The notes: generated from the sequence alone by a model not told the origin. Counted from the first letter of the stretch, positions 1 to 64,000 are shown. The stretch is DNA of 64,000 nt from Octopus sinensis (GCF_006345805.1 NC_043024.1:4154001-4218000); one strand, 5' to 3'. Translations and numbers: made by a program.

Positions 1-554
1 TATATATATATATATATGTATGTATGTGTGTGTATATGTTTGACAATAGATGGTGATGTGTTTACGTCCAAATCCACTCACAAGTCTTTGGTTGGCTCAA
101 GGCTATTAGAAGAAGATACTTGCCCAAGGTGCCACACAGTAGGACTGAACCCGGAACCACATGGTTGGGAAGCTAACTTCTTACCACACAGCCACACCAG
201 CGCCTAATATGGTCACTGTCCCTAAAAACTAAGCCACTGGAATGTTCTAACCACCTCGGATGTATCAAAAAGTGAGGACCAATGTGTTTAGGTTTGTCTA
301 AGTTAAGTACAGAGACAATTTTATTAAACAATATTTTGTTACAAATAATGATTTCTGAGATGAAAAAATTTTCAAAAGATTATCTCGTTTATATTGGTAG
401 TAACATCAGTTCTAATGGAACAGCCATATTGATGTGGCAATATATGTTGCTTCTCAGTATAGTTTCTACCTTCATCTCTCATAGAGATTTTCTGACTGGC
501 TGCATTTCTAATACAATGTCATGGTAAATATTCACAGAGAAAAAATTTACATTT

Positions 555-985
555 ACTGGTTGGCATTTGGAAGGGCAACCAGCTGTAAAAGCCATGCCAA
601 AACTGACCTCACCTGTGCTGGTGCCATGTAAAAAGCATCCAGTCCACACTGTAAAGTGGTTGGCATTTGGAAGGGCATCCAGCTGTAAAAACCCTGCCAA
701 AACTGACCTCACCTGTGCTGGTGCCATGTAAAAAGCATCCAGTCCACACTGTAAAGTGGTTGGCATTTGGAAGGGCATCCAGCTGTAAAAACCATACCAA
801 AACTGACCTCACCTGTGCTGGTGCCATGTAAAAAGCACTCAGCCTTGCAGAGTGGTTGGTAAAAAAACTATGCCAAAACAAACACAGGATCATGGTGCAG
901 GCTTCTGTCTGACCAGCTCCTGTCAAATTATCCAACCCATGCCAGCATGGAAGGAGTATGTTAACCGATGACGATGACGATGAAG
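555..985 (+). mobile_element. SINE family B 3' part with ~3 internal 108-bp tandem units and a (GAT)n tail
   Basis: ggaagggcatccagctgtaaaaac repeated three times. Confidence 0.85.
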
Positions 986-1005
986 CCAAGGGGTTTTTGT
1001 ATTTC

Positions 1006-2325
1006 TCAGTTATTAGGTTTCTCACCTGTGTGTCTTCGTTTATGTTTATTTAAGTCACTTTTACAGATAAAGGATTTCTCACAGACATCACAATGGTAAG
1101 GCCTTTCCCCAGTGTGACTCCTGATGTGGACAATAAGGTTAGAATTATCGAAGAAGGATTTTCCGCAGATTTCGCAGTGGAATGTTTTTTCACCCCCGTG
1201 TTCCCTTTTGTGCCTTTTTAAATCACTGTTATTGAAGTAGGACTTGCCACATGTTTCACAATGGAAGGCCCTTTCACCAATGTGTTGTAGTTTGTGCCTT
1301 TTTAAATTACTGCTGGAGAAGAAAGATTTCCCACATGTGTCACAGTGGTAGGGTTTCTCACCTGTATGTACTCGTTTGTGGGTAACGAGGCGAGAATTAT
1401 TAATAAAACATTTCCCACACGTTTCACAATTATACGGCTTTTCCCCCGTGTGTACTCTCTGGTGAATGACGAGACGAGAATTCTTAATGAAAGACTTCCC
1501 ACACGTTTCGCAGTGGTAAGGTTTTTCTCCCGTGTGAACACGCATGTGGGTGACGAATTTCGAGTTATTCGGGAAAGATTTGCCACATGTTTCGCAGTGA
1601 AACAAACTTTCCCCCATGTGTTTCCTTTTGTGAATTGTCAAATAGCTATTATTGACGAACGATTTTCCGCATAAATCGCAAGAGTAAGGTTTTTCCCCCG
1701 TGTGGCTCCGTATGTGGGTGACGAGGCTGGAATTCTTTATAAAAGACTTTCCGCAGACTTCGCAATGGTAGCGCTTTTCCCCCGTATGGATCCTCACGTG
1801 ACTCGTTAGATAACTATTGTCGACGAACGACTTTCCGCAGATCTCACAGTGGAACGGTTTTTCCCCCGTGTGGCTCCGCATGTGGATAACGAGGCGAGAA
1901 TTATAAGGAAAAGATTTCCCGCATATCTCACAGTCTAACGAGTTTTCCCCCGTGTGCATTCGTTTATGGCTCGTTAAATAACTATTATCCACAAAAGATT
2001 TTCCACATATTTCACAGTGGTAAGGTTTTTCTCCCGTGTGATTACGAACATGGTTAACGAGATGAGTTTTCTGATTAAAAGATCTCCCGCAAATTTCACA
2101 ATGAAATGGTTTTTTCCCAGTGTGTAATCTTCTGTGTTTCGACAAATTACTTCTATTAACGAAAGATTTGCCGCATATTTCGCAATTAATATTTCTCAGT
2201 AATGATTTTCGTTTAGTAAATGATTCACACAGTAACGATCTCTCGCCATCGGATGTCCGTTTAATCGAATCTATATTCTCAGAAATATTTGTGTTAGAAG
2301 TGTCTGAGTGATTACCATCCTCCAT
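1006..2325 (-). CDS. ZNF1: C2H2 zinc-finger protein, 14 fingers, 439 aa
   Basis: Intact ORF with 14 C-x2-C-x12-H-x3-H repeats, TGEKP-type linkers and N-terminal MEDGNHSDTSNTN motif. Confidence 0.95.
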   Translation of the reverse strand: MEDGNHSDTSNTNISENIDSIKRTSDGERSLLCESFTKRKSLLRNINCEICGKSFVNRSNLSKHRRLHTGKKPFHCEICGRSFNQKTHLVNHVRNHTGEKPYHCEICGKSFVDNSYLTSHKRMHTGENSLDCEICGKSFPYNSRLVIHMRSHTGEKPFHCEICGKSFVDNSYLTSHVRIHTGEKRYHCEVCGKSFIKNSSLVTHIRSHTGEKPYSCDLCGKSFVNNSYLTIHKRKHMGESLFHCETCGKSFPNNSKFVTHMRVHTGEKPYHCETCGKSFIKNSRLVIHQRVHTGEKPYNCETCGKCFINNSRLVTHKRVHTGEKPYHCDTCGKSFFSSSNLKRHKLQHIGERAFHCETCGKSYFNNSDLKRHKREHGGEKTFHCEICGKSFFDNSNLIVHIRSHTGERPYHCDVCEKSFICKSDLNKHKRRHTGEKPNN

Positions 2326-2805
2326 ATTAACCCTGGAGAAATTGTTAAGGACTTCGAAAATATCTTTGAATATATTCTATTCTGGTTCAGCTTCTTGTCT
2401 CAGGGCACTCATATCACGGAACTTGGCTTACAGGTGTAGGAAACATACAATGTAGATATCTTTTGTTGTTTATTTCTGGCTGGGACATCTCCAAGTGACA
2501 CACATATTGTAAGCAGAAAGACTTCTTCCTACATTAATAATTGTGGATATAATTAACAGATGTCAGGTAGGCTACAAACATAGAGAGAGAGCATCCGTAA
2601 TTGACTGGTAGCAGGTGTTCTGGTGGAATTGGTATTTTTGGGTGACAGGTGGTAATGGAACATTCAGCACAACTGTAAAGGAAGAAAATATATGTGTAAA
2701 ACACCTGTTGGAGAAAAAAAGACAGGTGTGTAGATGTGTGTGTATATGCTACATATATGTTATAGATACATGTGTTTGTGTGTTTGTGTGTTATATTTAT
2801 ACAAG

Positions 2806-3075
2806 GCATCATCATCATCATTGTTCAACTGTGGTTGAAACAATGGAATTTACTATGTTACGCCAGACTTCAAGGTCCATCACGGCATTACGGAGGTCCT
2901 GTTGCTGGATGCCTGTATCCCTGGAGATTACATCAGGGTAGGAGAGTGTGCGCCCTCTGGTATTGCGAGTAGATGGCTTCCAGAGGAGAAGAGTAGAAAT
3001 TACTTCTTTTTCAGCTCTACAACAATGTCCAGCAAACTGCACTCTCTTACCTTTCACAAGAGATGACACAGGTGG
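2806..3075 (-). mobile_element. RTE-clade LINE 3' end
   Basis: FAGHCCR...LLLWKP...DTG...WR motif followed by a (TGA)n tail. Confidence 0.8.
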
Positions 3076-3744
3076 TAGTTTCCCATATATTTATACAGGG
3101 CACATGGCCTAGTGGTTAGGATCTTACACTCACGATCTAGCAATTGTGATTTCAATCCCTATATCAGGTGGTGTGGTGTGTTTTTGAACAAAACACTTCA
3201 CCTCATATCACTTTCACACCTGACGCGTGGTACACCGTTCGTCTTTTCAGACAATGTAAATTTGATGGAGGCCGTGACCTAATACGCAGCACAAACATTT
3301 GATCACAATAAACAAATCACTTGTACAGGTAGTTCAACAAAAGCTCAATGCTCATATGGCACCCATTCTATATATATATGTGTGTGTGTGGAGGCACATG
3401 GCCTAGTGATTAGAGCAGTGGACTCACGGTTTGAATCTCAGATCGGGCGATGTCTGTGTTTATGAGCAAAACACCTAGGCTCCATGCGGCTCCGGCAGAA
3501 GGTAATGGTAAACTTCTGCTGACTCTTTCGCCACAATTTTCTCTCACTCTTTCCTCCTGCATCTTGCAGCTCACCTGCGACGGACCGGCGTCCCGTCCAG
3601 GGATCGCGGGTTCGAATCTCAGATCGGGCGATGTGTGTGTTTATGAGCAAAACACCTAAGCTCCACGCGGCTCCGGCAGAAGGTAATGGTAAACTTCTGC
3701 TGACTCTTTCGCCACAATTTTCTCTCACTCTTTCCTCCTTAGTG

Positions 3745-3911
3745 GTTCAGCATCCAATTGCACCGTAGAAACGGATATAGGAACAAATAACAGAAACTTG
3801 TGTTTATTGTAATTTCTACTGTGTGTGTATAAGATACACACACGTGTGCATATATGCATATACGCACTTTTTGAAAAGTTGTGGTGCACCTGAGCACTGT
3901 ATACAACAATT

Positions 3912-3957
<46 letters not shown>

Positions 3958-3960
3958 CAT
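3745..3960 (+). mobile_element. CR1-like 3' UTR fragment with a (TTA)n tail
   Basis: gttgtggtgcacctgagcactgtatacaacaatttca(tta)n, related to family 2. Confidence 0.7.
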
Positions 3961-4288
3961 CAGCATTGTTTACACATAAGGTATACATTGTATATTATGT
4001 GTTTACAATGGCAATACAAATCGTACAAATACTTTAGATTTAAATGTTACTTTAAAAGCCAAGAAAAATCAGGAAAGTTAATTACTAATTAGTTGGTGAT
4101 TAAAACACGTCTCAGCTGTTCTGTAAGACGAGGAACGATTAATTAACGATGTAAGGTAGTTTATGAGGAAATTAAAATATTCAATCCCTCCAGGTGATCG
4201 AACAGCGACTTCGATACAGCATATCAGTCACTTTAAGTTATATATAAATAATATCTTAGTAATAATTACAGGTAATTTACTTATTATA

Positions 4289-4451
4289 AGGCGCAGGAGT
4301 GGCTGTGTGGTAAGTAGCTTGCTAACCAACCACATGGTTCCGGGTTCAGTCCCACTGCGTGGCATCTTGGGCAAATGTCTTCTGCTATAGCCCCGGGCCG
4401 ACCAAAGCCTTGAGAGTGGATTTGGTAGACGGAAACTGAAAGAAGCCCGTC

Positions 4452-4499
<48 letters not shown>

Positions 4500-4703
4500 G
4501 TGTGTCTGTGTTTGTCCTCCTAGCATTGCTTGACAACCGATGCTGGTGTGTTTACGTCCCCGTAACTTAGCGGTTCGGCAAAAGAAGACCGATAGAATAA
4601 GTACTGAGCTTACAAAAAGAATAAGTCCCAGGGTCGAGTTGCTCGATTAAAGGTGGTGCTCCAGCATGGCCGCAGTCAAATGACTGAATCAAGTAAAAGA
4701 GTA
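4289..4703 (+). mobile_element. SINE family A (tRNA head, central microsatellite, AAGAGTA tail)
   Basis: A box TGGCTGTGTGG, B box GGTTCAGTCCC; more than 20 copies or fragments in the window. Confidence 0.9.
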
Positions 4704-5035
4704 ATTAATTCCCGTCAAGGTAAACGTTAATGTTATTAGATAACTTAAAGCGACTGATGCGATGTATCGAGGTCGTTGTTCCGTCTCTTGGGTGATCAAA
4801 TTACTTCACGTAATATAATTAAATTACCTGAAATCAACGAAGTTGGTCAGATTCGTTAATTAGTTTTTCTTTCGTCTCAATGAAGCTACCGGTGACATAA
4901 ATCAAATGTCCCGAACATAATTTAATACCCTTACTTAGAAACGGCCTTCAGTTATATTAATTAGTTTTTTTCATTTACATCCAATTTATGGTATAAATCA
5001 AATATATAATCACTCAACTAATTAATTATTGCATA
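4700..5035 (-). promoter_or_regulatory. ZNF1 upstream module: putative non-coding first exon/promoter, donor CAG|GTAATT at 4827
   Basis: Homologous module found once per gene in gene orientation. Confidence 0.55.
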
Positions 5036-5429
5036 TTATATGCCATTACGACACATTGTAAACACTACACATAATATACAAAGGCGTAGGAGTGGCTGTG
5101 TGGTAAGTAGCTTGCTTACCAACCATATGGTTTCGGGTTCAGTCCCACTGCGTGGCACCTTGGGCAAGTGTCTTCTACTATAGCCCCGGGCCGACCAATG
5201 CCTTGTGAGTGGATTTGGTAGGTGGAAACTGAAAGGGGTAAATTGTAATTTAGATAGGGAACAGCAGTAATTGTGAATGTTAAAAGTTAAATTTGCCATT
5301 CATCCTTTCGGGGTCGATAAATTAAGTACCATTTACGCACTGAGGTCGATATAATCGACTTAATCCCTATGTCTGTCCATTCTATGTTTAGCCCCTTGTG
5401 GGTAATAAAGAAATAGGTATTTCTCACTG

Positions 5430-5690
5430 TATTAAATTATGTTAGAGACATTTAACTTGTATCACCGGTATCTTAATTGCGGCGAGAGAAAAATTATCTT
5501 AGTAATAATTACAGGTAATTTATTTATTATATACATATATAGTAATTAACTCCTGTTAAGGTAAACGTTAATGTTGATAGATAACTTAAAGCGACTGATC
5601 TGATGTATCGAGGTCGTTGTTCCGTCTCTTGGGTGATCAAATATTTTAATTTTAATTACAAATTACGCTACATCGTTAATTGGTTGTTCC
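5430..5690 (+). promoter_or_regulatory. ZNF2 upstream module, donor CAG|GTAATT at 5515
   Basis: Reverse-oriented copy of the module, matching the inverted ZNF2. Confidence 0.55.
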
Positions 5691-5972
5691 TTACGTTACA
5701 GGATGGTTAAAATATATTTTAACCACCAAATAATCATTTTTTTCAGCTCACACACATACGTATATATAGATACACAAATATACTTAAATGCACATACGTA
5801 CATACATATTCGTACAAAGGGGAAAAAAAGGTGTGTGTATATATATATATATATATGTGTGTGAGTGTTCAATTCGCTCGCTGACATGAAAGATAATGGG
5901 ATGTACAGATATGTGCGACTGTATGTTCCATTGTTCAGTTGCAAAACTAAAGAAGCCTAGAGAATGAAAGAG

Positions 5973-7062
5973 GGCATAGTTTCGGTTGTAGTAGCACAGA
6001 TTTCCGTCGATTTCCGTAAAAAACTTTTATTTTTTTACATAAGTAATGAGAGCGAGAGAGACTAAGAGGAAGCGATTTTACGACGAGAAGGTTTCACTTT
6101 GAAGTCGGCCTGTGTGTGTTTGATGGGGTGTGGGAGACAGACAGTATGTTGTGTAAGTGAAGTGCTTCTGTTAGTGTGTGTGAAGAGACAGACATACATA
6201 TACACATACACCGAGTAAAAAATTACGATGAATCGGCCATACATACATACATACACACACACATACATAGATACATACACACACACACATACATACACAC
6301 ACACATACTTACACACACACACACACATAGATACATACACACACACACATACATGCAGACATACATATACACATACACACATACATAGATACATACACAC
6401 ACACACATACATGCAGACATACATATACACATACACCGAGTAAAAAATTACGATGAATCGGCCATACATACATACACACACACACACATACACATACACA
6501 CATACATAGATGCATACACACACACACATACATGCAGACATACATATACACATACACCGAGTAAAAAATTACGATGAATCGGCCATACATACATACACAC
6601 ACACACACATACACATACACACATACATAGATACATACACACACACATACATGCAGACATACATATACACATACACCGAGTAAAAAATTACGATGAATCG
6701 GCCATACATACATACATACACACACACATACTTACACACACACACATACATAGATACATACACACACACACACATACATGCATACATACATATACACATA
6801 CACCGAGTAAAAAATCAGTTATCTCTTTCTTTCACACATTACTCTGTCTCTTCACACACACTAACAGAAGCACTTCACTTACACAACATACTGTCTGTCT
6901 CCCACACCCCATCAAACACACACAGGCCGACTTCAAAGTGAAACCTTCTCGTCGTAAAATCGCTTCCTCTTAGTCTCTTTCGCTCTCATTACTTATGTAA
7001 AAAAATAAAAGTTTTTTACGGAAATCGACGGAGACTTGTGCTACGACATACGAAACTTCGCC
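5973..7062. mobile_element. Non-autonomous DNA transposon, ~210-bp TIRs starting GGC, perfect 8-bp TSD TGAAAGAG; internal CA-rich minisatellite
   Basis: TSD at 5965-5972 and 7063-7070; arms 5973-6190 and 6843-7062 are reverse complements. Confidence 0.85.
6195..6810. repeat. Compound (CA/TA) minisatellite with a recurring ccgagtaaaaaattacgatgaatcggcc block
   Basis: Block recurs at ~6210, 6436, 6557, 6673 and partially at 6802. Confidence 0.9.
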
Positions 7063-7744
7063 TGAAAGAGTTTTACATTCACACACACACAATTTCATAA
7101 ACATAAATATATGTGTGTGTGTGTAGGTGCAATGGCCCAGTGGTTAGGGCAGCAGACTCGCGGTCGGAGGATGGCGGTTTTGATTCCCAGATCGGGCGTT
7201 GTGTGTGTTTATTGAGCGAAAACACCTAAAGTTTCACGAGGCTCTGGCAAGGGGTGGAAGCGACCCCCTGCTGTACCATTTCGCCCCAACTTTCTCTCAC
7301 TCTTTCTTCCTGTTTCTTGGATAACGCTGCAACGGACTTGCGTCCTGTCCAGCTGGGAGGGAACACATACGCCACAGAAACCGGGCCCATGAGCCTGGCT
7401 AGGCTTGAAAATGGCGCATAAATAAAAATAATAAATATATATATACACACACACACACATATTTCGTGTGTGCACCTACACATAGCCAGTAGAGTCTTTG
7501 AATATCTGAACCTCACTGTCTCCTTTCTCTTCTTACCTTGACCATTTTTTTCCTTCTTGTACTCATCCATTGTTTCCGATAACAATCGCAATTCTGAAAT
7601 TTTGCTTTATTTTTCCTAAAATTTCTATATATTTTACATTTTGTCTCTCTCTGTCCATTTCCTCTTCGCTTTAGACACAAGACTTCTACTGGACAGCTAT
7701 TCTAATATTCTGTCACATTTCCTCCCTCCGACAACTATCTAACA

Positions 7745-8122
7745 GTCATATATTTTCTTCCTTTGCAGTTATGCTGAATGTTGCTTTACAACCTGTCGTA
7801 CAAGAATCCTGATTCCACTAGAATACCTGCTACCAGTAATTTCTGGATCCGTATATGTTTGTAGTGTACATAACTTCTCTTAACTCTATCCACAAATATT
7901 ACTGTAGATATGCAAGTCTTTTTGTATGCAGTATGTGTGCCACTCAGATATGCCCTGGCCAGCAACAAACACTCTAAGTGTTCTGTAGAAAAGATATCTA
8001 CATTGCATATTTCCTACACATGTAAACAGAATCCCATGAGATGGATATCATAAGACAAGAAACTGAACCATTATAGACTATATCCACAGACATCAGTTTT
8101 GAGGAATTTCTTCAGAGTTAAT
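7745..8122 (+). promoter_or_regulatory. Conserved ~350-nt 5' leader of ZNF genes starting at a 3' splice acceptor (ttttcttcctttgcag, 7768/7769)
   Basis: Homologous block upstream of every ZNF; poly-Y+CAG acceptor kept in ZNF1 (2673), ZNF2 (7768), ZNF3 (18610), ZNF5 (32385), ZNF7 (48505) and ZNF8 (58697); homology stops just beyond it. Confidence 0.65.
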
Positions 8123-9421
8123 ATGGAGGATGGTAATCACTCAGACACTTCTAACACAAATGTTTCCGATGATACAGATTCAGTTAAGCAGACATCCAGT
8201 GGTGAGATATTATCGTGTAAAAAAAGTCCATTACAGAAACCTATTAAATGTGAAATTTGCGGAAAATCTTTTGCAAATAGAAGTAATTTAACGAAACACA
8301 AAAGATTACACACGGGGAAAAAACCGTTTCGATGTGAAATTTGCGGGAAATTGTTGAATCAGAAAGCTCACCTTGTCCTCCACAAACGTAGTCACACCGG
8401 GGAAAAACCCTACAAATGTGAAACCTGTGGAAAATCATTTGCGGACAATAGTTATTTAAGAAGTCACAGACGAATACATACGGGAGAAAATCCTTTTGGG
8501 TGTGAGATCTGTGGAAAATCCTTTACCCATAATTCTCGGCTTGTTCTCCACATCCGTAGCCACACTGGGGAAAAACCCTTCCACTGTGAAATCTGTGGAA
8601 AATCATTTGTGGATAATAGTTCTTTAACAACTCACAAAAGAGTCCACACTGGGGAAAAACCTTATCACTGTTATACTTGTGGAAAATCCTTTGTCAATAA
8701 TAGTTGCCTGACAATTCACAAAAAAATTCACACGGATGAGAAACCTTACCACTGCGATATATGCGGAAAATCGTTTGTGTATAACTGTGACGTGACGCGT
8801 CACAAGAGGATTCACACGGGGGAAAAACCTTTCCGCTGTGAAATCTGCGGAAAATCTTTTGCCAGTAATGGCTATTTGACAATTCACAAACGAATTCACA
8901 CTGGAGACAAAATGTTCGACTGCGGAATTTGTGGAAAATGCTTCATCAGTAAATCAACGCTCGTTACGCATCTACAGATCCACAGCAAAGAGAAAACCTA
9001 TCATTGTGACACATGCGGAAAATCATTCATTACCAATTCTCGTCTTGTAGTTCATAAAAAAATACATTCCGGGGAAAAACTTTTCCACTGCGAAATATGC
9101 GGAAAGTCTTTCCTTAATAACGGTCATCTCGTTTGCCACAAACGAGTCCACACAGGCGAGAAACCATTCTATTGTGAAGCATGTGGTAAATATTTCTATA
9201 CTAGCAGTCAGCTGACAAGACATAAAATACTCCATACTGGGAAAAAACCATTCCGTTGTGAAACATGTAGTAAATCGTTCTCTGATAAATCTAATCTTAG
9301 GAGTCACATCCGTACCCACACTGGGGACAGGCCATGGCGCTGTGAAACTTGTGGTAAATCTTTCATCTACCAAAGTGACTTGAATAAACACAGACGAATC
9401 CATACAGGGGAGAAGCCTTAA
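8123..9421 (+). CDS. ZNF2: C2H2 zinc-finger protein, 14 fingers; the only plus-strand paralog
   Basis: ORF from ATG 8123 (MEDGNHSD); 14 fingers; ends HTGEKP-stop. Confidence 0.95.
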   Translation: MEDGNHSDTSNTNVSDDTDSVKQTSSGEILSCKKSPLQKPIKCEICGKSFANRSNLTKHKRLHTGKKPFRCEICGKLLNQKAHLVLHKRSHTGEKPYKCETCGKSFADNSYLRSHRRIHTGENPFGCEICGKSFTHNSRLVLHIRSHTGEKPFHCEICGKSFVDNSSLTTHKRVHTGEKPYHCYTCGKSFVNNSCLTIHKKIHTDEKPYHCDICGKSFVYNCDVTRHKRIHTGEKPFRCEICGKSFASNGYLTIHKRIHTGDKMFDCGICGKCFISKSTLVTHLQIHSKEKTYHCDTCGKSFITNSRLVVHKKIHSGEKLFHCEICGKSFLNNGHLVCHKRVHTGEKPFYCEACGKYFYTSSQLTRHKILHTGKKPFRCETCSKSFSDKSNLRSHIRTHTGDRPWRCETCGKSFIYQSDLNKHRRIHTGEKP

Positions 9422-10030
9422 TTTGGCTTTTAAGAGTCAAATTCTGCTTTGGTATGCGATCTACATGTTTCATTTATTTGTTATGGCTTAAATAAAACAT
9501 TCTTACATTTATTTAAAAAAATTAAAACAAACCAGGTTTGAAACAGGTTTACTAATTTTACGGGTGAATCGAACGAACATCAGCTACAAAAGTAAAAAAT
9601 AGACGATTAAAATTTTTATACATTTTATATATTTATATATTTATTATTAACACTTGTGCCGGTGGCACATAAAGAGCACCAACCGATCGTGGCCACTGCC
9701 AGCCTCCCCTGGCACCTGTACCGGTGGCACGTAAAAAGCACCCACTACACTCACGGAGTGGTTGGCGTTAGGAAGGGCATCCAGCTGTAGAAACACTGCC
9801 AGATCAGACTGGAGCCTGGTGCAGCCTCCTGGCTTCCCAGAACCAGGTCGAACCATCCAATCTGTGCTAGCACAGAAAACGGACGATGATGATGATGTTT
9901 ACTACTCTCTAACCAGGCATTATCTCAAAGCCACTACAAGTGTTTTCCTTGTTCTTGATAAGCATAAATTTTCTTGTTGTAGATCACAAAATAAAGTGTA
10001 GATCACATAGCAAAGTAGCACCCTATGTTA
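9421..10030. repeat. Left-truncated duplicate of the 17793-18425 MITE, including its nested SINE and right TSD
   Basis: Direct repeat of ~17825-18430 starting at the ZNF2 stop codon. Confidence 0.85.
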
Positions 10031-10149
10031 ATTCTTATGCATAGCTTTCCTTCTTGGGACACAAAACTCTACTTGTGAAAACCTGTTGAGGCAAGTGAAA
10101 ATCAAAAACAAAATCAAAATCAACATCAATGGAAATCGTAGCTGTGATA

Positions 10150-10705
10150 CCAGTGCCGGTGGCACATAAGAGAACCATCCGAACGTGGCCATTGCCAGCG
10201 CCGCCCCGACTGCCTCCGTGCCAGTGGCACATAAAAAGCACCATCTGATCGTGGCCGCTGCCAGCATCGCCTGGCCTCCGTGCCAGTGGCACGTAAAAAG
10301 CACCATCCGATCATGGCCATTTGCTAGCCTCTCCTGGCCTCCGTGCCAGTGGCACGTAAAAAGCACCCTCCGATTGTGGCCGTTGCCAGCCTCGCCTGGC
10401 CTCCATGCTGGTGGCACATAAAAAGCACCATCTGATCATGGCCGTTGCCAGCCTCCGTCCGAGTGGCACATAAAAAACCGTTTGCCAGCCTCGTCTGGCA
10501 CCTGTGCGGGTGGCACGTAAAAAGCACCCACTACACTCATGGAGTGGTTGGTGCTAGGAAGGGCATCCAGCCGTAGAAACATTGCCAGATCAGACTGGGC
10601 CTGGTGCAGCCTTCTGGCTTCCCAGACCCCAGTTGAACCGTCCAACCCATGCTAGCATGGAAAGCGGATGCTAAACGACGACGACGATGATGATGATGAT
10701 GATGT
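10150..10705 (+). mobile_element. SINE family B with internal gtgccagtggcacgtaaaaagcacc repeats
   Basis: (GAT)n tail; related copies at 9650, 12385, 18043, 38880, 44745, 44945 (-), 55310, 55710. Confidence 0.85.
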
Positions 10706-10941
10706 TCAAACTCACCAGATCGTTAAAAATTTATTGTAGAAAATATGTTGGAATTCTTTCTCTTTGAATTCTCATGTTGCAGTCTACAAATGTTCTGTCA
10801 TCTCAGAACGCATTTTACAAAAACATTTGAGTGTTATAAACTCACAGGTGAATACAGACAGGTGAAAAGACAACTATTATTGTGAAATATATTGAGTATC
10901 GTTTGTCGTTGTTTCATTCTTGTTATCCACAAATACATGTA

Positions 10942-11548
10942 GAGGCACATGACCTAGTGGTTAGAGCAGCGGACTCGCGGTCGAGGGATCGCGGGTTCGA
11001 ATCTCAGACCGGGCGGTGTGTGTGTGTTTATGAGCTGAAACACCTAAGCTCCACGTGGCTCCGGCAGAAGGTAATGATGAACTTCTGCTGACTCTTTTGC
11101 CACAACTTTCTCTCACTCTTTCCTCCTGCATCTTGCAGCTCACCTGCGATGGACCGGCGTCCCGTCCAGGTGGGGAACCTACACGCCAAGGAAACCGGGA
11201 AACCGGCCTTTATGAGCCAGGCATGGCTCAAGAAGGAACATTGTGGAAGCACATGGCCTAGTGGTTAGAGCAGCGGACTCGCGGTCGAGGGATCGCAGGT
11301 TCAAATCTCAGACCAGGCGATGTGTGTGTTTATGAACCAAAACACCTAAGCTCCACGTGGCTCCGGCAGAAGGTAATGGCGAAACTTATGCTGACTCTTT
11401 TGCCACAACTTTCTCACTCTTTCCTCCTGCATCTTGCAGCTCACCTGCGACGGATCGGCGTCCCGTCCAGGTGGGGAACCAATACGCCAAGAAAACCGGA
11501 AACTGGCCCTTATGAGCCAGGCGTGGCTCGAGAAGGAACAAACAACAA
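10942..11548 (+). mobile_element. Tandem dimer of SINE family D (CACATGGCCTAGTGG head)
   Basis: Two ~300-bp units; another rearranged pair at 3391-3740. Confidence 0.85.
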
Positions 11549-11783
11549 ATATATGACGTAGGAAATTATTTATTATAGCAATTTGTTACAAAAACACAGT
11601 TTCATTAAACATGATGGCAAAACCACAAGGGTAAAATCTTGCTGATGTGAAAATTGTAGAAAGGGATTCCCATTAAAATGTCATGTTGTTGGCCCAGTGG
11701 ATAAGGGTGGTTGGTTACAAACAAGACAGTGGGGTAGATGGAGGTTTCAGTCTCAGGTAGGGATTAGTGATATGATTTAGTTT

Positions 11784-12165
11784 GGCGCAGGAGTGGCTGT
11801 GTGGTAAGTAGCTTGCTTACCAACCACATGGTTCCGGGTTCAGTCCCACTGCGTGGCACCTTGGGCAAGTGTCTTCTGCTATAGCCTCGGGCCGACCAAA
11901 GCCTTGTGAGTGGATTTGGTAGGCGGAAACTGAAAAGAAGCCTGTCGTATATATGTATATATATATATGTATGCATGTGTGTTTGTGTTTGTCCCCCTAG
12001 CATTGCTGGTGTGTTTACCTCCCCGTTACTTAGCGGTTCGGCAAAAGAGACCGATAGAATAAGTCCTGAGCTTACAAAAAGAACAAGTCCCGGGGTCGAT
12101 TTGCTGGACTAAAGGCGGTGCTGCAGCATGGCCGCAGTCAAATGACTGAAACAAGTAAAAGAGTA
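11784..12165 (+). mobile_element. SINE family A
   Basis: Head and tail both present. Confidence 0.9.
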
Positions 12166-12779
12166 TATGCAGGAGATGGTTTGTTGAAAACATTCTCTAG
12201 AAATAGAAAAAGGACAAATTACAGAAAAAAAAAATTATGTAAAAAATGTGTGACAAAATACTTCAGCTTTTAAGTTGGAGTGTAAATTCAATTGTTTCAT
12301 AAAAACATCTTATAAAATTTAAATAAAAATTTATTTATGATATTTTCAAAATAATTTCTGTAACAAAATATTTAATAAAATTGTGACATGTAAAAACACC
12401 ATTTGAGCGTGATCGTTACCTGCGTTGCCTTACTGGCACTTGTGTCGGTGGCACGTGAAAAGACATTTGAGCGAGGTCGTTGCCAGTGCCGCTGGACTGG
12501 CTCCTGCGCAGGTGGCACATAAAAAGCACCATTTGAGCATGGCCATTGCCAGTACCGCTTGACTGGCTCTCATGCCAGTGGCACGTAAAAGCACCCACTA
12601 CACTCTCGGAGTGGTTGGCATTAGGAAGGGCATCCAGCTGTAGAAACACTGCCAGATCAGACTAATACTCTGTGAGTGTAGTGGGTGCTTTTTACATACC
12701 ACCTGGCAGCGGCCATGATCGGTTGGTGCTTTTTACGTGCCACTTGCACAGAAGCCAGTCAAGTCGGTGCTGGCATTGG

Positions 12780-12813
<34 letters not shown>

Positions 12814-13182
12814 GAGTTTAAAGGGATATATTATCCTGGTGGTTACCATGTTTCCTCTTAATTCACTTTCAGATGCTGGCTAAGTGCAACGGTCCTTTCA
12901 TGATTCCCAAGCTAACAGTAAGTTGCCAAGCTCTGGTAACTTTTCTCGCTGGGTAAATCCGAGAATCCTGTTCAAGAATGCATGATTTCTGTAGCGTAAG
13001 TAATAATATTCAAAACGATAAGGAGAATGGAGATTTCTGACATCCGTAATTTTATTTAACAGTTATTTGCATCATCTTTACAAGATCTACATGTGTTTCA
13101 ACTGCAGTGACTGCACACTGTTAGATATGCAACTTGGTGTCATGGTCGGTGCAGTTTCTCCAGGGTCTTTATCCTCTGCCTA

Positions 13183-14050
13183 GAAAAACGACGACGCCGT
13201 GGTGATCTCATTCTTGCTCACAACATCATAAGCGGAAAGTGTAACCTCTCGAGAGCTGTTCTTCACTCCTGCTCCAGAGCGTAGGCTGCGGGGTCACTCC
13301 GAAAAGCGCTATCTGCGACGATTTCATCTCAATCGAAGGAGAGTGGCTTTCTCCGTCCGGGTTGCAGATCCGTGGAATAAGCTGCCGGAGATAGTGAAGA
13401 TGCCGACGACCGCTCGGTTCAAAGTCTCCCTTGACCACAAATGGCCTGAACTCTTTGCATGAACACCACCCTATACATAACTCCATGTCCCCCTACATGG
13501 CCTCACAACATCATAAGCGGAAAGTGTAACCTCTCGAAAGAGCTGTTCTTCACTCCTGCGGGGATCACTCCGAAAAGCTCTATCTGCGACGATTTCATCT
13601 CAATCGAAGGAGAGAGGCTTTCTCCGTCCGGGTTGCAGATCCGTGGAATAAGCTGCCGGACGAGATAGTGAAGATGCCGACGACCAGAAATGGCCTGAAC
13701 TCTTTGTATGACCACCTTCCCCATACATAACTCTCTGTCCCCCAACATGGCCTCACAGCATCATAAGCGGAAAGTGTAACCTCTCGAAAGAGCTGTTCTT
13801 CACTCTTGCTCCAGAGCGTCGGCTGCGGGGTGACTCCGAAAAGCTCTGTCTGCAACGATTTCATCTTAATCGAAGGAGAGGGGCTTTCTCCGTCCGGGTT
13901 GCGGATCCGTGGAAGAAGATGCCGACGACCGCTCGGTTCAAAGTCTCCCTTGACCAGAAATGGCCTGAACTCTTTGCATGAACACCACCCTGTACATAAC
14001 TCCATGTCCCCCTACATGGCCTTGCTTTTTGCTTTTTGAGCCAAAATATT
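13183..14050 (+). mobile_element. Three tandem CR1-like LINE 3' ends (family 1)
   Basis: LEKRRRRGDLI...RGHSEKL...FSVRVADPWNKLP...FK..LD, repeated three times. Confidence 0.85.
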
Positions 14051-14344
14051 AACTAACTAACATTTCAAATGCACCAACCCAATATAATGAAATATTAGGA
14101 ATTGTATAAAAGAAATAAAAATATTTTGTGTATTGTAGAAGTAAAACTGATTTACTGCACGTAATTTTTAACAAATGTAGGAGTGGCTGTGTGGTAAGTA
14201 GCTTGCTTACGAACCACATGGTTTCGGGTTCAGTCCCACTGCATGGCACCTTGGGCAAGTGTCTTCTACTATAGCCTCGGGCCGACCAAAGCCTTGTGAG
14301 TGGATTTGGTAGACAGAAACTGAAACAAGCCTGTCATATATATG

Positions 14345-14545
14345 TGTATATATATCACTTTGATCACTTTGACCGACCAGTCCGTCAAGTGTCCATTTGA
14401 CACCGCTGGTCACAGCATGCTGTCCACTCCTCTCTGAATCGCGCCTTTCTCATCCACGTGATCCCAATCGTCCTCTTGAAATCATCACTCCACCGTCGTG
14501 GAGGTCTTCCGGGTGGTCTTTTCCGCTCACGAGGGTACCACTCGA
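14345..14545 (-). mobile_element. RTE-clade LINE 3' end
   Basis: WYPRERKRPPGRPPRRWSDDF...W motif. Confidence 0.8.
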
Positions 14546-14574
<29 letters not shown>

Positions 14575-14582
<8 letters not shown>

Positions 14583-14780
14583 TAATCCAAACAAGAAAGC
14601 ACAAAAAAACACAACAACGCGAGGACATGGAACAAATATAGTATTATTGGATGCTCAGGAAAGAAGGAGGGTTTAACGTTTCGAGCGGAGCTCTTTGTCG
14701 GAAACATAGGAGAAGGAAAGATCCAGGGAAGGGAAGACAGAGGAAAAAATAATCGCCAACGGTACACACGCGGTCACAAT
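14575..14780 (-). mobile_element. Penelope-like terminal fragment with degenerate hammerhead (14671-14706)
   Basis: gttt-CCGACAA-a-gagc-tcc-gctc-GAAAC-GTT-aaac on the minus strand. Confidence 0.5.
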
Positions 14781-15325
14781 ATATGTATGTGTGTCTGTGT
14801 ATGCCCCCCCCCCCCAACATCGCTTGACAACCGATGCTGGTGTGTTTACATCCCCGTAACTTAGTGGTTCGGCAAAAGTGGCCGATAGAATAAGTACTAA
14901 GCTTACAAAGAATAAATCCTGGGGTTCGATTTGCTCGACTAAAGGCGGTGCTCCAGCATGGCCGCAGTCAAATGACTGAAACAAGTAAAAGAGAAAAGAG
15001 AAAGAGAGAAACAAAATCTTATATGGACCGCTAAGGGTCATACGGACCCCCCCTCCCGGGTCAGATGAATCCCGATTAAGGGCCACTGGTCTAAGCCCTG
15101 TATTGAGACAATTTCAATAAACAACATTGTGTTGTGGTTCACTCTTGATCCTCGTTTGTTCTTGGACACTCCGAAATATACAAATTGATTATAATCTAAA
15201 TTTTTGTAAGGTGTTTATGAAATAAAATTCCAGTTTTCTGAAATGTGAATATTTTATTACAAATTACTTTGATTAGATTTTACAGCAATTTATTCCTTTT
15301 TACTTTTATTTGTAAGGAAAATCAT

Positions 15326-15993
15326 GGATCTTTTCGGTTTGAACGGCAGTTTTTAACATAATTTCTAGGTAACTAAAAAATGTTAAACTTCGTGTACTGG
15401 TAGAATGTGTTTATAAAACATCTTTTTCTCTTGGCTTTATTGAGAAAATTCTATAGTTTGTAAGATATTTGTAGTTGTTTTTCTTCAATTTCTGCAATTT
15501 CAACCAATCAATGATGTCTATTGAGGTAAAAAAAAAACCATTCTGTGCCGTATAAAAATGTCCCTCGTTTAAGAAACAGATAGGGTTTATTTACATTTGT
15601 GAAGAAAAAAAAGATACCCTTCCCCCACCCCTAAAACAGATTGAAATGCAATAGATCAATACTAGGGTTATAATTATGGGTGACAATTTCATATGACACC
15701 ACTAGAAAAAACTGCCGTTCAAACCGAAAAGATCCAATTTCTGCAATTTCAACCAATCAATGACCTCCATTGAGGTAAAAAAAAGAAACATTCTGTGTCG
15801 TATGAATATGTCCCTCGTTTAAGAAACAGATTGGGTTTATTTACATTTGTGAAGAAAAAAAAGATACCCTTCCCCCCACCCCTAACCCTAAAACAGATTG
15901 AAGTGCAATAGATCAATACTAGGGTTATAATTATGGGTGACAATTTCATATGACACCGCTAGAAAAAAACTGCCGTTCAAACCGAAAAGATCC
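15326..15993. mobile_element. GGATC-MITE (28-bp TIR ggatcttttcggtttgaacggcagtttt) with a duplicated 3' half
   Basis: TSD aaaatcat/gaaatcat; ends 20 bp from the ZNF3 stop codon. Confidence 0.85.
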
Positions 15994-16012
15994 GAAATCA
16001 TTCCAACGAAAA

Positions 16013-17323
16013 TCATCTCAGTGATATTGTCCTTGTGGTATGTGTTCGTTTGTGACAATTCAAATGACTTTTACAGATAAATGATTTATCGCATGTGTCA
16101 CAATGATACGGCCTTTCCCCGGTGTGACTCCGGATGTGGACAATAAGGTTAGAATTATCGAAGAAAGATTTTCCGCAAATTTCACAGTGGAACGTTTTTT
16201 CACCATCGTGAATTCGTTTGTGTCTTTTTAAATCGCAATTATTAAAATAAGATTTTCCGCATATTTCGCAGTGGAATTCTTTCTTCTCAGTGTGTATAAT
16301 TTTATGCCTTCTCAAATTACTGCTAGAATAGAAATATTTTCCACATATATCGCAATGAGAGGGTTTATCTCCAGTATGAACTTTCTCGTGACCAACAAGA
16401 AGAGATTTATAATAAAAAGCATTTCCGCAGATTTCACATTTGAATTTCTTTTTCCCAGAGTGTATAATATTGTGTCTTCTTAAATTACTCTTGCAGGAGA
16501 AATATTTCCCGCAGATTTCACAGTGGAATGGTTTTTCGCCAGTGTGGACTGTTCTGTGAGCAACAAGATGGGAATTATTAATGAAATATTTACCACAGAT
16601 TTTGCAGTGAAAGGGGTTTTCACCCGTGTGTTTCCGCTGGTGACCCACAAAACGAGAATTGCTAATGAATGATTTTCCGCATATATCACAGCAGTATGTT
16701 TCTTCTCCTCTGTGAAGACGTCTATGATTAACAAGTTTTGAAATATCCACGAAAGATTTTCCACATATATCACAGCAGTATGTTTCTTTTCTGCTGTGAA
16801 GACATCTGTGATTAACGAGTTTTGAAATATCCACGAAAGATTTTCCACATATATCACAGCAGTATGTTTCTTCTCCGCTGTGAAGACGTCTGTGAGTAAC
16901 AAGTTTTGAAATATCCACAAAAGATTTTCCACATATTTCGCAGTGAAATGGTTTTTTGTCGGAGAGCTTTCTTTTCTGAATTCTTAAATAACCATTATTG
17001 ACAAATGGTTTCTCATATATTTCACAGTGGTATTGCCTTTCTCCGTCGTGAATTTTTTTATGATTCGTCAGTGAACTATTATTCACAAATGATTTTCCAC
17101 ACGTGTCACAGTGGGATGGTTTCTCCCCGGTGTGACTACGTTTATGAACAATAAGTTGAGACCTGTAAGTATATAAGTTCCCGCAAATTTCACAATGAAT
17201 ATTTTTCTGTAATGAACTTCGTTTATGAGACAGTGGCTTCTCACTACCAGACGCCTGTTTAACTGAATCTACACTGTCAGAAACGTTTGTGTTAGAAGTG
17301 TCCGAGTGATTACCATCCTCCAT
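16013..17323 (-). CDS. ZNF3: C2H2 zinc-finger protein, 13 fingers plus 1 degenerate
   Basis: ATG 17323; one finger lacks the second Cys and both His (CEIYEKPF...QKRKL); three near-identical VDISKLV fingers. Confidence 0.93.
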   Translation of the reverse strand: MEDGNHSDTSNTNVSDSVDSVKQASGSEKPLSHKRSSLQKNIHCEICGNLYTYRSQLIVHKRSHTGEKPSHCDTCGKSFVNNSSLTNHKKIHDGERQYHCEIYEKPFVNNGYLRIQKRKLSDKKPFHCEICGKSFVDISKLVTHRRLHSGEETYCCDICGKSFVDISKLVNHRCLHSRKETYCCDICGKSFVDISKLVNHRRLHRGEETYCCDICGKSFISNSRFVGHQRKHTGENPFHCKICGKYFINNSHLVAHRTVHTGEKPFHCEICGKYFSCKSNLRRHNIIHSGKKKFKCEICGNAFYYKSLLVGHEKVHTGDKPSHCDICGKYFYSSSNLRRHKIIHTEKKEFHCEICGKSYFNNCDLKRHKRIHDGEKTFHCEICGKSFFDNSNLIVHIRSHTGERPYHCDTCDKSFICKSHLNCHKRTHTTRTISLR

Positions 17324-17408
17324 ATTAACTCTGAAGAAATCTCTCAAAACTGATGTCTGTGGATATAGTCTATAATGGTTCAATTTCCTGTCTTATGATA
17401 TCCATCTC

Positions 17409-17646
17409 TGCGACGATTTCATCTCAATCGAAGGAGAAGAGCTTTCTCCGTCCGGGTTGTGGATCCGTGGAATAAGCTGCCAGATGAGATGGTGAAGATG
17501 CCGTTGACCGTTCGGTTCAAAGTCTCTCTTGACCAGAAATGGCCTGAACTCTTTGCATGAACAGCCTCCCTGTACATAACTCCATGTCCCCCTACACGGC
17601 CTTGCTTTTTGCTTTTTGAGCCAAAAAATTAACTTAATTTAACTTA
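17409..17646 (+). mobile_element. 5'-truncated CR1-like copy (family 1), 85 nt upstream of the ZNF3 ATG
   Basis: Matches the 13.8-14.05 kb copy; flanked by atctc. Confidence 0.85.
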
Positions 17647-17792
17647 ACTATCTCATGGGATTCTGTTTATATGTGTAGGAAATATTCAATGCAGATATAT
17701 TTTCTACATAACACTTAGAGTATCTGTTGCTGGCTGAGGCATTTCCAAGTGGTACACATACTGTAGACAGAAAGACTTTTATATCTATGTTA

Positions 17793-18417
17793 GGTGCTAC
17801 TTTGGTATGTGATCTATGTAGCCAATTTGATCTCCAAGAGTCAAATTCTGCTTTGGTATGCGATCTACATGTTTCATTTATTTGTTATGGCTTAAATAAA
17901 ACATTCTTACATTTATTTAAAAAAATTAAAACGAAGCAGGTTTGAAACAGGTTTACTAATTTTACGGGTGAATCAAACAAACATCAGGTACAAAAGTAAA
18001 AAATAGACGATTAAAATTTTTATACATTTTATACATTTATATGGTGGCACGTAAAAAGCACCAACTGATAGTGGCCACTGCCAGCCTCCCCTGGCACCTG
18101 TGCCGGTGGCACATAAAAAGCACCCACTACACTCACGGAGTGGTTGGCGTTAGGAAGGGCATCCAGCCGTAGAAACACTGCCAGATCAGACTGGAGCCTG
18201 GTGCAGCCTCCTGGCTTCCCAGAACCAAGTCAAACCATCCAACCCGTACTAGCACGGAAAGTGGATGTTAAACGATGATGATGATGATGATGTTCCCTAC
18301 TCTCTATCCATGCTTTCTCTCAAAACCAGTACAAGTGTTTTCCTTGTTCTTGATAAGCATAAATTTTCTTGTTGTAGATCACAAAATAAAGTGTAGATCG
18401 CATAGCGAAGTAGCACC
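17793..18417. mobile_element. GGTGC-MITE with ~24-bp imperfect TIRs and a nested SINE, inserted in the ZNF3 5' leader
   Basis: 8-bp TSD CTATGTTA; paralogs show the empty site. Confidence 0.75.
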
Positions 18418-18475
18418 CTATGTTAATTATTGTGGATAGAGTTAATGGAAGTTACGAAGGCTGAAAACTGCAAGA

Positions 18476-18525
<50 letters not shown>

Positions 18526-19062
18526 AAACGTCCATAAGTGATCAGTAGCAGGTGCTCTGGTGGAATTGGTGTTCTTGTATGACGGGTTGTAATGGAACAT
18601 TCAGCACAACTGAAAGGAAGAAAATATACGACTGTGTAAGATAGATGTTGGAGAAAAGAAATGTGCGTGTATATATATCTATATATATAAAACTGTAGTT
18701 GTGTGAGTGTCTGTCTCCTACGATTTAGATTCCTAACTACTCCCACATTTTGCGGTGCAGTTTAACCAAATTCGGGTATCTCATAGTCGTGATTCATATC
18801 GAGCCCGTCTGGGTATTAGCGCGCGTCTACGATGAGTCTACGATTTTAAAAATAATTTAACATCATTTTTTATTCCATTTTAATGCATAATTTTTCGTGT
18901 GTCGATGGCGGCGGAGTTGGCGTCCATGGTCACAGCTGCACCTGTTTGCTTCTCCCCCTTCTTCCCTCCCTCGTGAAGCTGTGGGGAAGGGAGTGTAAGG
19001 AAATCAACGTCGTAAAGCGTTGTCAGCATGGAAAACGGGCATTAGATAATGGTGATGAAGAT

Positions 19063-19428
19063 TACTCTTTTACTTGTTTCAGTCATTTGACTGCGGCCAT
19101 GCTGGAGCACCGCCTTCAGTCGAGCAAATCGACCCCGGGACTTATTCTATCAGTCTCTTTTGCCGAACTGCTAGTTGACGGGGACATAAACACACCATCA
19201 TCGGTTGTCAAGCAATGCTAGGGGGGACAAACACACACACACATACATATATATATATACATATATACGACAGGCTTCTTTCAGTTTCCGTCTACCAAAT
19301 CCACTCACGAGGCATTGGTCGGCCCGGGGCTATAGCAGAAGACACTTGCCCAAGATGCCATGCAGTGGGACTGAACCCGGAACCATGTGGTTGGTTAGCA
19401 AGCTACTTACCACACAGCCACTCCTGCG
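19063..19428 (-). mobile_element. SINE family A
   Basis: Reverse-complement copy. Confidence 0.9.
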
Positions 19429-19542
19429 CTTGTTAACATATGGTATAAAAGTTTACAATGTCTGTTGTGATGGCAATACAAATAATACACATTTTAGATT
19501 TAAATGTTTCCTGAAAAGTTAAGAAGCCGATGACACATTTGT

Positions 19543-19905
19543 GGTACTACTAGCGAACAGTGGTCCCGGTGCGTGCACTCGCGCTAGCTAGTCGTAAGAA
19601 GTCGATCCTACAACGACTTGTGCGTATGCAAGACTGAATACATATCAAAGAAAATGGGTTTTTTTTAAACAATGTATATAATTTTTTTTACACAAATGAA
19701 ATATTTTTCGAACAAAGTAAATAATTTTTTAAACTAAGTAAATAAATTATTTTTTATAAACAAACTAAGGTTAGGGTTAGGGTTTTAAAAAATTATTCAC
19801 TCTGTTCGAAAAATATTTAACTTTTGTTGTAGGATCGACTACTTACGAGTAGCTAGCGCAGATGCGCGAGTGCGCGCACCGGGACCACTGTTCGCTAGTA
19901 GTACC
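19543..19905. mobile_element. GGTAC/GGCAC-MITE with long GC-rich TIRs and an internal TTAGGG motif
   Basis: TIR ggtactactagcgaacagtggtcccggtgcg; related to 50264-50655; no TSD found. Confidence 0.8.
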
Positions 19906-20029
19906 TCAAAAGTCATTAGAGATGTTTCCCAGCGCCCCAAAATCTTCAACCTAAGGTGATGAATTGTTTTTTTCTTTCCCCCTATTCTCACTTTTACATA
20001 AATATATTTAAGTATAAATAAAATTATCC

Positions 20030-20800
20030 AATTAACGATGTATCGTTGTTTGTCATGAAAAAAAAATTATTTTAATCATCCAGGTGATGGAACACCGACT
20101 TCGATACATCATATCGATCGCTTTAAGTTGTTATTAATAAACATCAACGCTCACCTTAATTACTACAACACAAGATAATTAAATTACCTGAAATCTATTC
20201 TAAGTTGGCCGGGTTGTTGATAATTTCTCTCTACTTTGAATGAAACTACCGGTGATATAAATGAAATGTCCCTTACATAATTTAGTACAGTCAGTCACAC
20301 CCCTTATTCTTTGATCGATATACTGTCTATGGCAGTACTTTTCAAACTTTTTGCTGGAGCGAAACCCCAAGGAAACATTCCACTGGCTCGGGGAACCCCT
20401 GTGCAATAATTTAATAGTCTTATGCACACATATCTGCCGCAGGAGAATTAAAAATTACTGCCGATTTTAGCAGTTTTGTAACTTCTTGCGGAACCCCTGG
20501 ACTGTATTGGCGGAACCCTGGTTGAAAACCACTGGTCTATGGTATAAATAAAAAAATACAGTACTCAACCGAATCATTATTGTCGTTTGAATAAATATTG
20601 CTGGTAAATATTAGAGAAAACAGGGGAATTCAAAGTGGGAACGTGTGAAAATGACGAATACAAACTAATTAACTTAGCATTTCTGAAACGAGTAAGAAAG
20701 TTTTTAAAAAATATGGTTAAACATTCATTCACCACTAACTTGTTTACCTTATTCAAATTGGATTTGGATTTTTATATTTTGAATATTGGACATTCCGTCT
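20030..20800 (-). promoter_or_regulatory. ZNF3 upstream module, donor CAG|GTAATT at 20187
   Basis: Shares aattacctgaaa, accggtga and aaatgtccc motifs with the other modules; interrupted by a hAT MITE. Confidence 0.55.
20333..20534. mobile_element. hAT-type MITE
   Basis: CAGT...ACTG termini; 8-bp TSD GTCTATGG. Confidence 0.85.
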
Positions 20801-20815
20801 GAGCAAAGAAAAAAA

Positions 20816-21481
20816 GGATCTTTTCGGTTTGAACGGCAGTTTTTAACATAATTTCTAGGTAACTAAAAAATTTTAAACTTCGTATACTGGTAGAATGTGT
20901 TTATAAAACATCTTTTTCTCTTGGCTTTATTGAGAAAATTCTATGGTTTGTAAGATATTTGTTGTTTTTTCTTCAATTTCTGCAATTTCAACCAATCAAT
21001 GACGTCTATTGAGGTAAAAAAAAACACATTCTGTGCCGTATGAATATGTCCCTCGTTTAAGAAACAGATTGGGTTTATTTACATTTGTGAAGAAAAAAAG
21101 ATACCCTTCCCCCACCCCTAACCCTAAAACAGATTGAAATGCAATAGATTGATACTAGGGTCATAATTATGGGTGACAATTTCATATGACACCGCTAGAA
21201 AAAACTGCCTTTCAAACGGAAAAGATCCAATTTCTGTAATTTCAACCAATCAGTGACGTCTATTGAGGTAAAAAAACATTCTGTGCCGTATGAATATGTC
21301 CCTCGTTTAAGAAACAGATTGGGTTTATTTACATTTCTGAAGAAAAAAAAGATACCCTTCCCCCCACCCCTAACTCTAAAACAGATTGAAATGCAATGGA
21401 TCGATACTAGGGTCATAATTATGGGTGATAATTTCATATGACACCGCTAGAAAAAAACTGCCGTTCAAACCGAAAAGATCC
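20816..21481. mobile_element. GGATC-MITE with a duplicated 3' half
   Basis: Same TIRs and same internal junction as 15326-15993; no clear TSD. Confidence 0.85.
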
Positions 21482-21696
21482 TTCTACGCTTGCCATGCTC
21501 ACTTGTTCCATTGTAATTTGGTATCCACAGTGGTGGGGGTCACTCGTTATCGATCCCATTGCCCTTCGTATTCCATTTGTCCTGTTTTTCCTTCCCCCCA
21601 CTCGTTTTTGCTTTCTCTTTCTCTCCAACTTCAACCCCCGTCTTCTTTGTCCCCTAACCATACATCTACTCTGGTATTGACATTGTATTTGCCCAA

Positions 21697-22264
21697 CTCT
21701 TTTACTTGCTTCAGTCATTTGACTGCGGCCATGCTGGAGCACTGCCTTTAGTCGAGCAAATCGACCCCCAGGACTTATTCTTTGTAAGCCTAGTACTTAT
21801 TCTATCGGTGTCTGTTGCCAAACCGCTAAGTTACGGGGACGTAAACACACCAGCATCGGTTGTCAAGCAATGTTGGGAGGACAAACACAGACACACATAC
21901 ATATGCATGTATATATATATATGACGGGCTTCTTTCAGTTTCCGTCTACCAAATCCACTCACAAGGCATTGGTCGGCCCAAGGCTATAGTAGAAGACACT
22001 TGCCCAAGGTGCCACACAGTGGGACTGAACCCAGAACCATGTGGTTGGTAAGCAAGCTACTTACCACACAGCCACTCCTGCGCCTATATATATACATATA
22101 TACGACGGGCTTCTTTCAGTTTCCGTCTACCAAATCCACTCAAAAAGGCTTTGGTCAGCCCGAGGCTATAGTAGAAGACACTTGCCCAAGGTGCCACGCA
22201 GTGGGATTGAACCCGGAACCATGTGGTTCGTAAGCAAGCTACTTACCACACAGCCACTCCTACA
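21697..22264 (-). mobile_element. SINE family A plus a duplicated head
   Basis: Full copy 21697-22083, extra head 22090-22264. Confidence 0.9.
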
Positions 22265-22884
22265 TCCAATCCATCTTTCCACAATTTATTTTCTTTTTTA
22301 TCTTTATACTTTCTGTTTCCTCCCTGTATAAGCAAAATACAAAGTCTAGCATGACTGCACCTTTGATTCAGGTCTGAAAAAAGTGCTACTTTAATATTTC
22401 CAACTGCAAATATTACATAAATTTTCACTTGGAACTTTTGTGTGAACTGGTGCTGAAAAAATGAGTTGGTACAAGAGCAATAAAAGACGTGATAAAATCT
22501 TTGTCGTATTTAGATTACATTTCACTCTTCGCTAAACGTACACAATGGTTTTTACTGCTGTGAAACCTGAGGAATTTTGATCTTCCTTAAGACTATAACC
22601 CAAAAGTGTAGATAGCTTTTCTAGGATGCATTAGGGGACAATAAAAGTAAAACAGAAAATACTAGGTTTACGTATTTAGAATAACGCTTTTATTTCCTCC
22701 GTATCTATTCATACACAAGTTTATAATTCCCAACTGTTTTTGTAAAAGAGTGTCCTGGGTTCAGTCCCACCATGTAGCGCTGTGAGCAAGTGTCTTCTAC
22801 TATAGCCTCGGTCCAACACAAACCTTGTATTTCTCTAGAAATTTCATGTCTAATTTTATGTTTGGGTTTTCCAATCATGCTTAA

Positions 22885-23331
22885 CCCTTTCGTTACCAAC
22901 CCGGCCAAAACCGGCTCTGTAGTACAAATGCCTTGTTTTCATAAGTTTTGCATCAAAATATACCACCAAACTTTAGTCGCAATTTATATTCTTAATACTA
23001 GCTTAATGATAATTAAGTTAAGAAATATTGAATTTCTAAATCTCTCGTAGAGACATGTATGGTGGTGGGGCGATAGAATGGTTGTATACTGTCAATCTAA
23101 CAAGAACGTGACAGTAGGGGGTACACCACCGCTGTATAGCCCTAGCTATCAGGAGGCGTTCGATGCTTCCTAGGGCTATACAGCGGTGGTGTACCCCCTA
23201 CTGTCACGTTCTTGTTAGATTGACAGTATACAACCATTCGATAATTAAGTTATTTTACTAAATTCTTTGTTATATTTAAAATAATTGAAAGAAACACAGA
23301 ACATCTCAAAATAAATACAGTAACGAAAGGG
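22885..23331. mobile_element. piggyBac-type MITE with a nested insertion
   Basis: TTAA|CCCTTTCGTTAC ... GTAACGAAAGGG|TTAA; empty site in the paralogous 3' region at ~45550. Confidence 0.9.
23019..23239 (-). mobile_element. Unclassified hairpin element (70-bp perfect inverted arms plus ~55-bp one-sided tail)
   Basis: 13-bp TSD GATAATTAAGTTA; arms 23076-23145 / 23170-23239. Confidence 0.7.
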
Positions 23332-23645
23332 TTAATAATAAAGTGTTTATAAGAAATTTTTACGATAAATAACACTGAAGACATGGTTTTTTTTTCCAGG
23401 ATGCATTAGGGGACAAGAAAAATAAAACAGAAAATACAAGGTTTACATATTTAGAATAACGCTTTTATTTCCTCCGTATCTTTTCACACACAAGTTTATA
23501 ATTCCCAACTGTTTTTGTAAAAGAGTGTCTCACATATCAAGGTACATTGTAAACTGCAATACAAGTTTTCAAAGAGAAACAATTCCAAAGTAATTCACCA
23601 TAATAAATCTCCAATGAATACTAAGTGTTACAAAGAAAGTATTTC

Positions 23646-24899
23646 TTATGAATCACAATTCAAAGATTTTCCTTTGCTGTGTGTTCGTTTGTGGCTATTC
23701 AAGTGACTTTTACAAATAAAAGATTTACCGCATATTTCACACGAACAAGGCCTTTCTCCTGTGTGACTACGAACATGGACTTTAAGATGACACTTATTGA
23801 AGAAGGATTTCCCGCAAATTTCACAGTGGAACGTTTTTTCTTCATCATGAAATCTTTTGTGTCTTTTTAAATCATAATTATCAGAGTAAGATTTTCCACA
23901 TACTTCGCAGTGGAATTCTTTTTTGTCATTATGTACTATACTGTGTCTTCTTAAATTACTCCCAGAACGGAAAGATTTTCCACATACTTCACATGGGAAC
24001 GGTTTTTCTCCTGTATGAATTCGTCTATGAAAAATGAGATTTGAGAGATTAATAAAAGATTTTCCACACGTTTCACAATAATAAGGTTTGTCTCCTGTGT
24101 GAACTCTTTTGTGAACTAGAAGACAAGCTTTCCTAATAAATGATTTTCCGCAGATTTCACAGTGGAAGGGCTTTTCTCCAGTGTGAATTCGTTTGTGATT
24201 TATCAAACAATCATTATGGAGATACGATTTTCCACATATATCACAGCAATAAGGTCTCTCCCCCGTGTGAATTCTTCTGTGAATTTTTAAGGCACTATTA
24301 TTAATAAATGATTTTCCACAGATAACACACTGATACGGTTTTTCCCCTGTGTGGATTTTTCTGTGACTGTTTAAAGCACTATTACTGACAAATGATTTTC
24401 CACACGTTTCACAGCGGAAAGGTTTTTCTCCCGTGTGGCTTCGTACATGGTCGACAAGGCGAGAATTATGAGTATACGATTTTCCACATATCTGACACAC
24501 AAAAGATCTTTCTCCCGTGTGAATTCGTTTGTGAGTTGTTAAATTAGTGGAATCAACAAAAGATTTTCCACATATATCACAGTGATAGGGTTTTTCTCCA
24601 GTGTGACTACGTTTGTGGACAATAAGTTGGTATTTCTGATTAAATGACTTTCCACAAATCTCACATTGAAATGGTTTTTCCCCAGTGTGTAACCTTTTAT
24701 GTTTTGTTAAATTACTGGAATTCGCAAAAGATTTTCCACATATCTCACAATTAATATTTCCCTTTGACGACTTTTCTTTTTGAGATAAAGTTTTCTTACC
24801 ACAAGATAATTGTTTCTGCACGTTGGATGTCTGTTTAACTGAATCTGTATCATCGGAAACATTTGTGTTAGAAACATCTGAGTGATTACCATCCTCCAT
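23646..24899 (-). CDS. ZNF4: C2H2 zinc-finger protein, 13 fingers, 417 aa
   Basis: Intact ORF; closest paralog is ZNF5 (shared N-terminal spacer and HSKGKSLNCDS C-terminus). Confidence 0.95.
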   Translation of the reverse strand: MEDGNHSDVSNTNVSDDTDSVKQTSNVQKQLSCGKKTLSQKEKSSKGNINCEICGKSFANSSNLTKHKRLHTGEKPFQCEICGKSFNQKYQLIVHKRSHTGEKPYHCDICGKSFVDSTNLTTHKRIHTGERSFVCQICGKSYTHNSRLVDHVRSHTGEKPFRCETCGKSFVSNSALNSHRKIHTGEKPYQCVICGKSFINNSALKIHRRIHTGERPYCCDICGKSYLHNDCLINHKRIHTGEKPFHCEICGKSFIRKACLLVHKRVHTGDKPYYCETCGKSFINLSNLIFHRRIHTGEKPFPCEVCGKSFRSGSNLRRHSIVHNDKKEFHCEVCGKSYSDNYDLKRHKRFHDEEKTFHCEICGKSFFNKCHLKVHVRSHTGERPCSCEICGKSFICKSHLNSHKRTHSKGKSLNCDS

Positions 24900-24930
24900 A
24901 TCAACGCTGGAGGAATTCTTGAAAACTGAT

Positions 24931-25696
24931 AATTAATAATAATAATGAAATTATTGTATACAGTGCTCAGGTGCACCACAACTTGTCAGAAAGTGCATAT
25001 AAAGTACATGCAGTAATGTACAAATGTCTGGGAAGTGAACAGTGTATGAATCAGATACATGCCCGTGTGTGTATGGAGGGGAGAAAATCAGTTGTAGTGT
25101 TGGCGAATCTCAGGAAGCATGGAAGTTTTGAAGGATGCAGTGCTCCGACAACTAACAACTGATGCCGGCAGTTTGTTCCATGCTTGAGCAACTCTTAGAG
25201 TGAAAAAATGTTTCTGAAAGAAAATTTAATTATTTTAATAATAATAATAATGAAATTATTGTATACAGTGCTCAGGTGCACCACAACTTGTCAGAAAGTG
25301 CGTATAAAGCATATGCAGTAATGTACAAATGTCTGGGAAGTGAACAGTGTATGAGTCAGATACATGCTTGCGTGTGTATGGAGGGGAGAAAGATCAGGTG
25401 TAGTGTTGACAAATCTCAGGAACCTTGGAAGTTTTGAAGGATGCAGTGCTCCGACAACTAACAACTGATGCCGGCAGTTTGTTCCATGCTTCAGCAACTC
25501 TTAGCGTGAAAAAATGTTTCCTAAAGTCATGGAAGGAGCTGTGCTGTTTTCTGACTTTGTAAACATGTCCACGGGTGTTAGACGGGTGCAGTTTGAAAAG
25601 GTGATCAGAGTTATTGTTTATAAGATGGTTGATAATTTTATGGGTGTCTGCCAAGTCAGCTGCCAGATGTTGAAGCTTCAATGTGTCCATGCCCAG
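24931..25696 (-). mobile_element. Two tandem CR1-like 3' ends (family 2), 30 nt upstream of the ZNF4 ATG
   Basis: NTRGHVYKVRKQ...FFTLRVAEAWNKLP...FK; (TTA)n tails. Confidence 0.9.
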
Positions 25697-25859
25697 ATGT
25701 CTGTAGATATAATCTATTACGGTTCAATTTCTGTCTTATGATATCCATCTCATGGGACTTCGTTTACAGGAGGAGAAAATATACAACGAAGATCAATCAA
25801 TTAACGTATTTGTGATGAACAGGAAATATTTAATTGGAGACACTGTTATTAATTAAGGA

Positions 25860-26716
25860 TCAATCAATTAACGACGTAACGTATTTGTGATGAAAAGGAA
25901 ATACAGGATCACACATCTAACAAGATCCAATAAGGAGTGTAATAAAATAATTTAATTGGAGACACTGTTATTAATTAAGGAACAATTAATTAACGATGAA
26001 AAGAAAATATTTAATCATCCCGGGAATCGAACCCGAGTCTGGTACATCGTATCGGTTGCTTGAAGCTATCTAAAATCATTAATGTTCCTGAGTTAATTAC
26101 TACACATAATAATAATTAAATTACCTGAGAAAATAATTAAGTCGACCGTCGATGATTTTTCTCTCACCTCAATGATACAACCGGTGATGGGACTGGAATG
26201 TCCCTAACGTAATTTAATACCGGCAGAAACAGTTTCCAAGCCGTTGTGAGATCCAAAGTTCCATCTTTTACCAAAATAAATATCGCGAAGAAATAAAGCA
26301 GGATTCAAATTGGGAATAACAATAAGGGAGAATACAAAAGTTAACTTGGCTTTCCTGAAATGAGTAAATAATTTCTTTAAAAAACACGCGGAATACGTTC
26401 AACATAAACTTCCTTTTATGTTCAGGCTAAATGTTTTTTTAATATGTATTGTACGTTTGTTATATCGAATGAGAAAAGAAAAACGAGAACAAAATATAAT
26501 TGTCAAAATTTATTTTCTGTCTCTCCACTTTTATTTAAAACATATATAGGTGCAGGAGTGGCTGTGTGGTAAGTAGCTTGTTTAACAACCACATGGTTCC
26601 GGGTTCAGTCCCACTGCGTGGCATCTTGGGCAAGTGTCTTCTGCTATAGCCCCGGGCCGACCAATGCCTTGTGAGTGAATTTGGTAGACGGAAACTGAAA
26701 GAAGCCCGTCGTATAA

Positions 26717-26761
<45 letters not shown>

Positions 26762-27360
26762 GGTTTGTGTGTTTGTGTTTGTCCCCCTAGCATTGCTTGA
26801 CAACCGATGCTGGTGTGTTTACGTCCCCGTCACTTAGCGGTTCGGCAAAAGAAGACCGATAGAATAAGTACTGGGCTTACAAAGAATAAGTCCCTGGGTC
26901 GATTTCCTCGACTAAAGGCGGTGCTCCAGCATGGCCGCAGTCAAATGACTGAAACAAGTAAAAGAGTAAACGTGGCATCTTCAGAAAAATATGGATGGAT
27001 TCCTTACACAAAGTGTCTCCTTTATACGAGAACCTCTTTATCATATTTATGATGGACCATATTGTAAATTTATTTTGTCTTCAAACTAATTATATATTGA
27101 AATATATTCTGTAGGCTTTACGTATTCGTTTCGGTAAAGCCAAGTTAGGTTTTGCCTTCCTTTTTATTGGTTATTACGGGTTTTTATTCCTCCTCCTCCT
27201 TTATGTCGTTTGTTATTAACAGTTGTAGAACTGCTAGAAATAGCAGCCAAAACCATCCGGTATTGGGATCTGATTTAAAAGCATATCGGTTGCTTTTCGT
27301 AGCAGGTAAAGCAACCGTGAGAAATACAAGAGGTATCTCCCCCGAGCTTTACTAAAGAAT
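25860..27360 (-). promoter_or_regulatory. ZNF4 upstream module, donor CAG|GTAATT at 26124
   Basis: Highly similar to 33340-34330; a SINE sits at 26548-26968 where ZNF5 has the empty site. Confidence 0.55.
26548..26968 (+). mobile_element. SINE family A
   Basis: Empty site at ~34015 in the ZNF5 module. Confidence 0.9.
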
Positions 27361-27564
27361 TCAGCGGTTCATTTATCTTTCTCAGTCATTAGACTGCGGC
27401 CACGCTGGAGTACCACCTTGAAAAATTTTAATCGAAGAAATTGACATCAGTTTTTTCTCTTTATGCCTGACACCTTTTTATTGGCCATTTTTACCGAACC
27501 GCTAAGTCATGTGAACGTAAACACAGCAACACCAGTTATCAAACACTAGGTGGGGGGGGACAAA

Positions 27565-27745
27565 CACAACACACTATATATATATATATATATACACACA
27601 ACACACTATATATATATATACACACACAACACACTATATATATATATATATATATACACACAACACACTATATATATATATACACACACAACACACTATA
27701 TATATATATATATATACACACAACACACTATATATATATATAAAG
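27565..27745. repeat. Minisatellite, (acacaacacac-tata...) x ~6
   Basis: Visible tandem unit of ~30 bp. Confidence 0.85.
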
Positions 27746-27772
27746 AATAAGTCCTGGTGTCGATTTGCTCGA

Positions 27773-28081
27773 CTGTTTCAGTCGAGCAAATCGACCCCAA
27801 GACTTATTCTTTGTAAGCCAAGTACTTATTCTACCGGTCTCTTTTGCTGAACCGCTAAGTTACGGGGACATAAACACACCAGAATCTGTTGTCAAGCGAT
27901 GTTGGGGGGACAAACACAAACACATACATATATACGACGGGCTTCTTTCAGTTTCCATCTACCAAATCCACTCACAAGGCTTTGGTTGGCCCGAGGCTAT
28001 AGCAGAAGACACTTGCTCAAGGTGAACCCACAACCATGTGGTTCGTAAGCAAACTGCTTACCACACAGCCACTCCTGCGCC
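27773..28081 (-). mobile_element. SINE family A
   Basis: Reverse-complement copy. Confidence 0.85.
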
Positions 28082-28100
28082 TATATATATATGTATATAT

Positions 28101-28325
28101 ACTTTATTTAAAGCAGCAGAAAATTCTACAAAGCCTGTTACTCTGAGTTTCATGTTCCCGTTCATTGGACAGTTTTTTCTATCAAAAACTGTCCGATGAA
28201 CGGGAAACTCAGAGTAACAGGTTTTGTAGAATTTTCTGCTGCTTTAAATAAAGCATATTACTCTACCACTGGTATTTGAGTACTCTTTTTTCCACCTTGT
28301 TTCACATTTATATGTTTACTCCAGT
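28101..28325. mobile_element. Penelope-like element with inverted terminal segment; both arms carry degenerate hammerheads
   Basis: ~70-bp inverted arms (28101-28176 / 28184-28253); same family as 57893-58030. Confidence 0.55.
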
Positions 28326-29167
28326 ATATATATCAAATTACAGCACACACATATATATATATATATTATCGATATTATAAAAACCAAGACAGAAAAAGGA
28401 GATAAGATTAATAAAAGTTTATTAAGACATGGACAAGACCAGACTTACAGTTGTTTCAGTTCATTACTTTGTGTTTATAAAAATAATATAGATGTATGTG
28501 TCGATATTGATAGGTATTTAACTAGTCTAATCTTAGTTCTTTATTGCCCACAAGGGGCTAAACACAGAGGGGACAAACAAGGACAAAGGGATTGAGTCGA
28601 TCACATTGCCCCCAGTGCATGACTGGTACTTAATTTATCGACCCCGAAAGGATGAAAGGCAAAGTCGACCTCGGTGGAATTTGAACTCAGAACGTAACGG
28701 CAGACGAAATACCTATTTCTTTACTACCCACAAGGGGCTAAACACAGAGGGGACAAACAAGGACAAAGGGATTGAGTCGATCATATTGCCCCCAGTGCAT
28801 GACTGGTACTTAATTTATCGACCCCGAAAGGACGAAAGGCAAAGTCAACCACGGCAAAACGTAACAACAGATGAAATACCTATTTCTTTACTACCCACAA
28901 GGGGCTAAACATAGTGATGACAAACAAGGACAGACGAACGGATTAAGTTGATTATATCGACCCCAGTGTGTAACTGGTACTTATTTAATCGACCCCGAAA
29001 GGATGAAAGGCGAAGTCGACCTCGGCGGAATTTGAACTCAGAACGTAGCGGCAGACGAAATACGGCTATGCATTTCGACCGGCGTGCTAACGTTTCTGCC
29101 AGATCGCTGCCTTTCCAATCTAATCTTGGATATCTCTATCCCTCCGAGGTTTATATCCTCACCTGTG

Positions 29168-29545
29168 GAGGTGCAATGGCCCAGTGGTTAGGGCAGCGGA
29201 CTCGCGGTTTCGATTCCCAGACCGGGCGTTGTGAGTGTTTATTGAGTGAAAACACCTAAAAGCTCCACAAGGCTCCGGCAGGGGATGGTGGTGATCCCTG
29301 CTGTACTCTTTCACCACAACTTTCTCTCACTCTTACTTCCTGTTTCTGTTGTTGTACCTGTATTTCAAAGGGCCGGCCTTGTCACTCTGTGTCACGCTGA
29401 ATATCCCCGAGAACTACGTTAAGGGTACACGTGTCTGTGGAGTGCTCAGCCACTTACACGTTAATTTCACGAGCAGGCTGTTCCATTGATCGGATCAACC
29501 GGAACCCTCATCGTCGTAACCGACGGAGTGCTTCCATCCATCCAT
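29168..29545 (+). mobile_element. SINE family C (tRNA head GCAATGGCCCAGTGG)
   Basis: Other copies at 7107-7410, 31691-32075, 62363-62733 (-). Confidence 0.85.
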
Positions 29546-29656
29546 ATCCTCACCTGTACTTTGATATATACCATAAGAACAATTAATTGGTTTGTTTATT
29601 TATTTATGCATTTTATTTATACTCTCAGAAATAAACTGATAAACAGTAATAATAAA

Positions 29657-29882
29657 TCATTATTTACATTTGACGGATATTTGTCCTCATCTTGTTTGTT
29701 GTTAAAACAATGTTTCGGCTGATATACCCTCGAACCTTCATCAGGTGTCTTGGGAAAATTTTGAACCTGGGTTCTCATTCCTAAGGTATTTTTCAATGTT
29801 ATTATTCAGGTCACTGCCTGGAATCGAACTTGGAATCTTGGGGTTAGTAGCCCACGCTCTTAACCACTACGCCATATGCCTG
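29657..29882 (-). mobile_element. tRNA-headed SINE-like element carrying a decayed hammerhead motif (29704-29749)
   Basis: A box TGGCGTAGTGG, B box AGTTCGATTCC, then gacac-CTGATGA-a-ggtt...agcc-GAAAC-ATT-gtttt; a 3' fragment of the same family lies at 30160-30238. Confidence 0.65.
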
Positions 29883-30299
29883 TGTAAATAATGTACATAA
29901 TTTCTCATCTCTTAAATATAGAAGTAAATCATTATATGATTTGGATTATGTTGGTAGAATATGGAGAATATTGAAGTTGATGTATCATTCAAGGACGTAC
30001 CGGTACCATCTAAAAAGAAATTTATCAAAGACTTGATTTATAAAACTAGTGAATTCATCCAAAGGCTCAGATGGAGTGTGTACCATTATGGCAGAAAGGA
30101 TTCGACACATAACCATTCTATGAATGAATTTGATATTTGAGGCTGATAATATAATTCACCATTATTTACATTTGATGGATATTTGTCCTCATCTTGTTTG
30201 TTGATAACACAGAGTTTCAGCTGAGATACTCTCCAGCTTTCTATAATTCACAATCATAAAATCTCCGATGAATACTAAGAGTTACAAAGAAAGTATTTC

Positions 30300-31637
30300 T
30301 TATGAATCGCAATTCAAAGATTTTCCTTTGCTGTGTGTTCGTTTGTGGCTATTCAAGTGACTTTTACAAATAAAAGATTTACCGCAAATTTCACAGGAAC
30401 AAGGCCTTTCTCCAGTGTGACTACGAACATGGACAATAAGATTACAATTATCGAAGAAAGATTTTCCGCAAATTTCGCAGTGGAACGTTTTTTCACCATC
30501 GTGAATTCGTTTGTGTCTTTTTAAATCACAATTATTAAAATAAGATTTTCCACAAATTTCACAGTGGAATTCTTTTTTCTCAGTATGTATAATATTATGT
30601 CTTCTTAAATTACTCCCAGAATAGAAAGATTTTCCACATATTTCACAAGGGAATGGTTTTTCCCCTGTATGTATTCTTCTGTGACCAATGAGATGTGAAT
30701 TATTAATAAAAGATTTTCCGCACGTTTCACAAAAATAAGGCTTCTCACCTGTGTGAACTCTTTTGTGAAGCAGAAGACGGGAATTCCTAATAAATGATTT
30801 TCCGCAGATTTCACAGCGGTGAGGTTTTTCCCCGGTGTGGCTATGTACGTGGATAACAAGTTTTGAGCTATTAATGAAGGATTTTCCGCAGATTTCACAG
30901 TGATAAGGCTTTTCCCCCGTGTGAATTCGTTTGTGAATTGTTAGACAACTGCTATTGACGAAAGATTTTCCACATATATCACAGCAATAAGGTCGTTCCC
31001 CCGTGTGAATTCTCCTGTGGATTTTTAAGGCGCTATTACTAATAAATGATTTTCCACAGATAACACACTGATACGGTTTTTCCCCTGTATGGATTCTGCT
31101 GTGACTTCTTAAAGAACTATTACTGACAAAGGATTTTCCACACGTTTCACAGCGGAAAGGTTTTTCTCCCGTGTGACTTCGAACATGGGCAACAAGGCGA
31201 GAATTATGCGTAAAGGACTTTCCACATATCTGACACACAAAAGATCTTTCTCCCGTGTGAATTCGTTTGTGACTTGTTAAATAAGTATAATCGACAAATG
31301 ATTTTCCACATATATCACAGTGATAGGGTTTTTCTCCAGTGTGACTACGTTTGTGGACAATAAGGTGATATTTCTGATTCAATGATTTTCCACAAATTTC
31401 ACACTGAAACGGTTTTTCCCCCGTGTGTAATCGTCTGTGTTTTGTTAAATTACTGGAATTCACAAAAGATTTTCCACATATCTCACAATTAATATTTCCC
31501 TTTGACGACTTTTCTTTTTGAGATAAAGTTTTCTTACCACAAGATAATTGTTTCCGCACATTGGATGTCTGTTTAACTGAATCTGTATCATCGGAAACAT
31601 TTGTGTTAGAAGTGTCTGAGTGATTACCATCCTCCAT
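30300..31637 (-). CDS. ZNF5: C2H2 zinc-finger protein, 14 fingers
   Basis: ATG 31637; intact ORF; one more finger than ZNF4. Confidence 0.95.
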   Translation of the reverse strand: MEDGNHSDTSNTNVSDDTDSVKQTSNVRKQLSCGKKTLSQKEKSSKGNINCEICGKSFVNSSNLTKHRRLHTGEKPFQCEICGKSLNQKYHLIVHKRSHTGEKPYHCDICGKSFVDYTYLTSHKRIHTGERSFVCQICGKSFTHNSRLVAHVRSHTGEKPFRCETCGKSFVSNSSLRSHSRIHTGEKPYQCVICGKSFISNSALKIHRRIHTGERPYCCDICGKSFVNSSCLTIHKRIHTGEKPYHCEICGKSFINSSKLVIHVHSHTGEKPHRCEICGKSFIRNSRLLLHKRVHTGEKPYFCETCGKSFINNSHLIGHRRIHTGEKPFPCEICGKSFYSGSNLRRHNIIHTEKKEFHCEICGKSYFNNCDLKRHKRIHDGEKTFHCEICGKSFFDNCNLIVHVRSHTGERPCSCEICGKSFICKSHLNSHKRTHSKGKSLNCDS

Positions 31638-31690
31638 ATTAACGCTGGAGGAATTCCTCAAAACTTATGTCTGTGGATATAATCTATTAT

Positions 31691-32075
31691 GAGGAGGCGC
31701 AATGGCCCAGTGGTTAGGGCAGCGGATTCGCGGTCGTAGGATTGCGGTTTCGATCCCCAGACCGGGCGTTGTGAGTGTTTATTGAGCGAAAACACCTAGA
31801 GCTCCACGAGGCTCCGGCAGGGGATGGTGGTGATCCCTGCTGTACTCTTTCACCACAACTTTCTCTCACTCTTTGTTTCTGTTGTACCTGTATTTCAAAG
31901 GGCCGGCCTTGTCACTCTCTGTGTCACGCTGAATATCCCCAAGAACTACGTTAAGAATACACGTGTCTGTGGAGTGCTCAGCCACTTACATGTTAATTTC
32001 ATGAGAAGGCTGTTCCATTGTTCGGATCAACCGGAACCCTCGTCGTCGTAACCGACGGAGCGCTTCCATCCATCC
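31691..32075 (+). mobile_element. SINE family C, 53 nt upstream of the ZNF5 ATG
   Basis: 10-bp TSD AATCTATTAT (31681-90 / 32076-85). Confidence 0.9.
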
Positions 32076-33279
32076 AATCTATTATGGTTCAATTTTTTGT
32101 CTTATGATTACCCATCTCATGGGACTTTGTTTACAGGTGGAGAAAATATACAATGTAGATTTATTTTTTGCAGAACACTCAGAATGTTTGTTTCTGGCTG
32201 GGAAACCTCCAAGTGGCACACATGTTGTGGACAAAGACACTACGTTAATAATTGCAGATAGAGTGAAAAGAAGTTAAGTAGGTTGAAGACTTAGAGAAAG
32301 AGGGCATCCATAAATAATTGGTAGCAAGGGTTCTGGTGGAATTGGTATTTTCATATGACAGGTTTAATGGAGCATTCAGCACAGCTGTAAAGGAAAAAAT
32401 ATATGACTGTATAAGACAAATGTTGGCTAAAGTATATCAAGTCTGAATAAATAACAATTGTTCACACACAAACTATTGCCGACAAATTTCTTTGTAATCG
32501 TAATCTACACCGTTTGAAAGGTATTTGTATAAAATTTCATTTAAAAATATCTATTTTCCAGAAATGTCAGATCGTGTGAATTTAGCGAAACTCCTCTCCC
32601 CACAAATTTTTTCCAACAAATCTTTTTACATACACTCAATCTACAGGATCTAAGCGATAATTTGTTGAAAATTTCGGTAAAAGTATCCGTGTTTCTGGAT
32701 GTTATGCACCCAAAACGATGAAAGATAAAGTCGACCTCGGCAGGATTTGAACTCAGAACGTAAAGACGAACGAAATGCCACGAAGCCCGCCGTCGAAACA
32801 TTAATTCAAATATTAATAATAGCAACTCAATAAGTCGAAACCACCTGGGTCTGCCCCAAGCGAAGAAATAAACAGTGTTGTGGTACAATGTATTATCTTT
32901 TGTTTTTTTTTTTAAATGTTATGATTTAAGAAAGATTTGGTTGCTATTTCTAGCAGGTCGAGTGATCATGTAAAGACGTCGTGTATACTGTTCCATGGGG
33001 GCAGTTGTGCTTCCTGGTATGTCTAGCGATATATATTGTGATAGGTTAAACCTATATTATTTTAAATGCTTGTAAAAAATTTGAGATTAATCCGAGGAAG
33101 TAAAAAAAAAAAGAAGAATTAATGCAATTTTCGCCAAAAGCATCCAACATCAGAATGAAATTCGAAAAACTTCAGGTAATTAGAAAGAAATTTAACAAGA
33201 TCCAGTAAAACAGATAATACGGACTTTAAATTTAAATGTCAAATGAAAAGTGAGGAAGAACCAAGAAAAGTTAATTAAT

Positions 33280-34330
33280 TAGTCGTTAATTAAAACACAT
33301 TTCAGCTTTCCTGTAAAACAGTGGACCCAATGTTTTAGGATCCACGGACCGAAGGATCACACATCTAACAAGATCCAATAAGGAGCATAAAATAATTTAA
33401 TTAGAGACACTGTTATTAATTAAGGATCAATTAATTAACGATGTAAGGTACTTGTGATGAAAAGAAAATATTTAATCACCCCCGGGGATCGAACCCCGAA
33501 TCTCATACATCGTATTGGTTGCTTGAAGCTATCTAAAATCATTAATGTTCTTGAGTTAATTACTACACATAATAATAATTAAATTACCTGAGAAAATAAT
33601 TAAAGTCGACCGTTGATGATTTTTCTCTCACCTCAATGATACAACCGGTGACGGGAGTGGAATGTCCCTGACGTAATTTAATACCGGCAGAAACAGTTTT
33701 CGAGCCGTTGTTGGATCCAAAGTTCCATCTTTTACCAAAATAAATATCGCGAAGAACTATAGAAGAATTCAAATTGGGAATAGTAATAAGGGAGAATACA
33801 AAAGTTAACTTGGCTTTCCCGAAATAAGTAAATAATTCCTTTAAAACACACGCGTAATACGTTCAGCACAGATCTCTTTTATGTTCAGGCTAAATGTTTT
33901 TTAAATATGTATTGAACGTTTGTTTTATCGAACGGGAAAAGAAGGACAATAACGAAAATAAAACAGCATTTTCAAAATTTATTTTGTATCTCTCCACTTT
34001 TATTTAAAACATATATAACGTGGCATCTTCAGAAAAATATGGATAGAATTCTTACACAAAGTGTCTCCTTTATACAAGAACCTGTTTATCATATTTATAA
34101 ACTATATTCTAAATTTATTTAGTATCAAAACTAAATATATATTGAATTAAATTCCATATGCTTTACGTATTCGTTTCGGTAAAGCCAAGTTAGGTTTTGT
34201 ATTCCTATTTATTGGTTATTACGGTTTTTATTCCACTTCATTCATGCTGTTGGTAATTAACAGTTGTAGAACTGCTAGAAATAGCAGCCAAAACCATCTC
34301 AAACCTAGTCTCGCCTGTCTGGAGAACGAA
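33280..34330 (-). promoter_or_regulatory. ZNF5 upstream module, donor CAG|GTAATT at 33587
   Basis: Paralog of the ZNF4 module. Confidence 0.55.
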
Positions 34331-34752
34331 TAACATTTGAGAACATAATCTTAGATATACATAAAAAAAACCTACATGGTCACGGCTGGAACGCATTTGT
34401 TAAGACTAGTTTGAAATTAAACAACATCGTTTTGTCTAAATTAACTATAAATTGATAGGGATCAGTCCATTGAGGAAATGTAATTTAATGAATTCTTTAA
34501 AAATTTAATATATTTTATTTCTTTCACTTAAACAATAAAAAAAAAATATCGAAGACCCCCCCTCCCCTTATGAACGGAAAATTTGTTATAAAAACACCAA
34601 AAGAGACTTAAAAACTTGCATAAATTTGACAAAAATGAATAACACATCCAATACCATAATGCGTTTCGTTCGCTCCGTGCCGGTATTTTAATTATTTGAG
34701 TGAGGTTTGTTTTAATCGTACGTATATGAATGTCACCATATACTTCTCCTAC

Positions 34753-35045
34753 ACGCAGGAGTGGCTGTGTGGTAAGTAGCTTGCTTACCAACCACATGGT
34801 TCCGGGTTCAGTCCTACTGCGTGGCATCTTGGGCAAGTGTCTTCTGCTATAGCCCCGGGTTGACCAATGCCTTGTGAGTGGATTTGGTAGACGGAAACTG
34901 AAAGAAGCCTGTCGTATATATGTATATGTATATTTGTGTGTCTGTGTTTGTCCCCCTAGCATTGCTTGACAACCGATGCTGGTGTGTTTACGTCCCCGTC
35001 ACTTAGCGGTTCGGCAAATGACTGAAACAAGTAAAAGAGAAAGAG
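34753..35045 (+). mobile_element. SINE family A (internally deleted)
   Basis: Head plus shortened tail. Confidence 0.85.
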
Positions 35046-35639
35046 TATATCAAAATTAATAAACGCAAAATCTTGTCTGTCTGGGATCCTGTATCTCAGC
35101 CTACATTCGCTCTACAGAGACATATTATATACCGTTTTGGAATCAGGATGGTCCCAGCATTGAAAATCTGCCCTTCATTTGGTTCTTGATCATTCAACAT
35201 TGGGATCTGATTTAAAAGTATTTCGGCTGCTATTTCTAGCAGGTAAAACGACCGTGAGAAGTACAAGAGTTATCTCCCTTAGTTTTAAGTTTTATCTTTC
35301 TCAGTCATTAGACTGCGGCCATGCTGGAGCACCGCCTGGAAGAATTTTAATCGAAGAAATTGACACCAGTTCTTTCTTTTCTATTGACCACTTTTACCGA
35401 ACCGCTAAGTTATGTGAACGTAAACACCAACACCACTTATCAAGCACTGGTGGGGGACAGTCACAATACAAATATACACACACACACATACACATATATA
35501 TATACATACATACATGTGTGTGTGTGTGTGTATCTTCTATTCAAATTTTAAAAGAACTCCAAAAATTTGTGAAGTTACAAGTTTTTCATATTAGTCCGCT
35601 AATACCATATTGCTAAGCTAGCAATAAATGCTTTATTTT

Positions 35640-36190
35640 TATAATAATAATGAAATTATTGTATACAGTGCTCAGGTGCACCACAACTTGTCAGAAAGTG
35701 CGTATAAAGTATATGCAGTAATGTACAAATGTCTGGGAAGTGAACAATGTATGAGTCAGATACATGCTTGTGTGTGTATGGAGGGGAGAAAATCAGGCGT
35801 AGTGTTGGCGAATCTCAGGAAGCATGGAAGTTTTGAAGGATGCAGTGCTCCGACAACTAACAACTGATGCTGGCAGTTTGTTCCATGCCTCAGCGTGTGT
35901 ATGGAGGGGAGAAAATCAGGTGTAGTGTTGATGAATCTCAGAAAGCATGGAAGTTTTGAAGGATGCAGTGCTCCGACAACTAACAACTTTTCCGAAAGAA
36001 AATTTAATTATTTTAATAATAATGATAATGAAATTATTGTATACAGTGCTCAGGTGCATCACAGTTTGTAAGAAAGTGCATATAAAGCATATGCAGTAAT
36101 GTACAAATGTCTGGAAAGCGAACAATGCATGAGACAGATACATGTTTGCGTGTGTATGGAGGGGAGAAAATCAGGTGTAGTGTTGGCCGG
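35640..36190 (-). mobile_element. Rearranged CR1-like family 2 3' ends
   Basis: Two tails plus an internal duplication. Confidence 0.85.
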
Positions 36191-36369
36191 CCACATAATG
36201 CAGGAGCGAGTCCTGATCAAATTATAACCATGGAAACAGACACATGCACGTGTAATAGCTTTCTCTAAAGCTACTAAAATTTGTTGGTGCTTATACAAAA
36301 GGATGAAATAAATACTAATTTCCAGAAGAAACGTATTTTATTACATTTAAATGAAATTTTATAAAAAAA

Positions 36370-36420
36370 ACTAGCAGAGATACCCGGCGTTGCCAGTCTT
36401 ACATACAATTGAAGAATTAG
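36370..36420 (+). mobile_element. Possible Helitron-like terminus
   Basis: ctagcagagatacccggcgttgcc motif only. Confidence 0.3.
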
Positions 36421-36984
36421 ACTTTTCTGTTATATTTTCTGTAATGAACTGGAATATCTATGTTTCCAATGTCATCAAAATTGCAGATGAGGGTTATTTC
36501 CCTCTTTACACACTCTAAAAAAATTATAATCGTGCCACATGTATCCCACACTACTGATTTTTATGCGCATATTCCAAAATTCCAGTTTTATTGAACCTGT
36601 TAAAAGGATTTTGCACCTGAAAAATGAAGGTCATGGAGCTCTAAAATGTGAGAGTTAAGGCCCCTCTTGGGGGTGGGTGTCTTAATGTCAACCAGAGAAG
36701 TTGAATTGTTGAGAATCTTTGGGTCTTATATCTATTGTTTGAATTTCTTTGAAATAGGAAATGTATGTTCACTGGGTTTGTAAAAGAGAGCAAAGCTACA
36801 GGAAACCAAAGGACGAATGATCACAATAAGCAGTCAGCTACCCTACCCTAGTAGTTACCATTCCCAGTGTAGGATTCCTCACCATATCACCATCCAGGTG
36901 ACAGGCACAGTCGTAAGATGCATTACGAATGTATAGCAATTGGAAGGGCGTGACCCAACTGAAATAAACATTAATAACTGTGTG

Positions 36985-37190
36985 ACATGAGGGCTAATTA
37001 GAAATGTAGGAAGATCAGTTATGATTTTATTCAACATATTCCTCTCTCTGATTCACACACTTATTGCAGTGATCCTTCAGTTTTTTTGCTAAACCCTGTA
37101 AAAGAACTCTGAAGGTTGCACTTCCAACTAGGCCTTTCGCGATACCCTCAAAGCAAGGAACTTTTCAGCAACCCCCATGTATGTGCACTC
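36985..37190 (-). mobile_element. Mariner-like remnant
   Basis: tacatgggggttgctgaaaagttcc end and KDHCNKCVNQREEYVE-stop, resembling a mariner C-terminus. Confidence 0.45.
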
Positions 37191-37578
37191 CTCCTGCACT
37201 TCATGTTAATTCTCTCTCTTGCCACACAATGAAAAGTGTGAATGGAGACTTCAACCAATCAACATATATATGAGGCAAGCTATTACCAATCAGAAATAAA
37301 ATGAAAATAGGGTTTATAATTAGCAATACCCAATTGATACTTCCATTCAGTATACCATTCATTTAGAATTTTCTTGGTTGTTCTCTTATCTTGAAGACTT
37401 GACTTCAACGCTGGCAAAAAATTATCAAAAACTGTGTTTTTAGGCAGCCAACATCTAAGCTTTGACATCACAAACGAAAGATTGAAATTACCAAAACATC
37501 CACGGAACCTACAAAATGAAAAAATATGATTACATATATGTAATGCTCTCTTTTACAAACTCAGTGAACATATATGAT

Positions 37579-37972
37579 AGGCGCAGGAGTGGCTGTGTGG
37601 TAAGTAGCTTGCTAACCAACCACATGGTTCCAGGTTCAGTCCCACTGCGTGGCATCTTGGACAAGTGTCTTCTGCTATAGCCTCGGGCTGACCAATGCCT
37701 TGGGAGTGGATTTAGTAGACGGAAAATGAAAGAAGCCTGTCGTATATATGTATATATATATGTGTGTGTGTTTGTGTGTCTGTGTTTGTCCCCCTAGCAT
37801 TGCTTGACAACCGATGCTGGTGTGTTTACGTCCCCGTCACCTAGCGGTTCGGCAAAAGAGACCAATAGAATAAGTACTAGGCTTACAAAGAATAAGTCCC
37901 GGGGTCGATTTGCTCGACTAAAGGCGGTGCTCCAGCATGGCCGCAGTCAAATGGCTGAAACAAGTAAAAGTG
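37579..37972 (+). mobile_element. SINE family A
   Basis: Full copy. Confidence 0.9.
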
Positions 37973-38110
37973 TGAGAGAGAGTTACTAAAACCAAGCTAC
38001 TAGAATGTTCTAATTATCTCAAATGTAGGGAGCAATGTTTTCAGGTTCCTCTAAGCAACGTATGGAGATAGCTTTATTAAACAATATTTTGTTATAAATA
38101 TTATTTTCTG

Positions 38111-38523
38111 GGATCTTTTCACTTTGACCGGCAGATTTTTAAAAATAATTTCTTTGTAACTAAAAAATTTTAAACTTCGTATACTGGTAGTATGTGTTTA
38201 TAAAACATCTTTTTCTCTTGGCTTTATTGATAAAATTCTATAGTTTGTAAGATATTTGTTGTTTTTTCTTCAATTTCTGCAATTTCAACCAATCACTGAC
38301 GTCCATTGAGGTAAAAAAAACATTGTGCCGTATGAATATGTCCCTCGTTTAAGAAACAGATTGGGTTTATTTACATTTGTGAAGAAAAAAAAAGATACCC
38401 TTCCCCCCACCCCTAACCCTAAAACAGATTGAAATGCAATAGATCGATACTAGGGTCATAATTATGGGTGACAATTTCATATGACACTACTAGAAAAAAC
38501 TGCCGTTCAAACCAAAAAGATCC
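38111..38523. mobile_element. GGATC-MITE
   Basis: Perfect 8-bp TSD ATTTTCTG. Confidence 0.9.
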
Positions 38524-39517
38524 ATTTTCTGAATTGAATTTATTTTGGAAAAAATAAGATTTGTACAAATAGTATAGCTAATTTAAGATTTAGGTCTAAC
38601 AAATCTGCTTCCCAATCAAGTGGTTCTAGGTTCAATCCCACTGGATGGTAACTTCAGAAATTTGTGGTCAGAAACTGAAAGAAGCCTTTTGTGTGTGTGT
38701 GTTTGTTTATTAAGAAAAAAAAGGTGGTCAAGATTTGAATAAAAACTATTCATTTAGCACTTTTACCCCTTTCAGGGATTTCTGTCTTTGTGTTTGTCCC
38801 CTTCCTTTATTTGTCCCCTTCCTAAGTTACATCCATGTAACTTAGCAGTTCAGCAAAAAGTGACTAACAGAATAAGTACACGTAAAAGCACCCACTTCAC
38901 TCTCGGAGTGGTTGGCATTAGGAAGGGCATCCAGCTGTAGAAACACTGCCAGAACAAGATTGAAGCCTGGTGCAGCCATCTGGTTCGCCAGCCCTCAGTC
39001 AATCGTCCAACCCATGCCAGCATGGAGAACAGACGTTAAACGATGATGATGATGATATATATGTGCAGGAGTGGCTGTGTAGTAAGAAGTTTACTTCTCA
39101 ACCATATGGTCCTGGGTTCAGTCCCACTGAGTGGTACCTTGGGCAAGTGTCTTGAGCCAACTGAAGCCTTGTGAGTGAATTTGGTAGACGGAAACTGCAA
39201 GAAGCCTGTCATGTATTTTATATGTATGTGTGTGGACAGTGGACGTTAAATGATGATGATGAAGTACTGAGGCTGATTTGTTTGATTAAACCCTGCAAAG
39301 TGGTGGCCCCAGCAAGGCTGCTGTCCAATGACTGAAACAAGTAAAAAAATAAGAGAAAAATGCAAATATTTTATCACAAATTTTTACATAAATTTCTCAG
39401 TAATTTGTTCTTTCTGCTTCCATTTCTAGAGAATTCTTCAAACAAACCATTTCAATATTGTCTCCGTTGTGTGTGTTTGTTCTAATTACTATGACACACA
39501 AATGATTCCCCACAGAT

Positions 39518-40913
39518 TCAACAATTAGGTTTTTCACCTGTGTGTCTTCGTTTATGTTTATTTAAGTCATTTTTACAGGTAAATGATTTCTCACAGGTGT
39601 CACAATGATACGGCCTTTCTCCAGTGTGGCTACGAATGTGAACAATAAGATCGGAATTATCGAAGTAGGATTTTCCACAGATTTCACAGTGGAATGTCTT
39701 ATCTCCAAAATGTTCCCATTTGTGTCTTTTTAAATTATAATCATTAAAGTAAGACTTGCCACATGTTTCACAATGGAAGGCTTTTTCCCCAATGTGTTGT
39801 AGTTTGTGTCTTCTTAAACTACTGCTACGGAAGAAAGATTTCCTACATGTGTCACAATGATAAGGCCTTTCTCCTGTATGACTACGAATATGAACAATAA
39901 GATCGGAATTATCGAAGAAGGATTTCCCACAGACTTCACAACAGTAGGGGACTATCCCCAGCGTGCTTTTGTTTATGTGTATTCAAGTGGCTTTTATAAG
40001 TAAACGATTTCTCACAGACATCACAATGATAGGGCCTTTCTCCAGTGTGGCTACGAATGTGGGCAATAAGATTACAATTATCAAAAAAAGATTTACCACA
40101 GATTTCACAGTGAAACGTCTTTTCCCCATCATGAATCCTTTTGTGTCTTTTTAAATCACAATTATTAAAATAAGATTTTGCACATACATCACAATGAAAG
40201 GCCTTTTCCCCAATATGTTGCAGCTTGTGCCTGGTTAAATTACTCTTACAGTAGAAATATTTCTCACAGGTTTCGCAAAAGAAGGGTTTTTCCCCCGTGT
40301 GGACTCGTTTGTGACTCGTCAAAGAACCCTTAATGGCGAACGACATTCCGCAGATCTCGCAGTGGAATCGTTTTTCTCCCGTGTGTACCGTTTTGTGTTT
40401 AGCGAGATGAGACTTCATCAGAAAAGACTGTCCGCAGATCTGGCAATTATAGAGACTTCCTTCGATGTGTTTTCTCTTGTGAACTCGAACGGACTTGGTG
40501 GTGCTGAAAGATTCTCCACACATGTTACACTGGAATGGTTTTTCTCCGGTGTGAATTGCCTTGTGAATTTTCAAGGCAGTATTCCTAGCAAAAGACTTCC
40601 CGCATGTGTCACAACGGTAAGGTTTCTCTCCCGTGTGAACCCTCTTGTGACTCGGTAAGCAACTTTTATCTGCAAATGATTTTCCACACACATCACAGTG
40701 GAAGGGTTTTTCCCCCGTGTGGGTCCGTTTGTGAATAACAAGGCAAAAATTGTACGTAAAAGATTTTCCACATATTTCACAATAAAGATTCCGCTTTGAC
40801 GATTTTTCTTTACGCGATAAAGTTTTCTTACAAGGGGATGTTCGTTTCTCATTGCCAGATGTCTGTTTAACTGAATCTATATTAAAAGTGTTCGAGTCTT
40901 TACAATCCTCCAT
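39518..40913 (-). CDS. ZNF6: C2H2 zinc-finger gene, 10 fingers + 5 more after a +1 frameshift at ~39947
   Basis: ATG 40913; ORF stops at 39936 as assembled; removing one C from CCCC opens a stop-free 143-codon frame (39946-39518) with five canonical fingers ending HTGEKPNC-stop. Confidence 0.85.
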
Positions 40914-40964
40914 ATTAACTCTGAATAAATTCTTCAAAACTATTGTCTGTAGTTATACTGTATT

Positions 40965-42400
40965 TAATAATAATAATAATGAAATTATTGTATACAGTGC
41001 TCAGGTGCACCACAACTTGTCAGAAAGTGCGTATAAAGTATATCCAGTAATGTACATATGTCTGGGAAGTGAACAGTGTATGAGTCAGATACATGCATGT
41101 GTGTGTATGGAGGGGAGAAAATCAGGTGTAGTGTTGGTGAATCTCAGGAATATTGGAAGTTTTGAAGGATGCAGTGCTCCGACAACTAACAACTGATGCC
41201 GGCAGTTTGTTCCATGCTTCAACTCTTAGCATGAAAAAATGTTTCTGAAAGAAAATTTAATTATTTTGATAATAATAATAATGAAATTATTGTATACAGT
41301 GCTCAGGTGCACCACAACTTGTCAGAAAGTGTGTATAAAGCATATGCAGTAATGTACAAATGTCTGGAAAGTGAACAGTGTATGAGTCAGATAGATGCTT
41401 GTGTGTGTATGGAGGGGAGAAAATCAGGTGTAGTGTTGGTGAATCTCAGGAAGCATGGAAGTTTTGGAGGATGCAGTGCTCCGACAACTAACAACTGATG
41501 CCGGCAGTTTGTTCCATGCTTCAACTCTTAGCATGAAAAAATGTTTCCGAAAGAAAATTTAATTATTTTGATAATAATAATAATGAAATTATTGTATACA
41601 GTGCTCAGGTGCACCACAACTTGTCAGAAAGTGTGTATAAAGCATATGCAGTAATGTACAAATGTCTGGAAAGTGAACAGTGTATGAGTCAGATAGATGC
41701 TTGTGTGTGTATGGAGGGGAGAAAATCAGGTGTAGTGTTGGTGAATCTCAGGAAGCATGGAAGTTTTGGAGGATGCAGTGTTCCGACAACTAACAACTGA
41801 TGCCGGCAGTTTGTTCCATGCTTCAGCAACTCTTAGCATGAAAAAATGTTTCCGAAAGAAAATTTAATTATTTTGATAATAATAATAATGAAATTATTGT
41901 ATACAGTGCTCAGGTGCACCACAACTTGTCAGAAAGTGTGTATAAAGCATATGCAGTAATGTACAAATGTCTGGAAAGTGAACAGTGTATGAGTCAGATA
42001 TATGCTTGCGTGTGTATGGAGGGGAAAAAATCAGGTGTAGTGTTGGCGAATCTCAGGAAGCATGGAAGTTTTGAAGGATGCAGTGCTCCGACAACTAACA
42101 ACTGATGCTGGCAGTTTGTTCCATGCCTCAGCGTGTGTATGGAGGGGAGAAAATCAGGTGTAGTTTGGCAATCTCAGGAAGCGGAAGTTTGAAGGATGCA
42201 GTGCTCCGACAACTATCAACTGATGCGGCAGTTTGTTCCATGCTTCAGCAACTCTCAGCGTGAAAAAATGTTTCCTAAAGTCATGGAAGGAGCTGTGCTG
42301 TTTTCTGACTTTGTAAACATGTCCAAGGGTGTTAGATGGGTGGAGTTTGAAAAGGTGCTCAGAGTTATTGTTTGTAAGATGGTTGATAATTTTGATAATT
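40965..42400 (-). mobile_element. Four tandem CR1-like family 2 3' ends (~302-bp period), ~50 nt upstream of the ZNF6 ATG
   Basis: Tail motif gaaattattg at 40981, 41283, 41585, 41890. Confidence 0.9.
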
Positions 42401-42692
42401 TATGGTTCAATTTCTTGGATTATGATATTTAAACCATGGGACTCTCTTTACAAGCGGAGAAAACATGCAATGTAGATATATTTTCTATACAACACCTGGG
42501 ATGTTTATTGCTGCCTGGGATATCTTAAGGTGACACATATTGTAGACAAGACTTGTATATACGTTAGTAATTGTGGATAAAGTTAAGAGAAGCTATAGTT
42601 TTAAAATAAAACGTTTGACATCACTTAAAAAGGACATTTAATTTGGATAGAAAATACGAGCATACAGACTCTTGCAGCTGTTTCTAGACTAG

Positions 42693-42728
42693 CTCCGCAT
42701 AGCTCAATCGGTAGAGCATCAGACTTTT
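42693..42728 (+). pseudogene. 5' half of tRNA-Lys(UUU), truncated in the anticodon loop
   Basis: TAGCTCAATCGGTAGAGCATCAGACTTTT matches canonical eukaryotic tRNA-Lys-TTT (as recalled) with one mismatch; no 3' half; directly followed by a SINE. Confidence 0.7.
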
Positions 42729-42730
42729 TT

Positions 42731-42968
42731 AGGCGGCGAGCTGGCAGAAACGTTAGTACGCCGGTCGAAATTCGTAGCCGTATTTCGTCTGCCGTTACGT
42801 TCTGAGTTCAAATTCCGGCGAGGTCGACTTTGCCTTTCATCCTTTCGGGGTCGATTAAATTAAGTACCAGTTACGCACTGGGGTCGATATAATAGACTTA
42901 ATCCGTTTGTCTGTCCTTGTTTGTCCTCTCTGTGTTTAGCCCCTTGTGGGTAGTAAAGAAATAGGTAT
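42731..42968 (+). mobile_element. SINE family E (GGCGAGCTGGCAGAAACG head)
   Basis: Other copies or fragments at 5296, 28545-29110 (-, tandem), 32700 (-), 45180, 48018, 50030, 55017. Confidence 0.85.
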
Positions 42969-43414
42969 GTGGATCGTCGTATTGAATAAGGATTCCATTA
43001 GCTCTGTATTATATCAACGTAGAGATGTAAAAATGAGGGAATATTCCCAGTCGAGGATATTAGTATATTCCATTTGTCAAAACTGAGGGAAGGATTAGAG
43101 TAAAATAGGAAGGCGTTGGGTAATGAATTCCATTCATTGAAAACAGAGAAAAAGACAACAACGAAATTCACCGTTAGCAGGTGCGCTGGTGTATTATATC
43201 CTCCCTCATTAAAGAGCTTCAGCAGACGATTTTTATAACGAATTACCTCCCTTACACGTTGCTAGGCGAACATTTACCGCAAATCCTCGAGTATAACCCG
43301 CATTTTTTCCTCAAACTTTATCGGTCAAAATCCCAAGTGCGTACTATACACGAGGTTAAAAATGAAAAATATTTTCTAAGCAATATCCGAGTCTCTATTT
43401 GCTGTCCGGCAATG

Positions 43415-43831
43415 GAACCTTTTCGGTTTGAACGGCAGTTTTTTTAACAATTTCTAGGTAACTAAAACATTTTAAACTTCGTATACTGATAGAATGTGTT
43501 TATAAAACATCTTTTTCTCTTGGCTTTATTGAGAAAATTCTATAGTTTGTAAGATATTTGTTTTTTTTTTCTTCAATTTCTGCAATTTCAACCAATCAAT
43601 GACATCCATTGAGGTAAAAAAACATTCTGTGCCGTATGAATATGTCCCTCGTTTAAGAAACAGATTGGGTTTATTTACATTTGTGAAGAAAAAAAGATAC
43701 CCTTTCCCCCCACCCCTAACCCTAACCCTAAAACAGATTAAAATGCAATAGATCAATACTAGGGTCATAATTATGGGTGACAATTTCATACGACACCGCT
43801 AGAAAAACTGCCGTTCAAACTGAAAAGATCT
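43415..43831. mobile_element. GGATC-MITE
   Basis: Perfect 8-bp TSD CGGCAATG. Confidence 0.9.
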
Positions 43832-44262
43832 CGGCAATGTTTATTCAGACGCATTTTGTGATGTCGGGCGCGAAAATACCTTAAGCTAAGCCTGAAAGCA
43901 ATGAAGCCATAAAAGAATCATCCATAACTTGCAGTAAGCAACATTTATTAAACGTTATTACTGTTATTTCTTTATTTTCTGCAAACAAAATGCACAAAAA
44001 AGCTACACGTTTGCATTATGTTATTTATACAATAATAATAAAGGACGTTACCGTATACAGTTTTACAAACCAAGGACATTATATATATTTATATATTTGT
44101 ATAATTCTCAAACCAAATGAATACCGAACTGAAGCAGTTTCCTAAATACTTATTCCTTTTATTACATATTTACTTCCAGCTTCCTAAAATAATTTTTATG
44201 TCTTTTAGTTGACCTTTGACCATTTGATGTTCATGTACATTTTGTAAGATTTTTCTCAAATA

Positions 44263-44665
44263 GGCGCAGGAGTGGCTGTGTGGTAAGTAGCTTGCTTACG
44301 AACCACATAGTTCCAGGTTCAGTCCCACTGCGTGGGACCTTGGGCAAGTGTCTTCTACTATAGCCTCGGGCTGACCAAAGCCTTGTGAGTGGATTTGGTA
44401 GACGGAAACTGAAAGAAGCCTGTCGTATATATGTACATATATATATATGTGTGTGTATCTGTGATTGTCTCCCCACCCAACATCGCTTGACAACCGATGA
44501 TGGTGTGTTTATGTCCCCGTAACTTAGCGGTTTGGCAAAAGAGACCGATAGAATAAGTACTAGGCTTACAAAGAATAAGTCCTGGGGTCGAGTTGCTCGA
44601 CTAAAGGCGGTGCTCCAGCATGGCCGCAGTCAAATGACTGAAACAAGTAAAAGAGTAAAGAGTAA
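44263..44665 (+). mobile_element. SINE family A
   Basis: Full copy. Confidence 0.9.
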
Positions 44666-46052
44666 AAAATATAACTTTAGTTACATATAAAAGCTGTACA
44701 CAGTGTATACACTGTGACATTTGTATAGTAAATTTGGTGCAGTTAAGAAGGGTATCCAGCTGTAGAAGACAAGCCAAAGCTGACATTGGGACCTGACATA
44801 GCCTTGTGTATTGCTGGACCCTGTCAAACAATCCGACCCATGCCAGCATTGAAAATGGACACGAAATGATGATGATGATACAAATGTGGATGTTTTGTCA
44901 TAAATTTTTACAGTAATTAGTTATTTTACTTCTATCCCTAAAGAATCATCATCATCATCATTGTTTAACGTCCGCTTTCCATGCTAGCATGGGTTGGACA
45001 ATTTGACTGAGGACCGGCGAACCAGATGGCTGCACCAGGCTTCAATCTGATCTGGCAGAGTTTCTACAGCTGGATGCCCTTCCTAACGCCAACCAGTGTG
45101 TCTTTTATGTACCACCAGCACAAGGGCCAGTCAGGTGGTACTGGCAATGTTTGGCGAAACGAGCTGGCAGAAACGTGTGGCGGCGAGCTGGCAGAAACGT
45201 TAGCACGCCGGGCGAAATGCTTAGCGGTTTTTCGCCTGCGTTACGTTCTGAGTTCAAATTCCGCCGAGGTTGACTTTGCCTTTCATCCTTTCGGGGTCGA
45301 TAAATTAAGTACCAGTTACACACTGGGGTCGATATAATCGACTAAATACCTTTGTTTGTCCCCTCTGTGTTTAGCCCCTTGTGGGTAATAAAGAAATAGG
45401 TACTGGCAATGTTTCCAAGAAATCAGCTCAATAATATTTTCCTGATGAGATCTATATTTGTTTCTTTAACAAGACACTTTTATAATAAAAATAATTTCTC
45501 TAGAAATTTCATGTCAATATAATTTTACGTTTGGATTTTCCAATCATGCTTAATGAGATAATGTCTGTAAGAAATCATTATGATAAATAACCCTGAAAAG
45601 ATGATATTTTTTTTCCAGGATGCATTAGGGGACAATAAAAGTAAAACAGAAAATACTAGGTTTACATATTTAGAATAACGCTTTTATTTCCTCCATATCT
45701 ATTCACACACAAGTTTATAATTCCCAACTGTTTTTGTAAAAGAGTGTCCTGGGTTCAGTCCCACTATGTAGCACCTTCAGCAAGTGTCTTCTACTACAGC
45801 CTCGGGATAACACAAAACCATGTATTTCTCTAGAAATTTCATGTCTAATTTTATGTTTGGGTTTTCCAATCATGCTTAATAAGAAGACAAGTTTATAATT
45901 CCTAGGTGTGTTTGTAAAAGTGTGTCTCACATATCAAGGTACATTGTAAATTGCGATACAAAATTTCAAAGAGAAACAATTCCAACGTAATTCACCATGA
46001 AAAATCTCCAATATTAAAAGATCACATTTATTACAAGGGAAGCATTCCTCAT

Positions 46053-46497
46053 GAGTGGTTGTATACTGTCAATTTAACGTGACAGTAGGGGATTACACCA
46101 CCGCTGTTTAGCCCTAGGAAGCATCGACGCTTCCTGATGGCTTCGACACATTTTTTTTTTTTTTCCTGTGTCCTTATATATTTACGAAGGGGAGACAAAC
46201 ACCCCCAGCAACCAGGCCTGCATCTAGAGACATGCATGTTTCAGGGTCTTTGCCCATCATCGGTCTAGAGTAGCAGAAGCCTGCCAGCCGCAGATATCTG
46301 TCCCGACTTCGTAAATATATATATCTAATTTTCAGTGACGTTTATTCACTGATTACCAAAAAAATGTGTCAAAGCCATCAGGAAGCGTTGATGCTTCCTA
46401 GGGCTAAATAGCAGTCACGTTGAATTGACAGTATACAACCATTCTATCGCCCCACCACCGTACATATCTCTATGAGATATTTAGAAATTTAATATTT
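46053..46497 (+). mobile_element. Second copy of the hairpin element, a few bp past the ZNF7 stop codon
   Basis: TSD CATTCCTCAT (46043-52 / 46498-507); same termini as 23019-23239; small nested TIR piece at ~46170-46325. Confidence 0.7.
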
Positions 46498-46510
46498 CAT
46501 TCCTCATGGA

Positions 46511-47988
46511 TCATAACTCTAAGGCTTTCTCAAAGTGTTTTTTACGTTTGTGTTGAGTCAAATCGCTAAGAATTACAAATGATTTCTCACAGATGTCACA
46601 ATGGTAAGGCCTTTCTCCAGAGTGACCCCGTTTATGTCTGTTCAGGTGACTACTACAGGTAAAAGCTTTCCCGCAGATATCACAAAAACAGGGCCTTTCT
46701 CCTGTGTGAGTACGAACGTGAACAATAAGGTTACAATTATCAAAGAAGGATTTTCCGCAGATTTCACAGTGAAATGTTTTTTCGCCATCATGTTTTATTT
46801 TGTGTCTTTTCAAATCACAATTATTAAAATAAGATTTACCACATAATTCGCAGTGGAATTCTTTTTTCCCAGAGTGTTGGAGTTTGTGCTTTGTCAAATT
46901 GCTTCTAGAAGAGTAATTTTTCCCACACGTTTCACAGTGGAACGGTTTTTCCCCGGTGTGGACTCTTTTGTGACCAACGAGTTGCGAATTGTTAATAAAA
47001 GATTTGCCACATGTTTCACAATCGTGAAGCTTCTCCCTCGAGTGTTTCCTTTTGTGGAGTGTAAGAAGATAGTTCTTAGCAAAAGATTTACCACATGTGT
47101 CACAATTATGAAGCTTCTCCCGAGTGTGTTTTCTCTTGTGGAGCGTAAAAAGGGAGTTCTTTGTAAACGATTTACCACATGTTTCGCAGTGGTAAGTTTT
47201 TACTTTCATGTGGCTTTTCATATGAGTAACAAGCGTTGACCTATTAATGAAGCATTTCCCACATAAATCACAAGGGTAAGGTCTCTCTCCGGTGTGTATT
47301 CGTTTGTGAATTCTTAAGGCGCTGCTAGTCACGAAAGATTTCCCACATGTGATGCACTGAAACGGTTTCTCTCCAGTATGGATTCTATTGTGATACGTCA
47401 CGGATCGGTTACTGGCAAAGGACTTTCCACATATTTCACAGCAGAATGGTTTTTCCCCGGTGTGGCTCCGTTTATGAATAATAAGGGGATACTTATACGC
47501 GAACGACTTACCACATGTTTCACAAGAATACGGCTTTTCTCCCGTGTGGCTTCGTACATGGTCAACAAGCCGAGAATTATGACTGAATAATTTACCACAT
47601 GTCTGACACGAAAAACATTTTTCGCCCGTGTGCATTTTTTTGTGAATCTTTAAATAACATTTATCCACAAATGATTTTCCACACGTGTCACACCTGTAGG
47701 GTTTTTCACCTGTGTGACTACGTTTGTGGAGGACAAGGTGAGCTTTCTGGTTCAGCAATTTCCCGCAAATTTCACATCGAAACGGTTTTTTACCCGTATG
47801 CAATCTTTTGTGCTTCGTTAAATTACTTTTATTCACAAAAGTTTTTCCGCAAATTTTACACTCAACATTACTCCGCTTTGAACTTCCGTTATCAGACAAA
47901 GGTTCCTTACCCTCGGATGTCTCTTTAACGAACCTATATCATCGGAAACGTTTGTGTCAGAAGTGTCCAACTCATTACCATCCTCCAT
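46511..47988 (-). CDS. ZNF7: C2H2 zinc-finger gene, 16 fingers, -1 frameshift at ~47929 between the N-terminal motif and the finger array
   Basis: ATG 47988 gives MEDGNELDTSDTNVSDDIGS; one base is missing relative to paralogs (tttaacgaacc vs tttaaccgaatc); restoring it joins to ORF 47899-46511. Confidence 0.85.
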
Positions 47989-48609
47989 ATTCACTCTTGC
48001 AGAAATTCTTCAAAACTGGGGGTCGATAAATTAAGTACCAGTTGTGTACTGTGGTCAAGCTAATCAACTGGTCCCCTCTCCCAAATTTCAGGCCTTGTGC
48101 CTAGAAAAAAATTAACTGATCCTCTTGTATTTTCTTTTGCCCAAAGCCCAGGAACTTTTGCAAACCCCATCGAATATGAAATCAAATTTACGAGAAGGAG
48201 TTCTCGTGTCCCACTATGCAAAGTCTTCCCTACAGATTTAGGATTGCGTTTCTTGTCTTATGATATCCAAATCATGGCACTCAGCTTACATTAGAAGGTT
48301 CGTTGCTGGCTGGAATGTCTCCAAGCGGAACACATATTGCAGATGAGCGCTTCTGTATCTCCATGAATAATTGGGCATATGTTTGACAGAAATTATGTAT
48401 CCTGGAAACAGAAGGAGAGCAGATACCCATAAGTGATTGGTAGCAGGTGTGCTGGTGGAATTGGTAGTCTTGTATGACGGGTTGTAATGGAACATTCAGC
48501 ACAACTGTAAAAGGAAGAAAATATATGACTGTGTAAGATAAATGTTTAAGAGAGAAAACGTGTGTGTGTATATATACATACATGTACATATACACCTACA
48601 AGATTGTTA

Positions 48610-48732
48610 ATTGCATATGGAATAACAGTTTACAATGTGGTGTTGCAATCATCATCATCATCATCATCATCGTTTAGATGATGATGATGATGATTGCAAC
48701 ACCACATTGTAAACTGTTATTCCATATGCAAT
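48610..48732. repeat. Near-perfect palindrome centred on an (ATC)n/(GAT)n microsatellite
   Basis: attgcatatggaataacagtttacaatgtggtgttgcaatc is exactly mirrored. Confidence 0.9.
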
Positions 48733-48764
48733 ACAAATAATCCATACTTTTCCATTTGAATGTC

Positions 48765-49586
48765 CCGCAGGAGTGGCTGTGTGGTAAGTAGCTTGTTTAC
48801 CAACCACATGGTTCCGGGTTCAGTCCCACTATGTGGCACCTTGGGTAAGTGTCTGCTACTATAGCCTCGGGCCGACCAAAGCCTTGTGAGTGAACTTGGT
48901 AGATGGAAACTGAAAGAAGCCTGTTGTGTATGTGTGTGTAGGTTTGTGTCCCCCCCACCACAATTTCACTTGACAACTGATGCTGGTGTGTTTACGTCCC
49001 CCGTAACTTAGCAGTTCAGCAAAAGAATCCGATGGAATAAGTACTAGGCTTACAAAAAATAAGTCCTGGGGTTGATTTACTTGACCAAAGGCGATGCTCC
49101 AGCATGGCCGCAGTCAAATGACTGAAACAAGTAAAAGAGTAAACACACACAACGCCCAGTCTGGGAATCTAAACCGCGATCCTCCAACCGCAAGTCCGCT
49201 GCCCTAACCACTGGACCATTGCGCCTCCACTTGCTGCAGCAAGTGATGATAGTTGTATTACTGTTGGTGACAGTGATGGTCTTAATTGGGTTGATGGACT
49301 TATTCTATCGGACTCTTTTGCCGAACCGCTAATTTACGGGGATGTAAACACACCAGCATCGGTTGTCAAGCAATGTTAGGGGGACAAACACAGACACACA
49401 AACACACACACGCATATACATATATACGACGGGCTTCTTTTCAGTTTCCGTCTACCAAATCCACTCACAAGGATTTGGTCGGCCCGAGGCTATAGTAGAA
49501 GACACTTTCCCAAGATGCCATGCAGTGGGACTGAACCCGGAACCATGTGGTTGGTAAGCAAGCTACTTACCACACAGCCACTCCTG
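48765..49586. mobile_element. Inverted pair of SINE A copies (48765-49143 +, 49277-49586 -)
   Basis: Tail-to-tail, ~130 bp apart. Confidence 0.85.
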
Positions 49587-50124
49587 TGTTTATTGAGCGA
49601 AAACACATAAAGCTCCACGATGCTCCAGCAGAGGGTGGTGGCGACCCCTGTTGTACTGTTTCGCCCCAACTTTCTCTCACTCTTTCTTCCTGTTTCTTGT
49701 CCCCCGACTTCCTACGCAACCGCCGAGCCTGGATGCACATTCATCCATCCGTCGATGTTCTCGGTGTCGGGGAGGCTGACCTGCTTTCTCTTCTGCGGGT
49801 CTTACGAATAGCAAAGGACCACGTTTCGACTTCTTCCATCTTGCGAGCTCTGGGACGAAGACCGATTCGCTCAACAGCAACAGCAGCAGCTGCCACTGTC
49901 TGATTGAGTATTTTCACGACCAACAACAACAGTACCAAATATCAGTGTATGTATAACGTACATCCATCAAATGTATGGTGTATGTCACAATGCAATCAGA
50001 ACATGGCTCTGATATGTGGATTTAAATCACGTTCTGACTTCAAATTCCGCCGAGGTCGACTTTGCCTTTCATCCTTTCGGGGTCGATAAAGTACCCGTTG
50101 TGCACAGGAGTCGATATAGTCAAC

Positions 50125-50215
50125 GGCGGAGGTAAAGAATACGTACACCACCCGTTTTCGGCGTAACAAAAACCCTAACCCTAACCACAGGGTATGCGTA
50201 TTCTTTACTTTCGCC
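50125..50215. mobile_element. 91-bp mini-MITE (GGCG TIR, internal CCCTAA)
   Basis: ~25-bp imperfect TIRs; TSD tagtcaac/taatcaac. Confidence 0.75.
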
Positions 50216-51157
50216 TAATCAACCACCCCTTTCACCGAAATTGATGGCCTTGCACCATAATTTGGCACTAATTAAGAAGAATGGTCTCGGGGCGCGTACT
50301 CGCGCTAGCTAGTCGATCCTTACTTTGTGTTTTTGTATTTCATTTACTTTGTTTTTGGGCGATCCTTCGGTATAGGTGGCTTTGTTTACATTTCTGAAGA
50401 TAACAGAAACCCTTTTCTCCCACCCCTAACCCTAACCCCCCCATATATATACAAAAAAAAAACCACTTCTTGAAATGTATTCGGTACCTATACCGAAGTA
50501 ACGCCTGTTTTTGTGTTTTATTTACTTTGTGTAAAAAAATTTATTTATTTTGTTTTATGTTTTATTTACTTTGCTAGGAAGTCGTTGTAGGATCGACTAG
50601 TCACGACTAGCTAGAGCGGATGCGCGCACCGGGGCCACTCTTCTTAAGTAGTACCCCATAATTTGAACTCAGTATTTTAAGATTTAAATATCAAATATTT
50701 AACTTAAGAAGAGTGGTCCCGGTGCGCGCACTCACGCATCCGCTCTAGCTAGTCGTGACTAGTCGACCCTACAACGACTACGTAGCAAAGTAAATAAAAC
50801 ACAAAATAAATAATTTTATTTGAAACAAAGTAAATAAAACACAAGGAACAGGCGTAACTTCGGTATAGGTACCGGATACATTTCAAGAAGTGTTTTTTTT
50901 ATATATATATATATAGGGGGTTAGGGTTTGGGGTGGGAGAAAAGGGTTTCTGTTATCTTCAGAAATGTAAACAAAGCCACCTATACCGAAGGATCGCCCC
51001 AAAACAAAGTAAATAATTTTTTTACAACAAAGTAAGGATCGACTAGCTAGCGCGAGTGCGCGCACCGGGACCACTCTTCTTAAGTAGTGCCAAATTATGG
51101 TGCAAGTCCATCAATTTCGGTGAAAGGGGTGGTTGATTAGGCGAAAGTAAAGAATAC
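50198..51157. repeat. ~960-bp imperfect palindrome (arms ~450 bp, 52-bp spacer)
   Basis: 50198-50649 is approximately the reverse complement of 50702-51157, including flank outside the MITE. Confidence 0.9.
50264..50655. mobile_element. GGCAC-MITE with a perfect 9-bp TSD CCATAATTT
   Basis: TSD at 50255-50263 and 50656-50664; inverted duplicate at 50702-51091. Confidence 0.8.
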
Positions 51158-51159
51158 TG

Positions 51160-51700
51160 GTTTTCTGGATCTACCCAAGTTAAATGTTAAAAAAAAACCC
51201 CGAGAAGAATCTAGAAAAACCAAATGGATATTACGAAGCCAATGAAATAAAAACAAAAACAAAATTCCTGCAAATTGGCTTCGAAAAAGAAGCCGAACGT
51301 GACAACCCCGTCGTAGAATTTGGATTGCCTGAAACTTACCAAGTGGGTCGTGTCGTTAATAAATTTTCTCTAGCTTCAACGATTCCGGGTAACGTGGGTT
51401 AAATGGTCCTACGAGAACCACATTCAATGATGATCGATTTCTTTTCTCCTTTATATCCCGAATCGATCGGAAATCGAAGAAACATCAAAGAATACAAAAA
51501 GGTGATCGCGAAATAAAAAGCGACAGGAATCGGCGTCAATTCTTAATTAGGAACAGTAATAAGGGTGAATACAAAAGTCAACGTGGCTTGCCTGAAACGA
51601 AATCATTTCTTCACAATTGATAAAATGGGCGTTCACCACTAAATTTTCGTCTATATTTTCGATTAGGTTGAATTGATATTTATTTCTATACGTTGAATAT
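51160..51700 (-). promoter_or_regulatory. ZNF7 upstream module, donor TTG|GTAAGT at 51339
   Basis: Homologous to 61200-61720; shares the aataagggtgaatacaaaagt motif with the ZNF4/5 modules. Confidence 0.55.
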
Positions 51701-51810
51701 TTGAAATACCGACTGGGAAAGGGGGGGGAGGGGGAGAGAGATGAGAATAATTTCAATTTAAGTTTTCTTTTACTATGTGAATATCACACTTTTTAAAGGA
51801 ATAAATAGGC

Positions 51811-52232
51811 AGATCTTTTCGGTTTAAACGGCAGTTTCTGACATAATTTCCACGTAACTAAACACTTTTAAACTTCGTATACTGGTAGGATGTGTTTATA
51901 AAACATCTTTCTCTCTTGGCTTTATTGAGAAAATTCTATAGTTTGTAAGATATTTGTTGGTTTTTTTTTTTCAATTTCTGCAATTTCAACCAATCACTGA
52001 CGTCTATTGAGGTAAAAAACAAACATTCTGTGCCGTATGAATATGTCCCTCGTTTAAGAACAAGATTGGGTTTATTTACATTTCTGAAGAAAAAAAGATA
52101 CCCTTCCCCCCACCCCTTACCCTAAACCTAAAACAGATTGAAATGCAATAGATCGATACTAGGGTCATAATTATGGGTGACAATTTCATATGACACCGCT
52201 AGAAAAAACTGCCATTCAAACCGAAAAGATCC
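51811..52232. mobile_element. GGATC-MITE
   Basis: TSD aaataggc/aaatatgc. Confidence 0.9.
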
Positions 52233-52849
52233 AAATATGCAAATACTCGTACATTACTTACAATTTTACACAAAGCGTCGGTTTTTATACGAATGATTTC
52301 TTTGTGAATCATGCCCTTAATTTATTTCATTCCCCATAAATTATACACTGAGAGAGAAAAATGTTTCTGAAACTCATAATCGCATGCTCCCATCCCTTTT
52401 CTCTACACAGCACAGTACCTTGATTTTCGACAACTATGAATGAATGCATGCATGCATGTATATATATATATATATAAAAGTTTGGATTTTATTCCCTCAA
52501 ATAATAAATATTATATATATATATATATTGTTGTATTTCGGAATGGTCATTTTGCCAGTTTAGCCAATAAAAACACACGCACTATATATTTGGTGTTATT
52601 TTGCTTCAGTGTTATTTATTTTTTACATTAATCTTAATCTTATTTCGGCCAGAGTTCTTTTGTCACACTCCTGTGACCTCATCAGTGGTCCTTTGCTTTC
52701 TTCTTTCTTATTTGTGTGTCTCTCCTTACTAACGATCAGCCATTTTGTATTTCTATTGTATTATTGGCTAAACTGGCAAAATGACCATTCCGAAAAACAA
52801 CAATATCTGTTTCAACACACGACTTCACATAAAAAATCTTGCACAACAA

Positions 52850-52884
<35 letters not shown>

Positions 52885-52886
<2 letters not shown>

Positions 52887-53400
52887 GGTAAACAGTAAAA
52901 ATAATTACAGACATGGACAAGAACATGAAACACCACAGAGACGACACAAGAACCACAGGACGGGACATTCGAAGCCCTCAGTCATCAGTCAAGAACCAGA
53001 TCATCTTAGCAATTTCGGCTGATTAATCTTGAGATTGCTCCGATATGGCCAGCCAGCCAAGGGAAATCTAAGCCAAGCGCATTAGATCCCCTGGAAGAAA
53101 GCTTCGAATGTATACAACACGAGGACGGAAAACGAACGAAGTACACGAACAAAAATACAGAATACGTGACACCAATAAGAATACAAAAACGTAAAAACAA
53201 TAACGGTAAAAATAAAAAAAAAAATAAACAACAAAACAAAACCAGGACGTGGGACAAGGGTCTTTCGACAGGACGAGTTGAGTATGGGGCTGGCTTGTGA
53301 AGTTGTGCCTAATGGCCACGGGGAGACGAACAAATACGTGTTGCTTCTGCGGCTGCTGAAAACGTAAAGAGCGCTCAACGGCGGCTAGCTGTCACGTGAG
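52885..53400 (-). mobile_element. Repeat-family fragment, probably Penelope-like; inverted partial copy at 58185-58372
   Basis: 52890-53090 is the reverse complement of 58185-58372; short duplicate of its end at 53670-53700. Confidence 0.45.
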
Positions 53401-53717
53401 AACAGAAGACAGGAGAAAGGGACAGATGAAAAGAGAGAGAAGGTGGACGAGGGAGGAGAAGAAAGAGACAGATCGAGGGGGCTGGAGGTGAGAGAGATAG
53501 AGAAACGTAGAAGGGGGGGGGGAAGATGGATGGGGGGGGGGAAGAAAGGAAGGGGAATAAGGGAGGAGAGAGAGAGAGAGAAAGAGACAGATTAAGAGTC
53601 GTATCAATGCTAGAGAAAAAATATACTTATCGTATAAGGTCAATTGTGGATACGTAGCCGCCGATTATATAGGTAAACAGTAAAAATAATTACAGACATT
53701 ATATATATATATATATA

Positions 53718-53810
53718 TACAGGGGTTGGACAAAATAATGGAAACACCTTAAATTTTCAAACAAATTTATTTGAATATGGGGTAGGACCACCTTTGGCAG
53801 TAATAATTTT
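53718..53810 (+). mobile_element. Tc1-like left terminus
   Basis: TA|CAGGGGTTGGACAAAATAATGGAAACACC; no matching right TIR seen. Confidence 0.6.
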
Positions 53811-53905
53811 ATTTTCTCCAGTCTGTGTTCACATATATGTTTATAATTTCCAAATGCTTTTCTAAAACAGTTTCTCTCAAATAAGACCAGGTTTTTAGCC
53901 TGAGT

Positions 53906-54769
53906 GTTGAGGACTCAAAATGATTAAATGTATTTCACCACAAAAAAAAATTTAGAAAAGAGACACATCAAGTGTAGGAAGAGAATATTCAATATTTTAC
54001 CAAATTTGTCACAAAAGCTATTTAAAATGTTGAGGACTCAAAATGATTAAATGTATTTCACCACAAAAAAAAATTTAGAAAAGAGACACATCAAGTGTAG
54101 GAAGAGAATATTCAATATTTTACCAAATTTGTCACAAAAGCTATTTAAAATGTTGAGGACTCAAAATGATTAAATGTATTCACCACAAAAAAAAAATTAG
54201 AAAAGAGACACATCAAGTGTAGGAAGGAAGAGAATATTCAATATTTTACCAAATTTGTCACAAAAGCTATTTAAAATGTTGAGGACTCAAAATGATTAAA
54301 TGTATTTCACAACAAAAAAAAATTTAGAAAAGAGACACATCAAGTGTAGGAAGAGAATATTCAATATTTTACCAAATTTGTCACAAAAGCTATTTAAAAT
54401 GTTGAGGACTCAAAATGATTAAATGTATTTCACCACAAAAAAAAATTTAGAAAAGAGACACATCAAGTGTAGGAAGAGAATATTCAATATTTTACCAAAT
54501 TTGTCACAAAAGCTATTTAAAATGTTGAGGACTCAAAATGATTAAATGTATTTCACCACAAAAAAAAATTTAGAAAAGAGACACATCAAGTGTAGGAAGA
54601 GAATATTCAATATTTTACCAAATTTGTCACAAAAGCTATTTAAAATGTTGAGGACTCAAAATGATTAAATGTATTTCACCACAAAAAAAAATTTAGAAAA
54701 GAGACACATCAAGTGTAGGAAGAGAATATTCAATATTTTACCAAATTTGTCACAAAAGCTATTTAAAAT
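53906..54769. repeat. Tandem satellite, 7 x 123 bp, near-identical units
   Basis: Unit starts at 53906, 54029, 54152, 54278, 54401, 54524, 54647. Confidence 0.95.
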
Positions 54770-55309
54770 TTTTCAAAGAATATTGACGTTTTCGTTTCAT
54801 ATTTTTGGTGAATTAGTGAATTATTTTACAAAACTGAATACTATTATTGTTTAATAAGTGTTGATATACTGAAACAAAAAGACAACTTATTTTTTAAATC
54901 TCTTTAATTTATAGCTAGTTTATAGATTCAATTGTTTTTTTTTCTTCGGTTATTTGTCTCTACAACACTTGGAACCTTCTGTGCCCATCTCTCACTAATT
55001 CCCTGAATATCCAACGTTTGGCAGAAACATTAGCACGCCAGGCGAAATTCTTAGCTGTATCTTGTCTGTCTTTATATTCTGTGTTCAATTTCCGCTGAGA
55101 TCATCCTTTCGGGGTCAATAAATTAAGTACTAGTTCTGTACTGGGGTCGATCTAATCGACTGGCCCCCCTCCCGCAAAAGTTCAGGCCTTGTCCCCTAGA
55201 AGAGAAAAGAATTAACTGATCCTCCTGTATTTTCTTTTGCCCAAAGCCCAGGAACTTTTGCGCACCCCATCGAATATGGTGGTAGACTTATGGTCACATT
55301 ACTAGCACT

Positions 55310-56035
55310 CGAGCCCCGTGCTAGTAGGGTGCTAAGAACACCATCCGAGCATGATCATTGCCAGAGTGGCTATCTGGCCTCCGTGCTGGTGGCATGTAAA
55401 AGACACCATTTGAGCGTGATCGTTACCAGCATCGCCTTACTGGCACCTGTGCTGGTGGCATGCGTAAAAGATTCGAGCGAGGTTGTTGCTAGTACTGCCT
55501 GACTGGCTCCGTGCCGGTGGCAAGTAAAAGCACCCACTACACTCTCGGAGTGGTTGGCGTTAGGAAGGGCATCCAGCTGTAGAAACTCTGCCAGATCAAG
55601 TTTGGAGCCTGGTGCAGCCATCTGGCTTCCCAGTCCTCAGTCATTCGTCCAACCCATGCTAGCATGGAAAGCGGACATTAATGACGATGATGATTTCTCA
55701 CGTTGTGATATCAGTGCCGATGGCACGTAAGAGAGCCATCCGAACGTGGCCGTTGCCAGCGCCGCCCCGACTGGCCTCCGTGCCAGTGGCACGTAAAATG
55801 CACCATCCGATTGTGGCCGTTGCCAGCCTCGTCTGGCACCTGTGCAGGTGGCATGTAAAAGCACCCACTACACACTTGGAGTTGTTGGCGTTAGGAAGGG
55901 CATCCAGCTGTAGAAACATTGCCAGATAAGACTGGGCCTGGTGCAGCCATCTGGTTCGCCAGCCCTCAGTCAAAATCGTCCAACCCATGCCAGCATGGAA
56001 AATGGACGTTAAATGAAGAAGATGATGATGATGAT
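55310..56035 (+). mobile_element. Two tandem SINE B copies abutting the ZNF8 stop codon
   Basis: Each ends in (GAT)n followed by ttctca. Confidence 0.85.
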
Positions 56036-56038
56036 TTC

Positions 56039-57460
56039 TCATGTCCCACTTTTCAAATTCTTACCTACAGTGTGCGTCCGTTTGTGTTTAGTCAAATGAC
56101 TGTTACATATAAAAGATTTCCCGCAGATTTCACAATAATATGGCCTTTCCCCCGTGTGCCTTCGGTTGTGCGTGTTCAAGGAGCTTTTACAAGTAAACGA
56201 ATTTCCACAGATGTCACAATGATACGGCTTTTCCCCGGTGTGTCTTTGTTTGTGTTTATTCAAACTACTTTTACTGACAAAAGATTTCTCACAGATGTCG
56301 CAATGATAAGGCTTTTCTCCAGTGTGACTACGGATGTGGGCAACAAGATTACAATTATCAAAGAAAGATTTTCCGCAGATTTCACAGTGAAACGTTTTCT
56401 CGCAATTATGAATCCGTTCGTGTCTTTTTAAATCATCATTATTAAAGTAAGATTTTCCACATATTTCACAGTGGAATTCTTTTTTCCCAACGTGAATTAT
56501 TTTGTGTCTGGTTAAATTACTGTTTGAGGAGAAATATTTCCCACAAATATCACACTGCGAGGGTTTGTCCCCTGTGTGGACCCTTTTATGAGCAACCAGT
56601 AAATAATTATTTAGGAAGGACTTGCCACAGATTTCACAGTGAAATGGTGTGTCCCCAGTGTGAACTCTCTTGTGACCAACGAGGAGAGAATTATTCAAGA
56701 ATGATCTCCCACAGACTTCACAGGTGTAACGTTTACCTTCGGTGTGTAATCTCTTGTGGACTCCGAGAGAATATATATTAGCAAATAATTTCCCACAGGT
56801 TTCACAGTGGTGAGATTTTTCCGCGCTGTGGGTCCTCTTGTGTTTCGTTAAGAAGCTCTTATAAGCATAAGACTTTCCACATATTTCACACCTGTAGGGT
56901 TTTTCACCTGTGTGGCTACGAATGTGGAGGACAAGGAGGTAATTGTAAGCGAATAATTTTCCGCATATTTGACAGGAGAATGGTTTTTCCCCGCTGTGCC
57001 TCTTTTTGTGGGCCTTTAAATAATAATATTCCACAAAAGACTTTCCACATATTTCACAGTTGTAAAGTTTTTCTTCCGTGTGAATTTCCTCGTGAGCATT
57101 CAAAGTACTTTCATCAACAAATTTTTTTCCACATATTTCACAGCGGAAAGGTTTTTCCTCAGTGTGACTACGTTTGTGGACAACAAGATGAGACTCCCGA
57201 TTCAATGATTTTCCGCTGATTTCATACCGAAGTGGTCTTTCCCCAGCGTGTAACCTTTTGTGTTTTTTTAAATTACTGCAATTTACAAAAGATTCCCCAC
57301 AAATTTCACAATTAATAGTTCTCTGTAATGAACTTTCATTATCAGATAATGGTTTCTTACCATGAGATAATGGTTCCTCAGCACCAGATGTCTGTTTAAC
57401 CGAATCTATATTCCCAGAAATATCTGTGTTAGAAGTGTCTGAGTGATTACCATCCTCCAT
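56039..57460 (-). CDS. ZNF8: C2H2 zinc-finger protein, 14 fingers plus 1 degenerate
   Basis: ATG 57460; second finger lost both Cys (YEISGKSL). Confidence 0.93.
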   Translation of the reverse strand: MEDGNHSDTSNTDISGNIDSVKQTSGAEEPLSHGKKPLSDNESSLQRTINCEICGESFVNCSNLKKHKRLHAGERPLRYEISGKSLNRESHLVVHKRSHTEEKPFRCEICGKKFVDESTLNAHEEIHTEEKLYNCEICGKSFVEYYYLKAHKKRHSGEKPFSCQICGKLFAYNYLLVLHIRSHTGEKPYRCEICGKSYAYKSFLTKHKRTHSAEKSHHCETCGKLFANIYSLGVHKRLHTEGKRYTCEVCGRSFLNNSLLVGHKRVHTGDTPFHCEICGKSFLNNYLLVAHKRVHTGDKPSQCDICGKYFSSNSNLTRHKIIHVGKKEFHCEICGKSYFNNDDLKRHERIHNCEKTFHCEICGKSFFDNCNLVAHIRSHTGEKPYHCDICEKSFVSKSSLNKHKQRHTGEKPYHCDICGNSFTCKSSLNTHNRRHTGERPYYCEICGKSFICNSHLTKHKRTHTVGKNLKSGT

Positions 57461-57863
57461 ATTAACTCTGGAGGAATTCTTGAAAACTGATGTCTGTGGA
57501 TATAATCTATTACAGTTCAATTTCTTGTCTTATGATTACCCATCTCATGGGACTTTGTTTACAGGTGGAGGAAATATACAATGTAGATTTATTTTTTGCA
57601 GAACACTCAGAATGTTTGTTTCTGGCTGGGAAACCTCCAAGTGGCACACATGTTGTGGACAAAGACACTACGTTAATAATTGCAGATAGAGTGAAAAGAA
57701 GTTAAGTAGTTTGAAGTCTTAGAGAAAGAAGGCATCCATAAATAACTGGTAGCAAGGATTCTGGTGGAATTGGTATTTTCTTATGACCCCATACACTAGC
57801 TGGCTTCCGGTATGCAGAGTTCTTGACTGGTAGCACTTGCATATGCAAGTTGTTTGCAAAACA

Positions 57864-57892
<29 letters not shown>

Positions 57893-57894
<2 letters not shown>

Positions 57895-58030
57895 CGGAGT
57901 AAACACATAAATGTGAAACAAGGTGGAAAAAAAAGTATTCAAATACCAGGGGTAGAGTAAGCAAAAACTGTCCGACGAACGGCAACGTGAAACTCAGAGT
58001 AACAGGTTTTGTTGAATTTTCTGCAGCCTA
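57893..58030. mobile_element. Penelope-like element (inverted terminal piece plus hammerhead-bearing piece)
   Basis: 57893-57960 is the reverse complement of 28258-28325; 57963-58030 matches 28184-28253. Confidence 0.55.
57968..58005 (+). ncRNA. Minimal type I hammerhead ribozyme motif (U4C variant) in a Penelope-like fragment
   Basis: CTGT / CCGACGA / ACG-GCAA-CGT / GAA / ACTC-A-GAGT-A / ACAG: stems I, II and a palindromic stem III all pair; GUA cleavage triplet. Confidence 0.6.
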
Positions 58031-58038
58031 AAATAAAG

Positions 58039-58070
<32 letters not shown>

Positions 58071-58369
58071 TGTGATCACTGTGACTGACCAGGCTATCAG
58101 ATGTTGCTACACATCGCTGGTCACAATGTGTTTCGCATTGTTTTAGCCTTCGAATGACGCCACCCCACTGGCTATATATATATATTTGGCTTAGATTTTC
58201 CTTTGGGGGCTGCCCAGATCGGAGCAATCTCAAGATTAATCAGCCGAAATTGCGAAGATGATCTGGTTCTTGACTGATGACTGAGGGCTTCGAATGTCCC
58301 GTCCTGTGGTTCTTGTGTCGTCTCTTTGGTGTTTCATGTTCTTGTCCATGTCTGTATTTATTTTTTACA

Positions 58370-58423
<54 letters not shown>

Positions 58424-58785
58424 TTTCTATGTAACACTAGAATATCTATTACAGGCTGAGACGTCTCCAAGTGGCACACATGTTGTAGACAAAACGACTT
58501 GTATATCTACGTTAATAATTATGAATAGAGTTAGCTGAAGTTATCTACAATGAAAGCAAAGTGAGAGAGACAACATCTGTAGTTATCTACAATGAAAGCA
58601 AAGTGAGAGAGCCAACATCTGTAACTGACTGGCAGCAGACGTCCTGGTGCAATCGGTATCTTTGACTGGTTGGTTGTAATGGTACGCTGAACACATCTGT
58701 AAAGGAAGAAAATATATGATTGCATAAGATAGATGTTGAAAAGCGGTGACGTGAGTCTGCATAAACATACATATATACACATACA

Positions 58786-59660
58786 GGCGCAGGAGTGGCT
58801 GTGTGGTAAGTAGCTTGCTTACCAACCACATGGTTCCGGGTTCAGTCCCACTGCGTGGCACCTTGGGAAAGTGTCTTCTGCTATAGCCCCGGGCCAACCA
58901 ATGCCTTGTGAGTGGATTTAGTAGACGGAAACTGAAAGAAGCCTGTCATATATATGTATATGTATATATGCGTGTGTGTGAGTGTGCATTTGTGTATGTG
59001 TGTTTGTCCCCCTAGCATTGCTTGACAACCGATGCTGGTGTGTTTACGTCCCCGTCACTTAGCGGTTCGGCAAAAGAGACCGATAGAATAAGTACTGGGC
59101 TTACAAAGAATAAGTCCCGGGGTCGATTTGCTCGAATAGAGGCGGTGCTCCAGCATGGCCACAGTCAAATGATTGTAACAAGTAAAAGAGTAAAAGAGAA
59201 TACATACGTTGGATTGTAAACCACATGTGGTAGAAAAGTTTAAAACGTGTTGTGAAGCTAATATAAATAATACTCTCTTTTACTTGTTTCAGTCATTTGA
59301 CTGCGGCCATGCTGGAGCACCGCCTTTAGTTGAGCAAATCGACCCCGGGACTTATTCTTTGTAAGCCCAGTACTTATTCTATCAGTCTCTTTTGCCAAAC
59401 CGCTAAGTTAACGGGGACGTAAACACACCAGCATCGGTTGTCAAGCAATGCTAGAGGGACAAACACAGACACACACATATATATATATACATATATACAA
59501 CAGGCTTCTTTCAGTTTCTGTCTACCAAATCCACTCACAAGGCATTGGTCAGCCCGGGGCTATAGCAGAAGACACTTGCCCAAGATGCCACGCAGTGGGA
59601 CTGAACCGGGAACCATGTGGTTGGTTAGCAAGCTACTTACCACACAGCCACTCCTGTGCC
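58786..59660. mobile_element. Inverted pair of SINE A copies (58786-59200 +, 59272-59660 -)
   Basis: Tail-to-tail, ~70 bp apart. Confidence 0.9.
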
Positions 59661-59829
59661 TACATAAATTTATAAATTTTTAATTATCATTTTGTATCAA
59701 ATGACACCAAAATCATGTTGTGCTGTCCCCTCTATGTAAACCCTTTATGGGGAATAAAGAATCATGTGTTTACTTCGCAAGTTGTGAAACTTGGGTTTTT
59801 GTGATCATGTGTATGCTGTAGTATGGACA

Positions 59830-60350
59830 GGAACATAGAGCCAACTTGGGAAGTCTGTCACATAGACATTGAGCATTCTTCAGCAAGCTTAGGACAACGA
59901 GGCAATGTGACATACACCAAGGTTTCGAGTGGTATGGGTGCTTAAAAAAACAGAGGAACGTCCCTGGAGGTCTGTCAGTCGAGAGCTCTACTGCGATGTT
60001 TTGAAGCATTTCCAGGTGGACGTTGGGTATGTGGAGCGCGAAGAATTGAATTCTTCATGATGACAATACACCCTGTCACCAAGCTCTCTGCACTCATGAG
60101 CTTCTCGCCAAAAACAACATGGTGTTGCTCCTGCGCCTACCCTATTCGCCAGATGCAGACATCCATCTCTTCACCAAGATGAAAATGCAGCTCAAAGGTC
60201 GTCGTTTTAATTTTGTTACCGAGATCCAGAGTGAATCATAAAAGGTCCTTGATTCGCTTATGGAAAACGACTTCCAGGCCAAATTCCAAAAGTGACTGGA
60301 ATGCTGGGACCGGTGTAATTGCTTCACAAGGTTGCTATTTCGAACGAGTT
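59830..60350 (+). pseudogene. Decayed mariner transposase C-terminus
   Basis: Translates as LHDDNTPCH...LPYSPD...LFTKMKMQLKGRRF...EIQ with stops, matching mariner HDNA / YSPDL / LKGRRF motifs. Confidence 0.85.
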
Positions 60351-60653
60351 TTTTTTAAACTCAAGTAAATATGTGATAAGCTTCTTTCAGTTTCCGTCAA
60401 TTAAATCCACTCACAAGGCTTTGGTCGGCTCAGAACATTAGTAGAAGACACATACCCAAGGTAACACGCAGTGGGACTGAACGCAGAACCGTGTGGTTGA
60501 GAAACAAGCGTTTTACTACACGACCATGTGTGCAGCTATGTAACAAAATAGCACTGCTATATGTAGAAAGAAAATTATTCATTTATCTGTAAATAGATGG
60601 ATATATCCATCTATCTATCTATTTATCTCTCTATACATAAACACATACACACC

Positions 60654-60685
<32 letters not shown>

Positions 60686-61199
60686 ATTATATATATAATT
60701 AAATCCACTCGCAAGGCTTTGGTCGGCTCAGATCATTAGTAGAAGACACATACCCAAGGTAACACGCAGTGGGACTGAACGCAGAACTATGTGGTTGGGA
60801 AGCAAGCTTTTTACCACGCAACCACGTCAGCGCATACGTGTGCGGCTGCATTTTTAGTCTGTATGGAAGCGGGGAAATGTCTGTGATTATATATACGTAT
60901 TTCGAAATGCTGAGTGAAAGCAGTGTTCTTCATACGGTACAAGTCTTGTCAAATTTAAAGGGAGGAATTTGACAAGACAGTCAGTCACCGGCTGACACTC
61001 GCTGACGATACATCGAAGAGGCCAGGGAACAGAAGAAAGAAGAAGAAAGAAGACGTGTACCCAACAGCAGAGCTGAAGACACCTCCGAAAGGGTGGGCCC
61101 CGCCACGTCAAAACGGTAGAGGAGTAGGGGCCGAAACCGGACGTGGTTCCTCCTGATGATGTCTTGAGCAGACCACGAAGCACGGTTGTAATTGTTCCT

Positions 61200-61720
61200 A
61201 TGATTTAAAGAAGATAAAAAGCCAAAGTCCTATTCTACACCCATCCAAATGAGAAAACAAAAGCCATAACCTGGTCATTATGAAGCCAACCAAAAGAAAA
61301 AGAAAAGCTAAATTCCTGAAATTTGGCTTTTAAAGACAAGACAAATGCGACATCAGTCTGATATAATTAATCTACCCGAAACTTACCCCAGGGTGGCCGT
61401 GTCGTTGACAAATTTTTCTCTCGCTTCAATGATTTCTGGTCGCACGAGTCAAATGTCCCTAAACATCATTTGACCCTACGAGAAAGGCAATCAATGGTAT
61501 CGATCCCTTTTCTCCCCTAATATCTCGGCCGATCGGAAATCAAAGAAACGTAAACAAAGTAAACAATTATTGCGGGAAAAAGTGACATTAAACGGTGTCG
61601 ATTTCCAATTAGGAACAGCAAAAAGGGTGAATACAAAAGTCGACATGGCATGCCTGAAAAGAAATCAATTCTTCACAATTGATAAATTGGGCTTTCACCA
61701 GTCAATCTTCGTTGGCGATG
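61200..61720 (-). promoter_or_regulatory. ZNF8 upstream module, donor GGG|GTAAGT at 61386
   Basis: Homologous to the ZNF7 module. Confidence 0.55.
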
Positions 61721-61802
61721 TTACGGTATAAGTACCGGTGTACTTCCGGAAGTACCAGATACATTTCAAAAAAGTGTTGTTTTTTTTTATATATGGGGGT
61801 GT

Positions 61803-62216
61803 CACTCTTTTACTCTTTACTCTTTTACTTGTTTCAGTCATTTGACTGCGGCCATGCAGGAGCACCGCCTTTAGTCGAGCAAATCGGCCCCGGGACTTAT
61901 TCTTTTTGTAAGCCCAGTACTTATTCTATCGGTCTCTTTTTGCCGAACCGCTAAGTTACAGGGACGTAAACACACCAGCATCGGATATCAAGCGATGTTG
62001 GGGGTGGGGGACAAACACAGACACACAAACACACACATATATATATATATTGACATATATACGACGGGCTTCTTTCAGTTTCCGTCTACCAAATCCACTT
62101 TGGTCGGCCCGAGGCTATAATAGAAGACACTTGTCCAAGATGCCACGCAGTGGGACTGAACCCGGAACCATGTGGTTGGTAAACAAGCTACTTACCACAC
62201 AGCCACTCCTGCGCCT
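61803..62216 (-). mobile_element. SINE family A
   Basis: Reverse-complement copy. Confidence 0.9.
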
Positions 62217-62362
62217 ATTTCTTTGTATGTGTTTAATTTCTGATCTACTGGCTGTGAAAAGAGAATTAGGTCTGCCATCCCTTCCACTTATGACTATATC
62301 TCGCCTTTTAAAGATAAAATACATTTCCTAAACAGTATTCCCGTTATTTGCACACTTAATCA

Positions 62363-62733
62363 TGGAAGCACTCCGTTGGTTACGACGATGAGGGTTCCGG
62401 TTGATCTGAATCAACGGAACAGCCTGCTCGTGAAATTAACGTGTAAGTGGCTGAGCACTCCACAGACACGTGCACCCTTAACGTAGTTCTCGGGGATATT
62501 CAGCGTGACACAGAGAGTGACAAGGCCGGCCCTTTGAAATACAGGTACAACAGAAACAGGAAGTAAGAGTGGGAGAAAGTTGTGGTGAAAGAGTACAGCA
62601 GGGATCACCACCATCCCCTGCCGGAGCCACGTGGAACTATAGGTGTTTTCACTCAATAAACACTCACAACGCCCGGTCTGGGAATCGAAACCGCGAGTCC
62701 GCTGCCCAAACCACTGGGCCATTGCGCCTCCAC
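62363..62733 (-). mobile_element. SINE family C with a 37-bp flanking direct repeat
   Basis: 62326-62362 matches 62734-62770 at 36/37. Confidence 0.85.
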
Positions 62734-63185
62734 TCCTAAACAGTATTCCCGTTATTTTCACACTTAATCAACCAAGTACAGAAATCAAGTGGAACAATTC
62801 AAATGGAGTTATTTCCCTGTAGATGACAATGAAATATTTTTTAATGAAAGAAAAAAACATTTTTTAAGCAATAATAAATCTTAGAGCGACTTATAAACAG
62901 TTGCTGCAACACATCGTGGCGTATATTTGCCATTTAAATATGGCTAACCCCTAAGGGTGGATACTACTGTAGTTTGTAGGCAAATATACGTCACAAAACA
63001 TTTTTTGGTTTTCGAAAATCTAACTTTATTCAGTTCTACGTTTGGTAATTACGAGCAACACTCATTAACATCATCCATGTTACCAAAATTCATAACAGTT
63101 TCAGTGGATCTTGATTGTTTGCACGAATCCTGGCTCAGTTAAATCTCTTGTGGCTCCAAATGTCATCTGTAGTGCAACGTTGTAT

Positions 63186-63580
63186 TACTCTTTTACTTGT
63201 TTCAGTCATTTGACTGTGGCTATGCTGGAGCACCGCCTTTTAGCCGAGCAAATCGACCCCAGGACTTATGCTTTGTAAGCCTAGTACTTATTCTCTCGGT
63301 CTCTTTTTGCCGAACCGCTAAGTTACAGGGACGTAAACACACCAGCATAGGTTGTCAAGCGATGTTGGGGGGACAAACACAGACACACAAATATATACAC
63401 ATACATATACATATATATGATGGGCTTCTTTCAGTTTCCGTCTACCAAATCCACTCACAAGGCTTTGGTCTGTCTGAGGCTATAGTAGAAGACACTTGCC
63501 CAAGGTACCACATAGTGGGACTGAACCCGGATCCATGTGGTCGGTAAGCAAGCTACTTACCACACAGCCACTCTTGCACC

Positions 63581-63614
<34 letters not shown>

Positions 63615-64000
63615 TACGACAGGCTTCTTTCAGTTTCCATCTACCAAATCCACTCACAAGGCTTTGGTCGGCCTGAGGCTATAGCAGAAGACACTTGCTC
63701 AAGGTGCCATGCAGTGGGACTGAACCCGGAACCATGTGGTTGGTTAGCAAGCTACTTACCACACAGCCACTCCTACACCTATGTCTTGTCTAATTTTGTT
63801 TTAGAAGCGCTTGGAATCTTGGTCAGTTGAAGACAGCAGTTCTGGAGGTTGGCAGATTGCAGGGAGTTTAACCTTTCCACCACAGCAGCACAATTTTAGA
63901 AATAAAACATATATATATATAGGCGCAGGAGTGGCTGTGTGGTAAGTAGCTTGTTTACCAACCACATGGTTCTGGGTTCAGTCCCAGTGTGGCAACTTGG
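63186..64000. mobile_element. SINE family A cluster (63186-63580 -, head 63610-63778 -, head 63921-64000 +)
   Basis: Family motifs. Confidence 0.85.

Follow-up and report, generated by a model that had tools for sequence, protein, structure and literature searches.

A C-terminal cassette of four zinc fingers (A-B-C-D), found in a cluster of C2H2 genes of Octopus sinensis, owes its constancy to purifying selection acting on the protein, not to recent gene conversion. The constraint is strongest on fingers B and C, in which differences between genes are nearly all synonymous. The middle fingers of the same proteins are subject to whole-finger duplication and to near-neutral change of their helices.

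The gene cluster and its ordered cassette

The DNA analysed (the window, 64,000 nucleotides) lies on O. sinensis chromosome CM016886.1 (GCA_006345805.1), in which the protein of gene Z1 has an exact match. Eight C2H2 genes, each a single ORF, lie in the window; seven are on the minus strand and the eighth is inverted. They have 10-16 fingers per gene, each of exactly 28 aa; this periodicity is strict in all eight genes and perfect over the 113 finger motifs counted. The paralog cluster comprises nine genes within ~73 kb. The genes and their main landmarks are as follows.

1006..2325, minus strand: Z1, 14 fingers; N-terminal motif, fingers 1-2, cassette with D = CKSDLNKHKRRH
8123..9421, plus strand: Z2, inverted, 14 fingers
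9167-9418, plus strand: Z2 C-terminus, with A-like, C-like and D-like fingers, lacking finger B
16013..17323, minus strand: Z3, 14 finger units, one degenerate; lacks finger 1; canonical cassette
23646..24899, minus strand: Z4, 13 fingers; recent sister of Z5; drifted cassette
30300..31637, minus strand: Z5, 14 fingers; most canonical copy
39936..40913, minus strand: Z6, 10 fingers; lacks N-terminal fingers; canonical cassette
39527..39946, minus strand: Z6b, second cassette C-A-B-C-D, five fingers, past the Z6 stop codon
46511-47899 (46511..47988 with the N-terminal motif), minus strand: Z7 ORF, 16 finger units
56039..57460, minus strand: Z8, 15 finger units, finger 2 degenerate

The proteins are of the Krueppel poly-C2H2 type, with tandem C-X2-C-X12-H-X3-H units and TGEKP-like linkers, and they match PF00096 and PF13465 in Pfam (E 1e-38 to 1e-109). 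As had been predicted, they are KRAB-less: four full-length proteins matched zinc-finger families only, with no KRAB (PF01352), SCAN, BTB/POZ or ZAD, and the N-terminal 47-50 aa of three genes had no match at E≤10. Thus no known effector domain was found by Pfam in full-length proteins or N-terminal regions, and we rejected membership of the KRAB-ZNF family and of the SCAN-, BTB/POZ- and ZAD-ZNF families. The setting is also as repeat-rich as expected, with 67.5% of non-genic bases repeated within the window and at least 25 copies of a SINE-like element of ~250 bp.

The original prediction of an ordered terminal cassette in the seven minus-strand genes was borne out in 7/7, always C-terminal and in the order A, B, C, D. 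The finger consensus sequences are xSNLxRH for A, SYFNNCDLKRH for B, SFFDNxNLIVH for C and CKSHLNxH for D.

1015..1350, minus strand: Z1 cassette A-B-C-D
16025..16360, minus strand: Z3 cassette A-B-C-D
23664..23999, minus strand: Z4 cassette A-B-C-D, drifted
30318..30653, minus strand: Z5 cassette A-B-C-D
30486-30569, minus strand: Z5 finger B
30402-30485, minus strand: Z5 finger C
39948..40283, minus strand: Z6 cassette A-B-C-D, in frame
46607..46942, minus strand: Z7 cassette A-B-C-D
56225..56560, minus strand: Z8 cassette A-B-C-D

Individual genes depart from this plan. The drift noted earlier in Z4 is real (DNYDLKR and NKCHLKV, with 7 helix replacements in B and C), as is the loss of the NNCDLKRH finger from Z2, where A, C and D remain; since the ORFs of both genes are still open, the module is dispensable in some copies. 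Z6 had been said to carry the cassette twice, and a second copy does exist, but beyond the stop codon and in another frame, shifted by a single additional C within a CCCC stretch; in its cassette this copy is closest to Z1. Z8 has two additional D-like fingers after the cassette and has lost both cysteines of finger 2. The last finger of Z7 has atypical His spacing, and P0060, an intact relative of Z7 outside the window, is most likely its ortholog. At the other end of the array, the fingers NxSNLxKH and NQKxxL are common to 6/8 genes, in line with the claim that most genes share them; Z3 and Z6 lack them.

Averaged over gene pairs, identity at the seven helix positions is 0.57 for A, 0.82 for B, 0.67 for C and 0.59 for D, compared to 0.17-0.33 for middle fingers and a background of 0.20 for any finger against any other. 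Among 20,000 random columns or random ordered four-finger blocks, the maximum was 0.48, below every cassette value. N-terminal fingers show a gradient with no step (F1 0.71, F2 0.55, F3 0.40, F4 0.49, F5 0.30). The cassette as a whole had been called near-invariant; this holds for B and C, but A and D are moderately conserved, with dN of 0.27-0.29 versus 0.08 for B and C at similar dS.

The arrangement extends beyond the window. Four relatives on O. bimaculoides CM046627.1 have fingers 1-2 and the A-B-C-D order as in the window, with the N-terminal motif in 3-4 of the four, and a ninth O. sinensis gene shares all three of these features. The family thus belongs to the octopod C2H2 expansions, with clustered paralogs in O. 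sinensis and relatives in O. bimaculoides.

Selection on the cassette and turnover of the interior

In B and C, pN is low (0.01-0.16) and pS is high (0.33-0.86), cross-species pairs included, which indicates purifying selection rather than recent gene conversion. Indeed, the combination of low dS with low dN that the original prediction had named as the mark of conversion was not observed: the median dN is 0.08 and the median dS 1.04. Moreover, of the positions with an invariant residue, 12/14 in B and 11/15 in C use two or more codons. The excess constraint over the leading fingers is modest: pN of B and C is lower than that of F1-F4 in 8/10 pairs (median 0.092 versus 0.149), about 1.6-fold, with marginal per-pair significance.

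Several observations would fit homogenisation of the cassette by recent gene conversion or concerted evolution. The Z1-Z3 pair is mosaic, with pS of 0.36 in finger C and 1.05 in finger B; pS is 0.28 in finger B of Z3-Z5, the lowest of any pair in B or C; finger 2 of Z2 and Z7 is 95% identical; and pS of the O. bimaculoides pair B3-B4 is 0.19. Nevertheless, dS of ~1 in B and C equals the level elsewhere in the genes, and conversion cannot act between species, yet the cassette is conserved across O. sinensis and O. bimaculoides. We consider this explanation highly improbable. A concerted-evolution repeat, in which both synonymous and non-synonymous divergence would be low, was rejected on the same pS and pN ranges.

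The interior fingers have a different history. Fingers 4-6 of Z3 are a recent triple duplication (88-93% nucleotide identity), fingers 9 and 10 of Z7 are 79% identical, and a two-finger unit is duplicated in O. bimaculoides B1. The number of fingers among relatives varies from 10 to 24, and genealogies are mosaic; the fingers shared by Z0 and B4 are confined to the last five or six. In the youngest pair, Z4/Z5, pN/pS is ~0.84 in the middle helices versus 0.10 in the framework. The original description of the middle as hypervariable is thus supported in part, the change in this pair being near-neutral turnover.

Constrained residues and an acidic N-terminal peptide

The constant fingers show two residue-level signatures. 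Finger 1 and A conserve base-contact residues only, with contact identity of 0.84-1.00 and non-contact helix identity of 0.19-0.36 against a background of 0.29. In B and C, non-contact identity is 0.63-0.90 and beta-hairpin identity 0.62-1.00 against a background of 0.36. Indeed, contacts are the least conserved class in finger C (0.59-0.62, compared to 0.73-0.81 for non-contacts), and contact position +2 is the variable one in B and C. Contact identity per finger is 0.86 for A, 0.75 for B, 0.62 for C and 0.51 for D versus a background of 0.22; B and C, with contacts at 0.59-0.75, retain all features of DNA-competent fingers. The B-C linker is an invariant, non-canonical DGEKT and the linker before B has no proline; canonical Thr and Pro are missing from the linkers on either side of B. 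In the AlphaFold2 model, the cassette forms four ordinary beta-beta-alpha fingers (pTM 0.52, compared to 0.53 for an F1-F4 control), with pLDDT dropping at both non-canonical linkers and no sign of a packed B-C unit in the model.

All constant fingers had been proposed to act as a common docking module. B and C fit this proposal, given their whole-domain constraint and non-canonical linkers, but A and finger 1 do not, since conservation confined to the contacts is what base-reading fingers would show.

A conserved acidic N-terminal peptide was overlooked in the original prediction.

31563..31637, minus strand: N-terminal acidic motif of Z5, 25 codons, MEDGNHSDTSNTNVSDDTDSVKQTS
2251-2325, 17249-17323, 24825-24899 and 57386-57460, minus strand, and 8123-8197, plus strand: other intact copies
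40839-40913 (Z6) and 47914-47988 (Z7), minus strand: damaged copies
31638..31689, minus strand: proximal part of a shared upstream non-coding block (Z5), common to the paralogs

The consensus, MEDGNHSDTSNTNVSDxxDSVKQTS, is Ser/Thr/Asn-rich and carries a net charge of about -5. Conserved copies occur in 6/8 window genes, Z0 and three genes of O. bimaculoides; the Z6 copy has an 18-nt deletion, and a 1-bp frameshift cuts the Z7 copy off from its ORF. A diverged copy begins a different O. bimaculoides ZNF, P0005. Pfam returned no match to the motif even at E≤10. Its median pN is 0.09 and its pS 0.22. The upstream block carries an acceptor-like TTCTCCAG/AGTTAAT directly before the ATG and is broken in Z5 by a SINE-like insertion at 31690-32045.

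A proposed division of labour and its alternatives

We propose that these genes may form an octopod-specific, KRAB-less poly-C2H2 subfamily, grown by tandem duplication and seen in O. sinensis and O. bimaculoides. Each gene would be one coding exon with four modules: the 25-aa acidic N-terminal peptide; two to four leading fingers that stay constant; 3-10 interior fingers that evolve by whole-finger duplication or loss and near-neutral helix replacement; and the constant C-terminal cassette. Two separate functions would be divided among the constant parts. Finger 1 and A (both xSNLx[K/R]H), with conservation limited to their contacts, are most likely common anchors that recognise identical short nucleic-acid triplets from one paralog to the next. 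B and C, which are constrained over their whole surface and, in C, least at the contacts, most likely have a family-wide role that does not consist in reading bases; they may bind a partner, by self-association or through a shared cofactor, or form a fixed spacer or a hinge. Each paralog would owe its own DNA specificity to the variable interior. Counting against the model are the modest excess of constraint on B and C over F1-F4, their DNA-competent features, the AlphaFold2 model with its ordinary folds and no packed B-C unit, and the loss of B from Z2 and drift in Z4. Function is read here from conservation patterns among 7-12 non-independent sequences, and we put the model as a whole at slightly short of an even chance.

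The peptide, rather than the cassette, might be the KRAB-like effector or docking module, leaving the cassette a DNA-side role. Its recurrence across genes of both species, its wider spread than the cassette (as the diverged P0005 copy suggests) and its lack of a Pfam match would suit this, as would the analogy with FiNZ, an acidic motif of 28 aa at the N-terminus by which a TE-linked ZNF expansion is defined (PMC10547256); by that analogy, the peptide may be at least as good a candidate effector as the cassette. However, its pN is not below that of B and C; part of its conservation lies in the nucleotide sequence, as its low pS shows, and need not be due to protein function; the Z6 and Z7 copies are damaged; and an effector there is compatible with a separate role for the cassette. 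We regard this substitution as a real but doubtful possibility. Alternatively, all four cassette fingers, with fingers 1-2, might bind a common site of ~12 bp, located for instance in a repeat family or in the promoters of the cluster itself, with the interior adding specificity and no protein docking. Contacts well above background in all four fingers, canonical folds by Pfam and AlphaFold2, and closest solved relatives that are DNA-bound arrays (ZNF568, Aart, PRDM9, CTCF) speak for such an anchor. Nevertheless, it seems unlikely to us: for B and C, conservation of the hairpin, the linker and the helix residues outside the contacts equals or exceeds that of the contacts, of which +2 varies; the linkers flanking B are not canonical; constant ends around 3-10 variable fingers would need anchor sites at variable spacing; and a crude recognition-code site, ACGCAGA, occurs 2 times in the window versus 3.95 expected, a weak test.

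The constant ends might also have no special function, if unequal crossing-over or slippage spares end repeats, which then look constant under ordinary constraint. Conservation at both array ends, the N-terminal gradient, the clear interior duplication, the range of finger counts and the mosaic genealogies are all expected from such an edge effect. Its weakness is that B and C, rather than terminal D, mark the peak of conservation, that dN of B and C is 3-4 times below that of the adjacent A and D, whose dS is similar, and that non-contact surface residues and non-canonical linkers are invariant in both species; we judge it improbable. The division of labour between anchors and B-C remains our preferred reading.

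KRAB-ZNFs are defined by an N-terminal KRAB domain (PF01352), recruitment of TRIM28/KAP1 and TE repression. The octopus genes resemble this tetrapod system in their tandem poly-ZNF clusters and in joining a constant module to fast-changing specificity residues, but their constant module consists of fingers and an unrelated peptide. The TRIM28-like cofactor and TE targeting suggested originally drew no support from the analysis, which shows the repeat-rich setting. Lineage-specific C2H2 expansions in octopus were reportedly described by Albertin et al. in 2015; like the window, these are tandem clusters of multi-finger KRAB-less genes. They have since been treated by gene trees and expression (Holzinger et al. 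2025, PMC12513265); the words 'motif', 'N-terminal' and 'C-terminal' are absent from that paper, and the constant peptide, finger cassette and per-finger selection pattern are not described there. The FiNZ-ZNFs of cyprinid fish (Wells et al. 2023, PMC10547256), for which TE repression has been shown, are likewise a large, lineage-specific, KRAB-less poly-ZNF family, tandem in repeat-rich DNA, with a short acidic motif (~25 aa here); however, they belong to another taxon, the likeness of the motifs is one of kind, and a constant C-terminal finger cassette is not reported for FiNZ.

The best precedent for the proposed role of B and C is the constant C-terminal C2H2 pair of Ikaros/Hunchback, which serves protein interaction rather than DNA reading (PMC9741631). 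A long spacer precedes the dimerization fingers of Ikaros, whereas B-C lies within the array with no break in the 28-aa periodicity and is followed by D, on which grounds we rejected assignment to this type; in the AlphaFold2 model B-C also looks canonical. Spacer fingers occur in DNA-bound arrays (CTCF, ZBTB24 ZF4, HIC2 ZF2, TFIIIA ZF6) and are not yet predictable from sequence (PMC12264921), and the N-terminal fingers of PRDM9 are structural or multimerizing (bioRxiv 10.64898/2026.09.10.750150). These are conserved fingers without base-specific contacts beside variable specificity fingers, a division of labour like the one proposed here from sequence. The cluster offers a concrete module with which to probe how KRAB-less ZNF expansions work.

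The C2H2 array and its terminal cassette

The window holds eight long Krueppel-type C2H2 ORFs (Z1 to Z8), all on the minus strand except for Z2, which is inverted. Exact 28-aa units tile every ORF, with 10–16 units per gene and few degenerate units (unit 3 of Z3, unit 2 of Z8 and unit 16 of Z7). In four full-length proteins, Pfam matched zinc-finger families alone, with no KRAB, SCAN or BTB domain found, and three N-terminal regions of 47–50 non-finger residues had no Pfam match even at E ≤10. Assignment to the KRAB, SCAN, BTB or Ikaros types was considered and rejected, since the defining tests failed; the locus is a member of the known octopus C2H2 expansions, which in the literature searched are described through gene tree and expression, not intraprotein anatomy (PMC12513265). 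By exact look-up, Z1 is the sole window ORF that matches an annotated protein (O. sinensis GCA_006345805.1 CM016886.1, ∼4.15 Mb), and no annotated-protein record was found in this way for the other seven. A ninth family member, Z0, lies in neighboring O. sinensis sequence (L003), and its cassette is of the type seen in gene B4 of O. bimaculoides (TYVNNSDLKRH):

L003 19765-21222, 7.4-8.9 kb left of window position 1, opposite orientation to Z1: Z0, with the N-terminal motif and 16 fingers

The original prediction was that the minus-strand genes share an ordered C-terminal cassette. Indeed, all seven end in four fingers, A to D, in identical order:

Finger A: xSNLx[R/K]H, then a proline-less linker (TEKKE, IGERA or SGKKE)
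Finger B: SYFNN[C/S/D/Y]DLKRH, then DGEKT
Finger C: SFFDN[C/S]NLIVH, then TGERP
Finger D: [C/Y/S]KS[H/D/S]LNxH

Averaged over gene pairs, identity across the seven helix residues is 0.57 in A, 0.82 in B, 0.67 in C and 0.59 in D, compared to 0.20 for any two fingers from different genes and 0.17–0.33 for the interior columns between the constant ends. None of 20,000 random columns or random ordered four-finger blocks matched the observed values (random maximum 0.48). The leading fingers predicted to be shared are also conserved, but they have no sharp boundary; the corresponding values form a gradient of 0.71, 0.55, 0.40 and 0.49 across fingers 1–4.

The exceptions noted in the original prediction are likewise borne out. 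Z2 lacks a B finger but has fingers resembling A, C and D, and the cassette of Z6 is doubled, with five more fingers (C-A-B-C-D, window 39527-39946) past the stop codon and in another frame. A single additional C within a CCCC run (window 39945-39955) separates the two frames of Z6; it may be either a genuine lesion or an assembly error at the homopolymer. The cassette of Z4 has drifted, with 7 helix replacements in B and C relative to its sister Z5. We also observed that in the Z4 cassette (window 23664-23999) synonymous change in the replaced B and C codons is approximately zero, while Z5 keeps the consensus; either constraint was lost or function changed in this one copy.

A modular architecture maintained by selection in two Octopus species

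For the two-finger core B+C (56 codons), the median Nei-Gojobori dN and dS over 21 pairs are 0.08 and 1.04. The corresponding values are 0.27 and 1.08 for A, 0.29 and 1.32 for D, 0.13 and 0.95 for fingers 1–2, and 0.19 and 0.89 for fingers 3–4; thus the description of the cassette as near-invariant fits B and C only, and does not extend to A and D. Gene conversion had been named beforehand as the competing cause of cassette conservation, but it does not account for raw proportions in B+C of 0.01–0.16 for pN with 0.33–0.86 for pS, O. bimaculoides copies included. Recent homogenization of the cassette is ruled out by the B+C dS of 1.04, by a minimum pS of 0.28 for any pair in finger B or C, and by the mixture of codons at residues that are invariant among the copies: two or three different codons occur at 12 of 14 such positions in finger B and at 11 of 15 in finger C. 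Since low pN is combined with high pS and mixed codons, the cassette is old and is maintained at the protein level. There are signs of mosaic ancestry, as Z1 and Z3 have a pS of 0.36 in finger C and 1.05 in finger B and as finger 2 of Z2 and Z7 is 95% identical; these exchanges are themselves old. The pN of B+C is below that of the four leading fingers (F1–F4) in 8 of 10 pairs (medians 0.092 and 0.149), with Z4 in both exceptions, so B+C are indeed more constrained than other fingers conserved in position, though only modestly.

The interior was predicted to be hypervariable. It does turn over, but in Z4 and Z5, the youngest pair (pS ∼0.3), pN/pS is 0.84 for the interior helices, compared to 0.10 for the framework and 0.33 for the F1–F4 helices, which is near-neutral and does not amount to evidence of positive selection. 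Tandem Repeats Finder and a per-finger identity matrix were used to find interior duplications. A tandem trio in Z3 is a recent intragenic finger amplification:

Window 16667-16943: Z3 fingers 4-6, VDISKLV[T/N]H, 88-93% nucleotide identity, 84-nt period at 91%

Fingers 9 and 10 of Z7 are 79% identical, and a two-finger unit is duplicated in O. bimaculoides B1. The interior thus combines near-neutral turnover of specificity residues with gain and loss of fingers. As a separate observation, several arrays have a 168-nt, two-finger periodicity over the 84-nt unit (for example, 1640-2040, 8246-8692 and 30792-31487), which suggests that finger pairs were duplicated as parts of the arrays expanded.

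Relatives in O. bimaculoides were found by a masked query. Searches with the cassette or with full-length Z5 gave matches dominated by generic vertebrate and insect ZNFs, and in an exhaustive profile search, in which giant poly-ZNF proteins were ranked by summed score, the B or C motif was present in none of the first 270 proteins. Only Z5 X-masked except for its N-terminal region and constant helices retrieved a true relative, the O. bimaculoides ‘ZNF708-like’ protein P0391, which is encoded in the following locus:

CM046627.1:20.376-20.401 Mb, O. bimaculoides: L001, four family genes (B1 to B4)

The cassette is found in all four of these genes, two of which are truncated within finger C by assembly gaps. 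The three genes with a 5′ end inside the locus have fingers 1–2 (NSSNLK, NQKYHL) and the N-terminal motif, which reads MEDGNHSDTSNTNVS in two of them and has diverged to MDDSNHLDISNRNVS in the other; one gene of the locus has 24 fingers. We rejected L001 as a syntenic ortholog of the window, as the nucleotide identity of 67–78% is equal to that between paralogs. Z0 and B4 are 82–91% identical in their last five or six fingers (the terminal D only 70%) and 65–78% identical elsewhere; this unevenness implies that the 5′ and 3′ parts of the gene have partly separate genealogies. We conclude that a modular, selection-maintained architecture is common to the two Octopus species, with an interior that turns over.

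The N-terminal peptide, the upstream block and the repeat context

The array also shares an acidic peptide, MEDGNHSDTSNTNVSDxxDSVKQTS, encoded by the first 25 codons:

2251-2325, 8123-8197, 17249-17323, 24825-24899, 31563-31637 and 57386-57460: N-terminal peptide
47914-47988: N-terminal motif of Z7, separated from the ORF by a 1-bp deletion

The Z7 N-terminus is intact in a database fragment, P0060, so the lesion is specific to the Z7 lineage or to its assembly. A diverged form of the peptide heads another O. bimaculoides ZNF, P0005. The peptide codons are conserved at the nucleotide level: their median pS is 0.22, compared to a median of 0.52 that these pairs have in B+C, and in all 15 pairs, cross-species ones among them, the peptide has the lower pS. 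Between Z8 and B3, we found 0 synonymous differences at 15.7 sites in the peptide codons, but 15 at 30 sites in B+C. The low pS of the peptide reflects either nucleotide-level constraint or a mosaic genealogy.

Upstream of each ATG, the paralogs have a non-coding block of ∼300–400 bp in common:

For example, 2326-2700, 7720-8122 and 57461-57790: upstream block

Positions −60 to −1 are ∼75% identical among paralogs and end in an acceptor-like sequence, TTCTCCAG|AGTTAATATGG, immediately 5′ of the ATG, which suggests a 5′ UTR intron or a common promoter. SINE-like insertions split the block in Z3, Z5 and Z7. Directly upstream of Z6 there is a 302-bp tandem repeat (window 40963-42130; 3.9 copies, 96%), and related sequence is found upstream of Z4 (24900-25500); in both genes, sequence of this type takes the place of most of the block.

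The array was originally described as lying in TE-saturated DNA, which is fair for non-autonomous repeats: 67.5% of the non-genic bases are repeated within the window. Several long-unit tandem repeats are present, and the main elements are as follows:

For example, 19179-19428, 37582-37836 and 59412-59656: SINE-like element of ∼250 bp, at least 25 copies on both strands, 78-96% identity
29164-29513, 31690-32045 and 62386-62731: element of ∼360 bp, ∼10 copies, 89% identity to an O. bimaculoides copy in L001
53905-54769: 123-bp tandem repeat, 7 copies, 98% identity
6238-6815: long (CA)n-rich compound microsatellite, which yields a spurious 163-aa ORF

No TE protein domains were found in the ten longest intergenic ORFs of the window, and ARAGORN and Rfam found no tRNA or other RNA families. 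The repeats consist of tandem repeats and of SINE-like elements without coding content.

Two kinds of constant finger and their possible roles

We divided each finger into base contacts (helix positions −1, 2, 3 and 6), non-contact helix positions (−2, 1 and 5), hairpin, inter-histidine residues and linker. In finger 1 and cassette finger A, contacts are conserved at 0.84–1.00, while the non-contact helix positions, at 0.19–0.36, are comparable with the background of 0.29; conservation restricted to the contacts would be expected if these fingers are retained for reading identical bases. In B and C, all classes are conserved (non-contact 0.63–0.90; hairpin 0.62–1.00, background 0.36), and in C the contacts are the lowest class (0.59–0.62), with +2 the position that varies. 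The DGEKT linker is invariant in 5 of 7 copies, and its last three residues, EKT, in 7 of 7. Conservation of B-C over the whole domain, together with the proline-less linkers on either side of B, argues that B-C may be retained for a role beyond base recognition. The AlphaFold2 model of the cassette is of four ordinary fingers (pTM 0.52, compared to 0.53 for an F1–F4 control), with lower confidence at the two non-canonical linkers, and compared to the control it gave no sign of a packed B-C unit. A PDB sequence search found generic arrays only.

A tentative but quite possible reading of these patterns is that A and F1 would be base-reading anchors common to all paralogs, that B-C would form a unit, common to the whole family, that contacts a partner or serves as a fixed spacer instead of reading bases, and that the interior fingers would set the specificity of each paralog. 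The best precedents for B-C are the Ikaros-type protein-interaction fingers (PMC9741631) and spacer fingers (PMC12264921). The rival view of a plain DNA anchor holds that the whole cassette binds DNA. ACGCAGA, the site that the recognition code gives for B/C/A, occurs 2 times in the window against 3.95 expected and so shows no enrichment, but with a code this crude the result is no argument against such an anchor. Constant ends might also be a pure edge effect of array turnover. Alternatively, the N-terminal peptide may be the actual effector, which is compatible with a separate role for the cassette; the FiNZ-ZNFs (PMC10547256), closest in kind to the octopus genes, likewise lack KRAB and carry a short acidic motif at the N-terminus.

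Extending the reading of B-C as a non-base-reading unit, we regard as unlikely, although worth stating, the idea that B-C and its proline-less flanking linkers form a finger-built docking surface that would tether every member of the subfamily to one shared partner, be it another member of the family or a cofactor in silencing or chromatin, and that the complex would be aimed at repeat families by the variable interior together with the constant xSNLx[K/R]H fingers. If true, such docking by B-C would amount to a functional counterpart of KRAB/TRIM28 in an invertebrate, made from zinc fingers themselves. The analogy with KRAB/TRIM28 and the targeting of TEs by this cluster, both part of the original prediction, are put forward as hypotheses.

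Octopus genomes each contain well over a thousand C2H2 genes, and we know of none with KRAB or another recognized effector domain; for this reason their mode of action is obscure. Two small modules, a peptide of ∼25 aa and a two-finger core of ∼56 aa, are constant across old paralogs and two species, and each is separable for fusion, deletion or use as bait, which opens the action of KRAB-less invertebrate ZNF expansions to direct experiment. The locus is a clean natural case of division of labor within an array, in which some fingers are constant, probably as base readers, others are constant over their whole surface, and the interior runs free.
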